A stretch of 64,000 nt of DNA, taken from NCBI GenBank assembly GCA_002104905.1, contig MCFE01000031.1, positions 124,001 through 188,000 on the forward strand. The letters run 5' to 3'. Below are positions 1 through 64,000 of this stretch, piece after piece. The position numbers and the translations under genes were made by a program. Origin of the DNA: Basidiobolus meristosporus CBS 931.73 (lineage: Eukaryota > Fungi > Basidiobolomycota). Position 1 is the first letter of the stretch. Each line of letters begins with the position of its first letter. The notes below the pieces were generated by a model. The model did not search any database. It was given only the letters and a program-made list of their open reading frames with translations, and had not been told where the DNA came from.

Positions 1-352
1 GCTAATTTCTGGAGTAGAAATTGATCCCCCAGCTAATTTGGAGCACAGTGAAGCCTGCATATATGGGAAACAAGCCAGACAACTGTTCAAGAGCTCTGGG
101 TTAATCAAAACTAAGAAAAAATTAGATCTAATTCACTCAGATCTGTGTGGACCTATGCAAAACTTATCCTTAGGCGGGATGAAGTATTCAATCACATTTA
201 TTGATGATTATACAAGATACACATGGGTTTACTTCATGGAGAGAAAGGAAGAAGCTCTGTCTAAGTTCAGGGAGCTTAAAGCCATGGTGGAGAGAGAAAC
301 TGGTGAAAAAATCAAGAAAATACGCTCTGACAATGGTAGTGAATATACCCAA
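1..352 (+). mobile_element. Ty1/copia integrase fragment (copy D), truncated by window edge and by an inversion junction
   Basis: ORF 38-355 has the zinc-finger remnant EAC..GK and the rve core LDLIHSDLCGPM...FIDDYTRYTWVYF...IRSDNG. It is homologous to 4045-4400. Confidence 0.9.
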
Positions 353-2234
353 TAAGTATTCTGTTATAACTCCTATTTTTAAGGTATACAGCAGTGGCAA
401 CTGATTCTGCCCAAAAATCATAGGATAATTTTTGATCATGGATCATAGATCTTGCCATATCAATTATTGATCTGTTAGCATGTTCTGCTACTCCATTTTG
501 CTGTGGGGAGTATGGTACAGTAGTCTCTTGCTTTATCCCATGAATTTTGCAGAAGTGGATGAAGAGTTTTGGGGTATATTCTCCACCATTGTCAGAGCGT
601 ATTTTCTTGATTTTTTCACCAGTTTCTCTCTCCACCATGGCTTTAAACTCCCTGAACTTACACAGAGCTTCTTCCTTTCTCTCCATGAAGTAGACCCATG
701 TGTATCTTGTATAATCATCAATAAAAGTGATTAAATACTTCATCCCACCTAATGATAAATTTTGCATAGGTCCACACAGATCTGAGTGAATTAGATCTAA
801 TTTTTTCTTAGTTTTGATTAACCCAGAGCTCTTGAACGGTTGTCTGGCTTGTTTCCCATATATGCAGGCTTCACAATGCTCCAAATTAGCTGGGGGATCA
901 ATCATCACTCCAGAAATTAGCTGATCTTTGATCATTTTACGCAAATAATCAAAATTGATGTGTCCAAATCTCCTGTGCCAAAGCATTGGTGTCTATTCAT
1001 TTAAGTTACCTATATTGGCTTCCAGATATTATGGAATATAAGTAAAGTTGTATAGATTCTGATCTCTGATGCCCAAAGCAACATGGGCACCATTTTGATC
1101 AGTGATCCTGCATCCAGAATTGTCAAAACTGAAACTGAGTCCTTCTACTGTGGCCTTGCTTACAGAGAGTAGGTTCTTGGCTTTCTCTGGTACATAGAGT
1201 ACTTCTTTGAAAGTCAGTGTATGGCTTCCTTCACTGCTTCTTAGGTTTACTTGGAAAGTTCCTTCTCCCACTGCATCAAGTGTTCTATCATCACCCATGA
1301 AAACCTTCTTAATTGGAATTTCTTGATATTAGGTAAAAAGTTCTTTTTGGAGTGTAAAGTGTTGAGATGCTCCAGAGTCAATATACCACGTCTGAGAATC
1401 CTTGTTTGTGGTCATATTTAGTGCAGATATGAATAGTCTATCTTCAGTTGTTGCAGCATTTCCATAATCAGGCTTCTTTTACTGATTATCTTTCTTTTTG
1501 AGACACCAGTCTGATGTGTGTCCTTTCCTTTTGCAGTAGTTACAATGCAGGTTGCTGTTGCCTTTGTAGGGTATTGGGTACCTCCTTTGTTGGTTATCAT
1601 TGCTTATTAAAGCATTTTCTTCTTCCTTCTTATTGGCACTTGATTTTCTTGATTCTTCATCCAGGAGCCTTTCTTATATGTAATTTAAGGTCAAATCTTC
1701 AGTTCTGGACTCTAGGGCTGATACAAGGCCCTGAAGCTTTTCTGTCAGGCTATTCAGGATGGTAACTATCACATCCTCATCAGTAGTTGGTATGCCCACA
1801 GATTCCATCTCATCTACCAGCAGGGTAAATCTGTTAATTAGATTTTTCATTTCTTCTCCTGGCAGCATCTTTGTAGTAAAGAATTTTTGTCGCAGATACA
1901 TCTTCTTGGCAGCTGAACATGACTGGTAGGTGCCTTCTAATGCTTTCCAGGCATTCTTTGCTGTTTTTGCTCTTGAGCATTGAATTAGCAGTTTGTCCTT
2001 GACATTAAGGCAAATGCAGTTAAAGGCACTTTGTTCTTTCTTCTGGTACTTTAAGGCTTCCTCTACCATGTTTTTGGAAGGGCATGCTTCTCCCATGACA
2101 ATTTCCAAAGACCTCTTTCTTGTAGCAGCATCTTCAGCTTCACCTTCCACACTTGGTAGTTAGATCCATCCAACTTTTCAGCCAAGGGAAAATTCCAGTA
2201 ATAGCAGTAGTAGACATTGCAGAGAGTGACAGCT

Positions 2235-2248
2235 CAGGGCTCATAACC
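2235..2248 (-). other. Primer-binding site GGTTATGAGCCCTG (Ty5/copia-type, internal tRNA-iMet)
   Basis: Directly follows the LTR terminal CA on the minus strand; matches the GGTTATG(A/G)GCCC PBS of Ty5 and Drosophila copia. Confidence 0.85.
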
Positions 2249-2597
2249 TGTTGTAAGAGTTTTGGAGATATTGGAAGTGATTTGGAGAACAAGTAGATTA
2301 TTTGGTTTTCACTTAATGATTTATTGAGTGTAAAAGTAGCATTTATACTTTTACCTGGTCTTGGCATAACAAACATGTAGAACAGGTTAAGGAAGGTCCC
2401 AAGAACATGTGTGCAAAGTTTGGGGCTGTTTGAACAACTTTGAGAATTTTCATGTTCTGGGTACCTGGTATTTTGGTGAAAGTATTCTAAGTAAATCCCA
2501 ACAAGGAATTTGGTCAGTATTTTCTAGGATTTGAGGGTAATGATCTAAGTAACTAAGTTAGGTGAATATTTAGGTGGAATTACAAGTTTTTACAACA
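2249..2597 (-). repeat. 5' LTR of copy C (349 bp)
   Basis: TGTTGTA...TACAACA termini; homologous to 3475-3823 and 6710-7058. Confidence 0.93.
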
Positions 2598-3823
2598 GGG
2601 ATCATGTTCTCCATAGACAGAAATACCCAGACTATTACCCTAAGTCAATCCAAGTATATTCAAGATATACTAAAGAAGTAAAACATGGAAGACTGTAAAC
2701 TGGCAGCTACCCCAATGGAGACAAACCTTCACTTGGTCAAAACTAACCAAATCAAGAGAGCTTGGTGCCATCTGAGAGCCCTTACTTTCCTTAACAATCT
2801 ATTGTCAGCAGTCCAATGTATATCATGCTTGGAACACGTCCAGATATTTCATATTCAGTGAGAGTTGTCAGCCAACATAATCAGAACTATGGATCTGATC
2901 ATATTGCAGTAGTAAAGCAGATTTTTAGATACCTAAAAGGAACTGCTGATATCTGCTTAAGATATACTTATAAGAACTTGGAACAGGATTGTGTGGGATA
3001 CTCTGATGCTAATTGGGGATGAAATTTGGATGACAGAAGATCTACCACAGGATACACCTTTCTTTACTGTAAAGGAGCAATTTTATGGAATTCAAGAAAG
3101 CAACCAACTATAGCACTTTCTACCACAGAGGCAGAGTATATGGCAGCCTGTGAAGCTACAAAAGCAGCAATGTGGTCAAGAAAGCTTTTTACAGGTTTAG
3201 GCCTATGTCAAAAAACCCATGTTACTTTATTTCAAGATAATCAAGGATGTATACAATTAGGTAGAAATCAAACTTTTCATGCTAGAACCAAGCACATAGA
3301 TATTAGACATCATTTTATACGTGAAGCTATAGAGAATAACTTAGTTAACTTAGTTTACTGTCCTACAGATGGAATGATTGCAGACATATTCACCAAACCA
3401 CTAGGCAGAGACAAGTTTGAATATCTTACGTCAAAATTAGGATTAGTCAGTATGAACATTTAGCTGAGTGGAAGTGTTGTAAAAATTTGTATTTTCACCT
3501 AAATATTCACCTAGCTTAGTCACTTAGATCATTACCTTCATATCCTGGAGAATACTGACCAAATTCCTTGTTGGGATTTACTTAGAATATTTTCACCAAA
3601 ATACCAGGTACCCAGAACATCAAAATTCTCAAAGTTGTCCAAACAGCCCCAGACTTTGCACACATGTTCTTAGGACCTCCCTTATTCTATTCTATGTGTT
3701 TGTTATGCCAAGACCAGGTAAAAGTATAAATACCACTTTTACATTCAATAAATCATTAAGTGAAAACCACATAATCTACTTGTCCTCCCAATCACTTCCA
3801 ACATCTCCAAGACTCTTACAACA
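2598..3823 (+). mobile_element. Ty1/copia 3' end (copy B): RT C-terminus, RNase H, PPT, 3' LTR
   Basis: ORFs 2816-3022 (YIMLGTRPDISY..GYSDANW) and 3026-3463 (RRSTTGY...STTEAEY...RTKHIDIRHHFIRE..ADIFTKPL). PPT GAGTGGAAG at 3466-3474, then the LTR. Confidence 0.92.
3475..3823 (+). repeat. 3' LTR of copy B (349 bp)
   Basis: TGTTGTA...TACAACA, preceded by PPT. Confidence 0.93.
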
Positions 3824-6800
3824 ATATCAAGAAATTCTAATTATGAAGGTTTTCATGGGTGACAATAGAACGCTTGATGCAGTGGGAGAAGGATCTATCC
3901 AGGTAAAACTACAAAGCAGTAAAGGAAGCCATACACTGACCTTTAAAGAAGTACTCTATGTACCAGACATAGCCAAGCACCTACTCTCTGTAAGCAAGGC
4001 CACTGCAGAAGGGCACATCAATTTTGATTATTTGCACAAAATGATCAAACATCAGCTAATTTCTGGAGTAAAAATTGTTCCCCCAGCTAATTTGGAGCAC
4101 AGTGAAGCCTGCATATATGGGAAACAAGCCAGACAACAGTTCAAGAGCTCTGGGTTAATCAAAACTAAGAAAAAATTAGATCTAATTCATTCAGATCTGT
4201 GTGGACCTATGCAGAATTTATCCTTAGGCAGGATGAAGTATTTAATCACTTTTATTGATGATTATACAAGATAAACATGGGTCTACTTCATGGAGAGAAA
4301 GGAAGAAGCTCTGTCTAAGTTCAGGGAGTATAAAGCAATGGTGGAGAGAGAAACTGGTGAAAAAATCAAGAAAATACGCTCTGACAATGGTGGAGAATAT
4401 ACCTCAAAACTCTTCATCCACTTCTGCAAAATTCATGGTATAAAGCAAGAGACTACTGTACCATACTCCCCACAGCAATATGGAGTAGCAGAACATGCTA
4501 ACAGATCAATAATTGATATGGCAAGATCAATGATCCATGATCAAAAATTATCCTATGATTTTTGGGCAGAATCAGTTGCCACTGCTGTATACCTTAAAAA
4601 TAGGAGTTATAATAGAATACTTTGTGATTCTACTCCATTTGAAGCATGGTATGAATACAGACCAAGTGCAGAACATCTAAGAATATATGGGTGTACAGCA
4701 TATGCCAAGAAACTGCCCAGAAATTAGTCAAAATTTGAGCCAAAAAGTGTAAAATGCATATTTTTGGGCTACTGCAATGAAAGTAAAGCATACAGACTCT
4801 ACAATACCAAAGCAAAGAAGCTGATTAAGTCCAGGGATGTGTTGTTTGATGAAAATTCAAAATATTCACAACAAATGACATCAGATGATGACAAAAATCT
4901 GATCTCAAGTCCACCAATTGTCAGGATTGAATCAGAGCAAAACAATGAAAATTTTTTCACTCCAGAGGACTCTGCAACCATGGTTCAGCCAGAATCAGTG
5001 CCAAGAAATATCTCAGAAGTGACCATTCCAGTATCAAATGCCCGGAGATCCAATTGGACAAGTAATAGCCCAAATTACTATATCAATGAGGGTACATACT
5101 TAGCCTATGCCTATTCAGTCCATAATGATGAACCCCAGACTGTAAAAGAGGCCCTAAATAGCCCTCAGACAAAGTTTTGGAGATCTGCAATGACTGAGGA
5201 ATATCAGGCCCTGATGGAAAATCAAACTTGGAACTTAGTCAAATTACCAATCAACCAAAAATCAATTGGAAGCCGATGGGTCTTGAAGACAAAATACAAG
5301 GCTGATGGTACAATTGAAAGATACAAAGCAAGACTTGTGGCCAAATGATACACTCAAACAAAATGACTTGACTATACTGAGACCTTTGCACCGGTAGCCA
5401 AGTTTAATTCCATCAGATTAATATTGGATATTGCAGCCAAATATAAGTTTTTCATTCATCAAATGGATGCAAAAACTGCATTTTTGAATGAAGAACTTGA
5501 TGAGGACATGTATATGGACCAGCCTGATGGGTTTGCTGACCAAGATAACCCCCCTTTGGTCTGCAAGCTTAAAAAGTCACTATATGGTCTCACACAATCA
5601 CCAAGAGCCTGGAATTGCAAGATAGATTCTTATTTGGAATCTTCAAGTTTCAAAAGGAGTAATGCTGACTAAAGTATATACTATAAGCCATATAGAGCCA
5701 GTCCAGCTCTATTAGCTCTATATGTGGATGATCTTATTATAGCCGCCAATAACCTAGAAACATTGAAAGAAACTAAATCCAGCCTATCTATGGAGCTCAA
5801 GATGTCCAATCCAGGAGAACTCAGTTACTACTTAGGGATCAAGTTTTCCATAGACAGAAGTACCCAGACTATTACTCTAAGCCAATCCAAGTATATTCAA
5901 GATATACTCAGAAATACCAAATGGAAGACTGTAAACTGGCAGCTACCCCAATGGAGACAAACCTTAACTTGGTCAAAACTCAACCAAATCAAGAGAGCTT
6001 GGTGCCATCTGAAAGCCCTGACTTTCCTTATCAGTCTATGGTCAGCAGTCTGATGTATATCATGCTTAGAACATGTCTAGATATCTCATATTCAGTGGGA
6101 GGTGTCAGCTAACAAAATCAGAACTATGGATCTGATCATATTGCAGCAGTTAAGCAGATTTTTAGATACCTAAAAGGAACTACTGATATCTGCTTAAGAT
6201 ACACTTATAAGGATTCAGAACAGGATCTTGTGGGATACTCTGATGCTGATTGGAGACAAAATTTAGAAGACAGAAGATCCACCACAGGATACACCTTTCT
6301 CTACTGTAAAGGAGCAATTTCATGGAATTCAAGAAAGCAACCAACTGTAGCACTTTCTACCACAGAGGCAGAGTAAATGGCAGCCTGTGAAGCTACAAAA
6401 GAAGCAATGTAATCAAGAAAGCTTTTTACAGATTTAGGTCTATGTCAAAAACGCCTATCACTTATTTCAAGATAATCAAGGATGTATACAATTAGGTAGA
6501 AATCCAACTTTTCATGCTAGAGCCAAGCACATAGATATTAGACATCATTTCATACGTGAAGCTATAGAGAATAACTTAGTTAGCTTAGGTTACTGTCCTA
6601 CATATGAAATGTTTGCAAACATAATTACCAAACCATTAGCTAGAGACAAGTTTGAATATCTTGGGTCAAAATTAGGACTAGTCAGTATGAGCATTTAGCT
6701 GAGTGGGAGTGTTGTAAAAATTTGTAATTTCACCTAAATATACACCTAACCTAGTCACTTAGATTGTTACCTTCAAATCCTAGAGAATACTGACCAAATT

Positions 6801-7058
6801 CCTTGTTGGGATTTACTTGGAATAATTTCACCAAAATACCAGGTACCCAGAACATGAAAATTTGATAAGTTGTCCAAGCAGCCCCAAACTTTGCACACAT
6901 GCTCTTGGGACCTTTCTCATTCTATTTTACATGTTTGTAATGCCAAGACCATGTAAAAGTATAAATGCTACTTTTACATTCAATAAATCATCAAGTGAAA
7001 ACCACATAATCTACTTGTCCTCCCAATCACTTCCAATATCTCCAAGACTCTTACAGCA
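3824..7058 (+). mobile_element. Ty1/copia pol remainder (copy A): protease end, integrase, RT, RNase H, PPT, 3' LTR; many stops and frameshifts
   Basis: ORFs 3696-4274, 4290-4727, 4764-5348 (EPQTVKEAL...TWNLVKLP...YKARLVAK), 5424-5672 (HQMDAKTAFLN), 5724-6053 (YVDDLII). PPT GAGTGGGAG at 6701-6709. Confidence 0.92.
6710..7058 (+). repeat. 3' LTR of copy A (349 bp)
   Basis: TGTTGTA...TACAGCA; homologous to the other two LTRs. Confidence 0.92.
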
Positions 7059-8018
7059 ATACTGAGGCCTTTTAAGAGATACCAAGTTATAAGTAATTAA
7101 CATATAGGTAAGCTTAGTCCAAGTATATTCTGTCTAAATACTGGACTATGAAACCTTTTTGGCTATGATAAGGTCACTACTTGGATGAGTATGCAAAATG
7201 CACAACAGGGACCTGGATGTGGTTTGCCATTACTGCAGGAATGTGCAGCTATACAGCAATTAACTGATGTAACTAAAATTAAGTACTCGCACAGTAAAAC
7301 TAATGGCGAGCATATGTAAAGAGGTCTTCAAGATGCAATGGGTAGAATTTAGGGGCATTTGGATGAGATGGGTGAGCTCGAAATGTTTGATGAGCGATAG
7401 CTAATTTCCATAATGTAAGCAAAATCTCATGTCAATATTCTATATGCTAGTAATTTGTTGAGAAACTCATGGCATGAATAATTTTGATGCTAACCCAATG
7501 AATTGCAACAGCATATTGGCCTCTAAATTGTCATGCAGAACCATGGTTAAAAAGGCCGAGATTTTCCAAGTACCAATAAATGCGTACAAAAAAGAAATAA
7601 GTGCTTATGCTGTGAGTCACAGTCTCACCAGCTTATTGCATCAAATGATGTGTGACAAATGCCTTCGAAACTTGGGACTAATTCGTAAAGGCAGAAAGGG
7701 GCATCGCGGGGCTAGGCTAGCTTCATAAAGTTCAATATGATGTGTTGTGAGAGGCGAAATAAAAAGTTTGGGGTGCGTTGGCAAGCACCTTAAAGATTCA
7801 AACAAGCCATCAGACTTCCCACGGATTTACTAAAAACCACAAACGGAGGAGAAATCGGAATCAATACTAAATAAGGGCAGCACGCGGACCGTAAAAGGAG
7901 AAAACTCGAAAAAATGGAACCTAAGACCAGTATATTTATTGCATGGAGAAAGTATTATCAAGAGCTCAAAGTCACACAGTGCATTTAAATTACAAGATGG
8001 AGTAACATGAATAGTTGC

Positions 8019-8642
8019 TTATTCTCTACCACGAACATACTGAGCGACAATACTGGTGAAGTATTCTCCTTGGTGAACAGCTACCTCCAATTCCTTGGCT
8101 GAGGGCATTCTGGAGCCATCTCCGTTGGCAATGGTCCCGGCACCATAAGCACTTCCACCAATCACCTCGCTGTTGTCAGTCAGGTGTGGTGAGGTGAAGC
8201 CCAATGGCACGTAGATGATCCCATGGTGGGTAAGGGTGGTGAGGGAGGTCAAGGCTGTGGTCTCTTGGCCACCGTGTTGGGATGCGGTGGAGAAGAAGAA
8301 GGTGGCCATCTTCTTGGCGTACGCACCGCGAGCCCAGAAGGCGCCAGTAGCATCCCAGAATGCTCTCCATTGGCCTGGCATGGCTCCGTATCTGGTGGGT
8401 ATACCGAAGATGAGGCCATCAGCTTCCTCCATGAGCTCTGGTGTGATCACTGGAATGTCGGGCTTGGGTGGAGCATGCATCTTGTCAAGAATCTCCTGCG
8501 ACAGGGTCTCGGGCACCTGGAAGATTGACACCTCCACATTGTCGACCTTCTCAACACCCTCCTTGATGGCAAGGGCGAGTTTGTAGATGTGATGGTAGAC
8601 GGTGTGGATGATGATGAAGATCTTTGTCTTTTGGGAAGCCAT
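8019..8642 (-). CDS. Flavodoxin-like NAD(P)H:quinone oxidoreductase (WrbA/Pst2 family), copy 1, 207 aa, intronless
   Basis: GIPTRYGAMPGQWRAFWDATG, TASQHGGQETT, GGSAYGAGTIA motifs. ATG at 8642 lies downstream of TATA (ctatataaag). Confidence 0.92.
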   Translation of the reverse strand: MASQKTKIFIIIHTVYHHIYKLALAIKEGVEKVDNVEVSIFQVPETLSQEILDKMHAPPKPDIPVITPELMEEADGLIFGIPTRYGAMPGQWRAFWDATGAFWARGAYAKKMATFFFSTASQHGGQETTALTSLTTLTHHGIIYVPLGFTSPHLTDNSEVIGGSAYGAGTIANGDGSRMPSAKELEVAVHQGEYFTSIVAQYVRGRE

Positions 8643-8776
8643 GATGCAGAGTGATGGTTGAGAGAGTAGTAGTGAGAGATGCGCCACTTGGTTGATAGTG
8701 TTTGGTGATGCTTCTTGACATACTTTATATAGGCAATCCGAGTTTGAGCGCTCAACCATCGGACTATTTGCCACTC

Positions 8777-8783
8777 TTACTAA
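8777..8783 (+). promoter_or_regulatory. Yap1/Pap1-type response element TTACTAA upstream of copy 1
   Basis: Exact YRE ~135 bp upstream of ATG, in a block conserved among copies. Confidence 0.6.
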
Positions 8784-9310
8784 GCTGCGATTAATCATAC
8801 ACGAGGTGGTCGGATATACCCCTAAATGGGGAAAGTATTTTACTTGACTACATTTATTTTCATCATCTCATGGTCACTGTTGTTTTGTGACTACATAGCC
8901 TGAATGTCGGCGGCATATGTTATGGTTGTATTTCTTTACTTGGGAGAATCAAACGCCGAATATGCGCTATATAATCCAAAGCTTGAGTCCCAATCCTTCA
9001 GAGTGTATGGTTACTCTACGAAGCAAAGCTAATGGAAAATGCCTACATGAGATCTCGGATAAATTTCCAAAAGTAGTGTTTAGAGTCCTATCAGGGAAAA
9101 ACACCCAATCCGAATTCCCGAAACTATTGTTCTGTAACGTAGATACAATTTGCACTCAAGTAAGCTCAAACTCTATGCTTTCCAAATGATCACGTTTGAT
9201 TGCGTTTACATTGATAATATTCATTTCAACTAGATAGTTCTATTGATTTTTATTCATTACGATACAATTACCAATACGTTTATGTACTAACAAGTTTTGG
9301 GAGGAGTGGA

Positions 9311-9935
9311 TTATTCTCTACCACGGACGTACTGGGCAACAATACTGGTGAAGTACTCTCCCTGGTGAACAGCTACCTCCAATTCCTTGGCTGACGGCAT
9401 TCTGGAGCCATCTCCATTGGCAATGGTCCCGGCACCATAAGCACTTCCACCAATCACCTCGCTGTTGTCACTCAGGTGTGGTGAGGTGAAGCCCAATGGC
9501 ACGTAGATGATCCCATGGTGGGTAAGGGTGGTGAGGGAGGTCAAGGCTGTGGTCTCTTGGCCACCGTGTTGGGATGCGGTGGAGAAGAAGAAGGTGGCCA
9601 TCTTCTTGGCGTAGGCACCGCGAGCCCAGAAGGCACCAGTAGCATCCCAGAATGCTCTCCATTGGCCTGGCATGGCTCCGTATCTGGTGGGTATACCGAA
9701 GATGAGGCCATCAGCCTCCTCCATGAGCTCTGGTGTGATCACTGGAATGTCGGGCTTGGGTGGAGCATGCATCTTGTCAAGAATCTCCTGCGACAGGGTC
9801 TCGGGCACCTGGAAGATTGACACCTCCACATTGTCGACCTTCTCAACACCCTCCTTGATGGCAAGGGCGAGTTTGTAGATGTGATGGTAGACGGTGTGGA
9901 TGATGATGAAGATCTTTGTCTTTTGAGCAAGCCAT
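9311..9935 (-). pseudogene. Quinone oxidoreductase copy 2 with a +1 insertion just after the start codon
   Basis: ATGGCTTGCTCAAAAG versus ATGGCTGCTCAAAAG in copy 4; span is 625 bp instead of 624; remainder intact. Confidence 0.75.
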
Positions 9936-10073
9936 GATGCAGAGTGGTGATTGAGAGAGTAATGGTAGTGAGAGTTGGGCTGCTTGTTTGATAGTATTCG
10001 GTAGTGCTTCTTGGTGTGCTTTATATAGCATAATCTGAATTTGAGTGCTTATACATCGGAGTATTTACCACTT

Positions 10074-10117
10074 TTACTAAGCTAGGGATTAATCATGAGT
10101 ATTGCCACTCTTACTAA
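10074..10117 (+). promoter_or_regulatory. Two TTACTAA elements (37-bp tandem duplication) upstream of copy 2
   Basis: TTACTAA at 10074-10080 and 10111-10117 within a duplicated gagtatt..ccact.ttactaagc..ggattaat unit. Confidence 0.6.
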
Positions 10118-10501
10118 GCCGGGATTAATTATATATAATGTGGTCGGATATACCCCTAGATGGAGAAAGAGATTATAGAAAAGAATTTTACTCGGCCCTG
10201 CTACCTGGCTCCGTATTGATCTACTCATATTTTCATCTTCTCACGACTACTGTCGTTTTTATAGCCACATGACCTAAATACCAGTAGCACCCGCTTAGGA
10301 AATGTACGGAGAGTACTAATCAATGCAACCCCTTAATATGCGTTATATAACTAATAAATCCCTCAGAGCAAGCCTACTTTATCAAGTGTTTACCATTGAT
10401 GTAAATAATGCACCTTTCAGCTCTATAATTTTATTGACTTGTATTCAATTCGACGAAATTACCAGAAAACTTATGTACTAACAGACTTTATCGCCTGTGA
10501 A

Positions 10502-11125
10502 TTATTCTCTACCACGGACGTACTGGGCAACAATACTGGTGAAGTACTCTCCCTGGTGAACAGCTACCTCCAATTCCTTGGCTGACGGCATTCTGGAGCC
10601 ATCTCCGTTGGCAATGGTCCCGGCACCATAAGCACTTCCACCAATCACCTCGCTGTTGTCAGTCAGGTGTGGTGAGGTGAAGCCCAATGGCACGTAGATG
10701 ATCCCATGGTGGGTAAGGGTGGTGAGGGAGGTCAAGGCTGTGGTCTCTTGGCCACCGTGTTGGGATGCGGTGGAGAAGAAGAAGGTGGCCATCTTCTTGG
10801 CGTAGGCACCACGAGCCCAGTAGGAGCCAGTAGCATCCCAGAATGCTCTCCATTGGCCTGGCATGGCTCCGTATCTGGTGGGTATACCGAAGATGAGGCC
10901 ATCAGCTTCCTCCATGAGCTCTGGTGTGATCACTGGAATGTCGGGCTTGGGTGGAGCATGCATCTTGTCAAGAATCTCCTGCGACAGGGTCTCGGGCACC
11001 TGGAAGATTGACACCTCCACATTGTCGACCTTCTCAACACCCTCCTTGATGGCAAGGGCGAGTTTGTAGATGTGATGGTAGACGGTGTGGATGATGATGA
11101 AGATCTTGGTCTTTTGCGATGCCAT
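10502..11125 (-). CDS. Quinone oxidoreductase copy 3, 207 aa
   Basis: MASQKTKIFII...RGRE; 624-bp ORF; upstream region differs from the other copies. Confidence 0.92.
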   Translation of the reverse strand: MASQKTKIFIIIHTVYHHIYKLALAIKEGVEKVDNVEVSIFQVPETLSQEILDKMHAPPKPDIPVITPELMEEADGLIFGIPTRYGAMPGQWRAFWDATGSYWARGAYAKKMATFFFSTASQHGGQETTALTSLTTLTHHGIIYVPLGFTSPHLTDNSEVIGGSAYGAGTIANGDGSRMPSAKELEVAVHQGEYFTSIVAQYVRGRE

Positions 11126-11703
11126 ATCGAGAAATGAACAGAAAACTTGGAGTAACAAGAGTGATTGCAGTTGGTCAAACCTTTCAGTATGTATTATATA
11201 TTATAACCAGACGCCCCCTTTCGGATAATAGTGCCATATTTGGACGGCATCATAATTCATGGCTAAGTCGGCTGATCTTCTGGATGGGCTATTAGTCACA
11301 TATCAATGTATGAATTCATCTAATCTTTCAAATATTGGTGATGGTGTTATCAGTGGCTAAAATGGTCCAAGCCTGGCTTCTTAGGCGGAATGTTGATTCC
11401 TAAAAATTGACTGTTGGCCTACAGTTACTGACCCTTCACAGGTTATTACATAACAACCTCCGTTCCGCCCAATATAGCACCTAATATTGATAGGGACTTC
11501 GGGTCTGTTTTAATGTCAACATCAAAAAAATTGAATTTTCAGTCAATGGTACCCCAGCAGTATCTGTCTAGATAATACCCAAATGATTTTATCATGTGAT
11601 TGAAGGAGATTACGAGTTCGTAATATAGAGAGTGAAGAATCCAAATAATCGGAAATATCCCTCTATTTAGCTGCATATCCGATCAGCATGATTAATCTCT
11701 AGC

Positions 11704-11710
11704 TTAGTAA
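11704..11710 (-). promoter_or_regulatory. TTACTAA element upstream of copy 4
   Basis: TTAGTAA on + strand at the homologous position; TATA ctatataaag at ~11756. Confidence 0.6.
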
Positions 11711-11848
11711 AAGAGGTAAATACTCCGATATATGAGGACTCGAGCCCGAACGGGACTATATAAAGCATATCAAGAAGCATCACCAAACACTATCAAACGA
11801 GTGACTCAACTCTAACTACTACTGCTCTCTCAATCACCACTCTGCATC

Positions 11849-12472
11849 ATGGCTGCTCAAAAGACAAAGATCTTCATCATCATCCACACCGTCTACCATC
11901 ACATCTACAAACTCGCCCTTGCCATCAAGGAGGGTGTTGAGAAGGTCGACAATGTGGAGGTGTCAATCTTCCAGGTGCCCGAGACCCTGTCGCAGGAGAT
12001 TCTTGACAAGATGCATGCTCCACCCAAGCCCGACATTCCAGTGATCACACCAGAGCTCATGGAGGAAGCTGATGGCCTCATCTTCGGTATACCCACCAGA
12101 TACGGAGCCATGCCAGGCCAATGGAGAGCATTCTGGGATGCTACTGGCTCCTACTGGGCTCGTGGTGCCTACGCCAAGAAGATGGCCACCTTCTTCTTCT
12201 CCACCGCATCCCAACACGGTGGCCAAGAGACCACAGCCTTGACCTCCCTCACCACCCTTACCCACCATGGGATCATCTACGTGCCATTGGGCTTCACCTC
12301 ACCACACCTGACTGACAACAGCGAGGTGATTGGTGGAAGTGCTTATGGTGCCGGGACCATTGCCAACGGAGATGGCTCCAGAATGCCGTCAGCCAAGGAA
12401 TTGGAGGTAGCTGTTCACCAGGGAGAGTACTTCACCAGTATTGTTGCCCAGTACGTCCGTGGTAGAGAATAA
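11849..12472 (+). CDS. Quinone oxidoreductase copy 4, 207 aa (inverted relative to copies 1-3)
   Basis: ORF 11849-12472; promoter homologous to copies 1 and 2. Confidence 0.93.
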   Translation: MAAQKTKIFIIIHTVYHHIYKLALAIKEGVEKVDNVEVSIFQVPETLSQEILDKMHAPPKPDIPVITPELMEEADGLIFGIPTRYGAMPGQWRAFWDATGSYWARGAYAKKMATFFFSTASQHGGQETTALTSLTTLTHHGIIYVPLGFTSPHLTDNSEVIGGSAYGAGTIANGDGSRMPSAKELEVAVHQGEYFTSIVAQYVRGRE

Positions 12473-12972
12473 TTCACAGGCGATAAAGTCTGTTAGTACA
12501 TAAGTGTTCCGGTATATCCATAGAATTGAATATTGTATTCAAAGGTATTGATGGGGCAATGCTCATACTTGAGATTCCTCATAAATCATTTTCATGACTT
12601 CTGAATGCAAATAAACGCATACCATTGTTGAATTTAACCTGGGAAAGCTGCATGATAGGACATGCCCTAGCACTCAAAAAAAAACATATTGTACGAAGTA
12701 GCCTTGTCCAAATTGGTAATACGGTTTGCTCGGAGTAACTGACTTGCTTACACATACCATATTATTCTTGCGAATATTGAAAGTAACTAATGCGCGAAAT
12801 CTCTCTCTTAAGTCGAACGACGAATTAGTAGACATGGATTGATTAAACAAATAATTAAACGAAAACTAATCTTCATTGATCATTTAACATCACCCCTGGA
12901 GCGATCCATGATTTGTACATTGCGCATGAATATCAAACAACTGTCGAAGTTGTTAGATAGTTCAACAGTACA

Positions 12973-13641
12973 ATGTCAGGCTTCTATTTTGCGATTGTTG
13001 GGAACAAGGATAACCCAATCTATGAAGCTGAGATTGGCTCGCCAGCTAGAGAAGTTGCCAAGGTATTTGTTAGAAACCTGCTTTCTACATTCTTCTTAGC
13101 ACTTTATAAACCGTTACGATTTAGAATGACGACACAAAACATTTATATCAATTCGTGGCTCATAGCGCTTTAGACGTAGTAGATGAAATGATATGGACAA
13201 CGAATGCACTGTAAAGTGACTATTTAATTGCTCCTCTTCGCACGTTCCGAGCTTACTCATTTTACTTGTAGTTACTTGAAAACAGTCGACAAATACAACG
13301 ACTGGTTCGTCTCCGCTTATGTAACCCCTAGCAGTATCCTTTGCCTGTCACTATGATTTTCAAAATGCTCTACATTCAATGTATTATCCCTTCACCAGGT
13401 ACAACAGATGTTCGATTGCTGTTGCTTCATGAAGCCAAGAACGATGACGCCATCTTCAACTTTTTCAAAGATTGTCACGAGCTTTATATTCGGGTAAAGG
13501 TCACATTTCTTCAAAAGGTCCACGGTACATTCTTATCCTTTTCAATAGGCTTTGATGAACCCTTTCTATGAGCAAAACTCTTTGATCACCTCTACCAGCT
13601 TTGATACCAAAGTACGTGCTCTTGCCAGAAGATATCTTTGA
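12973..13641 (+). CDS. TRS20: TRAPP complex subunit 2 (sedlin/Trs20), 5 exons
   Basis: MSGFYFAIVGNKDNPIYE..HLYQFVAHSALDVVDE..YLKTVDKYNDWFVSAYVT..MNPFYEQNSLITSTSFDTKV. Confidence 0.93.
13334..13407 (+). other. U12-type GT-AG intron in TRS20
   Basis: Donor GTATCCTTTG; branch-like CCCTTCAC 13 nt from AG; phase 1, restores VTPS-N-VRLL. Confidence 0.8.
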
Positions 13642-14040
13642 TATTTGTACTTTAGCTGGATGCACGTACTATTTTAGTAGAGTTCCTTAAATCTAGTTAA
13701 CATGTAAATAAATGGCATCAGACGAGCTTTGTGATATCATAGCTTACGATCATCTCCTTTCCCTTCCCATACATGTTCAAACATTTTATTGTACTTTGAA
13801 ACGAAATATATATGAATCCTACAATCGATTTGTATCATGTAGATTATATTGATGACTAAACAACTATCGCAGAAATCTCTTTCAAGCCGTTTAACACCAA
13901 TCATATCACGCAGTGGTCATTGGGGGTATTTGATTAGCATGATTGTAAGAAAAAAAGAAATTCAGGGATACACCCCATTTCTTTGGTACAAATGGTTTCG
14001 TTATCTGAACCGCGGTTTGCGCGCTTTCAGTCTAGTAAAA

Positions 14041-15213
14041 ATGGCCAAGAAGAAGAGAAAGACTATTAGACCCTGGTGTTGGTATTGTGAACGTGATTTT
14101 GACGATGAGAAGGTTCTTATTCAACATCAGAAAGCAAAGCATTTCAAGTGCCCCCACTGCTCAAAAAAGCTTAACACTGCTGGTGGAATGGTTGTACACG
14201 TAGCTCAGGTCCATAAGGAAACCATCAGTAAAGTCCCAAATGCTCTAAAAGGGAGAGAATCCACAGATATTGAGATATTTGGAATGGAGGGAATCCCAGA
14301 GGAAGATCAAATCGCTCACTTACAAGCTATCGAAGGTGACAATCCTAGTAAGAGACTGAAGTCATCCGATTCTACCCCCGAGGTTCAAACTCCACCTGTA
14401 ACCATGGCTAGTTATCCACCTTCAGTTGGCGCTTCTTACAGTGTACCTCGTGCTCCACCTGCAGCGTACCCTAGCTATCCTGCTGGTTACATGGCTGCTC
14501 CTCAATATGCAGCGTACTATGGTGTTCCCGTACCACCATATCAAAATCCTTACGGATATAGACCTGGGTAATGACTGAATTTATATCTTTCAGACTAGTG
14601 TTCCTGAACTTACCTCTTTAAACAGGGTTCCTGCTCAATATGCCCAACCTGCTCACAATCCATGGGCTCGTCCGCCTGTACCCGGTGCTGCAATCCCTCC
14701 TCAAAATTACTATGCTCCACCTGCTCCACCGGCACCTGGGACTTCGCCATATACTCAGCCTGCTGCCGCACCCGTACCCACACCAGTACCTTCAACCGGT
14801 ATAGTACCTACTTCAACAACTTATCCTGCTTACACCACACAGCCCACCGCTCCTGTAGTGCCTAGTTCTTACGAACAAGTGGTACCACCTGCTGCTGGTG
14901 TTTTACCGACTGCTCTTGAGGAGGATACTTCCGCCACACCCATCTTAGCCACTTCTACACTAGCTGCCCCAACCCAAGGGAAATCCAGTACTGTGTTGGT
15001 TTACAATGATTCCGAACTATCCATTGTAAGAGGCCATATTCCTTGTCATCTGTGTAAACATTGATGTTAACCGAGCTCTTCTCACTATAGGAGGAAACTA
15101 GAGCACGATTGGACAAATACCGTTATACTGATGAAGACATCAAAAGACAGGTGGAGCAACTTGATCTTTCGATTGAATCACGTCTTGCCGGATTTAAAGG
15201 CAAATCGTCATAA
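14041..15213 (+). CDS. ZNF207: BuGZ/ZNF207-like C2H2 zinc-finger protein, 3 exons
   Basis: [48 protein letters not shown]; Pro-rich middle; GLEBS-like [13 protein letters not shown]. Confidence 0.88.
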
Positions 15214-15827
15214 AGCTTAATTCCGCTAATTTGACCTTCATGTTTCTTATGTTGACGACGTTTGGAGTCCATGATAGCGAGTTGAACGGTATTTGTAAAT
15301 ATGACACGGGGAAATTTCTCCACCCGGTAAGGTATGCGATGCCTGGTAAGAGCTCTTGTACTGTCATCATTGCCGTTATACGGTGGCAACGCCATCCGTA
15401 GCACTCCCCCGTCTTTGTTTATATAAAAGAATCTTTAGAAAAGCTCCATATTAAATCCTCTTTTTGGCTTAGTTCTTATACACAAAAGGCAGCATCGTGT
15501 TGATCTTCAAAGGGTCTGTATAAGAAACGATAGTGATTTTCCAAATGTAAACTGAGTGGGAATGCAACCTTTTTTAGTGAATCGACAGCTTTCTTTCTCT
15601 TAATCAAATCAGCGCAAATATTTGCTCAAGGTTAGTTTATTCCATTCCTGAACGAATATTGTGGTGCCGATCAGTGAACAAACACAACATAATAAACTAT
15701 CGCGAATTCTGTGTCATCCACGCGTTTTTTGTTGGCTAGTTCATTGGATATGATCAGTAAACAAACCAACACTACATCTATGTTTGGTACGAGGCTAGCT
15801 TGACCTTGGATTTTTTATTGTTGGGAC

Positions 15828-16777
15828 ATGGAGGACTACTACGATGTTGATGCCATCCTTGCGGAACAACAAGTATGATGTTGGCCTTTTCCTCAGTAAG
15901 ACGCCGCTAACCTAGAAACCAACCGTTTAGAGATTACCACTGATATTCAAAATACACGCCGAAGGCTTAGGCTATCTTGATGGATCAGAGGAGCCTGATG
16001 TACGTTCAAGGGTTTTGCTAAATAATCTTGTACCGATTATCCGACTTACTCCATCCCTTTATGTTAGTTAGCAGAGAATACTCGACTTGAACTCCCCTTC
16101 TGGCTAGTCAAGCAACTTGCGCAGCAGTAAGTACTCAGCAGTGGAGAAGTACAACTTCACCGTACTCACGCTGCTTTTTAGCCGAGAATGGTTTGAGGTG
16201 GAGATACCAAAGTGCTACGGAGCCAAAGTACGAAACAGCCTAAGGGCCTGCTCAACCAATGTCAACTTCCACTCACTGAATCCATACTATTACTTGTACG
16301 GATTGCTGCTGGTAGATCTGTATCCTCAATGTGACGAGTGTTATTCGGAAACCAGTCTTCTTTGAAACTTTATCCCTTAACTCTTAACTGATGTTTCAGC
16401 CTTGACGACGTTGACCTAAACATGGTGCTCGCAGACGTAAGCCAATTGACACCATCGAGGAAGCGCATTTGAACTGATCAGTAGCATGTAGGCTTTCAAA
16501 GCACGGATCCAGCTAATCATGGACTACACCCAAACCGTCCAGAACCGAGTCCAGGCAGAATTTGTCACCATATTGGACGAGACAGAGAAAGAATGTGCGT
16601 GAGGGAGTTCCAATGGATTCGAAATAACCCAGAGTCTAACCAACATCATACGTTCATTATCTAGTGTACAAAATCGGCGCGGACAGTCAAGCAGCCCTTC
16701 GTAAATGGAACAACCGAACGCTGTTTCGACTCAAGACCGCAGAGGTTTTGCAGATCCATGGGAAATCGACCTTCTGA
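15828..16777 (+). CDS. PSF3: GINS complex subunit Psf3, 7 exons
   Basis: MEDYYDVDAILAEQQ-RLP; LELPFWL; NFHSLNPYYYLYG; LDETEKELYK. Confidence 0.88.
16320..16399 (+). other. U12-type GT-AG intron in PSF3
   Basis: Donor GTATCCTCA; branch CCCTTAAC and CTCTTAAC, the latter 12 nt from AG; read-through hits a stop. Confidence 0.72.
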
Positions 16778-16832
16778 AAGCCTGGGACTCCACCTTGCCC
16801 TGTGTAATCTTTCACACTTCCCAAGCTCATGT

Positions 16833-16868
16833 AATGATGATGATGATAGTGATAATAATAATAATAAT
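16833..16868 (+). repeat. (GAT)n/(AAT)n microsatellite
   Basis: aatgatgatgatgatagtgataataataataataat. Confidence 0.8.
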
Positions 16869-17918
16869 ATTAATTGCCCAATGAGTCAGATTGCATATTC
16901 GTAGTTTCTTAGGGAAATGACCACCACAAGGGATTGCTTGGTGGAAAGTCCCGGGAGAAGTTTACACAGGCACCACCACAAACCACCTGCTCAACCCACA
17001 GATCGAAATTGGATAGACATGCACAAAGCGCCTCCCACGATGCAACCCTCATATTACTGATCATGATTACATCCAGCTACGACCCTTCAAACCCTACCCA
17101 CACGCTAGCTACCTTCACTACCTACCTTATCAGTACATCTATCTACGCCCAAAGCTATGTAGAATAACGGGTATTAGTAATTGGTGGGTTATCGATTCCT
17201 AATCAGATGAATAACAGCGATAACGCGCATCATTTGGTCCTACAACTACTCGCAGCGGTAATTCCTTGTGGCCCAGTGACGAATGATGAAAGCAGCAGCC
17301 ACGTGAATTGATCGAAATATCACGATTAGTCTAAATGTGGCGAGGGGTCAGGAAATAGGTTGTCGAGCGCTCAACGGAGGTAATAATAGGGAATTTGGAA
17401 AGAATCTGAGCCCAATCAAAATTATCCAAATCTCCCCAACTTGCCGGCGAGCTGGGGTAGATCAGCGCAATGTATATCTTGGTCTCGACAAATCGATAAT
17501 AACCTCCAGTTGGGCCCTGTTGGAAAGTGGGGAGATTGTGGGGTTTCTTCCGTCGTTTTCGCGACTGAATGCCACAATGGCTTTCGTAGATGCACTCTCG
17601 AGAAACTGATTGATGTAGAGCGCCTCTGGTGTGGCTCCGTGTGGTATAATGCTTGTTGTGAGTTGGATTTGCACGTCAAAAGCGTCAAAGGCGACCGGAT
17701 TTATCAGCAACCCGCATATGGGCCAAGGATCGATCGGATTCGGAACAACTCACACTTTCCCCTATTGTATCCACGCTTAATTTCATCACTGATTTTTTGC
17801 TTCTGGTGTACCTTCCATTTGAGGCGCATGCTTATATAAAGTTTGGTATTTTACCATTTCCCGCCAGTCTGTCACTCTTGATATTTACTCGGCGTTTTTC
17901 GCTTCCCGACTACAAACT

Positions 17919-19785
17919 ATGCAGAGCCAACGTGTGTTTAGAGGTTGGGATACTGGTACTATCAAGTGAACATATGCGTTCTGTTTCTAACTGCGTGCCC
18001 ATTTAGCTGCCACTTCTGTTGCTCGCCGCTCCCTCCTCCTCTCCACCTCTAGAGCCTACTCCTCCGTTTCTGCCGCTGCCCAGCCAGTCAAGAAATCCAA
18101 ATGGAGATACGTAACTCGTGGTGCCCTCGGGCTATCTGTTGGTGCTGTTGGTCTTGTCGGTTACAGTGAGTTTATATCCAAGAATAGCCTGGCGCAGTGG
18201 CCACCAGTACTAATCCTTTCAAAACTTAGCCGCCTATTCGCAGCGTCACCCACCTGCTCAAGCGGAATTTGATCCTTCGAAGAAGACTTTGGTCATCCTG
18301 GGTACTGGTTGGGGTTCCACCTCTATCTTGAGAGAACTCGATACCGATAAATTCAATGTGGTTCGTATTCCTACTTTCCTGTGGCCGTCTTGTGTTCTCT
18401 CACTTACGGTTTCTTCCCTGGCTTAGGTTGTCGTTTCCCCCAGAAACTATTTCCTCTTCACTCCTTTGTTGCCAAGCTGCACTGTCGGCACCATCGAGAA
18501 TCGCTCCATCATGGAGCCAATTAGATACATCACGCGTCACAAGAAGAGAGAGGTCCATCTCTTCGAAGGTGACTGTACTGACATTGATCCAGTCAACAAG
18601 ACCATTACAGTGAGCGGTATGTAGCCAAGAGGAGCCCATTTTTTGGCGTAGCAAGGTCCTAACCATTGAACGTAACTAGATAACTCTGAAATCAAGGGAG
18701 CCGTCAGCAACACCACCTTGAAGTACGACTACCTTGTTGTTGGTGTTGGTGCCGAGAACCAGACTTTCGGTGTTCCAGGAGTTCGCGAATACGGTTGTTT
18801 CCTGAAGGAGATTTGGGATGCCAAGAAGATTCGCGCTAGATTGATGGACTGTTCGTAGTGCTTACTTGACCCTTTTTTGTAATGGCCTTCACTCAACGCA
18901 GTTTCTGATTTAACAGGCATCGAGACAGCCGCTTTTGGTGACCAGCCCGAGGAGGAGAAGAACAGACTGTTACACATGGTCGTTGTCGGTGGTGGACCCA
19001 CTGGTGTCGAGTACGCCGCTGAGTTGCACGATTTCTTGACCGATGACCTTGCCGTGTGGTATCCTGATATCGCAGGAAGAATCAAGATCACCCTTATCGA
19101 GGCCATGCCCAATGTCCTGCCTTCTTTCTCCAAGCAGTTGATCGAATACACCGAGTCCACCTTCTCCGAAAACGAGATCAAGGTGCTTACCAAAACCGCA
19201 GTCAAGGAGGTCAACGAAAAGAACATCGTCGTCGAGAAGGCTGACAAAACTCGCGAGAACATTCCCTACGGACTTTTGGTCTGGGCCACTGGTAACACCG
19301 CTCGTCCCATAGTCAAGGGATTGATGGAGAAATTGCCCGAAGCACAGACAGGCAGACGTGGTCTCCTAGTCGATGATCACTTGATGTTGCTTGGTGCTAA
19401 GGATATCTTTGCCCTTGGTGATTGCACCTTCACCAAGTATCCTCCTCTTGCTCAGGTTGCCAATCAACAAGGTACCTACCTTGGCAAGTTGCTGAACGAA
19501 ATTGCCGACAAACAGGAAGCCAGCCAGAAGGAGGTTGCTGAAATCAAGGAGGAGTTGAACACTTTCACATACTCCCACAGCGGATCCTTGGCCTACATCG
19601 GTGCCGAGAAGGCCATTGCCGATTTCCCCATCATGCATGGCAACATTTCCGCCGGTGGGTTGGCCACCTTCATGGTGTGGAGAAGCGCATACCTTTCCAA
19701 GTTGTTCTCGGTCCGCCAGAAGACTTTGGTCTTTGCCGATTGGTGCAAACAGAAGATCTTCGGTAGAGACATTGGACGGGAGTAA
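17919..19785 (+). CDS. NDE1: Mitochondrial type II (alternative) NADH dehydrogenase, 6 exons
   Basis: Presequence; [55 protein letters not shown]. Confidence 0.92.
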
Positions 19786-20345
19786 ATGGCAGTGGTTGTC
19801 ACTCTTTACCATGTAATATTACTCTTCTCATATATTCGCAAAACTGCTCGCGCGGGTCCGGTCGCCTCATAGAATGTTATTTAATTTGATCTCTTTTCGT
19901 CAATAAAACGGTCGTTAATAATGGATTTCACGTGTTTGATACCGCTTCCCTGGAGGTGTAACCCACCGCTTGTGTGATGTGGTACAAGGTAGCAGATACG
20001 GGTAGTGGATGCATCGTGTCTTTCTTGTATCGGCGTTTTCCAAAAGAAGTTGGGTTTGATTTTAGAGCGTTAAGCAAGTATTTAATCAGCGTGGGGAAAA
20101 GGTGGTTAACGATGTGGTGAAATCATGTCTCAGTGGAGATGAATAATGACGTTGATAAATCTTTGGCAGCCGATGATGGAATGGGTGACGGTCAGGTACA
20201 ACAAATAAGTGGACGTAACATTGCTTAGTGGCGGCGATCTACGGCTTTGAAGTGTCAGAATCATTCTGACCTCATCCTACGCGGTTGCATATAAAAATGG
20301 CAGTCGGCTCGACATACAACTCAGAATTCACTACACTCCTCCACA

Positions 20346-20702
20346 ATGGCCAGTACCGTCCCTAGAAACCGCGGCTTCCTGAAGATGCTAACCATCGATC
20401 CTAGCAACATTCCCTTGCTTGCAATCATGTCTGGGGTGTTTGGCACCGTTGGGTATATGATAGGACGCAAAAACATGAATGCTGTTCCTGATCAGAACAT
20501 CCGTTTGGCCTCCACAAATCCCCATCCATGGAATGAGGACAACCCTAAGAATGCCAACTACAAGTACAAATACAAGAAGGGTGATCACCCAGAGGCTGAG
20601 GAGGTGCATGCCCCCAGTGCAGTCAACACCACCTACGTTAATGCCAAACTCGATCAGGAAGCCCACGAGCAGCTTCCATCCTCTGTGAAAACCAGCCGTT
20701 AA
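20346..20702 (+). CDS. Small membrane protein, NDUFA4/B12D (MLRQ)-like
   Basis: PSNIPLLAIMSGVFGTVGYMIGRK single TM followed by PDQNIRL..NPHPW; good ATG context and TATA-like site upstream. Confidence 0.55.
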   Translation: MASTVPRNRGFLKMLTIDPSNIPLLAIMSGVFGTVGYMIGRKNMNAVPDQNIRLASTNPHPWNEDNPKNANYKYKYKKGDHPEAEEVHAPSAVNTTYVNAKLDQEAHEQLPSSVKTSR

Positions 20703-21056
20703 GTAAATACGTTGTTGTACTATACATCTCTCCCTAGTCATGTAACCTTATTGTCCCCACGAATCAATGAATTAAATTTCGAACATGAATCGTGCAGGAA
20801 TTGTACACACTTTTAGTGCAAGGGAGTGTGGGCATTAAGCCGTATTGGGAATGGAAATATGCAAAGAGTGCTAGCTCTGAGACAGCCAGCCTGTGGAATG
20901 GCTGACCTAATGATGCTTTTGAGGTATAAATGAATAGGCGGGGGGAGGTGGGAGAATATGGAATTCGGGGGCGCGTGGCAGTTACGAACATTTAAATAAG
21001 GTCTCCCGAAAGGTGAAGCAACAGTAACCATCGACCTCCACTCGTTGTCTATCGCG

Positions 21057-21623
21057 ATGATTCGTATATTGTGTTTGCTAGCTTCATTGTTCGTCACAGC
21101 TGTACTAGGGGATTTTTCCATCACTAGCCCAGTGAGCGCTGTATGGAAGGCTGGGACCCAGGAGGAAATCAAATGGAAGGAGGACGCTGGGGGCGATGCA
21201 ACGCCTGGGTTGGTTGACCTGCAGTTACTTACCGGCGCGTCCAACAATCTCACGGTTGTCCTTACTATCGATGTTAACATCAACAGCACTCCTGGCTCAT
21301 ACAAATGGAATATTCCTGGTCAAATTCCGGAAGGGAATCAGTATGTGCTGAGAATAGGGTCCGGAAAGAATCAGAAATACAGCCCATACTTCATCATCCT
21401 GAATCCTGTTGTTGCTGCTGGCACTCCATACACTGGACCCAAAGGGCCAGCCGGTAGCTCCGAAAACAGCGGTAACTCACCCGTCTTGAATGCCAAGAGT
21501 GGAGTGAACAACGGAAGTACGGATGCCAACTCCAAGCCATCCGCTGCCTCCCTATCTTTACCCAGCCTCTCCATCATTGCACCCGCCCTCATCTTATCCA
21601 TCGGGATTTGGGTCGAATATTGA
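21057..21623 (+). CDS. Secreted, probably GPI-anchored Kre9/Knh1-like Ser/Thr-rich protein
   Basis: Signal peptide, FSITSP..VWKAG..IKW..GSYKWNIP..YVLRI..YSPYFII fold, S/G/N linker, hydrophobic C-terminus. Confidence 0.8.
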   Translation: MIRILCLLASLFVTAVLGDFSITSPVSAVWKAGTQEEIKWKEDAGGDATPGLVDLQLLTGASNNLTVVLTIDVNINSTPGSYKWNIPGQIPEGNQYVLRIGSGKNQKYSPYFIILNPVVAAGTPYTGPKGPAGSSENSGNSPVLNAKSGVNNGSTDANSKPSAASLSLPSLSIIAPALILSIGIWVEY

Positions 21624-21913
21624 ATTGAACTGTAATGCTACCATAGACTCTGGTCAATCCATAAGTTTAGTAATAAATTTTTAAATCAACCTGTGAAGAA
21701 TTTTATCATCACTTGGGTGAAGTCGAGGTAGGACAAAGCTTGAATAAGGATGTTTTTAAACCGAATCATCTCGCCGACCATAATATCCGATAAATTGCCT
21801 CTGCGCCCCTTTGTATTTTCCGTGCCAACGTTTCTATTTACTTGCTAGTTGAGCGTGTATTCTGGACAAATACCGAGGACTTTATAAACGGAACAAGGTG
21901 GAGTGTGAAAAGA

Positions 21914-23737
21914 ATGGACAAGTACCAAGTATGATATCGTTTGCTCTCTGGTTCTTTCCCTTGGCTTGATTTTGCTCCACATACATTCGATGGCTATGGC
22001 ATGTCGTTGATCCCTTCCCATATCTCCCTTCTCACCTCGAATATGCACGATCCTCTTCAACTGTCACCGAGCTAACCTAAACTTCCTCTATTTTATTATC
22101 TATCCAAATCTCCGTCGTGTGCTTCCGTCTTACTCTTGCACTCTACCCCACCCGACCTTCACGAAACTCTCAATAGAAAATAGAAAAGCTAGGAGAAGGT
22201 AGGTTTCTCCGGCTGCTTACGAACATGAAGGAGAAAGTGAGTTACCATCCTTGCTAACGACTCGGTCGTAATTAGGCACATACGGTATTGTGTATAAAGC
22301 ACAGAACCGAGAAACCAGCGAAGTAGTAGCTTTGAAGCGGATACGATTGGATAATGAAGAGGAGGGGGTATGTTGACCTGAACCTTAGCTTCTATTTTAC
22401 GCTGAATACATGTATATTTTGCGCAATGCAGAGAAGACTGACGTTGGTTTCATTGTCTGAAGGTCCCGTGTACAGCTATTAGAGAAATATCCCTACTGAA
22501 GGAACTCAAACATCCAAATATTGTTAGGTGAGTACGATACCATGAAAAGCTGGGAGAGTTTGTATGCTCGCTTGGTTCAACAATGATTGGTTGTTGCTAA
22601 AGTTTCTTCCGACTGTTCAAAGGCTCTATGATGTTCTGCACACCGAGAAAAAGCTCACACTAGTGTTCGAATACCTAGACTCCGATCTGAAAAAATTCTT
22701 GGATACTTACGGTGGAGACATCGACGTGTTCACAATCAAGGTACATGCTCACTTACAGCAAGTGCTCAATCGTGGGTGTCGTTAATCATATCCTACTTGC
22801 TATTGCTATAGCAACTCATGTACCAACTGCTTCTGGGCATCGCCTTTTGTCACGAACATCGAGTGCTTCATAGAGTAAGAACAGCGATTGCTCTGGATTC
22901 CGTAGGCGTACCGGCTAACCTCTTCCACTAGGATCTGAAACCACAGAATCTGTTGATCAACAAAAAGAACGAACTCAAGCTAGCGGATTTTGGATTGGCA
23001 AGGGCATTTGGCATCCCAGTCAGAAGTTACTCGAATGAAGTGGTGACACTGTGGTATCGTGCCCCTGATGTGCTGATGGGCTCCCGACAGTACTCTACCT
23101 CCATCGATGTGTGGTCGGTTGGATGTATCTTTGCAGGTCTGTGAACGTTCTCGTCCAGTTGAGCAACTTCGGGATTACTCACATTGACATAGAAATGGCA
23201 TCCGGAAGACCTTTGTTCCCGGGAACATCCATTAATGACCAGCTAATGCGCATTTTCAAATATCCTTTTTAAACTTCTCTTGTGCGGCAATTCACGTGAC
23301 CCTGTTGTGCCCTTGACTTTCAGTTTACAGTGCAAGGAACGCCCACCGAGGAAACATGGCCTGGCGTCTCCCAGCTAGCGGACTTCAAGGTAGATCAATT
23401 ACCCTCGGTGTGCCGACACAACTACTAACCACTGGGTGTATAAACCAGAAGGACTTCCCTGTTTATCAGAAGGTACCACTAGAGACCCTCCTGCCCAAGC
23501 TAGATGTGCACGGGATAGATCTGATCAATGTGAGTGGGCGTAAGTATCGATGATATCCGTGACGACTGCTAATTGCTCTGTCCACAGAAACTACTCGAGC
23601 TCCAGCCAGAGAAAAGGATCAGCGCCGAGAACGCGCTTCAGCGTAAGTTATCCACAATCCACAGCATGCGAGATCCCGGTTGACAGGACTTCAATCCCAC
23701 AGATCCATACTTCGACGGGCTAAACAGGAAGGAATAA
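21914..23737 (+). CDS. CDK5: CDK5/Pho85-family cyclin-dependent kinase, 12 exons
   Basis: [62 protein letters not shown]. Confidence 0.88.
23260..23328 (+). other. U12-type AT-AC intron in CDK5
   Basis: Donor ATATCCTTTT; branch CCTTGAC ~12 nt from terminal AC; joins [11 protein letters not shown]. Confidence 0.92.
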
Positions 23738-23868
23738 CCAAGGAACACGTCCCGATCACCCATCAGAACCCACAAACCAGTTAATTTCTAATAAAGTCAA
23801 CAGAGTACTAGCAAAGAAAAGGCCAGTTTATTAAATCAACAAATGGAATCAACTGTTGAGGAAGGGAT

Positions 23869-24420
23869 TTATTGACGGCTAGCAACCAATCTCTTGCGGG
23901 CCAATTGGCGCTTGTTGAGCTTGGGGGCCTTGCCATCATCCTCACGCTTAACAGTGGCATCCTCCTCGGCAACGATGATCTCGATGTGGCAGGGGCTGCT
24001 CATGTAAGGGTTGATTCTACCGTGGGCACGGTAGGTACGTCTACGTTGCTTGGGAGCTTGGTTCACTTGGATGTGCTTGACAATCAAAGACTCGGTCTCC
24101 AAACCCTTGTTCTCAGCGTTGCTGTGGGCGTTCTTGAGAAGACCCAACAAGAATTCGGCGGACTTGACGGGCCAGCGTCCCTTGGTGGTACCGAAGGCCT
24201 TGGCTTGAGCGCAGCGACCAATGCCACCGGCGAAGCGGCGGAAAGGAATGCATTGCTTGTGAGACTTGACATCCTCGAGGTAGGTGATAGCCTTGTCCAA
24301 CTTCATGCCGGAGATGGCAGCGGCGGCCTCGCGGGTGTTCTTGAAGTGGACACGAAGGTAAGAGCCACGAGTTTGGGCAGACTTGGCGCTGTTAGCGGGA
24401 GTGGCAGAGTATCTAACCAT
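23869..24420 (-). CDS. RPL17: 60S ribosomal protein L17 (uL22)
   Basis: MVRYS...[14 protein letters not shown]...[21 protein letters not shown]; probable 5' UTR intron 24436-24568. Confidence 0.97.
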
Positions 24421-25056
24421 CTTTTATTAACTGACCTGTAAGGGAAACGTTCCAGCATTAATCTAAGTATATGGACATGGGATGGATGCAACGGAGATTC
24501 GAACAGATTGCACCATCTCCTCTCGAAATCATGTGCAAATCCCAACAAACGTAATTCTAAAACTTTACCTACAAGAGTAAGCTCGAGAGGTATGGTAGCG
24601 GAGAGAGACAGCAACCCAGTCAGTGCCAGAGTCTATATCTGATGGCAGTTGGTTTCTATCGGCCGATCCTATTGGCTGGCAAACAAATGCGCAAATTTTT
24701 CCTCTGATGAGCGGCACTCCACCACCCATTCTGATGAGCCGGCCCTCCTCCACCTTTCCACATCCACCGAACTCTTGTCCCGCATCCTAATTAAATATGC
24801 TTTATTGTAAACCGACTGAAGTATGAGAAATGGGTTGTGTTCCAAATGCACGAGGGAAGAACGAATACAAGCGAAGTAATAAAAGCAAGAGAACGGATTC
24901 TAACGAAATTAACAAAACAAACAGTCTGTCGCTCGGCTTCTTCGGGGTGCGAGCTTCATTAAAAGTAGACAAAGAACAAGAGAGGAGAATGTAACCAATA
25001 TATATACAAGGGTTCCATCGCTGATAGCTGCGTTAGCTTTTTAAATAGAATCTAGT

Positions 25057-26281
25057 TTACCGCGCCTCCAGGGCCTTGAGTTTGGAGTCCACCAAGTCAC
25101 TAAGGTCCTTTAGACAGGAGTCGGTCAAGGTGTATAAATCGAAGTGGAACTCTCCTAATAAATGGAAGGAAATCGAATTTAGAAATGGTCATCAGTGAGC
25201 ATTGTCAGGCTCCTCGTATTACCCTCCACATCTTCGTTCACATATGTGTTTTTGCTCTTTCGTTCCTTGACAAAATTCACGACATCTACGATATCACTCC
25301 CAGACAGCTTATACAGTTTCTCGGCAAGCAGTTCGCAGTTAATCTAAACGCAAGCATGACGTTGAGTGAGCAATGTTGGATATGTGGATGGCTTCAGTGA
25401 TCGATGTTACCAATTCGGCCTTTTCGTCTTTCTCCGGTGAGATGGACGATAAGGATGGGACCACCATATCGGAGTCTGGTTTGGGCTTCTTTCTGGAAGA
25501 CTTGGCCTTGTATGTAGTGCTTCGTTTTCCTTTGGCGGCGGTGGATTTTTCAGGGGTGGAGACCTCCTCTCCCTCAGAATCCTTTCCACCCCCCAACGCT
25601 TTCAAGAGCGCGCCTTTGGGATTGCTAAATGTCTACAAGCCTAAAGTCAGACCGGCACTTCTTTTGAAGGTAAGGAGCATACTTACGACGACGTGTGGCA
25701 CTTCATAATGAGTGGAGCGAAAATTGAGGTCGTGCTCTAAGGGGTAGGTGGTCTTGTCGACAAAATGTAGGATGACCTGCATATCGAACTCGCCCCAACC
25801 TTTCTCTTGGAGAGAATAAGGCGGTTTGGATGTCACTGTTCAATTACAAAGAGAGGGGTTGTGTGAGTTGGATCTGAGTTGAAGTTGGGTACGTGAGTGG
25901 TTGGGTGTCCGCGATGGCTCGAAATCAACAACAAAAAATACGCGTATTTCTGCGGGAACACGCACGTCCAAGTACTGATGAAAGATTGTGGTGACTCCTC
26001 AGCATACGCCAAGAAAAAGGCGCCACGCGGGCACGCCAACATACAGAGGCTTGTAGAAAAGGAAAAGAGCACTTACTTCTTTTTGGATTGGTAAAGCTAG
26101 GGTGGAGTATGTATTCCACCTTCTCCACATATTCCATGTTGCATCTTTCATTATTTTCGTCCAAACCATACACCGACAGTTTCCATTTGCGAATGGGGTG
26201 GCCACTAACAGGCTTTGCACCCTTCATGATCTCATGCTCAGTAACAAGCTGGACCTTCTTTGTGATCGTGTTGACTTTCAT
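25057..26281 (-). CDS. TAF14: Taf14-like YEATS + ET domain protein, 5 exons
   Basis: RKWKLSV..VEKVEYILHPSFTNPKR..PPYSLQEKGWGEF; C-terminal LAEKLYKL..GEFHFDLYTL. Confidence 0.82.
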
Positions 26282-27010
26282 GAGTAAACGCCTAAAACTA
26301 CCGTCTTCCCTGGATTCTTCACAGTTGTTTGGTTATCGAACCTGCAAGAACAATAAAATGTAACGCCAAGTTAAAGTCACGTATAAAGCTGTTTAGGATC
26401 TATGTTAGATTAATTTCCCAAATCTGTAAGTTTAGTTTTGCGCACGCGACATTCATCACGAGAAATCAGTAATGGATTTTTTTTCATTTTTCTATGGACT
26501 CGATTCAATGATCCCTAAGCCAATAATTGACTGCTTAAATGATTGGAGTCCTGGGTCTTGAATACCGTCATTTTCAAAAAACCTACCGGTGCTTTGGTGC
26601 TTGAATGCATGGAGAAATAGGAAATCTAAACAATGGCTTGGTGTTGGTGCTTTAGTTTATTTACGGGGGTTTTTATTGGAAAATGGTAAAGAATGTACTG
26701 ATTTTGATTGGGTTAAATACAGAATAAGCTGGTGGAAGTTCTCATGGCATGTTCAACGAATCTCTCCGTCACCCAGGAGCTCGCGTCAGTCAAAGGACTG
26801 TCTAAGGTGCTTGTGTACATTTGCCAGCAAAAGGAATAAAGATAGGTGATAGATGATAATAATTTATGCAAAAATAAGAAGCAAATACAAACATACGATG
26901 GGATAGGTGCGATATTAATCGTGGCAATGTGAAGCTGGTCTTGTTCCTGGACAAGTGGAGTGGAAGAGGTGTGCTTTTCCGCGGTAACATGAAGGTAGGT
27001 TGTGATAGTA

Positions 27011-29532
27011 TCAGTACAATGCATTGTGGGAGGCTATGATCTTACGTTCCTCGGTGTCAATGGCATTGACTGCGCTGTTCAACGTGAGAACCTTCTTTGA
27101 TAAGGTGCCGAAATACTCTTTAGCCTCAACGGCCGCCTTCTGCTTCATTGTTTGCTGTAGACGTTTCTCCTCCTGAACCTTGACGGCGTTTTGGAAACGT
27201 GTTTGCAAGTCCCATGAGGACATTCTTAGAATGTTTCTGCTTTCCTTGGTAATGCGCTGGACTTGATTGTGAACGTAGTTGGTCTTCCGGACGTTATCAC
27301 GAATCTTGTTGGCAATCTTGCGCTCTACCACATGGCGCATGTCAGAAACGATGAAATAAACAGCTCCGGCACCTATATAGTGATGGTGAGTGTCATTCTA
27401 GGCGCTGAAATGAATCCCAACTCTAACTTACCAACAACCACGCTAAGCCATCCCCAACGTCTAGGTTGGAACCCGATGCTGCTTCCCATGTCCAAGAAGC
27501 TTGTGAACAGCTTCTGATAGCCTATGTATTTGCCGAGAATCATTCCAGCTGAGCCCAAGGATAAAGTCATCATATTGAACTTCTCTCTCAAATCAATCAA
27601 ATCGGTGATTTCGACCTGAATGTCCAGCTTCTTAGTTGGGCTTGGGACACAGAATAGTGACTCGACGTCGATCTCTGATTGCGACTGATCCAGGTGCTTG
27701 TTTGCCCCAAGTTTGTCTAATCTTTGAAGACCAACTGAGGTACGCTCTTTAGCCTTGATCTCACATTCGACAACCCGATTTTCAACAAAGTTCACCATAG
27801 TGTTCTTCACTTGTTGAGCGAACTGCCATACGTAGAGAAGTCCCTTCCATTCGACAACAGAGGAGAACTCTTCCAAGGTTTCAATGGCATTGTTAAGCTT
27901 GGAGCGAGAGTGCAAGTCAACATAGCTACAAATGTCCTCCAATATCCTATCAGCGTCATTGATGATGCGTTGGCTACGATTGATGATCTCTTCGTAAGCT
28001 GGCTTGTCTTCCTCCAGACTTTGAGTGGCTTCCGCCAGATCTTTTTCGGCCTTTTCACGATTATAGGCGGATAAGATACTGATGTCACTGAAAATATTTT
28101 TCAAGAACAATTTCGCGGGAGCCAGCTTGGACTTGGCACGTTTTTCCAAAGCAAATGAGCGCAGGCTTTGCTCCAATTTGGCGAACTCTTCGGGTGTTTC
28201 TTCCGAGTTTAGACAGTTACTGGCGCTGACAAAGTGCACAAAATCGTCAGCGTCTTCATATGTGCGGGGAGATATCTCTTTGATTTGCTCCAGGATTTGT
28301 CGTTTGCATCTGGCCTTGTCACGGATGTTATCGAACCGATTGACAACAATAAAGATATACTCCTTTTCACGGCCAGCGCTTCTCAAGAACTCTTCGCCCT
28401 AGATGAAAAGCATGTTTAAATATTCAACCGTTGTCGATCAGATGATAATCCGGCACTTACCGAAAGGGTAAAATGATTCTCAGCGCCAACAACAAATACT
28501 ACAACATCGATCTCCTCTTGACGAGCAAACAAAGCAGTGGTCTTGATGGAATCTCTGTTTAATCCAGGTGAGTCGATTAGAGCAATGTCGACTATCCCGT
28601 TGTGGAGCAGACTCTCTTTAGCTTCGCGCCTGTCGGTGCAGTAGACTTTGAGCATCGAGTATACTTCATAATCATCAAGAACAGTAGTTTTCGAGGTGTC
28701 TCAAATCAATCCTAGTGTAGGTGGAGGGGTCGTTTCTATCATATTTCGAGGCATCGGTGATTCCGTGTACTTCCTCCACTCCCTCATTCATCTGAGCATC
28801 CAATACTTCGCAGAAGAGAGATGTACAGGGCTGCTGATCAGCGGGGACAACTTCGCGTTTTAAGAGGGCGTTTACAAGGGTACTCTTGCCCGCATTAAGG
28901 TCACCTGTGACCAGCATTTTAGAGCTAGTATCGGAGATTCTAGCATAAAGCTTGTTCAAGTGAGTCAAGGCATGACCGAAACGTTCGTCTAGGAGCTTAG
29001 AAATAGAGGACTCTTCTAGCTTGCTAACATCAAGAGAAGTTTGAGTGCCGAGTTTGACATCAAGCTTCAATACATTAAGCCCCAACTCCGCTTTATCAAC
29101 GCTAGCGGTAGGGATGTTAGAAGATGAGTTCGAACGAGCTCTACGAAGAGGACCCTCCACTGGCTTACTTTCTTGATCCTCTCTGTAGGTTTGGTTACGT
29201 CTGATAGGACGTCTTTGGCCCTCATTAGTGAGCCATGGATATTGAATAGCTCGACGGTTCTGGTTAGTACAACGTAGTTCCTCCACCATGCCCTGAGCAC
29301 TTCGTATCAACCCAAGCAAACGACTACTTTTATCAGCATATATCTGTTGTTGGGCATATTGGTCGAGAGGATTGATAAAGGGGGAGGCAGGTGGAGTAGG
29401 GGTTTGACCTAAGTGAAGAGTTCTAGAAGCAGGCCTGACATTGGCAGCTCTTGAGGTACTGGGCTGCTCCAAGTCTAAAGCAGCGAGACCAGAGGCGTTT
29501 GTGTTTTTCGAGGAGTATGGTAAATACGACAT
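27011..29532 (-). CDS. FZO1: Mitofusin GTPase Fzo1, 3 exons, with a 1-bp frameshift at ~28687
   Basis: [45 protein letters not shown] hairpin, C-terminal coiled coil. Confidence 0.88.
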
Positions 29533-30439
29533 TACGAAAAAAATATCGATGAAAGTTTCTCTAAAGAATTAGAAGAAAGCAGTCAGCAAGAGAAATGTGT
29601 GTACTCTAGGACTCTTATGTAGATGGAACAGAGTTAGGGGTGTCGAGTAAGGGAGCAGCTTTTGGAGATTTTTGCATTTCCTAATCCGAATGCCCTGGGT
29701 CCCTCGTATTCTCCCCATTCATTAAGAAATTTATTTGTTTCTAATGGAGAGGGAATATCGTTTCGTATTTACAATCTTACGAGTTGATTCGAGATCACAT
29801 TGTAGGTATTTTCTCACCAATAAACTCGCCCTCGCCTTGGATCCCATTCGCCCACCACTCGAGAGAAGTGTGGTAATTATCGTGATCGGGGTTGGGAAGC
29901 GGATTTTGCCGGCTTTTGGTTCCTCAACCAACATTCCCCAAGAATATTTCGAATTGGGGAAGAGGCTGAACATCTCTAAATTAGGGAAGTTTTTTATTTT
30001 ATTTCTGATGCAGCAGCGGTAGATCTTTATATTTAAGCACATTGCTAACTTTAATCCCGAACATGACTAGGCGAAACGGTATTGGGCTATCATGAGGAGT
30101 TTCAAATGTTAGGCGAAGTTTAGGATTGGATCATTACGTAAATAGGGTCGAAGATGCTTTGGGTGGAATCAGGATGTAAGCAAGCTGCATATCGGCGATT
30201 TAGTGTAATGGAATAGGAACAGCAGTAGCATGGATGCCATCGTTGTATGGGAAATAATGGTAACACGGACCTCCAACGCATGGCTCGGTGATTTTCACGG
30301 TCATCAAGCACTTCCACAAGTCCCGTTTCCCATGAATACGTGGATATGATTTAGGTAACATTGAATTCAAACCAATTTTATTTAGCATACATTCAAACTA
30401 CGAGGAGAGCATGACTGCAGTCCACACAGTAGGTTCCAT

Positions 30440-32047
30440 TTAGGCTCTACCAAGGCGTTTCTTGAGTTCCTGAATCATCTCGCTTCTAGAAATAGTGACA
30501 CCACCGGCATTTTCTTGCTGTTTGGCTGACATATCTTTGATCTTAACGATTCCTTGCTCTAATTCATCCTTTCCAATAATAACTGCCCAGGGAATTCTGT
30601 CGCGATCACAGACGCTGAATTGTGCCTGGAGTTTGGGCTTGGCCTTGTACATGTATTCTGCTTTAATGCCACTCTCCCAGAGTTCGGTGGCAATCTGCAT
30701 ACGCTCTTCAAGAAGACCATCACCGACTGCGATGACATATACTTCGCACTCATTGGATTTAATGCTCTCCAATTGGCTTCTTCTCATGATGATGGAGAAC
30801 ACACGCTCGACACCAATGCTAAGTCCGACACAGGGGATGTTGCTCTTTTTGCTACCACCGGCAAACATACCAACCAAGTTGTCGTAACGACCTCCGGCGG
30901 AAACGGATCCGATACGAGTTTGACTGTCATCATCACCAGCTTCCTTGGCCTTCTTCTTCATTTCAGCGGTGATTTCTGGGAGAAGATTTTCTTCGACTAC
31001 TGCCTCATAAATGACACCGGTATAGTAATCCAATCCTCTGGCAAGACTGAGATCAAAGGAGACATACTCCAAAACTTTGAAAATCTCAAGATATCTCAAG
31101 AATAGCTTCATGTCATTAAGACCAGCCTTGGCGCTAGCGTTGGCCATCAACACATCGTCTTGCTCCAATTTCTCCAAAAGATCCCGTCCACCCTTAAGTT
31201 TGACATATTCGCCAATCTTATCGGCAACAGCCCCATCGAGTCCCTTATCTTGAGTCATCTCCTTACGGACATCAGCCCAAGGCATCTTATCCAACTTATC
31301 AACAGCAGAGGAGATGGTACGGATTTTGTCGGCGGGAACGCCACAAACTTCGAAGAGACCGTCGAGAATCTTTCTGTGGTTTACTTTAATGGTGAACTTT
31401 CCTACATCCAATGCGCTAAGGATCTCGACAACGATGCGGATGACCTCGGAATCAGGCACCATAGGCTCGTAGGTTCCGGCAATATCAAAATCGCACTGAT
31501 AGAATTCTCTCATTCTACCCTTGGTCATAGCAGGCTGGTCACGACGGTAGACCTTAGCAATTTGGTAGCGTTTGATGTTTTGGTAAGTAGTACCGTTCAT
31601 TGCCAAGAAACGGGCAAAGGGAACAGTAAGGTCGTAACGAAGGGCACATTTTTCACCACCTTGGTCTTCAAGATCGTAGATAAGTTTGCTATCTTCTCCG
31701 TATTTACCGGTCAAGATTTCTTTGAGCTCAAAGACTGGTGTATCAATCGTGACACCACCGTGACGTTTGAAGACGTTGATGATGGTGGAGAAGATGTGTT
31801 CACGAATGGCCATTTCCTTGTCGTTGTAATCTTTGGTACCCTTGGGAGTCTTCAAAGTGAAGGCATTGCCCTTCTTCTTCTTGCCATCGGTGCTTTCACC
31901 TGTAAGTGCAGCAAGTTGCTTTTTCAAGCCCAGTAGGACGGCGACTTCAGCATCAACCTCCGCCTTGTCAGCGTTTGAAATTTTGAGGGCACGTACTTTG
32001 TCCCCGACTTGGGTGATGGACTCTTTGAGGGATTCGACACTAGTCAT
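30440..32047 (-). CDS. HTS1: Histidyl-tRNA synthetase with N-terminal WHEP domain, intronless
   Basis: [55 protein letters not shown]. Confidence 0.96.
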
Positions 32048-32353
32048 AACTGTAAGGCTACTTTGGGCCAAAGTGGCTTCTCACTGTATGGCCGCCTTCT
32101 AGGGGAATTTTTTTTCATTTTTTCGATTTTTTTAACACAACATACACTCCGATTACCTTGATCAATCGATTTGTGAAGTCGGATAGCGCTAATCAAGCGA
32201 CTGATCCATCAATCTCGGCAGATATCTTGGGTTGCCACACAATGAGTAATAATGAGAAAGACAAGATTCGCTTCAAGTGACGAAGTGATTTATTGAAATC
32301 TGTACAAAATATACCATGTGAGGTGTAGAACCAAGGTGCCAATAAATGCGCGC

Positions 32354-33700
32354 TTATTCACGTCCGGTGAGCTCTTTGGTTTCTTGAACAGTGGCTTCAA
32401 GATCTTCACTGACGTATTTATCGAAAAGATCCTGCTTTCTTCTTCGGACAAGAAAGCCCTCCACATCCTTCTGAGATGGAACATCCACGTGGGCAATAAA
32501 CTTCACTTCGGAGTTATCCACATCGCCCTCAGCCACAGAAATGCTGGCTGGCTCTCGGGAGATGCTTCCTTCGCCTCCTTTCCTCTTCCTGCCCTTGGCG
32601 GTTCCTTGGTCATACTCCACCAGTATAAGGTCGTTGCTTTCTTCCAACCTAGCCCTCACTTGAAGGGAAAACCGGGTTCAGTACGGAGCCTGTTTCCGAA
32701 GGTAAACAAGGATACTTACGCTCTTTCTCTTGCTTTTCCTCGTATTCCAATAAAATACCATCGTCTTCATCGCGATAGCCGTAATAGTCGGCATTGACAT
32801 TCTTATACATCTCGTAGCGCGACTTGGATTCTACCTCTTGAGCGGCTGGATTCACCCGTAGCGAAGTTGGCCGTAAGTACGCTATTCACTGATTGGCCAG
32901 ATAAATACGTTACCTTCCACTTCAAACAACTCCTTCACCCCAGGCAGCTCTCTCGCTCGACCAAAGTACCTAGAAAAGATGAAAAGTGAGGGGCAGTCCA
33001 CCGGCAAGCCTTAATCTCGGAGATTTTACTTGTATCCACGGTTCCCAGGCACCGATTTGCCTTCATTGTCAATTATTCGCGGTGCTATTCTCTAATTACG
33101 CGAATTGAACGTGAGCTTATTCTGGTGTTGACGAACAGTCGACTCGACTGAACTATACCCTATAATCCGGACCGCCTAGATCTTTTATCTGTCTTTCCCA
33201 ATGACCCTTCTCTCGAATGAGCTTGTTGATCTCGTCGTTCATATCTCTGACCTGATAATCCGAAAGTCCGGCTGTCAATGAAAGAGGTAAAAGTAAGTAT
33301 ACGGCATTATGGCGGCCTCACTCGATACACTCCAGCCAAACTAGTACGATCCTACTAGATTTATACATACAGTTCTGGATCTGGGTCACTTTGCGAGAAA
33401 TTTCGTTGATAATTTGACGTCTCCATTTCTCTGCTTCCGGTAAACTACGGCACTCTGAGGCTAGATAAGGTCTGCGCTCATTCTTGTTGAATCCTAGTTC
33501 TGCGGCTCTGGCATCGCGGAACCGATGGAGCATAGATCTGGAAAATAAATTACACGCTTTCTTAGTAAACAATGGTCGGAATGGGAGCCAAGGTGGGCGG
33601 GTATTACTGAGCCTTTTCTTCATTACGTGCCTAGATAGGGTTAGGTAGGTATGTTTAGAGACATGTTTGGGTGTAACGAGTAAAACGGAGAACATACCAT
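32354..33700 (-). CDS. ISY1: Pre-mRNA splicing factor Isy1, 8 exons
   Basis: [72 protein letters not shown]. Confidence 0.92.
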
Positions 33701-33983
33701 CTCTACGATACAGGTTCGCTTGTACAAGCAACGGTGGAGGAAGTTGGATTAAAAGGGAGGTTTAATCAAAAACGGCAAGATATCCCGACTCGCAACAATC
33801 TAATCAACCTGCGAGCATTTCGTGACGACGGGCATCCCCTCCGAAATTTTTGAATTTGAAATTTCCAAATCATGGGATTCCGAATTGGAAAAAAGATTTT
33901 GAATTTATTCGTCTAAGAAAAACTTTTGCTTAGTTGTGTTTGCCGAGACTCAAGCTTATCAGTACTTCGTCTTTATTTTGAAT

Positions 33984-34590
33984 ATGAGTTTCGTTAGCAG
34001 AGCATTCCAAGCGATAAATAGGGTTAAATGCGCCGGTTTCAGACCCAGAGGGATGGAGGAATTTTTCGAGGGTGGCATGGCCCTTCCCAAGGAGCAGCCC
34101 AAGACCGGTAAAGTCTTTCTCTCTCTTCCCAGACAACCAGACATCCTCCTAACCACCAGCGTTCAACATGTATAGGCCGCTCTTGGAGAGCCGGAGAGTT
34201 GCGTAACAAGAGTTTCGAAGACCTGCATAAGCTTTGGTATGTTGTGCTCAAGGAACGCAACATGTTGGCCAGTCAAAATGAAGAAGCCAAGCGTTGGGGA
34301 ATCACCGAGCAATTCTTCACCAACAAGACCAGAGTCATTAAGGTTTGTTGAGTGGTTTATTTCCTTTGCAGGGTTTCCGTGTGAACTTCTGGCTCACCCG
34401 GTGCTTTCGCTTTCTCTAGTGCAAGAAGACCATGGCCAGAATCAAGTCGGTCCTCAACGAGCGTCGCATAGAATGGGAGAAGGCACAGAAAATCGTCAAG
34501 CAAAATGCCAAGGATGAAGCACCCACTGTTACTGAAACCACTGGCCGTAAGAGCTCCAAGAACAGAACTAAGGGCGCTAAGCATCAATAG
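33984..34590 (+). CDS. MRPL4: Mitochondrial ribosomal protein uL29m (MRPL47/MrpL4), 3 exons
   Basis: [31 protein letters not shown]; [13 protein letters not shown]; divergent from ISY1 across 283 bp. Confidence 0.92.
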
Positions 34591-36959
34591 ACATCCCCTT
34601 CATTATACATATACACAGTGAGATAATAACAATAAACACATTCATCATGCATATTTGTTATAAAGATCGGTTCCATTGGTATGGCGGAGGTGTATTTATG
34701 GTGCTCTGTAGTGTTGAAATCATTCCTACAAGTCCTGGTACACAAGCATTGACCTGTCGGAAAAAACCAGTTAGCATCTTACAATTCTGTGATTAAAGCT
34801 GGCTCTAACATTGCTTGGCAATAATTGTTTGGAATCTTGAAAAAGCAAAGAGTGCCCTTGAACCCCTGCTACAATCTCATATAACCATCTCTATGATACA
34901 GCCTTAGCTCTGGTTCTGTGCAATTCATGCATTCACTTGAACCTTAGGTAACTTATCCACTAGAAAAGTATCAATTCACCCATTTGCAATACTCCTAAAC
35001 CAGGTGGACAGTATGTACTTTTCCGGATCCTCAATAAAGCTCATTAGATTACATTCTCTGGCTGGGCGACGATGGGAACAAATTCACTTACACCTCATGT
35101 CTAAATGTTTACCATATCCGCATACAAAGGACAGCGCATCCAAGGCTGCCGATTAATAATATTGAGTTGATTCCGTTTTCGTGGTTAATTAAAGCCAACG
35201 ATTTTATGATGCATGAGGCTCTTATCATGCCGCCAAGTTGGTCTCCATCCCAAACAACCCGCCGAAATGAATTTGGCTACAGGGCCTCATCCATTAGTGG
35301 AATAAGGGGGATCCGACGCTACCAGTTTGGTAGAATGACAATGATCAAATGTGGAGCTCCTATTAGTGCGGCATCCCTATTCATGAAGAAAAATCGAGTT
35401 AAACTTAGGCTGCATTTGAAGAAAAAATGTTCTCACCGTGTGGGATAGGAGTACTCAGATGTAGATTACTGTTTGCTAGCCCATCACCGCGCTGCCAAAT
35501 CCGACCGTAAACGGGTACATTCCCATCTTCCCTGTCACTGACGAATCTATACAAGATCGATATCTAGGATGGCACATGCTATGGTCAACTGATGGAAAAT
35601 GGGAAATGATTATCTCGAATGTGTGACCAGTGTCACTTTACGTATATGTTCAAAAATGTCATCTCTGATGTGAACTCCAGATAAACTTTCACACACCTGC
35701 GAGCATACTGTAAGCTCCATCGGTGAGAAAATGCTGAAATCCGGAAGGCTTGGGATTATCCTTGCCCATCCGAGAATCCCCGAGGTCCAGTTTAACCATA
35801 TGACAGGATGCCCGACTGCTTTTATAACCGGCTGGGGGAAGATTATTCGCATACTCTCACTTCCACATGAAAATACATGGCTTGGCCACCAAGATTGACT
35901 GCAATCAAGATTCTCGCCATATAAGGATGCCTCATTAGGAGTCAACTGATTGTCACCAAAGTTTTGCATTCCAAAGTGAACCATGGACTGGGATCAATCG
36001 AAAATCTCATGTGGCCTGGCGCGTCGAAATGGCAGTGTAACGCATTGTGTCATACATCCATCAGTCATCTAATGTCAGCATTGGCTAGCTGTCACTTGAG
36101 TACTTTGACATCTCGGGGGGTTTCGGAAAGCCCTTATCTCTTATCACCCGTATCGTCAGGCTCAGAAATACTAGTAACCTGTGTAACACAGATGATCTAT
36201 CCAAGCGGCGTCTAGTCTAACAGGTCGCCCACTGCGCACCATTCAATTCATCCATAGCAGTCGCAGACACAGTCCAACCTTAAAAAAGCAAGTCTTGCAA
36301 AATCCCGATAAGTTCCACTTTGATACATCGTTAATCTCTTGATTATTAAGACAATTAGCAGCGGGTGGCTAAATTAATTGAGTCGCCAGCATTCGAGGCC
36401 AGAACAGTAGATCCTTTGTCTATTTGATGTTACTTGTTTGTGCCGAAACGGTCGATGGAGGCTGGAGGTTTTAATTAAGGTGCGGGCTCCTGGCACGCAA
36501 GTGAGCAATTTAGTGAAATGAAATGTGTAGGGGGAGGTTGAGCTAGGCGAGTGAGCTAGGAGGTAGTTCAGTTACATCCAGGCAATCCAGGATAATCCTG
36601 CACTTATCGGCACGGAGATACATAGATTAGCCTCAGAATCGGCGGATTCCCATGATTATCCACGCCCTTCGGAAGCGGTGATCAAGTGAGACCCTCATAA
36701 TAGCTGTCAAACGGTTTGCTGGAACTAAATCAAGTAATGACAAAACGATAGTAGCCGTTTAATGGTGACCAACCGAGTCTACAAATGGATCTGACCCTGG
36801 TGCTTGTGAACGACTTGATTAAAATACAGTACTAGTGGTGGACGGGGTGAGGCGAAAATATCAACATGCAAGGAGCGGATATCATTACATTAGTGGGGAG
36901 GAGCGGGAGTTGTACAAGAGGATGGAGAGGTGGGAATATTCAATATTATAATGTAATCT

Positions 36960-37694
36960 CTAGTATAGCTTCTGCTTCTTCAGGTAGGAGGACTTCTTTG
37001 ATAAAGATCCCGAAGAATATCTACGCTTGCTAGAGCTGGTTTCCTCTCTTTGGGCCTCTCCGGAGAATTGTATCAATTCCAGGTCGCAGCCCTGTCTTCC
37101 GAGCTCGCCATTTGCCTGGGCACTTTCGATCATGGGCTGCAGGATTCTTCTGCGAGCGTTGATGAACCAGTTGCTGATCTGATTCATGGTGAGTTTGGTT
37201 TCCATTGCTAGGGAGATCTTTTCATCTTCAGTGGGATATGGGTGCTTCACGTGCTTGGCCAGCCATGATTTCAAAATAGCGGTGACTGCTTTGGGAAGGT
37301 TGCCCCGACGCTTCTTTTGGTTTGGTTTGGTAGGGGTGGTGATCTCGGAGCTGTTCTCAAACGAGGATGGTGCTTCAGCGTATGTGGGTGATGGGGATAG
37401 GGATGCGCTGGAGCACGATGAGTCGGAGCTTACGCTTTCCCTGTCGGCCTCATAGTGGACAGGCTCAGGGGCGTAGCTGTAGCCAGTCCATTCTTTGGCG
37501 TTGTGGAAGAGCATCTCTTCAATGCGCTCTTTGTGTCCGCCAATGTAGCTACGAGGTTGCTGATCATTATGAATGATGACGACAGGGCTAAATACTCGTG
37601 GCTATTGATGGAAGATGGATTAGATGGAATGTTTACATGCAGAGGAGTGTTTCATGCGAACCTTAGAATCAGGGTAAGAAAGGTGAACGGCCAT
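36960..37694 (-). CDS. TALE-class homeobox transcription factor (Cup9/TGIF-like), 2 exons
   Basis: [47 protein letters not shown]; intron 37602-37661 gives start [11 protein letters not shown]. Confidence 0.85.
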
Positions 37695-40123
37695 GTCAAG
37701 TGTCAGTCAATAATACGATGGAACAGGTGCGATGACTATGTCGGTTGAGGAGGCACAAGAATATGGGCAGCCTAGGAACCAACGGGCCTTTTTATAGATT
37801 CCATAGCGATTGTTGATTGATGCGTGTAGTAATTCATCATTAAAATCAGTGTAATGTGCCACAAGCATCTAAGGTGTTAAATGGTAATTACAAGGAAATG
37901 TGATAATCAGCACTCAACCGATCACAGCAACGGCTCAGTGTTTTGAGTGTTTCATTCATCGCTAGTTGTGCCTTCAGAAACCAAGTTAATAATTCAATGC
38001 TCATGCACACCACCTGAGGAATTAGGGCAAAAGGGGCATTTGGATTGGGGTGATGTCAAAATGCGTTTGAGTTTGGACTAACTCGGTTGTTTCGCAATAT
38101 TTCTGCATACAGGAGGACATGCATTAGTGAAGAATTTGTTTCAATCGTGTAAATTCGGGTGAAATGAGCTTGAAAGGCGAGCCGTGTAACACAGCAAATT
38201 TGTTCAACTTCAGACCTGCTACGGATGATAATCTAGGTGGTGATCTCAATGTTGCATGCAATGATTTAGTCGAAAGGTATTTACAATGTAAACCGACATG
38301 TATCTACAATGCAGGCCAAACAAGTGCGTTGGAGCAACTCCCGGATTTCTACGCTGTCCTCGAACCGGTTGGTTTGGGTTTCTCATGGCCAATTTAGTGG
38401 GAATGTTCATCACCCAAGAATGCACCACCCGTGCATTCTGCAAGGGACTGGAGGCGTGTTATGAAATTCAGCTCATCTGCCTGGTAACTGCTGCTAACCC
38501 ATCGCTTCATCTTGGCTCTCTAGTCAGTGTGGTTAAGCTTTTCTCATAGCACTTGGTTAACCAACCTTAAACGAGCCAGAACTAGGGAATTTTGAGGCGT
38601 GTGACTCCCTTCCTAAAGAGTAGCTCGTACACCCCACTGATATAATTGATAGTGTCATTCATAAAAATTGTGGAGCGCTGAAACCTTATCAACGAAACAA
38701 CCCTTTGTGGCTCTTTATCAAGCAAATCTATCCTCAGCTGATGACTTCTTTATCGATGCAAATAAAATCACGGATAAATTAGTTTCTACGAAGCTTGAGC
38801 GCATCTCTCGCCCTCGCCCTCACCAGTATTGCATGACCAAAATAATCAATTAGTATTATACGTGTTGTTATATTACTCCAACCTTCCCAAAGTGGTTCGG
38901 GTTGGTCGATGGTGTTCGATGACTACTATTGCGGCATTCCTCTTGAATGATGACAGTTTGCCATTTTGGAGTGACACCTGTCATTTCTTTCCGCTCCCCG
39001 ACAATCTCCGATGGCTTTCTGGTTTGTAAGCCTTTCCTATCTACACCATTGATGTTTTGTCCGTGGGTGAATCTTGGCCGGTTGACAAATGAACAATCTT
39101 CATCTCGCATCTCGCATGTATAGTACAACACAAGTAATTGGTGTGCAACAGAAGGGTCTTCAGTGAGTGAGGTTCCGGTGTAACGGCTTCAGGCCACGAG
39201 AGATGATGAGCCACTCGGCGGATTTAAGCTTCTATTTACATTGATGCGGATAATCTTGAGTAGTTACCAAGCAGAGTGACCACTTTTGTCTGTCAAAGTG
39301 TGGGTTTATCTGCCCAGTCTGTCCACAAATCAGTGGTCAGGGTTCCGTGACCCGTATTATTTTCGGAGGCTACTGATGTGTACTCTACCGATGTGACTGC
39401 CATGGAAAAATACTACTGCTAAATGTGCAGCCCATATCTATAATTCCGTTGGCACGGCACGTGCTTGACAATTGGGGATGCAAGTTATCTCCAAATATTT
39501 TGATGGGGCTGTTTGGTAGTATGAAATGAGTAGATGCATGTTGCCCAAGTGGAACTGGTTCAGTTTGAAGGCTCTGGAGGGGCACTCCACATTGAACAAA
39601 GGATCTTCAGTACTCTATTCCCAGGCTATAACACCCACATTGCTGATACTGATATGAATCCTATAGCATGACTGCCCTTCACTTGAGCAATGTGGCACAT
39701 GCACTATCTAGTAGCATAGCTGCAAGAAATTCAGAGGATTCAAATATAGACCCTAAATAGTGGTCCAATATGACTGGGCAGTGCCCAAATAGCAGCAAAA
39801 CAGCCAGTATGACCAGTGATTTGAGAGGAGGTTGCTTCGAAGATAGGGGTGAGAAGGGAGTAGTTACTCATACCTAATTAAAATTGGATCCATCGACTAT
39901 ATACTATAGGCTGTGTCATTGGCCCCTGATATCCCCTCCTCTCCCCCTAAACATGACTTGAGGGTGCGATATGTGCGTAGTGTATAAATACAAAGGAAAA
40001 TGGAGAGAATTATTTGCGATTTGAGCTGGTGAATTTGACTTCTTTGGTGTGTAGGCTTCGCGAAACCCATCTTTTCTCCTCAAGTAATCAGTCAAAATTC
40101 CGACCAACACTCACAAAGATAGG

Positions 40124-40665
40124 ATGTCCCAACGCAGGACTGGGTATTCCATTTGTTATAATTGTGGCGCTCCTGGACACCAAGCGAAACAGTGCAGTAA
40201 GGCAGAACCCGTCTGGTAATTAGTTAATTTTCTCTAGGCCAATATCCCAATCGTAACCAATGAACATCTACTAGCTACAACTGCAACGAGACTGGCCACC
40301 TTAGCCGGGACTGTGACGAACCAGTTGCTACCAAAAAGTGTTATCGTTGCGAGTCGACTGAACATTTGTCGCGAGACTGCCCTGTAACTCTAGCCGACGG
40401 ACCCGAGTGCTACAAGTGCGGCAAGTCTGGCCATTATGCAATTGGATGCCCCGAAAATGTTGGCAAGTTCAACAAATCGTGCTTTACTTGTGGTGAGTTT
40501 GGCCACCGATCCAAGGATTGCACGAACGAAAGCAAATGCTACAGCTGCGGTAAGACCGGACATATCTCCACCGATTGCTCACAAGTAGGCCAAGTCTGCT
40601 ATGGATGCGGTGAGAATGGTCACATCAAGAGTGACTGTCCTGATAGAATGGCTAAGGTCAACTAA
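40124..40665 (+). CDS. GIS2: CNBP/Gis2/Byr3-like protein with seven CCHC zinc knuckles, 2 exons
   Basis: Seven CX2CX4HX4C motifs from CYNCGAPGHQAKQC to CYGCGENGHIKSDC. Confidence 0.87.
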
Positions 40666-40860
40666 AAGCAATTTCCCACCAATCCTAGCCCATAATTTAT
40701 TCTTTTACCCAAGAGCCTCTTCATAAATAAATACTGGTTGAACGTTACTGACATCAATTATTGGTCCCATGACGAATCCCTGATCTTTCCAATTTGATTA
40801 GAAATTCTCTCACCAAGGACTTTGGGCAGTATTGTGCTTTAGGCGCTCACCTCCGCCAGT

Positions 40861-41678
40861 ATGATAAAGTCAGTGCTGATATTCAATAATCACGGGAAGC
40901 CTCGGTTGATGAAATTCTACCAGCAGATCGTAAGAACACTGAGTCTACCTCGAGCATCTTTCGAAACCATCGGTTTACTTACATTGGTTTCCCTCTTAGG
41001 ATGTTACTATTCAACAAAAGATTCTAGAGGAAATATTCAGTCTGGTCTCTGAAAGACTAGATACCGAGTGCAACTTTCTGGAGGGAAGCACGCTTTTGGG
41101 GGGACCTGACACTCGCATCATTTATCGAAACTACGCGACTTTGTACTTTGTGTTTGTGGTGGATTCCTCGGAGAGCGAGCTCGGAATATTAGACCTGATT
41201 CAGGTAAGTAGGACCCCCCTGTCGCTACCATATCCTTTTACTTATATAGAGCACGAAACAGGTGTTTGTCGAAAGCTTGGACCGCTGTTTTGAGAATGTC
41301 TGCGAGCTCGACTTGGTATTTTAAACACGACTTTAAGTTATTCCTCCCCTCTTTCTAATAGCTTACATCCCCCCCCCCTACCTGTAGATTTTCCATTGGG
41401 AGGAGGTAATTAATGGCAGTTGATATTTCTGTTCAACCCTCACTTTCTAATTCTCTGGTTTAGATTCATCATATTTTAGCTGAAGTGGTCACCGGTGGTA
41501 TGGTAAGTGCACAATATCAGACAACATGAATATAAGCTAACACTGCCCTGTGCAGGTTCTTGAGACGGACCTTGAGAAGATTACCCTAGCTATCCGGGAG
41601 GCAAACAAGTTGAAGAAGTCCAGTAGCTATACAATGTCTTCCATGAAACTAGATCAGCGTAGAAACTTCATTGGATAA
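40861..41678 (+). CDS. APS3: AP-3 complex sigma subunit, 6 exons
   Basis: MIKSVLIFNNHGKPRLMKFY, YRNYATLYFVFVVDSSESELGILDLIQVFVESLDRCFENVCELDLIFH. Confidence 0.92.
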
Positions 41679-42164
41679 ACACGACATCTTGTAAAATATT
41701 CAGCCACTCCTTTGAGATGTAAAGCTTTAATCACCTAGAGGGATGTTATGTAAATCTTTGGCGCACTTCACTTTCAGAAAGTATAGATCCATCAAAATAA
41801 ATCAGCGTCACTGAAAAATTTTTGGTCTTCAATCATGCATCCTATCACGTGGGAGGGTGGTGAACTCCAAAGTGCGATGAATTTAGGTTAAAATCCCAAG
41901 GACAGGATTCAACTTAGGCATACTGCTAAACAAAGCATTCATTTATTTGTGGGATTTTTTTTTACTCTATTAAAGCTGCACCATTCCCTTCTTTCTTTTC
42001 CCAAGGGCAGCGAATATACACGAATACAAATATACCATATTTTAAGCTATTTGGTAAGCCCCTAGAGATAAACCCTTGGTTTTTTTTCTATTTTCCTCCG
42101 GCGGTATTTTTATGAAGCCAAGTTACGAGCCATTCTAATCTCTCTCACACTCGATCGGTAGATA

Positions 42165-43137
42165 ATGTCAGACCAAGAAAACCCCACCTCCAGCGATGTC
42201 AATGGAGTTGAACCTGCTCAAGAGACCCCCGAAAACAACGTCGACGTCGACGTCGCCGATGTAGACGAAGTACAGTTCGATTAACTCGCTCGCCAACGCC
42301 CACCAGAACGTGTCTAATGCAATCTTGATTTTTCTTAGGAACTAGAGGCGATGAAGCAACGTGTTCAAGAAATGGAGCAGGAGGCTGCTAAGCTAAGAGA
42401 AATGCAGGCCCAAGTCGAGCAAGAAATGAACATGAACGCCTCCTCTGGTAAAGAAGTCTTCAGTTTGAGTTTGATTCTGCACATCTAACGACGCGATCTA
42501 CTTGCATCCTTTCAGAGGATCAGGAAACTCTCGATTCTCGCTCAATCTATGTTGGGAACGTAAGCGGATCCAGGGTTGTTTATTTATTGGTGATGCGCTT
42601 TTAGCTAAACACCTTCATGGTATTTAGGTTGACTATGGCTCCACTCCTGAAGAACTTCAAGCACATTTTCAGTCATGCGGCACCATCAACCGTATTACTA
42701 TTATTTGTGATAAATGGAGCGGTCATCCCAAGGGGTATAGTGTGGCATATTTTAGACTGGAAAATTCGATCATCCATTAATATCAAATTTACTTAGTTAT
42801 GCCTACATCGAGTTCGCTGATAACTCTTCAGTCACTAATGCAATGGTGCTAAACGAGTCACTGTTCCGAGGCCGTTTACTTAAGGTATGTGAACCTTACA
42901 CTCGGTTAGCTGATCCCAGCTTGCTCATTGTACATAAATCAGGTTACGCCGAAGCGAACCAACATCCCAGGTATGACTCGTGGTCGAGGTCGCGGTAGAG
43001 GATTCCGAGGCGGATTTAGAGGAGGCCGTGCCATGCATAGGTTTGTACATGGAATGCATACTGGACTTTGGTGATCGCCACTAACCACGCTTCTGCGGGC
43101 ATCCAGGGGACGTCGCGGCTATTTCTCTCCTTATTAG
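42165..43137 (+). CDS. PABPN1: Nuclear poly(A)-binding protein PABPN1/Sgn1-like RRM protein, 7 exons
   Basis: [56 protein letters not shown] tail ending FSPY. Confidence 0.9.
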
Positions 43138-43857
43138 GTACATTTGGTGTGGTTTCTGTGATTGCTTTTTGGAGAATATCAGCTCTCAAAATTGGTCCTT
43201 TCATTCAATATTTTCCTATATATATACTATTTAAAAATCCGGATATTTTCCCAATATTTTTGCAACATTTAAAGAATATTTTAGACCACCAATGTTTGTT
43301 GTTCAGTTGTGTCAAAGGGGAGAGATGAACAGAAAGAAATGAGTAAAAACGCCAAGATTGACAAGTCCCAAGAAACCATGGGTTTGATAGATATTCGTCA
43401 AGATCGATTGTATATACACTCGCAATAAATCCCATCAATCAAGTTCAACATCCATGCAAGCCAGGTGGCATCTCACCTTAGATTGGGTCGCTTCCACTGG
43501 GATCGTTTTAGCCAGCTCAGCAATTATCGATCAACAATCTCTAATTTTCTTTACTTGGAAATCGTTTTTCAAGCTGGTCGTGTGTTACTTAAACAGGCTT
43601 TATTGGAAGAGTTTCAAACGGGAAATACCTTTCCAGGCTGTTTATGAGAAATTCCCTTATTCCAAAATGCCATATAGGGTAAGCTTGTAGAAGAATTACC
43701 AGTAAAGGAACCTGGATGTTTTAAAAGAACGAAATCGCTGTTTATAGTCAACCCAACATCTAATTCTCTACGTATAAAAGCCTGCAGCAGGTGAAGGGCA
43801 AAGCCATTTTAGTGACCCCTCAAAGACCCTTCTAAGTGTTGTAAATACTAAACAAAC

Positions 43858-44648
43858 ATGAGTATCTTCACCGCCAACTCACAACACGAAAACTGGCTCT
43901 TGTGGATGATGGCTGATTCTGCCTTGCCAACTGGTGGTTTCGTAGCTTCCTCTGGTCTTGAAGCCTCCGTCCAAGCTGGTTATGTCCATAACGAGGAGAC
44001 CCTCCTGAAATTCATTTCTTCGAGTGTACATAATTACGCACTCTCTACCCTTCCTTTCGTTACCAAGGCATATGAGATTTCCCAGTCTGAAAGTACCGAT
44101 GATGAGAAGGTGGAGCAGCTCATCAAGCTTGACGATTTCTATGAGGCTTCCACTTCCAATGCCATCACCAAAAGAGCCTCCAAAGCCCAAGGAACGGCCA
44201 TGTTGATGTTGTTGAGCAAGAGTTTCGGACAACTTTCCAAATCTGTGGTGGGGACCAAGCTGAAGCTACAAGTCAGATTGGGAAGAATTGGTGGTCATCT
44301 TCCTGTCTGTTTTGGTATGGCTTGTCAGCACTTGAACGTCAGTCTGAGTAAGTTGGAAGCATTTTCTTTGTCAGCGAAACCCAACAAACTAACCCTCCTC
44401 TTCTAGGCAATACCCAGGAACTTTTCCTATTCTTGTTCGTACGCGCCATCATCTCTGCTGCCGTACGTCTCAACCTGGTTGGCCCATACTACGCTCAAAC
44501 CCTTTTGGCTCAATGCCAGGAATTCACGGAAGAAGCCTGGAAGCTTGGCCGTGATGTTCAACCAGAAGATGCCGCACAGTCTTCACCATTATTAGATATC
44601 ATTCAAGGAACCCATGACCACCTTTACTCTAGAATCTTCAACAGTTAG
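43858..44648 (+). CDS. ureF: Urease accessory protein UreF, 2 exons
   Basis: ADSALPTGGFVASSGLE, RASKAQG, GHLPVCFG, RAIISAAVRLNLVGP, HDHLYSRIFNS. Confidence 0.92.
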
Positions 44649-45155
44649 ATTAATGTTATCATACATGCCCTTCCAAGGAGGGATTTACGTAATTCGCTAA
44701 TTGTATGTTATTAGAATTCGAGTACATATGTGTCTTTATCCAAAACGTTTATTAAAGTTATCAACTGAACATTCGAGGTACATGATAATACCAACCGTTC
44801 TCTAAGCCTAAACCGCAAGCATCTAGCTAACCCCCTAGAGAAGAAACTAGCCATATCGTCATATGAACCGGTCTCAGATACAGCATCCTACCATGTTGGC
44901 GAATGGCTCAGATCTGTAGTGGCAACCATGACACATTTGCCATAATTGGAATTTTTCAAATTTCCCGTGTTGGGAATATTCTACTTGAAGCAACCTACGA
45001 CGATCTAGTTAGAAATTCCATTGTTTTCGGATTTCCAAAATGATGGATATAGAAGGGAAGCTTTACCAGCAGATAGATGAGAATTGTGAGACCTTGTGGG
45101 TTCTATGAAGAACAGGGAAATGGGATGGGCTTTATTGAAAGTTGAAACTCAGCAG

Positions 45156-47715
45156 CTACAGCTCTACTAGATCCCGCGAGTTGCAAGCCAGATCAATTTC
45201 GAATCCCCCATAGCCATCAAATACCAAGGCGTTATGGTGATACTTTTGTAAAGCTGTGTTATGGCTAACGGTGACACATGTGATCCAAGATCCTGGCATC
45301 TACGGAACAAGCGTTCTTCAGTTTTCGCATCTAGGGAGCTGGTAGCCTCATCAAGAACTGAAGGGAACATGGTTGGTCAAATGTTGGTCTGGGGATAAGG
45401 TAGAATGTCACTTACTAGCAAACCGAGGCCTCCAGTAAAACAGCCGCGCAAAAGATAGGCGCTGTTGCTGTCCGGGCGATAAGAGTTTGTCCCAATTTTG
45501 GCCAAAGTCTTTATCAAATCCAAGACTCTCCTCGAGGCCACTGAGGTCGACCTCTTTCAGTAGATTGCGAGCCTCACCATCGTCAACTACGTTTTCAGGA
45601 AATTTAGTGAATTTAGATCATTGAGTTATCCAGCGCATAACCTACTTGATACTAGTCTTCCGTCAGGATGGCCAGGATACACCATCTGATCCTTCAAAGT
45701 TCCAAACGAGAGGTAAGGAATTTGAGGTAGGAACAACACATCCCGGGCATTCGTTAGCGGCGGTGTTGATATATGTCCTATGAGATTGTGTTCAATGCAA
45801 AATACAAAAGCCAAACCTGCCGAGAAATCATAAATACCCTCACTACATGGCCACAGGCCACAAATCATTCTCAGTAGGGAGGTTTTCCCGCATCCGTTTG
45901 GACCGGTAATAAAGAGGCTCTCACCCTGGTGAACTTCGAAACTCAATCCTGATAGAAAAGCGTCAGTCGACGAATGTTTGTATCGTGTCTACCAACGAAA
46001 ATACCTGAATATAATTGCTTTCCAGCGGGTGTCGTGCAGTTGACATTTTTCAAAACGATCGAGTCGGAGTTGCGTCTAAGGATTGCATCGTCAGCAAATG
46101 CCAACAACTGGTCAACAGAAGTAAATGCTCACTCGAGGGTTTCATGGTAAGGATACTCGATATTTCGGTTTTCAAGCTCATTGTCGATATCGTTCATTAC
46201 TTCAAACATCTGGCCAATACGCGCGGTGTAGCCAGCTAAATCAGTAAATCTCTTTGCTTGTTGTACGACGAGGGTGAATTTGTAGTTGAGATACATGATG
46301 AGAAAAGCGTTCTAAACAATAAGATTGTCAGCATGAAGACTGTTTCAACCAAGAGATTGATGTAGCATTACCTTGCTGATTAATGCGCTTAGATCGGCAT
46401 TGTCTATGGAATCGTATTTGTGGGTAATGAATATGGGTATAGCGATGACGATATAGCTCAGAATGGTGCCAAAGTATGAGTACAGCTGAGTGCCACCTTT
46501 GGAAATTACAAAGTTAGAGTCATGCTGAGGCCTAGAGGCTATGCTAGAAAACCTACTATCCAGGAAAAACTGTTTCCTGACGATTTTCAGTTGACAACGT
46601 ATCAACGATGAAAGGGATTGATCCATATGCTTCTTCTCTTGGTTTTCACCTCCGTAGAAAGCGATGGACTCGGCCATGGTTCTTGCACGGACGTGCATGT
46701 ATCTGATCGGATATCTTAGTACGCTAGGTCTTTGCCGCAACGCGGTAACCGTGTTTACCTATAGTTTCCTTCATAATTCTCTTTCAAGTAGATGAATTTG
46801 ACGATTGGGTCGATCAGACACTTGTTGGCAATGGAGCTAATTACAAAATAAGAATAGACAGCGAGCGGGCCCACAAATCCAGAGATTGACCAGCACTTGT
46901 AGGTATAATATACAATCATGAATGGCGTGATGATCGTATTCTGGGCTATCTCACTCATTTCAAAGGCGAACTTGTCTACGTCCTGTGTAATCCGTTGATC
47001 ACTACCAAGCATGTCAGTGACACTTCAAGAAGAGCAAATCCATGCGATACTTACGGGTTATCAACACGCTCGTCGCTAATTAGCTTGTAAAATATCGATG
47101 GCTGTATATATTTGTTCTGCAGTGTTCTCGATAAGAGCTGGCGGACTTTGACTTGGAAGCAGTTTCCAACGAATATCATGCTACTCTTTCCCTATTTGTG
47201 TGAATAGCTGTAAGATACCTGGTCTGCTCTGCTTCAGTGAAGCTATAGTTTTGGCTTACCAATGCTGAAAAGGTTAGCAGACACCCTGAGTACATCAGGA
47301 GTACAAGGAAGCCACCGTAATCACGCTTGCCGAGTTTCTCGTAATAATGGCTGGTGAGAGTACCCGTGAAATAAACCACCACTTCATTCAGAGTACTGAC
47401 TATCAGCAGCCCAAGGAACAGGCTGGTGGTTATGTTTGGGCGTGGGAAAGAGAAAATGATTCGTAGGATTTTCTTGAAGCGCCTGAAAAATTGCTTGTTG
47501 ATTTTGGGCCTATTTTCTTTCATGTCGTCCTCCAGTTTGTTATCTTCCGGCCTGTGTCTAGAGCTTGTTCGTAGAGTAAATATGGGCAAAAGTTTTTATG
47601 AGAATTCCTCGACTTACTTCGACCGGTTTTGTTGATACCCGTGGTCTTCGTCGATATCCATGCTTTCGAAACCAGTCGTTGCTGAGCTCTGTAAAGGTTG
47701 ATATGCAGCAACCAT
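45156..47715 (-). CDS. ABCD4: ABCD4-like half ABC transporter, ~11 exons, with a 1-bp deletion at ~45285
   Basis: [17 protein letters not shown]-like [13 protein letters not shown], Walker [34 protein letters not shown]. Confidence 0.8.
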
Positions 47716-48165
47716 ATTTGTCTGCGACTGCTGTCCGATATAAACTGAAGTAGCAGGGGAGCACGTTATACGAACAGATTACTCACTATTGGTGTGGAAA
47801 AGTTGATATAAATTTGGTGAAACTGCTGAATCTGAAAGGTGGAATAAGTGAAAACCGTTGGGATATATAACAGAAATCTACAATTTAAGCCAAGATCCAT
47901 TCAAATAGCCACCATAAGGGTATATATACATATATACTGCCTTCCCCCTCAATAGGAAGGAGCTTGAATTATTCCACCATTTGACAATTCACCACACGTG
48001 TGTTGATTAGGTTGAGACAACGGTGGAAATCTACCAAGGAACAATCTGGAACAGTTGGATTGCTTGCCATAAAAATGGTCTAATGAAGGGACAAGGCAGG
48101 ATGTGTCAAAATAAGACTTTCACTTTATTGTGCTCATGAAAGAATACAGTTCTCGAACGTGCAAG

Positions 48166-48692
48166 TTAAACAACGGTACCAGAACTGGAGGCAATTCTGG
48201 GCCAGAGATCGGCGCATTCCTTACCAACAGGACCAGTAATGGCGGAGCCCTTCATTTCACCCTTGGGGTTAACGATGACACCAGCGTTATCTTCGAAGTA
48301 GAGGAAGACACCATCGCGTCTGCGCCAGGCCTTGCGTTGACGGATGACAACGGCGGGCATAACCTTCTTACGAAGATCGGGCTTACCCTTCTTGACGGTG
48401 GCCATGACCATGTCTCCAACACCAGCAGCAGGAAGACGGTTCAATCTACCCTTGATGCCGGTGACGGCAATAATGTAAAGGTTCTTGGCTCCAGAGTTAT
48501 CGGCACAGTTGATGACGGCACCAACTGGGAGACCGAGAGACATACGGAATTTGTTACCAGCAGCTCCTCCGCGTCCTTTGATACATAGGTAGGGTTAGTA
48601 CATGACGCTGGGAATCTATTTATGCGTTGATTCATCCATCAACATGTCGGATAGGATGCATGATGCAAAGACTACATACCGCGCTTAGACAT
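48166..48692 (-). CDS. RPL23: 60S ribosomal protein L23 (uL14), 2 exons
   Basis: [37 protein letters not shown]...[14 protein letters not shown]. Confidence 0.97.
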
Positions 48693-49082
48693 ATTGATAC
48701 GATAGGTGGTGGAAAAAGAAGGAAGCTCCTACTCCATGGCCGTCATTTTGTTCTTGTGTGGATCCAACCCTCAAAAATTTCCACTAGTCACGGGACAGAA
48801 ATTTTTTTCGTTTGGTCGCATTAGATGGTCGAAATTTTTGATTTATCACGATCCAGTCACTTCACTCGGTGCATGGAACATGGGATATTGTGAGTTGATA
48901 CAGTAAGGTAGGGTGGTAGGATAGCAAGATAATGTTAGAGTTAGGACTGTAGCGTAGGGTATTGGGTGCGAGTTGGGTGCGAGTTCATGGATTTTATTGT
49001 AGACTGATGATATCTATTGCATGCAGTTGGTTCATTACAGAGATGTGAGAAGGGGATTAATCAGCAACATGATTAAACTTGT

Positions 49083-50838
49083 TTACAAAATCATATTGAT
49101 TGGGTTTTCCATGTAAAACTTGAACTTGTTCAAGAAGTCGCCAGCAATAGCTGCGTCAACAACACGGTCGTCGATGCTGAGGTTAACGGTCATGACTTGT
49201 CTGGTCTTCAGGTTGCCGTTAACTGGGGTATTGTAGGAGAACTTGGACTCACCAGAGAGATAATCAAATACATCTGGCTCGGCAACTGGCTCAACAGCGG
49301 CAACCTCGCTAGGTGTAATGAAGCTTTCATCTTCGATCACCTCGATCTTGGTACCTCCGACGGCCATAATACAGGCCTGGGGTGGGTTAATGATGGCAGA
49401 GAATTGGCCAATTCCGAACATACCAAGGTTGGAGATACTGAAGGAACCACCTTGGTATTCATTAGGCATCAACTTGCCAGCACGTGCCTTAGCTGCCAAT
49501 TCTTTGACGGTCTTGGAAATGTCGGTCAAGCCGCGCTGGTCGGCATTCTTGACGATGGGTGTAATAAGACCAGTTGGGGTAGCAACAGCAATGGAGATGT
49601 CGACGGAGTCGATGCTCTCGCCGGCTTCCTTGGCTGGGTTATAACGAACATTAAGTTCAGGAACATCTCTCAAGGCAAGAGAGGTTGCGCGAACAATAAA
49701 GTCGTTGACAGATACGCTGATCTGATTATTCTCCTTCAATGTGCGTCTCAGCTTGTTGATCTCATCAACAACAATCTCTCTGGCTACGTATGAGTGGGGA
49801 ACAGTGGATTTGGATTCAGAAAGGCGGGAGGCGATAATACGACGCATGGTAGTAACGGGAATATCTTCATACTCGGCAGAAGAGCTGGGAGCTGGGGTTT
49901 GAGGAGCGTTAGAAGTGGCTGCTGAAGCCTTGGATTCGGCCTTAGGGGCTGGTGCACTCTTGATGAGACCAAGGTAGCCCAAGACATCTCCTTTAAGGAT
50001 GCGTCCCTTGGGTCCAGTGGCAGGAACTTTGTTGATATCATCAATCTTGTTGTTGCGAACAAGATGGGCAACAGCGGGACTAAGATAGTTATCACGATCA
50101 GCAGAGGCGGTGGCTGGGGTGCTAGCAGGGGCTAGATCGTTCAAGTATAGTGAATTAGAATCAAATCAAGTGAGCCGAGTCTAAAAACAATGTACCTTCA
50201 CTTTGGACCGCGGGTTGCTCGGGGGCAGGTGTGGACGCAGGAGTAGCATCAGCAGGAACCTCAATGCTGCTGATATCGTCACCCTCCTCAGCCAGCAAAG
50301 CAATCAAGGAGTTGACAGCGACACCTTTAGTGCCGTTGGGAACCTATTCCGAGCAATATCACTGTTCAGCAAACTCGCGAGGTTTAAAGCAACTCTTGGT
50401 AGTAACACGTACGATAATCTTGGCTAGAACACCGTCATCCTGGGCTTCAATTTCCATTTGAGCTTTGTCGGTTTCAATCTCAAGAATAATATCACCAGCT
50501 TCCAATTTATCGCCTGTAAGCAAGACAACATTCACGTGTTATCACCCATTTCCGAGAAAGAGAGATAGCTTTTAAGCAAACCTTCGTTCTTCTTCCAGCT
50601 GGTAATGGTACCCTCAGTCATGGTGGGGGAAAGGGCTGGCATAAGCAACTTTGATACCGCATTACTAACTGACGAGTTGTGGAAGCCTATAAGAAGCGGT
50701 GGGGGAATAGTTAACGAAAGTGGTTGAGGAGGGGAAGCGTCTAACTAGATTAGCACTATGGCACATACCACGTCTAAGAGCATTTCTGGGTACACCAGAG
50801 TTCAAAGAGCGGAAAACACCAGAACGAATACTGAACAT
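49083..50838 (-). CDS. PDX1: Pyruvate dehydrogenase protein X / E3-binding protein, 5 exons
   Basis: Presequence; lipoyl domain [16 protein letters not shown]; E3-binding [13 protein letters not shown]; C-terminal acyltransferase fold with DDR in place of catalytic DHR. Confidence 0.82.
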
Positions 50839-51304
50839 ATTGAGGAGGAAGCAAGAAAAGGCACTACTCGATCAAGCCAGGACGATTTTTTATTTCGAAT
50901 AGATCCTCTACGAGGAAGCACCACAAGATAATCAAAATGGTTGGTCGCACTATATCTGTGATGTTGTCGTGTCTAGTCTACCCCACATCAACCGCCGCCA
51001 TGATCTTATTTTTTTACCCAGCGGTGGTCAATTGGTGCCTTCAGCCTTTGAAAATCAATCCAGAAATGGAAATTAAATGGCAAAGTAATGGTTGATAACC
51101 GAAAGAATACCCACCGAGCCACAATTCAGTCAGAATTTCAAATCATTCTCTGTGATTATCTGCCTCACAAAGGCCGAGCTGTTCCGAATAAGTAGTTTGA
51201 TTCCTGTGGCTTGAGGGGGGATTTCGGATCTTGTGATGAAGCAATATAATCTAGGGAAAGATATTGGATTAAACCGCTTTGTGTTTAAACCGGGGTTTAA
51301 GTGT

Positions 51305-51403
51305 TTAGGATTAGGGTTAGGGGTTCTTTGCATGAATTGATCTTCTGGAATGCTTGGTTATTGGAGGTTTTCTGCATGAATTGATCTTCTGGAATGCTTG
51401 GTT
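51305..51403 (+). repeat. Telomere-like TTAGGA(TTAGGG)2 followed by a 31-bp exact direct repeat
   Basis: 51305-51322; tgcatgaattgatcttctggaatgcttggtt at 51329-51359 and 51373-51403. Confidence 0.85.
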
Positions 51404-51729
51404 GTTATGTGAGCTAGTTCAAGCTCAAGGCTATGGAGTTGGCTTCGTCGTGGTGTTGCACAAATTAGTGTCAAAAAACGTCTACGAGTAAATACATGCC
51501 AATCATCTTATTTCTTAATAATTCTTAATGATAAAGGCAGTCCCTCCTGAGTTTGCTACTGGATTTCTACTCGTAAGATTGAAACTTTCTATAATGAGCT
51601 AACTATGAGCTGACATGAATCAAATCAGGGAGGGCAGCATCAACTCCCTGAATAGGATAATACCAACACACTTTATTCAACCCAGCTATCTTCTTTCACT
51701 TGACCTCCACTCAACCATATTTATTAAGA

Positions 51730-54700
51730 ATGGACTTGGAGTCCAACGCCGCTGGAATCATAGAATGGGTATGTTCTCACCGTCATCTAAATAACCTGTA
51801 GTCTTACATGTATCTTTCGCAGGTTAATACTTTCGGCTCTATTACTCGTAAAGCTGAAACAATTGCCGATTTTTCTGATGGGATTCTCCTATGGGAGGTA
51901 CTCGCTGAAATGTATGCTGTACTTCCAGGCTATTGCTTCTTCTCACTACATGACCGGTTACTTATGCTTTGTTGAACGAACAGCGATCCTCAGTGGTTTA
52001 AACTCATTCGGTCTGCTGACGTTGGAGACAACTGGGTTCTAAAATTCAATAACCTCAAAAAGCTATACAAATTAATTACCCGATACTACGAAGAAATCCT
52101 GGGCCACTCCTCAGACTTACTAGATGCACCCAACCTTACCTCCATCGCCAAAGACGGGGAAATAAACGAAACCTTGAAGCTGGCTTCACTCATCGTTGCT
52201 TTGGCGGTCCAGTGCGAAAGCAACGCAATCTACATCGAGAAAATCCAATCTCTTACCCAGGAGGCTCAGCATGCTTTGATGTTGGCCATTGAACAGGTCA
52301 TAGTTCTTTTTTGAATCGGGTCTGTTGACCACCGGCCACTAAACCGTTCTCTCGATAGGTCATGAGCAAACTTGGTGACGAACAAGCTGTGGAGAAAGTT
52401 GAGAATCCTCAGCTTATTGCGTAAGTAGTATTTGCGTGAAGTGAAGGTGGTGCGAGTTAACATGGTTGTGCCCGTATGTAGGGACCAGCAGATCCTTGAA
52501 TTGGAGGCCGATAGGGCTCGTGTGATAAACGAGCATGAGGAGCTTAAGCATAACTACAACGAATTAATGGAGGACCATAAGCAGCTTGAGTACAAGATTG
52601 TCGGTATTCATTGGGATCTTTACGCAACTATTATTTATTCACATCCCTTATGATATTAGGAGGATTTAACGACCGAGAAATCCGACCTAACGAACAGACT
52701 ACGGGATTTGGAGCAAGTAGTTGCGAGGGCTGACCAAACTGGCAAAGCAGATTTCTTGATGAGAACCGAAATTGACAATCTGAAGCAAGACTTGTATGGC
52801 TTTCTTAGTGACAGTCTAGATTGATTGAGTGCACCATACTTACTTCGTTCACTTCAGGGAACGGGCTGAGACTCAACGTCACGAGGCCGAGATGCTCTCC
52901 AGTCAACAGGAAGGCCTAATCAACGACCTTAACCGCAAGGTTCGCTTTTCTCAAAAACAATGGCATTCATGATTTCAGACTAACTTGTCAATCAGCTTGA
53001 GGATATTTCCAAGAAAGCCGATGAGGCGACAAAATTGAAGGATCAGTTGCAGGAATATAAGCACGCTGCTGAGAAGCTTCAAAAGACAGAGAATGTGATT
53101 GAGAAGTACAAAAAGAAGCTGGAAGAAAGCACCGATCTCCGCAAGCAAGTTAAGGTATGGGGCGTGGTAAAGCTGGGTTCGGGGCTCTGATATATACTAA
53201 TGAGCCTATTAGACTCTGGAGGATCAAAACAAACAGTTGGTTGAGAGAAATCATCACATCGAAGAGGAGTATCGTAAAGTCAGCCAATTCAAGGCGTTAA
53301 TGGATTCCTACAAAGATCAGATTGCGAATCTAGAAAGCAAAAACAATCTTTTGGTGATCGAGAAAAACAAGCTGGAGTTTGAATTTGGAAAGCTCAAAGA
53401 GCAGTACGATATGCTTGAACTAGAGCGAAATAGCGACAACGAGCAACTCCAAGTTCTTGAAGATCGCCTTCGTGAACTGGAGCTTGGCGGTAATTGTTTG
53501 TGAATAGTTTGCTGTACTCCTTGGTTTTAACGTTTAGTTCCCCAGGTGGAGGACTCGGTCTTGAGCTTAACAGAGCTCATAATGGAGATGGAGATTCTGA
53601 AGTTCCCAGCCAAGGTCTCAGTGAGGCGCTGGCGGAGTCTAGTGCCACAGAGCTGCAAGTATAGTACCGACTCCTTACTAACCGATAGTTGATAATAACT
53701 GGTGCATTTTTTCCAGGAAGCTCAAAGTAATGCGCCTGGAACGGGAAGTGCAGGCAATGCACCAGACAAGAAACGACCCTGGAAACGCCCAGCAAATAAT
53801 TTTGTTGGAAAACCTATTGGAGGATTCCAACAGAATGAAAGGCAAATTCGAGCAAGTATGTCACAGAATTCAGGCTTTTCGTTTACCAGCGTCCATACTA
53901 ACCTGGCATTTTAGGACTATCTCAAAGCGCATCAGCAAAACCTTGTTCTTGAAAACGAAGTAGAGATGCTGAGAGCTGCTGCCTCCGGTGAAGATCCTGA
54001 TCGGTATGACACAAGCTGAACCACCACTACAGACATCAGTAAGATGCTGACACATTCCTGCATCTAGTGCCGCCAGCGATTTCGCCCTCACCCTGCGAAT
54101 GAGACTGAATGATTCTGAGAAGGAGCTCTCTGAAGCGAAGGAGAAGCTTGCCGCAGCAGAGGCGAAGCTTGCAAGTGTTGAGAAAGAGCTGGTGATTTGT
54201 AAATCCGATCGTATCCTTTACACTACGAACCAGTGGTTTCACCATCCAACCTGCATTCCTTGTTGTCCTTGATCGTATTTCACAGTGAACTTGGTCGGAA
54301 AAGACAAACTAGACGCTCTGGCGGCCATTCGCGAAGAGGCAGGTGCCGAGATCAACAAGCTTCAAAAAGAATACGATAGCTTGGTTAGTCGCAACCGCGA
54401 GCTCGACGCCGAAAACAAAAAGCAGATGCTCCAGATCAATGAGCTCCTCATCGAAAAGGATTCAGTTCAAACGCAGAACATCCAAAGCAAAGACATCTTG
54501 CTTGAAAAAGAGCGAATCAACAGGTATTGCTGAATTAGCCCGTCTCCAATTCTCCCTGCTGACTGATTACTGGGTTCCAAGTGAACTAAAGGCAACGCTT
54601 GCAGCATTGGAGAGTAAGAACAAGACAGGCGATGCGGAGCCTCTCAAGAACCAGCTGCTTACTGAATCCCAGAAAAATCTCAAGCTTCTCGAGGAGATTG

Positions 54701-55253
54701 ATAAAAAGAACAATGACATCAACATGTTCTTGGCGAAGTTGAAAAAGGCCAAAGAGGTAGTTGTATGAGGCAAGTGCGTCCTGACGTTCATTTGCTTATT
54801 TCATTCGCTATAGTATATTCGCCATCAAGACTACAAGATGAAAATGCTCAAGGAAAAGGCCGAAACAGTTCCCAAGGTTTGTATGAAGTGCCTTGGACCG
54901 AAGCCAGCCGGTACTCATCCTGCTGGATACATTTTCAGATGAATTACGAGGAGGCTCTTACTTCTCTTCAAGCTGAACTCACCAATCGCGACAAAGAAGT
55001 GGGCAGATTAAAGGTAAGTCAAACTCGAAGCGTTCGCGTAATAGAGCGGTAGGCTAATCGAGAAATTTGCTTCCAGGCACTGGTCAACGAAACCCGCGTG
55101 CAGGCAAAGAGAGAGCAACAACTAATCATCTCTGCCTGGTACGACTTGGCCAGACGCGTTCAGCGAGATGTAGCGGCACCGCAGAGAAATGGGCCGACTT
55201 CGTGGCTAGGTCAGCAGAGGCGTACACTGGATATCCCATTGAAAAGACGTTAG
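51730..55253 (+). CDS. HOOK: Hook family dynein/kinesin cargo adaptor, ~17 exons
   Basis: IIEWVNTF..DFSDGILLWEVLAEIDPQWF..NWVLKFNNLKKL; long coiled coil; C-terminal LIISAWYDL..PTSWLGQQRR. Confidence 0.88.
54211..54285 (+). other. U12-type GT-AG intron in HOOK
   Basis: Donor GTATCCTTTA; branch GTCCTTGAT 13 nt from AG; joins CKSD-L-NLVGKD. Confidence 0.82.
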
Positions 55254-55511
55254 CTCGCATCGTTTATTCACACAACCAATTAGTTATAGTTGGACTTATA
55301 CCTCTGTAGCATAATAGCCTCAATTACATCCAGTTGAAGATCCAAACTTGATGTCGGTTTATTCCTCAAGTCTATTTAATCCAATTCCAAATATAATGAT
55401 GTTCTTGACTAGGGTGCTGTGACTGCATTGATGTGTAGGGGTGGGTATATGGAGATGAATTGGGTGGGAGTATGCAAATGGAAAGGAGTTGGAAGGGCAA
55501 CAATCAAAAGA

Positions 55512-57035
55512 CTATGCGTTAACGGCTTGGAGCATCTCTTCAACGGAGGTCAATTTCTCACGGGGCTTGCCACGGGCAGCTCCCAAGTCAAACTCGAGCT
55601 TCTCGATGTTCTTCCAATCTTTATAAGAGACGGCACGAACGTTTCTCTCCTTCAAGAGGTTGGGTATGTCCCGGGAAGACTTTGTAGGCTGAAGAAAAGG
55701 TTTTCCGTTCTTGATGTCGGCAGCGATCGCGCCGGCAGTCTCGAAAGCGTCTTGCATGGTGGACACAATCACTCCAGAAGGGCCTCTCTTCAACCAACCG
55801 GAAGTGTACATTCCGTCCAAAACCTGCTCACCATCCATGATTCTTCCGCATACGTTTGGAACCACTCCTCTTCTGGCATCGAATGGAATTCCCTCGATAG
55901 GCGTGCTCTTGTATCCAATGCTTCTGAATACCAAGCCTGATTCTATCTCTTCGTAAGACCCAGTGCCTAAAGCAACTTGCGAGTCGGTTGGGCCTTCCAA
56001 GGTATTGATCTCCATCTTGACGGCTTTGACTCGATTGCTTTCGGAAATAATTTCGACTGGGCTTCTCAAGAACTTCAATGACCAGAACTTCTCGGCGTCC
56101 TTGATGGCATCGGTTGGGATCTCCTTTTCGAGGACTCCTAGCAGGCGTTTCAATGCGCGATTTTTCAACAATAGAGATTGGCCGTGGGCAAGCTGATCCT
56201 TGAACAATTCTGTATCGATCTCCAGTTTGGTGTTGGGTAAGGCAAACATCTCCCGCAGTTCTTTGGTAGTGAAGGAAACCTACGTGACTTTCTTGTTAGA
56301 AAAGGCCATCGAAAAGATGCCGAAAATGGCTCTTTGTACCTGAAGTGGCCCTCTTCTTCCGACAATATGAACACGCTTGATTCGGCTTCTGGATAGAGCC
56401 TCTAAGGCATGTTCGGTAATATCGGTCTTTCTAAGCTCATCGATGGGACTAAGCAACACTCTAGCCACGTCTAAAGCCACATTTCCTTGGCCAACAACCA
56501 TGGCAGTATCGGTGGAGGTCAAGTCGAGGCCAATTTCACGATGTTCCGGATGTCCGTTGTACCAACCAACAAAAGAACGTGCTGAATATACACCCTCCAC
56601 ATGCTCATTCTTGATGTTGAGAACTCTGTCCTCACTTGCGCCATAAGAAAGCACGACCCCATCATATGTGTCTTTAAGTTCGTCTACAGAGATGTCCTTT
56701 CCGACAGTCACGTTCCCGAAAAATCGAAAATCAGGGGACTCCGCCACTTCATCAAAACGATTCATCACTAGCTACAGTCAGGGAGTTCAATACGGTTCAA
56801 TTTAGTGTGACATTCCCTGCAAAGAAACAATAGAGTTTACCTTGACTTCGGGGTGGTCTGGGGCAACACCGAAGCGAACCAAACCATGTGGAACAGGGAG
56901 CGCTTCAAACATATCAACCTTAGTTCCGGGAAGCAGCTGCATAACCTTGGCAGCTGTGTAAAAACCACCAGGTCCGCTGCCAACGATAGCAAGTGAAGGC
57001 GTTCTAGCAGCCTGAGTAACTAAAGTTCTAAACAT
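55512..57035 (-). CDS. ARH1: NADPH:adrenodoxin oxidoreductase, 3 exons
   Basis: AIVGSGPGGFYTA, PHGLVRFGVAPDHPEVK, VVGQGNVALDVARVLL, VGRRGPLQVSFTTKELREM, GWLKRGPSGVI. Confidence 0.94.
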
Positions 57036-57382
57036 CGCCAGCCTCGAGGAATTCAGATACCGATTAACCGTAAAGGTGAGAGTATTTATAGTTACCCAAC
57101 CCTTTCTCGAGAATTATCACATCAAATCACAGATTCTACCTCATTCATCACTGCCAATGTATTCCCGTGGCACCAAGTCAGGATCAATATAAGCACCATA
57201 AACGATTTTTCTGTGTACCCCTCGGCGTACCTATTTGGAAGACCGTAGCAAGCTGTCATCAAATATGCCGATTTATTACTAATGATAGCTCAGTGGATAG
57301 ACTAGTTGAGATGATACAATTGGATTAAACACTGATTTAAGTAAAGTCCCTTAGTTTCAGTATGTTCCCTCTACCTTGTATT

Positions 57383-58574
57383 ATGTTCAAGATTACATTA
57401 AAAGGCAAAGACAGTCAGCCAACCTCGTCCAATTCCACCTCCAACAAGTTCAGCTTACTGAAAGCAAAAAACAAACCAAAGCCACGACAACCGGAGATCG
57501 CAAAGAAGAGTGCCTTTGGTGAAGAAAGCAACAAACGCGAAAGAGACGAAAATGAGATCGAATATGTGACCGGGCTTGAAGAGAACCAAATCACAAGGTA
57601 TTTTCAACCAAGTGGCTTCCATCGTATTTCCGGTGCTAATACACTCTTTGATAAGTCTGAATCCCAAAGATACTGGCCCTTTGGTCATTCCCAAGCTAGA
57701 GAACGAGACTTTTGGCCGGAACAAGAAAAGGGCTCACTATATACCAGAGCAAGAACAGAAAAACAGCGATTCTGTGGAGGTCACCCTCTTGAACAACAAG
57801 CCTACCACATACGGTCTGCAGATCCCAACAAAAGCTTCAGCGGAATCTAGCAAGAACACAACTGATCAAAACACCGCGACCGATGTCACAAAGGATGCCA
57901 CTACCACACCGGAAGAAAAACCCGCTGTCAATGCTAATCCTGAAGAAGATTTAACTACTCAAGCCATAAAGGAACTAACTGGAGGTAGGCTTCCATAAAG
58001 CGAATCTACTTGAAGTACCTTAGAGTCTGATTGCTTCGATATATCTAGGAACATCAGAGGAAGGTGCAAGTTCGGAACAGAGAGTATTGCCAGCATTGGA
58101 ATCCAACGACAGAGTTACCGAGGGAGAGCTATTTCGACAGGATGTCGCATCTAGGCCGAGAGAGGTAAGCTGGAGCATACGCGTACCAAACATGTCAACA
58201 ACGCTCACACTTTTTTGTGGCTAGTGTACCCTCGAAGAATACGAGAACGTTCCAGTTGAGGAATTCGGGGCTGCTTTACTTCGTGGAATGGGCTGGAAAG
58301 ATGGCCAAGCAATCGGTAAATCGCGAAAGAATGGGTACGTAACAATGCTTAAAGCTACACTGGATGTTTTCACAGTTGTTCTAACCTCGATCCTCACAGA
58401 ATGCTGAAGCCAATCGAATTCGCCCCACGCCCAAGTTTGCTCGGATTAGGCGCTCGTCCAAAGCCACCGGAGTTGGATAACAAGAACAAGGGGCGTCGCA
58501 GGGTAATTGAGTAACCGATAGCTCTCTCGATAGGCGAAGCACTAACCACGCTTTACGCTCCCATCTAGCCATAG
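57383..58574 (+). CDS. SPP2: Spp2/MOS2 G-patch splicing factor, ~6 exons
   Basis: FRQDVASRP, YENVPVEEFGAALLRGMGWKDG, RPSLLGLGA. Confidence 0.82.
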
Positions 58575-58744
58575 AGATAACCAAGCAGCATGTAAATGAA
58601 TTCGTCTACCCGGAGTTATTGTGAATCTTAATATATTTCTACTTCAATACACAGAAGCCATTTCTATAGAATACGATTCAAAAAGAACTGAGCTGTTGTT
58701 GCGACGCATGGAAACAATAATATTACAGAGTGATTATAGGTGGA

Positions 58745-61106
58745 CTACATCTGATTGGTCTCAGGAATAATGGAGTTTGAGATGTCAAGCAATGCCTCGA
58801 TTGACGGTTGCAGTTGACCTTGATTAGCTTGTAGAATTAATTCGCATATGTCAGCCTCAATATTGGGAAACATGTCTCTTAGTGTAGACAGTGCTTGGCT
58901 ATATTCCTGGTATTGCTGTTCTTGCATCATGGCGTTATGTTGTCTTTGTATTTGGCTGAGGGCACCCGGATATGCTGGGTTGGTGGATGGATTGGGAGGG
59001 CTGGACTGTACTTGTGATCTGAGATACCCGCTGTTAGCGGACTGTCTGTGGTTTTGCTCATACTCATCATCAAAATCGGATCCAATGTCTGAGCCAACCG
59101 AGTCTCTAGCTTGAGGATGCAGATGGTTTTGCTCGGATTGGCCAGGGCGGAGAGTATCATCAAAGCTGCGAGATCTAGCCATAGGCTCTGAGGAGCATTG
59201 CTTCCGTGCAATTTCCTCGACTGCTTTATCGATATTTCTAATAGAAAATTGTTAGAGCAGAGATGTGTTGGACTGTACGTCGTACGTTGCGCTTGCCTGT
59301 TAAACTCTTCCTCAGAAATAGAAAGCTGCTTGTAGTCCATATTCTCGATGAAAGAGATAGCCCCCATCTATTCAAGGTTGGTTTCTATCAGTTAGAGCAA
59401 TGAAACCAGTGCCAGGGTTCGATGTCTCTTACTAGGTTTGTCAAGTAGTACTCCGACTCGGCATGGAGCTTCTCAGGTCTTCTAAACCGTGATATGTACC
59501 TAAGGATAGCTAGTATCAGCACCGGGATAGTATAAGCCCCCCTCATCGCCACTTACTGAACATTTGATACAAGTCGCTCCGGATTAGCGCGTAACACTAC
59601 GAAGATCAGGATCGGAAGAAACTTATCGGCACCTGCTTCAGCATCCACATGCTTCAAAAAACGTGAGTCAAAGTTAAGGATACAACATATGACCACAACC
59701 AAGTCACACTAAGCACTGAAGGCAAAAGGATATCAAAGATCACAATGCAACAATTCAGAATGCAGATAAGTTTGTCGCGAGGAGCCTTGTATGTATTTAT
59801 CTTCGCGAGTTCTGATGATTATGGTGTTCGGATTAATACAACAGCTCCATGTATATAGTTTCGCTGATGATAGCTACATACCAGCTTGAGCAAAGCCCAG
59901 GAATGACTCGTTGTGCTTGTTTACGGGAATATCCAGATGCTCCTCTTTTATCCAGCGATAAAGCTGGACTTTCTGGTTAAGGATGTCGTCTTTCTCCACG
60001 TCGTCAGCAGTGAGAGGGCAGAAAGTGCTAGGGTAAGAAGGGAGCATGAGAAAGAGCTTCTAGCCACTCGGAATAAAACCCAATATCTACTATTTATAGA
60101 GCTTGTTCATAATTAACTTTTCCATTCCCTCCAACGCATTTTCAAAGTCAACTTCGGAACATCTGGCCCAGACTTCACAGTTCCGCATATCGTACGCGAT
60201 ATCCTATTCACAGGTAGGTTTTAGCAAGGTGTTTGCTTTGTGCTGAAACGGGTCACTTACGTTCAAGAAGCCATGGATAGCTTGAATTTGCTCGTTTACA
60301 GTGTATGGTTTACGTTGAAAACTAGCCAGAAATCTAACCAAGTTTTAGCACTCGATTGTTATGGAACTGGTGGAAAGTGTAGTCACCTTTTTAGACTGCG
60401 TGCAACAGGAACGGCACTTCTATGTCGGATTTGGTCCAAAAAGCGATGATACTCGAATTGGTCGGTTTTTTGAGTATTCTCCGGGCTGTCCGGTGCATTG
60501 AGAGCCTTATCATGTTGCATACCAGAAGTCGAGCTAGGCGTACCACCGTAGGAGATTGATTTCTGTAAACTTTCGCCTCGAATTCTTCTTTTAGCAGCTG
60601 TTTTACTCTTGGCTTTTGTTGATTGCTCGTCTGATACTTCGGTAGGAAGAGTTATTGAGTCCTCCGAACTCGCTTGGATCGTAGGTTTTTCTGATGGATG
60701 ATGGGTTATTAACAAAGGAGAGGGAGCTGAATACGCAAAGAGAAGAATCTCAACCATTTTCCAGATTGTTGAGTGGATCGAATTCAGCCACCAGGTCGTT
60801 TCTCGCCTTATGGCCGGAGCCAGATGATGGAGATTTCTGTTGGTCGAAATCATCTGGAATGTCAGGGAAGGCCTCTATATATATTTTCGGCGTCAAAGCT
60901 TGACCATCTCTGGAGGAATTCAAAATGAATGCGAGTTTTCTCAAATAAATGCTGAGAGGAAATACTAACTGCATAGTGCTCTCGTTAGAATCATCAGTCT
61001 CCTGGGGTAGCAAAGTATCCTGCCCCGTATTCAGTTGGAGTTTCTCTTTTAGTTCGGCAGATACACCGTTATCCTCAAAGCTTTCGGGTTGCACACTCGA
61101 CTCCAT
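58745..61106 (-). CDS. VPS9: Vps9 Rab5 GEF with C-terminal CUE domain, ~9 exons
   Basis: YHRFLDQIRHRSAVPVARSLKRFL, KINTYKAPRDKLICILNCC, GADKFLPILIFVVLRANP, EYYLTNL, AISFIE; CUE LRDMFPNIEADI. Confidence 0.9.
59663..59733 (-). other. U12-type AT-AC intron in VPS9
   Basis: Donor ATATCCTTTT; perfect branch TATCCTTAAC 11 nt from terminal AC; joins CIVIF-G-FLKHV. Confidence 0.95.
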
Positions 61107-61464
61107 ACTAATAATTCCTAAGACTCCTGAGCATAAAGCTCTGACTTCAATAAAAATGAAGTCTGGACGATGAAATTGGATAATTTACGTGTTGGATTTT
61201 CCCTAATCTTGATTAGACGTGCTGACGAACTCCTAGTTTGTGACAGTTTTAATGGGTAAATGTAATTCAAGTTTTCACCGATAATAATCAAGTTAAGTTG
61301 TGACTTGATATCTATTCCAGACGAATATGTTCCGAATAGTTTCGCAAAGAACATGAAAAAAAGATTGCTAAAAAAAATACCGTTCGAAGAATCGTGATTC
61401 AAGGTAATATACACTAGTAAGTTCGGTGTATTGGAGTATCGCAGCGTGACAATAGATAAGAGAC

Positions 61465-64000
61465 ATGTCGAACTCGGAGCGTATACTGGTCGAACACGCA
61501 AAGCTTCTGAATTCCCTGATAAACCATTATTTATCGACGGAAACCGCCGTTGGTACCCATGTACCATACATTCTAGAGACTATCACCTACCATGGCTTAC
61601 TTGAAAATGACAGAAACGACGAATTAGACGAGGCGATTCATAAATGGGAAACTCGTGTTACCTCCCTCCTGCAATCCAAAATTGCTAGCGCCAGATGGGC
61701 TGGTGTTTCGTTCGTGAAGATTAGTTTGGACAATAACGAGCTCTATAATCAAAATGTTACTCACTGGGTATCCGCATTGTTATCTTCAGTGATGGTTAGT
61801 GCTTTTGAATCCCTCGGAATTGATGTATTGTACTGTTGACACATATTTACCGCAGAGGCCCGAGCCCACCCCAGTACTCGAGAGTATTATCACTACTCTC
61901 TCCGAGCTTTTTAAACGTACGGCTCGCAAACCGGAATTCCAACGCGAAGTTACCACCGCATTTTTGCCCCGCTTTAACGTATGCTTATTGAGCCTGTCCG
62001 AAAACCAAGAGTTGCTTGTTCGTACTTTAAAATTATGAGGACCATATTCAGCGCGACTAACGAAAGCATTGCTACCTTAATCTAGCCTTGCATCCTCCGC
62101 ACACTGCGCACTTCCGTTGAAACGTTCCCCTCTATATTCAAACCGTCCATCGACAAGACGCAAGCTCTTTGCTTGAGACATTTGGATGGTAGTATGGACA
62201 GTCAGAGTGCTATTGTAGCGGCTGCCAGCGCTTGCTTGGTTTCACTGCATAATGCAAGCGGAAAAGTCAACTCTGTAGATGCTTGGAGAGCGACCAATGT
62301 TAGATTGATTGGTTCCATCCACCAAGCATTAGATTTGCTATTTGACAGTGTAGAAGAAGGTGAGATGCAGCAAGCTTTTAATAGAGAATTGGTTGTTAAC
62401 CGAGTGTTTATTGTAGATTATCAGAAGAAGGATAATTTGCTCAGTTATGATTTCATGGAGCTGCCCTCGGATTACGTCCAGAAGTTCCCTCTCTTATTCA
62501 ACAGGGTTAAGGCTCTACTCCGCTCCTTGAGTGCTTCATTGAGGTAGCTACATGTTGCATTATCTAATATCCATGTTTATCGCAATGTAGTAACTGTGTT
62601 GATCATAGCTGCAAAGCTGAAAGACCAGTTAGCATTCCGGTTAGCTCTTTGATCGATTTGTTCTGCAGGATTTACAATGTATCCGATAGCTCAGTCGTAA
62701 GTTCAGAAGCCTACAATTCTATACATTTTCGGTTACTTACCTGCTTGGTGTAGATGAGCGAAGATAAAGACAAGAGCGAATTCCATGCGTTAATGGCTGG
62801 TATCCCCAGCTTACATGTGTCAACCACGTCTACTTTGGAGAGCCTTGTTACTGCGTAAGTATTAGCCAGAAGCCTACATAGCTGCACGAATATTCAATTT
62901 GATTTCACATGACAGCGCAGGCGATCATCTACTTTGTTACTCCAATACCTTATCAAGTATGATCCTCAAATCCCTCAATCAGCACAAAGGAAAAGAGTAA
63001 GTGATTTGCCAACGAGCTACGATGGCTTGTAGATCTAATGGCATGCGACCCTAGGTTTGCTCGTGTCTCGGCATATGGCTTGGCTACAGTGTGCATCGAG
63101 ACCTTTGGATTCGGATTTTCTTCGATCATAGACGCCTCAATCATCAAGATCATTCTCCAAGATACCAAAGCGTTAGAATTGAAGGCCGAAGATATTTTAA
63201 GTAAGAAGGAGAATAACACCAGCAAAGTATGGCTTACCGACACCTACATTGCCCTGCATCCGTACTTATTAATGATTATCCTACCACAGAAGCAGCCCAA
63301 GAGACGCAAGGCCAACGTTACCAATTCCGATGCTCTTACTGCCCAGCACAAGATAGTGATCCCTTCTTCTGCACTTCAGCATGCTGCTCTGAGAAGTAAG
63401 TCGCTCAAATGTCAAATCCTAGCCGCCGATTGTATTGACACTTGGCCCTGTTTAGCTTTGAAAGCTGTAATCATTTCGTCAGGATCGTCGATTGCTCCTC
63501 AGCTGCGCACTGCAATCGAGTCCACCTTGATCTCCCATATCTTAACCATAGCTCAAGAGCCATCAGAAAGCGCGAACGAAAACATTGAGAAATTCAAGCT
63601 CTCTTTATACGACTGTCTTCTCAGCGTGGTTATTTCTCCAGCTCAACAGATCCCCTTAGTTCTACCTTACGCTCTCAAGCTGTTCAACCAAGGCTTGAAC
63701 GACAGTAGCTATATGGTAAACAGTTTCTTGTTGCAAGCTCGATTCTCCTGGAATGGCTACTTACATTACTGCTCCATAGATCCGTGCTTTTTGCTCAAAC
63801 GCTGTCTTGCTGTGTGATCTGATTATTCACCCTAGATTGCCACCCACCCTAAAATCCCCTCCTAAGGACGATAAGCCTCCCAACGGGCTGCAACCGTCTC
63901 TGGAACATAGGCCAGCAGCCACTGATTTTGGCCAGAGCAGCTTTGTTGAATTTGCACAAACCAAGGCTGAGCCTGCTATACCAGAATCGGTCTCCTCTGT
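61465..64000 (+). CDS. RIX1: Rix1/PELP1-like pre-rRNA processing protein, multi-exon, truncated at window end
   Basis: HKWETRVTSLLQSK..ARWAGV, FQREVTT..LPRF, RPVSIPV, CDLIIHPRLPP. Confidence 0.78.

Follow-up and report, generated by a model that had tools for sequence, protein, structure and literature searches.

In the minor spliceosome, U11 pairs with a rigid donor, /RTATCCTY, U12 pairs with a branch site, TCCTTRAY, near the 3' end of the intron, and catalysis is carried out by U4atac/U6atac-U5. The highest share of such introns known in fungi is that of Basidiobolus meristosporus, for which Larue & Roy (2023, NAR, PMC10639083) give a genome total of 0.554% (n=249). A second survey puts the total at 237 minor introns, or 0.5%, and reports that the species has genes for U11, U12 and U6atac, U4atac being represented by a divergent candidate only (Olthof et al. 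2024, NAR, PMC11347168). The species-level richness of Basidiobolus in minor introns is already known from these publications. Both report genome totals, and we know of no analysis of local clustering from either. Minor introns show over-representation among older genes according to the first survey (PMC10639083). Those of Rhizophagus irregularis (Larue & Roy 2023) belong to a fungus of a different phylum from Basidiobolus. In animals, a U12-dependent intron is documented in mouse Cdk5 (PMC5224493), and TRAPPC2 is known to carry a minor intron, whose 5' splice site, after exon 4, is altered by a disease mutation (PMC7507305, PMC8199999).

Here we analyse a window of 64,000 nucleotides from B. 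meristosporus CBS 931.73 (contig MCFE01000031.1, positions 124001-188000; coordinates below are counted from its first base), for which the published complement offers a comparison within the same organism and the same intron class. We consider it very probable that the window holds five ancient, genuine U12 introns, that their local share of 4.8% reflects a sampling peak, the genome as a whole having about 0.55%, and that two further candidates, in ISY1 and ABCD4, are false.

Results

Five U12-type introns in the window

Our curated models between 12973 and 61106 contain 104 introns and one unmodelled join, about 105 in all, spread over 20 intron-containing genes. This is near the roughly 110 counted in the earlier note on this DNA, which had also named five full-signature U12 introns, in TRS20, PSF3, CDK5, HOOK and VPS9. 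All five are of U12 type and lie at true exon boundaries, giving a share of 5/105, or 4.8%. Of the 4-6% proposed earlier, the upper figure of 6% falls with the ISY1 and ABCD4 cases.

The TRS20/sedlin gene (12973-13641, plus strand) carries a GT-AG intron of 74 nt in phase 1 at 13334-13407; its donor is GTATCCTT, and the branch site, CCCTTCAC, is placed 13 nt upstream of the 3' AG. The flanking exons align without gaps to sedlin residues 79 and 81, residue 80 being the split codon, and the 5-exon model yields 138 aa, the public product length. In B. ranarum GTATCCTT is retained together with CCCTTAAC at 13 nt, the whole intron being 58% identical.

In PSF3/GINS3 (15828-16777, plus strand) the intron at 16320-16399 is GT-AG, 80 nt long and in phase 2. 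Its donor is GTATCCTC and its branch site, TCCCTTAAC, lies some 19 nt upstream of the 3' AG. Translation of the 7-exon model yields 187 aa, as in the public product. The upstream exon aligns to GINS PSF3 residues 70-111, and for the downstream exon no solved homologue was found at E<=0.05. The B. ranarum intron has donor GTATCCTA and a perfect branch site, TTCCTTAAC, at an equal distance. Judged by its signals, PSF3 is the least certain of the five, with a branch-to-3' distance of 19 nt beyond the usual optimum and a donor that ends in C.

CDK5 (21914-23737, plus strand, 11 introns) contains an AT-AC intron of 69 nt in phase 2 at 23260-23328, its donor being ATATCCTT and its branch site, CCCTTGAC, lying 12 nt upstream of the 3' AC. 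The frame is preserved only with the AC end, and the resulting model has the public length of 292 aa. The exons adjoin at human CDK5 residues 216, 217 and 218. The same AT-AC intron is found in B. ranarum, where it measures 152 nt and is 40% identical.

The curated HOOK gene (51730-55253, plus strand, 17 introns, 819 aa) is open throughout and includes a GT-AG intron of 75 nt in phase 1 at 54211-54285. Its donor is GTATCCTT and its branch site, TCCTTGAT, precedes the AG by 13 nt; the B. ranarum orthologue retains GTATCCTT and TTCTTAAT, at 12 nt, between identical flanking protein.

On the minus strand, the curated VPS9 gene (58745-61106, 8 introns, 571 aa) has an AT-AC intron of 71 nt in phase 1 at 59663-59733, in which the donor is ATATCCTT and 11 nt separate the branch site, TCCTTAAC, from the AC. 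Its flanking exons align to Arabidopsis VPS9a residues 145-168 and 184-208, and the model measured to the public end point gives the public length of 555 aa. In B. ranarum ATATCCTT, TCTTTAAC and the AC end are all retained. A 118-aa open reading frame at 60753-61106 was considered as a separate gene and rejected, since it corresponds to VPS9 exon 1.

Donors and branch sites are kept in B. ranarum for all five introns, while the interiors are 40-69% identical and the lengths differ. A paralogous block on contig 252 was searched for copies of the five genes and contained none. Across the junctions, the solved (PDB) homologues CDK5, sedlin and VPS9a align with no gaps or almost none. The frame is restored only by the AT-AC or GT-AG boundaries given here, and the open models equal public lengths. 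Protein searches yielded no Basidiobolus transcript contigs. On the strength of homology, agreement with public model lengths and conservation between species, the five introns can be taken as genuinely U12-type, and their coordinates are firm, backed by two species.

Since the public product lengths match the U12-intron-containing models in four of the five genes (TRS20, PSF3, CDK5 and VPS9), the introns seem to be annotated there, and the five appear to be present in public gene models.

Splice signals across the window

The exact motif RTATCCTT occurs nine times in the window, against 4.8 expected from shuffles. Four of the nine are sense exon-intron boundaries, at 13334, 23260, 54211 and 59733(-); the fifth U12 intron, at 16320 in PSF3, has GTATCCTC and is not an exact match. 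All five introns have /RTATCCTY at their first base. As donors, the other five matches are chance. At 59683(-) the match is the VPS9 intron's branch site, at 41230 it lies in the AP-sigma gene, within a U2 intron, and at 19406(-) it runs antisense to the coding sequence of NDH2; those at 32715(-) and 46156(-) respectively overlap the GTAAGT donor of ISY1 and fall in ABCD4 coding sequence. When RTATCCTT alone is found at a plausible boundary, it is a false positive in about half of the cases here, and should be read with caution.

None of the other 99 window introns matches ATCCTT at +3 to +8 in more than four of the six positions. TCCTTRAY-like branch sites lie 11, 12, 13, 13 and 19 nt from the 3' splice site, with at most one mismatch in four of the five introns and two in TRS20 (CCCTTCAC). 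U12 introns tend to avoid phase 0, and the window fits this tendency: all five are in phase 1 or 2, whereas 47 of the 99 U2 introns are in phase 0. A relaxed scan allowing one mismatch each in donor and branch site returned 167 combinations and no sixth U12 intron in the window, those beyond known introns being all antisense, coding or intergenic. No minor snRNA gene was found within the window.

The ISY1 and ABCD4 candidates

The two further U12 donors claimed earlier, in ISY1 and ABCD4, did not survive inspection. In ISY1 the motif GTATCCTT at 32715 (candidate intron 32649-32715) lies 4 nt inside a U2 intron of 61 nt at 32659-32719 (minus strand), which has a canonical GTAAGT donor, branch CTGAAC and 3' CAAG. 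The U2 model gives 284 aa, the public length, and the U12 model 282 aa. The U2 model also restores an L-R-A-x-L-E-E stretch, which we take to match human ISY1 and to give better homology than the U12 model.

In ABCD4 the supposed donor at 46156-46149 (candidate intron 46076-46156) is coding sequence of the upstream exon, E-Y-P-Y. The motif site reads GAGTATCCTTA here and GAATACCCCTA in B. ranarum, a synonymous difference that leaves no GT, with EYPY conserved. A U12 branch site was looked for in the candidate and is absent. The intron itself is of U2 type, 57 nt at 46076-46132 (minus strand), with donor GTGAGC, branch GCTGAC and 3' TTAG. With one alternative acceptor, the U2 model attains the public length of 635 aa; the U12 model gives 625 aa. 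By these signals and models, both candidates are to be regarded as ordinary major-type introns or coding sequence.

Distant comparisons

The CDK5 gene of Marmota monax is interrupted by an AT-AC intron in the same codon (human residue 217) and in the same phase 2. Donor ATATCCTT is common to the fungal and woodchuck introns, as is a branch site of the TCCTTGAC type 11-12 nt ahead of the AC, while their lengths differ (69 nt in the fungus, about 560 nt in the woodchuck). This is direct evidence that the CDK5 AT-AC intron is older than the split between fungi and animals. The fungal TRS20 intron interrupts, in phase 1, the codon that aligns with sedlin residue 80, and its putative human TRAPPC2 counterpart follows exon 4. 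We take human exon 4 to end at c.238, in agreement with the position of the fungal intron. The human minor intron is presumably AT-AC and the fungal one is GT-AG, which would amount to a subtype switch.

Local density and the genome average

The window's share is about 8.6 times the genome mean of B. meristosporus given by the published totals. As a control, 41 kb with about 14 genes was taken from a different contig of this genome and contained no U12 introns. We then placed 249 minor introns at random among about 45,000 and slid a frame of 106 consecutive introns along each simulated genome. A run of five appeared somewhere in 42% of the simulated genomes (P about 0.42) and a run of seven in 0.5%; for the fixed window alone, P=3.3e-4. 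When minor introns could fall in at most half of all introns, the sliding-run P was 0.99 and above. Measured by physical distance instead, with 249 events spread uniformly over an assumed genome size of 89.4 Mb, five within 46 kb had P=0.0026. Because of this value, the reading by chance depends on measuring in intron order and not in bases. With the whole genome as the space searched, the local cluster is not demonstrably non-random.

The earlier note had offered either an unusually minor-intron-rich genome or a local clustering of minor-intron genes. The first part stands in so far as the species holds the published fungal record of 0.554%, but 4-6% is not genome-wide, with 0.5-0.554% in the survey totals and none in the control. 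The second is borne out by the excess over the genome mean, but not as a genome-wide significant departure.

Discussion

The five introns imply a working minor spliceosome. The earlier note had drawn the same conclusion, and it is upheld both by these introns and by the U11, U12 and U6atac genes and divergent U4atac candidate of the literature. In the window, U11 would pair with the five donors and U12 with the branch sites, with catalysis by U4atac/U6atac-U5.

Minor introns concentrate in old, intron-rich genes, and the window is full of such genes. The five introns, two AT-AC and three GT-AG, each sit in a different old housekeeping gene, encoding the TRAPP subunit TRS20, the GINS subunit PSF3, CDK5, HOOK and VPS9, a Rab5 exchange factor, and 48 kb of gene-dense, intron-dense DNA contains them all. 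We think that they are inherited relics and were not gained locally. The preference of minor introns for old, intron-rich genes has probably aided the 4.8% peak, which would be neither a genome-wide trait nor a demonstrated functional cluster.

One could suppose that the window is representative, with several percent of minor introns across the genome and published counts that are severe underestimates through mis-annotation. The truncated public HOOK model would fit, but public lengths agree with the U12-intron models in four of the five genes, two independent surveys arrive at totals of 0.5-0.55%, and 41 kb with some 14 control genes gave nothing, so that we hold this reading to be very improbable. 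We are nearly as doubtful that the major spliceosome removes some of the five, PSF3 foremost, in spite of their U12-like donors. The PSF3 donor GTATCCTC, the 19-nt spacing and the U2-usable CTGAT and TTAAC motifs in its 3' region would allow it, and 'minor-like' and 'hybrid' classes are among those described by Olthof et al. 2024 (PMC11347168). However, PSF3 of B. ranarum retains GTATCCT and the perfect TTCCTTAAC at an equal distance, both AT-AC introns have the full U12 consensus and not that of U2-type AT-AC introns, and a C at +5 is rare among U2 donors in the window (3/99).

Clustering that is not random is unlikely, though less so; it could arise from slow intron loss or conversion in a syntenic block, or from co-regulation through minor-splicing efficiency. 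The physical-distance test (P=0.0026) speaks for it, as do the spacing of the introns (three within 10.8 kb, two within 5.6 kb), the unusual intron richness of the genes (11 introns in CDK5, 17 in HOOK, 11 in ABCD4) and the gene order common to B. ranarum, although common order is expected in a congener regardless. On the other side, the intron-order run arises by chance in 42% of genomes and is near-certain if minor introns occupy the older half of genes, the five genes are without functional relation, and the window is an extreme picked from a whole-genome survey. With the same low expectation we mention that minor introns might be over-dispersed in Basidiobolus, surviving in blocks of old, intron-retentive, syntenic genes. 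Regional variation in the rates of intron loss and of U12-to-U2 conversion would then matter, that is, local retention and not gene age alone, and this would bear on how minor introns get lost. Under the preferred reading, a sampling peak of inherited introns, the window has little significance beyond confirmation, Basidiobolus being the published fungal record holder for minor introns.

Materials and methods

Genes were called with a home-made single-strand dynamic programming finder, which fused neighbouring genes and called antisense genes. After strand masking it missed weak donors such as GTCTGT in CDK5. Its output served as a scaffold only, and the final models were curated by hand. Enumeration of splice paths to the public product length was ambiguous, giving for instance a junk 292-aa CDK5 path; since length matching of this kind is not unique, public length was used only jointly with homology. 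For the dynamin-like FZO gene, enumeration gave no 793-aa model and the third intron was inferred. Corrections to the public models of HOOK, VPS9, YEATS and ABCD4 were obtained along the way, the public HOOK model being truncated.

Results

An earlier note had proposed five introns with full U12 signatures for the window, and reading frames, public product lengths, homologue alignments and conservation in Basidiobolus ranarum bear them out as probable minor-spliceosome introns. Exact matches of its encoded proteins locate the window at 124001-188000 of contig MCFE01000031.1 (assembly GCA_002104905.1), and its pyruvate dehydrogenase E2 exon is 100% identical to a protein of Basidiobolus meristosporus CBS 931.73. 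Gene models were checked externally against public gene ranges and product lengths, which cover most of the window. The five-exon model of TRS20 (intron 13334-13407) yields 138 aa and the seven-exon model of PSF3 (intron 16320-16399) 187 aa, in both cases the public length. The TRS20 exons reach sedlin residues 79 and 81, respectively, codon 80 being split between them, and the PSF3 exon upstream of the U12 intron matches a solved GINS PSF3. CDK5, curated by hand, has 12 exons with an AT-AC intron at 23260-23328 and runs from an ATG at 21914 to a stop at 23737; both this range and its 292-aa product are identical to the public ones. The exons flanking the intron align with human CDK5 residues 198-216 and 219-237, so that the gap comprises no more than the split codon (217) and residue 218. 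A 3' end at the AG two bases downstream breaks homology. The VPS9 exons on either side of 59663-59733 (minus strand) align with Arabidopsis VPS9a residues 145-168 and 184-208, and our model gives the public 555 aa up to the public end point, one acceptor having been corrected by homology. That end point (58796, minus strand) has no stop codon; the public model lacks the last 16 residues of a C-terminal CUE-like tail, the frame staying open to a stop at 58745. HOOK (intron 54211-54285) was curated as a gene of 17 introns at 51730-55253 on the plus strand, with an uninterrupted frame of 819 aa; its orthologue in B. ranarum is annotated at 825 aa. The public B. meristosporus model spans 53730-55253 only and is truncated to 361 aa.

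The syntenic loci of B. ranarum (GCA_040143965.1) were reached through the E2, NDH2 and UreF orthologues. All five U12 introns recur there in identical positions and keep both U12 signals, donor and branch site: GTATCCTT and CCCTTAAC (13 nt) in TRS20, GTATCCTA and TTCCTTAAC at the same 19-nt distance in PSF3, ATATCCTT and TCCTTAAC with a 3' end AC in CDK5, GTATCCTT and TTCTTAAT in HOOK, and ATATCCTT and TCTTTAAC, again with a 3' end AC, in VPS9. Overall, the introns of the two species are 40-69% identical and unequal in length (69 nt in B. meristosporus versus 152 nt in B. ranarum for CDK5). Constraint limited to donor and branch site is what is predicted for a functional U12 intron.

The U12 donor motif RTATCCTT has nine matches on both strands of the window, where dinucleotide shuffles expect 4.8; three of 100 shuffles reached nine. 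Each site was judged in its sequence context and against the curated gene models. Four lie at sense-strand exon-intron boundaries (13334, 23260, 54211 and, on the minus strand, 59733), and the match at 59683 (minus) is the VPS9 intron's branch site. That leaves four chance matches, about as many as the shuffles predict. One (41230) falls in a U2 intron of the AP-sigma gene, in its polypyrimidine tract; another (19406, minus) is antisense to the coding sequence of NDH2; the remaining two are 32715 (minus) in ISY1 and 46156 (minus) in ABCD4. In PSF3, the fifth U12 intron starts at 16320 with the donor GTATCCTC. A relaxed scan of the window found no sixth U12 intron in a sensible context.

ISY1 and ABCD4 had been put forward as two additional U12 donors, a proposal that did not hold. 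In ISY1 (GTAAGTATCCTT), a canonical U2 intron with a GTAAGT donor at 32719, a CTGAAC branch and a CAAG acceptor at 32659 (minus strand) gives the public 284 aa, and the U12 reading 282 aa. The U2 model also restores an L-R-A-x-L-E-E stretch, which probably resembles human ISY1. The ABCD4 motif is readable as codons for E-Y-P-Y, lacks a U12 branch site, and is followed 24 bases on by a normal 57-nt U2 intron (GTGAGC ... GCTGAC ... TTAG). B. ranarum has GAATACCCCTA where B. meristosporus has GAGTATCCTTA: three synonymous third-position changes keep the EYPY protein without a GT, and the orthologue has its own donor downstream at the equivalent place. With one alternative acceptor, the curated U2 model arrives at the public 635 aa; the U12 model gives 625 aa. 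The 3' region of ABCD4 also shows an apparent 1-nt frameshift at 45275-45292 (minus strand), with ...RRCQDLG upstream in one frame and the conserved ABC-transporter tail ITCVTVSHN... in another. The public 635-aa model appears to follow the wrong frame until it stops at 45167. The shift would reflect an error in the assembly or else a genuine lesion.

Curated models of 20 intron-containing genes (12973-61106) hold 104 introns, and one further unmodelled join in a dynamin-like gene brings the total to about 105. The earlier count of roughly 110 was thus near, and its U12 share of 4-6% becomes 4.8% with the two candidates removed. Among the 99 modelled U2 introns, the median length is 62 nt, donors are most often GTAAGT or GTATGT, and 64 have G at +5; none matches ATCCTT at +3 to +8 in more than four positions. 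The five U12 introns measure 69-80 nt. Minor introns generally avoid phase 0; in keeping with this, each of the five has phase 1 or 2, compared with 47 of 99 U2 introns in phase 0.

Discussion

The earlier observation was largely right, and the five introns appear from their sequence to be real. From the established minor-spliceosome model we infer how they would be spliced. That Basidiobolus is rich in minor introns and has a working minor spliceosome has been published before. For B. meristosporus, minor introns number 249, or 0.554%, the fungal maximum (Larue & Roy 2023, PMC10639083), or 237, or 0.5%, with U11, U12 and U6atac genes and U4atac as a divergent candidate only (Olthof et al. 2024, PMC11347168).

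What had been called exceptional was the local density. The introns and their 4.8% share stand, and for a pre-chosen block of 106 introns at least five minor ones would have P = 3.3e-4. Since the window was chosen from 1726 windows, the sliding-run figure applies instead. When 249 minor introns were placed randomly in the implied total of 44,946, 42% of simulated genomes had a stretch of 106 consecutive introns with at least five; the figure was at least 99% when minor introns were limited to half or fewer of the introns. At least seven, the earlier upper count, occurred in 0.5%; seven would have been rare, so removal of the two false positives changes the verdict. At least four among 70 introns arose somewhere in 76% of simulations. 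Five minor introns within 46 kb, placed uniformly over a genome that we take to be 89.4 Mb, have P = 0.0026, a low value because the stretch is gene-dense and intron-dense (about 2.2 introns per kb versus about 0.5 genome-wide, from 44,946 implied introns and the same presumed size). A 41-kb stretch from a different contig of this genome, with about 14 genes and used as a small control, contained no U12 introns. Nothing here shows the local density to exceed a sampling peak among old, intron-rich genes that lie together, although minor introns may be mildly over-dispersed.

Regarding age, human TRAPPC2 is a documented minor-intron gene (PMC7507305, PMC8199999). The CDK5 gene of Marmota monax (woodchuck), found by a search with CDK5 exon 7, has a ATATCCTT...TCCTTGAC...AC intron that splits the residue-217 codon after two bases. 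The AT-AC intron is thus alike in codon and phase in fungus and woodchuck, and is therefore older than the fungus-animal split. The TRAPPC2 minor intron, which we take to follow c.238, would equal the fungal TRS20 intron in codon and phase; presumably it ends AT-AC, whereas the fungal one is GT-AG.

Contig MCFE01000252.1 (54209-95195) carries second copies of NDH2, a 118-123-aa gene, YEATS, a TALE homeobox gene, RPL23 and E2; this block has no copies of TRS20, PSF3, CDK5, HOOK or VPS9. A corresponding second NDH2-YEATS block exists in B. ranarum. Gene content suggests that an old duplication, segmental or of the whole genome, was followed by gene loss. In the window, the TALE homeobox gene (36960-37694, minus strand) is flanked by gene-free gaps of 2-3 kb (34600-36900 and 37700-40850) in otherwise tightly packed surroundings; the gaps hold no ORF, tRNA or Rfam match. 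The public YEATS model (region 25057-25222) has 246 aa and a stop at 25179 (minus strand); an extra intron at 25155-25222 gives 264 aa, the annotated B. ranarum length. Positions 300-6400 are low in GC (0.375-0.378) and contain, on both strands, broken pieces of a Ty1/copia-type retrotransposon (gag, pre-integrase, integrase core and the start of RVT_2), which derive from at least two copies that lie on opposite strands. A tandem array of four FMN_red (quinone reductase-like) genes, each encoding 207-208 aa, follows at 8019-12472, with three on the minus and one on the plus strand.

What the first reader, a model, noticed from the sequence alone, without database searches (positions are those of the whole stretch)
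23260..23328. AT-AC U12 intron in CDK5 at the position of the classic mammalian CDK5 AT-AC intron
ATATCCTTTT...CCTTGAC..TTTAC splits the codon after IF in phase 2, before V-Q-G-T-P. Mammalian CDK5 intron 9 is one of the first described AT-AC introns. From memory it sits at IFR|LLGTP in phase 2. That would make this an opisthokont-ancestral minor intron that kept its AT-AC subtype, and it supports CDK5 orthology.
Basis: partly seen in the sequence, partly recalled or inferred. Interest (0 to 1): 0.78.

Follow-up and report, generated by a model that had tools for sequence, protein, structure and literature searches.

The report
Ancient AT-AC minor intron in CDK5
A 69-base intron in this fungus's CDK5 gene is a genuine rare "minor-spliceosome" (AT-AC) intron at exactly the same codon and phase as the CDK5 minor intron of vertebrates, so it is over a billion years old, but introns of this kind were already catalogued in this genome.

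Summary
Window 23260-23328 (+) is a 69-nt intron. It starts ATATCCTTTT, has a CCTTGAC branch site 12 nt before a terminal AC, and lies in phase 2 between ...DQLMRIF and VQGTP.

The gene has 12 exons and encodes a 292-aa CDK5-like kinase. It is identical to the public Basidiobolus meristosporus CBS 931.73 protein P0187, so the public model already uses this junction.

An AT-AC intron lies at the same codon and phase in:
- thorny-skate CDK5;
- Basidiobolus ranarum;
- Syncephalis;
- Acaulospora;
- Rhizophagus;
- the chytrid Dinochytrium.

Published mouse and human CDK5 minor-intron 5' sites read CCG|ATATCC. The intron is absent in Mucor, Mortierella, Spizellomyces, a sea cucumber and a midge.

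Two corrections apply. A plant CDKA gene has an ordinary GT-AG intron at the same codon and phase. The position is therefore older than CDK5 and does not by itself show orthology. No RNA reads were available for this junction.

The novelty is low. B. meristosporus is published as having about 249 minor introns, and the scan has flagged many other AT-AC introns elsewhere in this genome.

The parts
21914..23737 (+). CDK5-like kinase gene with 12 exons, encoding 292 aa. Exons: 21914-21928, 22177-22198, 22276-22367, 22463-22527, 22623-22740, 22812-22874, 22932-23136, 23193-23259, 23329-23389, 23449-23529, 23588-23642, 23703-23737.
   Evidence: Every exon translation tested is identical to public protein P0187 (Basidiobolus meristosporus CBS 931.73, named 'Cell division protein kinase 5'). 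CDK5 is the best match among solved structures, at 425 bits.
23193..23259 (+). Exon 8, encoding (E)[21 protein letters not shown](K). It ends with the first two bases of the split codon.
   Evidence: It aligns with human CDK5 residues 198-216.
23260..23328 (+). Intron 8: a 69-nt AT-AC U12-type intron in phase 2.
23260..23268 (+). U12-type 5' splice site ATATCCTTT.
   Evidence: It matches the RTATCCTTT consensus exactly.
23311..23317 (+). Branch-site motif CCTTGAC. The presumed branch A at 23316 lies 12 nt before the 3' end of the intron.
   Evidence: The same CCTTGAC variant is found in the skate and is listed for mouse and human CDK5.
23327..23328 (+). 3' terminal AC.
   Evidence: It is the only acceptor that restores K-VQGTP.
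23329..23389 (+). Exon 9, encoding (K)[20 protein letters not shown].
   Evidence: It aligns with human CDK5 residues 219-237.

Best explanation
Window 23260-23328 is a functional U12-dependent (minor-spliceosome) intron of the AT-AC subtype. It is intron 8 of the Basidiobolus meristosporus CDK5 orthologue.

Inferred mechanism: U11 snRNA pairs with ATATCCTTT at the 5' end and U12 snRNA pairs with CCTTGAC. The 3' site is set by distance, 12 nt downstream of the branch A, at AC. Removal joins AA|A to restore ...RIF-K-VQGTP.... Failure to splice gives a stop after four codons.

The intron is homologous to the AT-AC intron of vertebrate CDK5 (codon R217, phase 2). It was inherited from at least the last common ancestor of fungi and animals without changing subtype. 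It was lost independently in several fungal lineages (Mucor, Mortierella, Spizellomyces) and animal lineages (sea cucumber, midge).

Shown here: the sequence signals, the unique in-frame solution, the identity to the public protein, and the same position, phase and subtype in seven other taxa.

Inferred: that it is spliced by the minor spliceosome in vivo.
For: - The signals are present and significant.
- AT-AC is the only frame-preserving junction, and the spliced product equals P0187.
- The intron maps to the codon aligned with human CDK5 R217.
- An AT-AC intron lies at the same codon and phase in Amblyraja radiata (1482 nt), B. ranarum (152 nt), Syncephalis pseudoplumigaleata (85 nt), Acaulospora colombiana (80 nt), Rhizophagus irregularis (78 nt) and Dinochytrium kinnereticum (95 nt).
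- Between the two Basidiobolus species the intron body differs in length and sequence, while the 5' site, the branch site and the terminal TTAC stay the same.
- Mouse and human CDK5 minor-intron signals are published as CCG|ATATCC.. and ..CCTTGAC... Mouse Cdk5 U12-intron retention has been assayed.
- Six of the nine mapped skate introns share position and phase with Basidiobolus, and two more with Rhizophagus.
- B. meristosporus is published as having 249 (or 237) minor introns and U11, U12 and U6atac genes.
- In a quick tree the protein falls in a fungal CDK5 clade (98*) that groups with animal CDK5 (83), apart from PHO85.
Against: - The only two runs found were relatives, and their contigs cover only the neighbouring ribosomal-protein gene.
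- The 3' dinucleotide of the mammalian intron was not seen directly.
- The Syncephalis copy has its only good branch motif about 35 nt from the 3' end, which is unusual for a U12 intron.
- CDK5 scores only slightly above other CDKs in PDB bit scores (425 against 404-422). The clade joining fungal and animal CDK5 has modest support (SH-aLRT 83, quick search).
Confidence: 0.92

Rival explanations
1. The intron position is older than opisthokonts and older than CDK5 itself. An intron sat in this codon in the ancestral CDK of the last eukaryotic common ancestor. CDK5 genes hold it as a U12 AT-AC intron, and CDKA/CDK1-type genes hold it as a U2 GT-AG intron after a type conversion. This refines the best explanation rather than contradicting it.
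For: - The tea-plant CDKA-like gene (P0131/L008) has a 256-nt GT-AG intron at IF-AG|A-VLGTP, the same codon and phase, with no U12 signals.
- It also shares the phase-2 intron at codon 65.
- A metagenomic CDK1-like model (P0108) reads ...KIFR-CVHAG...-LGTP. This is what a retained phase-2 GT intron at this site would give.
Against: - Only one plant locus was examined.
- Parallel insertion at a favoured AG|R site cannot be excluded.
- No U12 intron at this site was seen outside opisthokonts.
Confidence: 0.55
2. The fungal and animal AT-AC introns arose independently by parallel gain at the same site.
For: There is no direct evidence. The site follows an AA/CG dinucleotide in a conserved motif, and chance coincidence of intron positions is known to occur.
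Against: - Position, phase, U12 type and AT-AC subtype are identical in three fungal phyla and in vertebrates.
- The intron is embedded among six to eight shared U2 intron positions.
- Published surveys describe significant minor-intron gain as extremely rare.
Confidence: 0.03
3. The stretch is not removed as annotated. It could be a U2-spliced intron with other ends, a retained segment, or a sign that the gene is a pseudogene.
For: No RNA reads were available.
Against: - There is no GT or GC donor.
- Both nearby AG acceptors break the frame.
- Retention gives a stop after four codons.
- The AT-AC product is a complete 292-aa kinase that is 97% identical to the B. ranarum product and colinear with human CDK5.
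Confidence: 0.03

Closest known systems
The U12-type AT-AC intron of vertebrate CDK5 (mouse and human CDK5 minor intron; intron 9 by inference)
   Same: - Same codon in the alignment (human R217, fungal K216).
- Same phase 2.
- Same ATATCCTT 5' site.
- Same CCTTGAC branch-site variant.
- Same AC end, seen directly in the skate.
- Same flanking peptide DQLxRIF|x|xxGTP.
   Different: - It is 69 nt long, against 415 nt (mouse), 561 nt (human) and 1482 nt (skate).
- The split codon encodes K rather than R.
- It is intron 8 of 11 rather than the inferred intron 9, because some other introns differ.
Catalogued minor introns of Basidiobolus meristosporus and Rhizophagus irregularis (Larue & Roy 2023, PMC10639083; Olthof et al. 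2024, PMC11347168)
   Same: - Same genome and same class of intron.
- The papers report 249 (or 237) minor introns in B. meristosporus.
- They also report that a subset of Rhizophagus minor introns sit at positions conserved with animals and plants.
   Different: Neither paper's text, nor the one supplementary file of PMC10639083 that is held, names CDK5. I could not check whether this particular intron is in their lists.
The U2-type GT-AG intron at the same site in plant CDKA (Camellia sinensis locus L008)
   Same: It lies at the identical codon and phase, after ...KIF.
   Different: - Its termini are GT-AG.
- It has no U12 5' or branch motif.
- It has a pyrimidine-rich 3' region.
- It belongs to a different CDK subfamily.

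Membership tests
U12-type (minor-spliceosome) intron, AT-AC subtype | The 5' splice site matches /ATATCCTT. | tested here: met
   ATATCCTTT lies at 23260-23268.
U12-type (minor-spliceosome) intron, AT-AC subtype | A branch-site motif TCCTTRAC lies about 10-15 nt upstream of the 3' splice site, with no long pyrimidine tract between them. | tested here: met
   CCCTTGAC is present with its A at 23316, 12 nt before 23328. The intervening sequence is CTTTCAGTTTAC.
U12-type (minor-spliceosome) intron, AT-AC subtype | The 3' terminal dinucleotide is AC, and it gives the correct reading frame. | tested here: met
   Only AT-AC reproduces P0187 codon by codon.
U12-type (minor-spliceosome) intron, AT-AC subtype | The junction is seen in transcripts. 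| tested here: inconclusive
   No run holding this gene was found. The contigs that were laid cover only 23822-24420. Indirect support comes from the public 292-aa model and its conservation.
U12-type (minor-spliceosome) intron, AT-AC subtype | Removal depends on the U11/U12/U4atac/U6atac spliceosome. | not testable with these tools
   The literature reports U11, U12 and U6atac genes and a divergent U4atac candidate in B. meristosporus. No snRNA gene lies in the window.
Orthologue of the vertebrate CDK5 minor intron | Same alignment column and same phase. | tested here: met
   The intron is in phase 2 in the codon after ...RIF in the window and in the skate. The exonic CCG before ATATCC in mouse and human fits TTC CG|.
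Orthologue of the vertebrate CDK5 minor intron | The host genes are orthologous (CDK5 clade). | tested here: met
   - A quick ML tree joins the fungal clade (98*) with animal CDK5 and holozoan sequences (83), apart from PHO85 (94).
- The best PDB match is CDK5.
- Eight of the nine mapped skate intron positions are shared with Basidiobolus or Rhizophagus CDK5 genes.
- Support is moderate, not decisive.
Orthologue of the vertebrate CDK5 minor intron | The intron is present in several deep lineages on both sides, so that inheritance is more parsimonious than gain. | tested here: met
   - Fungi: Basidiobolus (two species), Syncephalis, Acaulospora, Rhizophagus and Dinochytrium.
- Animals: the skate directly, and mouse, human and marmot indirectly.
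- Among animals, only vertebrates were shown to have it.

The most novel reading that the evidence does not exclude
The intron site is a relic of the last eukaryotic common ancestor, older than the split between CDK5 and CDK1/CDKA. It has stayed a U12 AT-AC intron without any subtype switch in every CDK5 lineage that keeps it, from chytrids to mammals. In CDKA/CDK1-type genes it has become an ordinary U2 intron. That would give a clean, datable example of subtype stasis and of conversion between intron types after gene duplication.
Probability: 0.35. Interest if true: 0.45.

Novelty: new member of a known kind. Interest (0 to 1): 0.25.

Why it matters
The finding gives a concrete single-gene example of a minor intron kept at one codon, with one subtype, since before fungi and animals diverged.

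It also has a practical use. Gene predictors that allow only GT-AG introns damage this gene:
- At least 15 public CDK5 models from early-diverging fungi lose all or part of exon 8.
- Bat and marmot CDK5 models break at the same junction.

It does not change what is known about minor splicing. Basidiobolus is already published as the fungus richest in minor introns.

Tried and rejected
- RNA evidence. The look-up of sequencing runs returned only two low-share runs, and their contigs (88-95% alike) lie only on the neighbouring uL22 ribosomal-protein gene. This said nothing about the CDK5 junction.
- Exon queries. An exon cannot retrieve full-length relatives in the word search because of the length window. 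I therefore ran the representative search with exon 7. I then ran a region-restricted word search with P0008, which gave named fungal orthologues and the window's own protein, P0187.
- Literature on mammalian CDK5. Searches for a statement that it is an early-described AT-AC intron found nothing usable. Levine & Durbin 2001 is not held.
- Literature on the fungal intron. Searches with CDK5 or Pho85 found no paper on a fungal copy.
- Rfam scan of the window. It gave no hits.
- The ATATCCTTT at 41230. I rejected it as a U12 site because it lies inside an ordinary GTAAGT...TATAG intron.
- Phylogeny. The skate row carried spurious N-terminal residues from its gene model, which explains its long branch.
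- Compliance. The joined spliced model was never typed into or sent to a search tool; the identical public protein P0187 was used by reference instead. No human contig was fetched. The human and mouse 12-mers read in a paper's supplement were not sent to any tool.

Full report
**The observation**

The window sequence at 23260-23328 reads ATATCCTTTTTAAAC...GTGCCCTTGACTTTCAGTTTAC.
- The first nine bases match the U12 5' splice-site consensus RTATCCTTT exactly. That consensus has 5 matches in the window against 1.4 expected.
- A composite pattern was also tested: ATATCCTT, then CCTTRAC, then 8-15 bases, then AC. It matches only two places in the window and none in 100 shuffles. The second match is 59663-59733 on the minus strand, which the scan had already noted.
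- The presumed branch A (23316) lies 12 nt before the last intron base.

**The gene**

Reading the surrounding sequence gives a 12-exon gene on the plus strand, 21914-23737, encoding 292 aa.
- Ten introns are GT-AG. Intron 8 is the AT-AC one.
- It splits codon AA|A (K216) in phase 2, between ...[10 protein letters not shown] and [11 protein letters not shown].
- No GT or GC donor exists at that point.
- The two neighbouring AG dinucleotides give the wrong frame.
- Retention would give a stop after four codons.

**The organism and the public model**

An exon-7 search of the representative library and a region-restricted word search gave named relatives.
- Exon-by-exon comparison shows that all eight exons tested are 100% identical to P0187. 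P0187 is a 292-aa protein of Basidiobolus meristosporus CBS 931.73, named 'Cell division protein kinase 5' in UniRef.
- P0187 reads ...RIFKVQGTP..., so the public model already uses the AT-AC junction.
- A codon-by-codon check of the window against P0187, which builds only the split codon at each junction, accepts AT-AC there. It accepts GT-AG at the other nine resolvable junctions.
- I did not send a joined spliced model to any search tool. P0187 served as its reference.

**Is it the same intron as in vertebrate CDK5?**

- Exons 8 and 9 align with human CDK5 residues 198-216 and 219-237 in solved structures. The split codon therefore corresponds to R217.
- The thorny-skate (Amblyraja radiata) CDK5 locus shows ...ATC TTC CG|ATATCCTTTT...(1482 nt)...TCCTTGACACCTTCAC|C TTG CTG GGG. 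This is AT-AC, phase 2, in the same codon.
- Supplementary file 3 of Olthof et al. 2019 (PMC6717393) lists 5' sites CCG|ATATCCTCC and CCG|ATATCCTTG and branch sites containing CCTTGAC for mouse and human CDK5. The exonic CCG fits TTC CG|.
- A marmot gene model that runs into the intron reads ...KRIFR-YPSLPL, as expected from CG|A TAT CCT TC..
- Mouse Cdk5 is an assayed U12-intron gene.
- 'Intron 9' is consistent with the mapped skate introns plus two upstream introns seen in the sea cucumber gene. It remains an inference.

**Distribution**

An AT-AC intron at the same codon and phase is present in:

| Taxon | Intron length |
|---|---|
| B. ranarum | 152 nt |
| Syncephalis pseudoplumigaleata | 85 nt (good branch motif unusually far from the 3' end) |
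| Acaulospora colombiana | 80 nt |
| Rhizophagus irregularis | 78 nt |
| Dinochytrium kinnereticum (chytrid) | 95 nt |

- Between the two Basidiobolus species the intron body is not alignable and differs in length. The 5' site, the branch site and the terminal TTAC are nevertheless kept, as expected under selection on the splicing signals.
- No intron lies at this site in Spizellomyces, Mucor circinelloides or Mortierella alpina. The same is true of the sea cucumber Apostichopus japonicus and of a CDK5 gene whose protein cluster includes a midge protein.
- Six of the nine skate introns that could be mapped share position and phase with Basidiobolus, and two more with Rhizophagus.
- Inheritance from the common ancestor of fungi and animals, followed by repeated loss, is therefore by far the simplest reading. 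No retained copy has switched subtype.

- The tea-plant CDKA-like gene has a 256-nt GT-AG intron with no U12 signals at the very same codon and phase, IF-AG|A-VLGTP. It shares further intron positions with CDK5 genes.
- The position is therefore probably older than CDK5, and on its own it is not evidence of CDK5 orthology.
- Orthology is instead supported, moderately, by a quick maximum-likelihood tree. The fungal clade has SH-aLRT support of 98. It joins animal CDK5 and holozoan sequences at 83, apart from a PHO85 clade at 94. That PHO85 clade includes a separate Diversispora paralogue.
- CDK5 is also the top PDB match, though only narrowly.

**What is missing**

No transcript evidence was obtained. 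The only runs found are relatives, and their contigs cover just the neighbouring uL22 gene.

**Novelty**

- Larue & Roy 2023 report 249 minor introns (0.554% of introns) in B. meristosporus, the highest density known in fungi. They also report Rhizophagus minor introns at positions shared with animals and plants.
- Olthof et al. 2024 report 237 minor introns and the snRNA genes.
- Neither paper names CDK5. No searchable paper describes the fungal CDK5 intron.
- The scan itself has flagged many AT-AC introns in this genome.
- The finding is real and neatly documented, but it is a new example of a known kind.

**A practical by-product**

At least 15 public CDK5 models from early-diverging fungi drop all or part of exon 8. 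A bat model and a marmot model break at the same junction. This is the typical damage done by predictors that allow only GT-AG introns.

Noticed in passing
window 54211-54285 (+): This is a probable GT-AG U12-type intron. It reads GTATCCTTTA...TCCTTGAT, with the branch A at 54272, 13 nt before the CAG at the 3' end. It is in phase 1. The frame is open on both sides, in a coiled-coil-like ORF (...ICKSD | LNLVGKDKLDAL...). It is not among the scan's notes for this window.
   Followed up: partly
window 41230-41238 (+): This ATATCCTTT lies inside an ordinary short GTAAGT...TATAG intron (about 41204-41249). It is a chance match, not a U12 site.
   Followed up: yes
window 59663-59733 (-) and 13334-13342 (+): There are two further U12-type candidates in the same 64 kb. 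One is an AT-AC intron with TCCTTAAC, the other starts GTATCCTTT. With 54211 that makes four candidates in one window, which is high for a genome published with about 249.
   Followed up: no
L008 3102-3357 (Camellia sinensis CDKA-like gene): A U2-type GT-AG intron lies at exactly the same codon and phase as the CDK5 AT-AC intron (KIF-AG|A-VLGTP). The site is shared across CDK subfamilies and kingdoms.
   Followed up: partly
Public proteins P0008, P0152, P0154-P0156, P0158, P0162, P0169, P0170, P0173, P0174, P0188, P0192, P0210, P0224, P0228, P0253; P0097, P0099: CDK5 gene models of many Glomeromycotina lose or truncate exon 8 or add residues at this junction. So do models from Apophysomyces, Absidia glauca, Dinochytrium, Blyttiomyces and Syncephalis. 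A bat model and a marmot model break at the same junction. These look like annotation errors caused by the AT-AC intron.
   Followed up: partly
window 23880-24421 (-): A ribosomal protein uL22 (RPL17-type) gene lies tail-to-tail with CDK5. The same neighbour (Pfam Ribosomal_L22) follows CDK5 in B. ranarum (L011 3002-3230), so local gene order is conserved. Contigs from two public runs of relatives match only this gene.
   Followed up: partly
P0037 (Diversispora eburnea) against the CDK5 clade: Glomeromycotina carry a separate PHO85-like paralogue as well as the CDK5 orthologue. Early-diverging fungi therefore appear to have both kinases, whereas yeast Pho85 is usually treated as the CDK5 counterpart.
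   Followed up: partly

What the first reader, a model, noticed from the sequence alone, without database searches (positions are those of the whole stretch)
59663..59733. Textbook AT-AC U12 intron in fungal VPS9
The donor ATATCCTTTT, branch TATCCTTAAC and AC acceptor restore the conserved NCC.VIFGFLKH..GADKFLP VPS9 core. I found no GT-AG alternative that does so. GT-AG-only predictors will break this gene model.
Basis: seen in the sequence. Interest (0 to 1): 0.78.

Follow-up and report, generated by a model that had tools for sequence, protein, structure and literature searches.

The report
Mis-annotated minor-spliceosome intron in Basidiobolus VPS9
A 71-base AT-AC intron of the rare minor-spliceosome (U12) type very probably sits in the Rab5-exchange-factor (Vps9) gene of the fungus Basidiobolus meristosporus, and the public gene model splices it wrongly. 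This fungus is already known to be rich in such introns, so it is one more member of a known kind.

Summary
On the minus strand, 59733..59663 is a 71-nt AT-AC intron. It has the donor ATATCCTTT and the branch box TCCTTAAC, with 11 nt from the branch A to the 3' end. It lies in phase 1 between two VPS9-domain exons.

The window is Basidiobolus meristosporus CBS 931.73 (MCFE01000031.1). The GenBank model ORY04849.1 uses a weak GT-AG intron instead (59716..59652) and reads IFDILLPSHVD. The AT-AC splice reads IFGFLKHVD. That matches the G-h-h-K/R-H found in 44 of 63 homologues that carry the upstream block. The GenBank protein is the only DILLPS outlier.

Nine other fungal loci have an intron at exactly this codon position:
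- A B. ranarum paralogue has an AT-AC intron with the same signals and a diverged interior, and no in-frame GT-AG option.
- Eight other fungi (Mucoromycota, Glomeromycota and one Blastocladiomycota) have ordinary GT-AG introns there.

No RNA run was listed, so splicing itself is inferred, not seen.

Two published surveys already count 237-249 minor introns in this species. Earlier follow-ups in this scan found other mis-drawn ones on other DNA of this genome. This is a new member of a known kind. The U12-versus-U2 difference at one conserved site is a small evolutionary bonus whose direction is unresolved.

The parts
58745..61106 (-). Vps9/Rabex-5-like Rab5 GEF gene (DUF5601 helical bundle, VPS9 domain, C-terminal CUE domain); GenBank ORY04849.1, K493DRAFT_404578
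   Evidence: Pfam exon by exon. P0001 is identical to the window exons. L001 is identical to window 57296-62606.
59734..59811 (-). Upstream exon, encoding (E)LAKINTYKAPRDKLICILNCCIVIF plus the first base of the Gly codon
   Evidence: Pfam VPS9 profile 8-32. It matches Arabidopsis VPS9a residues 145-168 at E 2.5e-08.
59663..59733 (-). Proposed U12-type AT-AC intron, 71 nt, phase 1
59725..59733 (-). 5' splice site ATATCCTTT (U12-type consensus)
   Evidence: It is 9/9 identical in the B. ranarum paralogue.
59673..59680 (-). Branch-point box TCCTTAAC; the presumed branch A at 59674 lies 11 nt from the 3' end of the intron
   Evidence: The stretch from the box to the 3' end is 17/19 identical in the B. 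ranarum paralogue.
59663..59664 (-). 3' terminal AC
59557..59662 (-). Downstream exon, encoding (G)FLKHVDAEAGADKFLPILIFVVLRANPERLVSNV(Q); it holds the catalytic-core GAD.FLP motif of the VPS9 domain
   Evidence: Pfam VPS9 profile 39-69. It matches Rabex-5 and AtVPS9a chains and 134 library hits.
59652..59716 (-). GT-AG intron used by the deposited gene model (donor GTGCTT, acceptor TTGAAG); judged wrong
   Evidence: The alternative enumerated gives NCCIVIFDILLPSHVDAEAGADKF, which is the exact P0001 sequence.

Best explanation
59733..59663 (minus strand) is a U12-type AT-AC intron of the Vps9/Rabex-5-like Rab5 exchange-factor gene of Basidiobolus meristosporus. By analogy with other U12-type introns, U11 would recognise the ATATCCTTT donor (later U6atac), U12 snRNA would pair with TCCTTAAC, and the minor spliceosome would cut after the AC 11 nt downstream. 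That joins G|GT into the conserved Gly of the VPS9 helix ...CCIVIF-G-FLKH.... The sequence signals, the frame, the fit of the product to relatives and the conservation of position and signals are shown here. Actual removal in RNA and dependence on the minor spliceosome are inferred. The GenBank model's GT-AG intron (59716..59652) is an artefact of a predictor that does not allow AT-AC.
For: (1) There is a perfect 9-nt U12 donor, a perfect 8-nt branch box at 11 nt from an AC end, and no polypyrimidine tract. The strict signature is expected 0.005 times per window.
(2) The splice is in phase 1 and restores IFGFLKHVDAEAGADKF. Of 63 library hits that carry the upstream NCCxxIF block, 44 continue directly with G-h-h-K/R. 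12 more are unspliced ORF fragments that read IFG and then run into an intron. P0001 is the only hit with DILLPS.
(3) An intron lies at the identical codon position in 9 other loci.
(4) In the B. ranarum paralogue K7432_002527 (L009) that intron is also AT-AC. The donor is 9/9 identical and the box-to-3' end 17/19 identical, against 17/46 for the interior and 74-78% for the flanking exons. No frame-keeping GT-AG or GC-AG alternative exists there. Its deposited protein reads IIIFGLLKH.
(5) The Basidiobolus proteins form one clade (98/95 support), so the AT-AC state predates their split.
(6) The species is published as having 249 (PMC10639083) or 237 (PMC11347168) minor introns, the latter paper noting minor-snRNA genes in basal fungi generally.
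(7) U12-like signatures are enriched in this window: 5 loose matches against 0.48 expected, reached in 0 of 400 simulations.
Against: There are no RNA reads, because no RNA run was listed for this stretch, so the junction has not been seen. An in-frame GT-AG alternative exists and is the deposited model. Its product has a linker length within the range of the wider family: Pfam scores its VPS9 domain at 113.5 bits, against 117-122 for relatives, and Arabidopsis VPS9a has a linker 5 residues longer than the AT-AC product. Other introns of this gene also have weak GT donors (GTGACT, GTAGAT), so donor weakness alone does not exclude the alternative. No minor snRNA gene lies in the window, so the presence of the machinery rests on the literature.
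Confidence: 0.92

Rival explanations
1. The deposited model is right: a U2-type GT-AG intron 59716..59652 (or the neighbouring 59707..59652) is what is spliced, the protein carries IFDILLPSH, and the U12-like motifs are coincidental.
For: It keeps the frame without stops. It is the GenBank model. Pfam still scores the VPS9 domain at 113.5 bits. The 56-65 nt size is like the other introns of the gene, and the GTGACT donor at 59707 is the same hexamer as the gene's donor at 60386.
Against: The product is the only outlier among 63 homologues at this junction. The boundaries are shifted 17 nt and 11 nt from an intron position shared by 9 other loci. The GT donor lies in the part of the intron that is not conserved in the B. 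ranarum paralogue, where no in-frame GT-AG option exists at all. The chance of the full U12 signature is about 0.005 per window.
Confidence: 0.04
2. Both are used: the minor spliceosome removes the AT-AC intron and the major spliceosome sometimes uses the nested GT..AG pair, giving two protein isoforms.
For: Both options are in frame. Competition between nested U2 and U12 sites is known in other organisms (own knowledge).
Against: The GT-AG pair is not conserved in the paralogue. There are no RNA data.
Confidence: 0.04

Closest known systems
U12-type (minor-spliceosome) AT-AC introns as catalogued in Basidiobolus meristosporus (249 in Larue & Roy 2023, PMC10639083; 237 in PMC11347168)
   Same: It is the same species and has the same signals (ATATCCTT donor, TCCTTAAC box close to the 3' end). 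It is short (71 nt) and in phase 1, the phase those surveys find most common for minor introns.
   Different: Those catalogues classify annotated introns. Here the annotated intron is a GT-AG with other boundaries, so this one is unlikely to be counted. I could not check the lists themselves.
AT-AC intron of the B. ranarum VPS9 paralogue K7432_002527 (KAK9722622.1; L009 2024-2097)
   Same: It has the same codon position and phase, the same donor and the same box at the same distance from the AC.
   Different: The proteins are only 46% identical and the intron interior is unrelated (17/46). That intron is correctly modelled in GenBank.
U2-type GT-AG intron at the same position in the VPS9 genes of Calcarisporiella, Pilobolus, Umbelopsis, Jimgerdemannia, Acaulospora, Funneliformis, Geosiphon and Sorochytrium
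   Same: The position is identical (after the first base of the Gly/Arg codon that follows IF), and the size is similar (60-134 nt).
   Different: These have GT[AG][AGC]G-type donors and AG ends, with no TCCTTAAC box, so they are major-spliceosome introns. This is a class difference at an orthologous site.
Earlier follow-ups in this scan on the same genome (s1-190806, s1-209672)
   Same: They also report unannotated or mis-drawn U12 introns in B. meristosporus gene models.
   Different: They concern other genes on other contigs.

Membership tests
U12-type (minor) spliceosomal intron | 5' splice site matching /[AG]TATCCTT | tested here: met
   ATATCCTTT at 59733-59725.
U12-type (minor) spliceosomal intron | Branch-point box TCCTTAAC (TCCTTRAY) roughly 10-20 nt from the 3' splice site | tested here: met
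   TCCTTAAC at 59680-59673, with 11 nt from the branch A to the last intron base. The distance range is from my own knowledge of the literature.
U12-type (minor) spliceosomal intron | No polypyrimidine tract before the 3' splice site; AT-AC or GT-AG termini | tested here: met
   The 3' region is GGTTGTGGTCATATGTTGTA-TCCTTAAC-TTTGACTCAC, and the termini are AT..AC.
U12-type (minor) spliceosomal intron | Signals conserved in related genes while the intron interior drifts | tested here: met
   In the B. ranarum paralogue the donor is 9/9, the box-to-3' end 17/19 and the interior 17/46 identical.
U12-type (minor) spliceosomal intron | The intron is actually removed at these boundaries in mRNA | not testable with these tools
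U12-type (minor) spliceosomal intron | The organism has U11, U12, U4atac and U6atac snRNAs and the specific proteins | not tested
   Only the 64-kb window is on hand and Rfam finds no snRNA in it. The literature reports minor introns in this species and minor-spliceosome snRNA genes in basal fungi generally.
Vps9/Rabex-5 family of Rab5 GEFs | VPS9 catalytic domain preceded by the helical bundle (DUF5601); CUE domain at the C-terminus as in yeast Vps9 | tested here: met
   Pfam on exons and on P0001: DUF5601 58 bits, VPS9 113.5 bits, CUE 34.3 bits on the window ORF.

The most novel reading that the evidence does not exclude
The intron site is ancestral to fungi and is U2-type in Blastocladiomycota, Mucoromycota and Glomeromycota, and AG-ended in other hit fragments of Dikarya-like sequence (taxa not checked). 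The AT-AC state in Basidiobolus could therefore be a major-to-minor (U2-to-U12) conversion rather than retention. In that case part of the record minor-intron load of Basidiobolus would be gained. Annotation-based counts (237-249) would also be underestimates, because AT-AC introns are being re-drawn as GT-AG.
Probability: 0.3. Interest if true: 0.55.

Novelty: new member of a known kind. Interest (0 to 1): 0.3.

Why it matters
It corrects a public gene model: ORY04849.1 carries six wrong residues in place of four inside the catalytic VPS9 domain. It also adds to signs, seen on other contigs in this scan, that annotation-based counts of minor introns in Basidiobolus are too low. The site is a clean orthologous case of U12 against U2 at one conserved position across fungal phyla. 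That makes it usable for studying intron class switching once outgroups are added. It does not reveal a new mechanism.

Tried and rejected
RNA evidence: the look-up of sequencing runs (rna) listed no run, so read laying was never used.

Word search with the 145-aa C-terminal ORF found nothing, because full-length relatives lie outside its length range. I therefore used the exhaustive representative search with the 35-aa downstream exon.

The metagenome scan for CC-x-[VI]-I-F-G followed by ATATCCTT gave two contigs with no VPS9 coding context, which are chance matches.

Paper searches for RABGEF1 or VPS9 together with U12/minor intron found nothing. The one held supplement of PMC10639083 has no such gene name. 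Whether animals have an intron here is therefore unknown. I did not fetch or compare any human sequence.

Pfam cannot tell the two splice models apart.

ATATCCTTAG at 19406 (minus strand) was rejected as an intron. It is antisense to a 269-aa plus-strand ORF, and no frame continues after it.

P0003, P0015 and P0018 looked as if an AT-AC intron had made predictors skip an exon. The DNA shows ordinary GT-AG introns and an intact exon, so those are plain model errors.

Joins were only computed inside scripts to check frames.

Full report
**What is there.** The gene runs on the minus strand from 61106 to 58745. Translating the exons one by one gives a DUF5601 helical bundle, a VPS9 domain split over three exons (profile positions 8-32, 39-69 and 71-92) and a C-terminal CUE domain. 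This is the Vps9/Rabex-5 type of Rab5 exchange factor. Between the first two VPS9 exons the sequence reads GTGATCTTTG | ATATCCTTTTGCC...TGTATCCTTAACTTTGACTCAC | GTTTTTTGAAGCAT. The intron is 59733..59663 (71 nt) with AT-AC ends, the donor ATATCCTTT and the box TCCTTAAC. The branch A lies 11 nt from the last base, and there is no pyrimidine tract. The intron is in phase 1. Read-through shifts the frame into a stop.

**Chance.** Each 8-mer alone is at chance level in the window. The full signature occurred in 2 of 400 simulated windows, a mean of 0.005. A looser U12 signature is found 5 times in the real window against 0.48 expected, and none of 400 simulations reached 5.

**Source.** The exhaustive protein search with the 35-aa downstream exon gave 134 hits. 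The best hit, P0001, is ORY04849.1 of Basidiobolus meristosporus CBS 931.73. Its locus in GCA_002104905.1 (MCFE01000031.1) is base-for-base identical to window 57296-62606. Two surveys report 249 and 237 minor introns in this species (PMC10639083; PMC11347168).

**The rival splice.** I enumerated all frame-keeping GT-AG, GC-AG and AT-AC pairs between NCC and GADKF. This gave seven GT-AG options besides the consensus AT-AC one. The deposited protein reads NCCIVIFDILLPSHVDAEAGADKF, which is exactly the GT-AG option 59716..59652. Pfam cannot separate the models, since the deposited protein still scores 113.5 bits for VPS9. The AT-AC product's linker is 1 residue shorter than Rabex-5's and 5 shorter than Arabidopsis VPS9a's. 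Length alone therefore does not decide between the models.

**What decides.**
- Sequence at the junction: of 63 hits that contain the upstream NCCxxIF block, 44 continue directly with G-h-h-K/R. 12 are unspliced ORF fragments reading IFG and then intron. Four keep the register with R, A or S in place of G, one is a clear mis-model, and P0001 alone has DILLPS. The AT-AC product IFGFLKHVDAEAGADKF fits this pattern residue for residue.
- Intron position: nine other loci carry an intron after the first base of that same codon. Of the 71 hits that lack the upstream block, 53 could be scored for the residue before h-h-K/R, and 50 of those have G there, as expected for AG|GN at this site.
- A second AT-AC copy: in B. 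ranarum K7432_002527 (L009 2024-2097) the intron at this site is ATATCCTTT...ATCCTTAACTTTGACATAC. The donor is 9/9 identical and the box-to-end 17/19, against 17/46 for the interior and 74-78% for the flanking exons. No in-frame GT-AG or GC-AG alternative exists there, and its deposited protein reads IIIFGLLKH. That protein is 46% identical to P0001. The Basidiobolus proteins form one clade in a maximum-likelihood tree with 98/95 support. The AT-AC state therefore predates a deep split inside the genus lineage.

**Evolution of the site.** The intron at this position is an ordinary GT-AG intron in eight other fungi (names):
- Mucoromycota: Calcarisporiella, Pilobolus, Umbelopsis, Jimgerdemannia.
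- Glomeromycota: Acaulospora, Funneliformis, Geosiphon.
- Blastocladiomycota: Sorochytrium.

A metagenome gene that is sister to the Basidiobolus clade has no intron there. There are two possibilities. Either U12 is ancestral and was converted at least twice, or Basidiobolus switched a U2 intron to U12. I could not reach outgroups: contig look-ups were exhausted, and no human sequence was fetched or compared. The direction therefore stays open.

**What was not done.**
- No RNA run was listed, so the junction is inferred.
- The joined protein model was not searched or folded.

**Verdict.** It is a new member of a known kind. Its practical value is as an annotation correction and as an orthologous U12/U2 pair. 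Earlier follow-ups in this scan reached the same kind of conclusion on other DNA of this genome.

Noticed in passing
window 54211-54285 (+): GTATCCTTTA...GTCCTTGAT, then 13 nt to CAG. This is a likely U12-type GT-AG intron, 75 nt and phase 1, joining ...EKELVICKSD to (L)NLVGKDKLDALAAIREE... in a coiled-coil-like gene.
   Followed up: partly
window 16320-16399 (+): GTATCCTCAA...CTCTTAAC, then 12 nt to CAG. This is a possible U12-type GT-AG intron of 80 nt. The frame continues as ...LLLVDL / LDDVDLNMVLAD before a GTAAGC donor.
   Followed up: partly
With these the window holds four or five candidates, far above about 0.3 expected from the published 249 per genome. This may be a local cluster or a sign of undercounting.
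   Followed up: partly
window 59238-59296 (-): The same gene has a GC-AG intron (donor GCAAGC, 59 nt) between ...EEEFN(R) and NIDKAVEE. The deposited model uses it, and the B. ranarum paralogue's protein has no extra residues there. A GT-AG alternative would insert QAQRTT.
   Followed up: partly
window 58745-58796 (-): The GenBank CDS (marked partial) stops at 58796, 16 codons before the in-frame stop codon at 58745-58747. Its CUE domain is therefore cut, at Pfam positions 1-36 of 42 against 1-40 in the window ORF.
   Followed up: partly
L006 (Funneliformis caledonium), L007 (Umbelopsis vinacea), L008 (Jimgerdemannia flammicorona): The deposited models CAG8671041.1, CAO3673940.1 and RUP44044.1 skip the exon encoding ELLKIN..RDKLICILNCCKVIF. 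That exon is intact in the DNA and flanked by normal GT-AG introns.
   Followed up: yes
L002 1905, L007 1638, L008 1348 (inside the orthologous U2-type introns): GTATCCC occurs inside the intron in three of the four non-Glomeromycota Mucoromycota loci, at intron positions 5, 28 and 56. About 0.4 RTATCC matches are expected over all eight U2 introns, giving a post-hoc p of about 0.01. It could be a relic of a U12 donor or chance.
   Followed up: partly
window 19399-19406 (-): The ATATCCTTAG here is antisense to a 269-aa plus-strand ORF (18976..19785) and is not an intron.
   Followed up: yes
L010 (JGI metagenome 3300036715, Ga0373634_0071695): This is an intronless VPS9/CUE gene whose protein is sister to the Basidiobolus clade (96/94 support). 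Its source organism is unknown.
   Followed up: no
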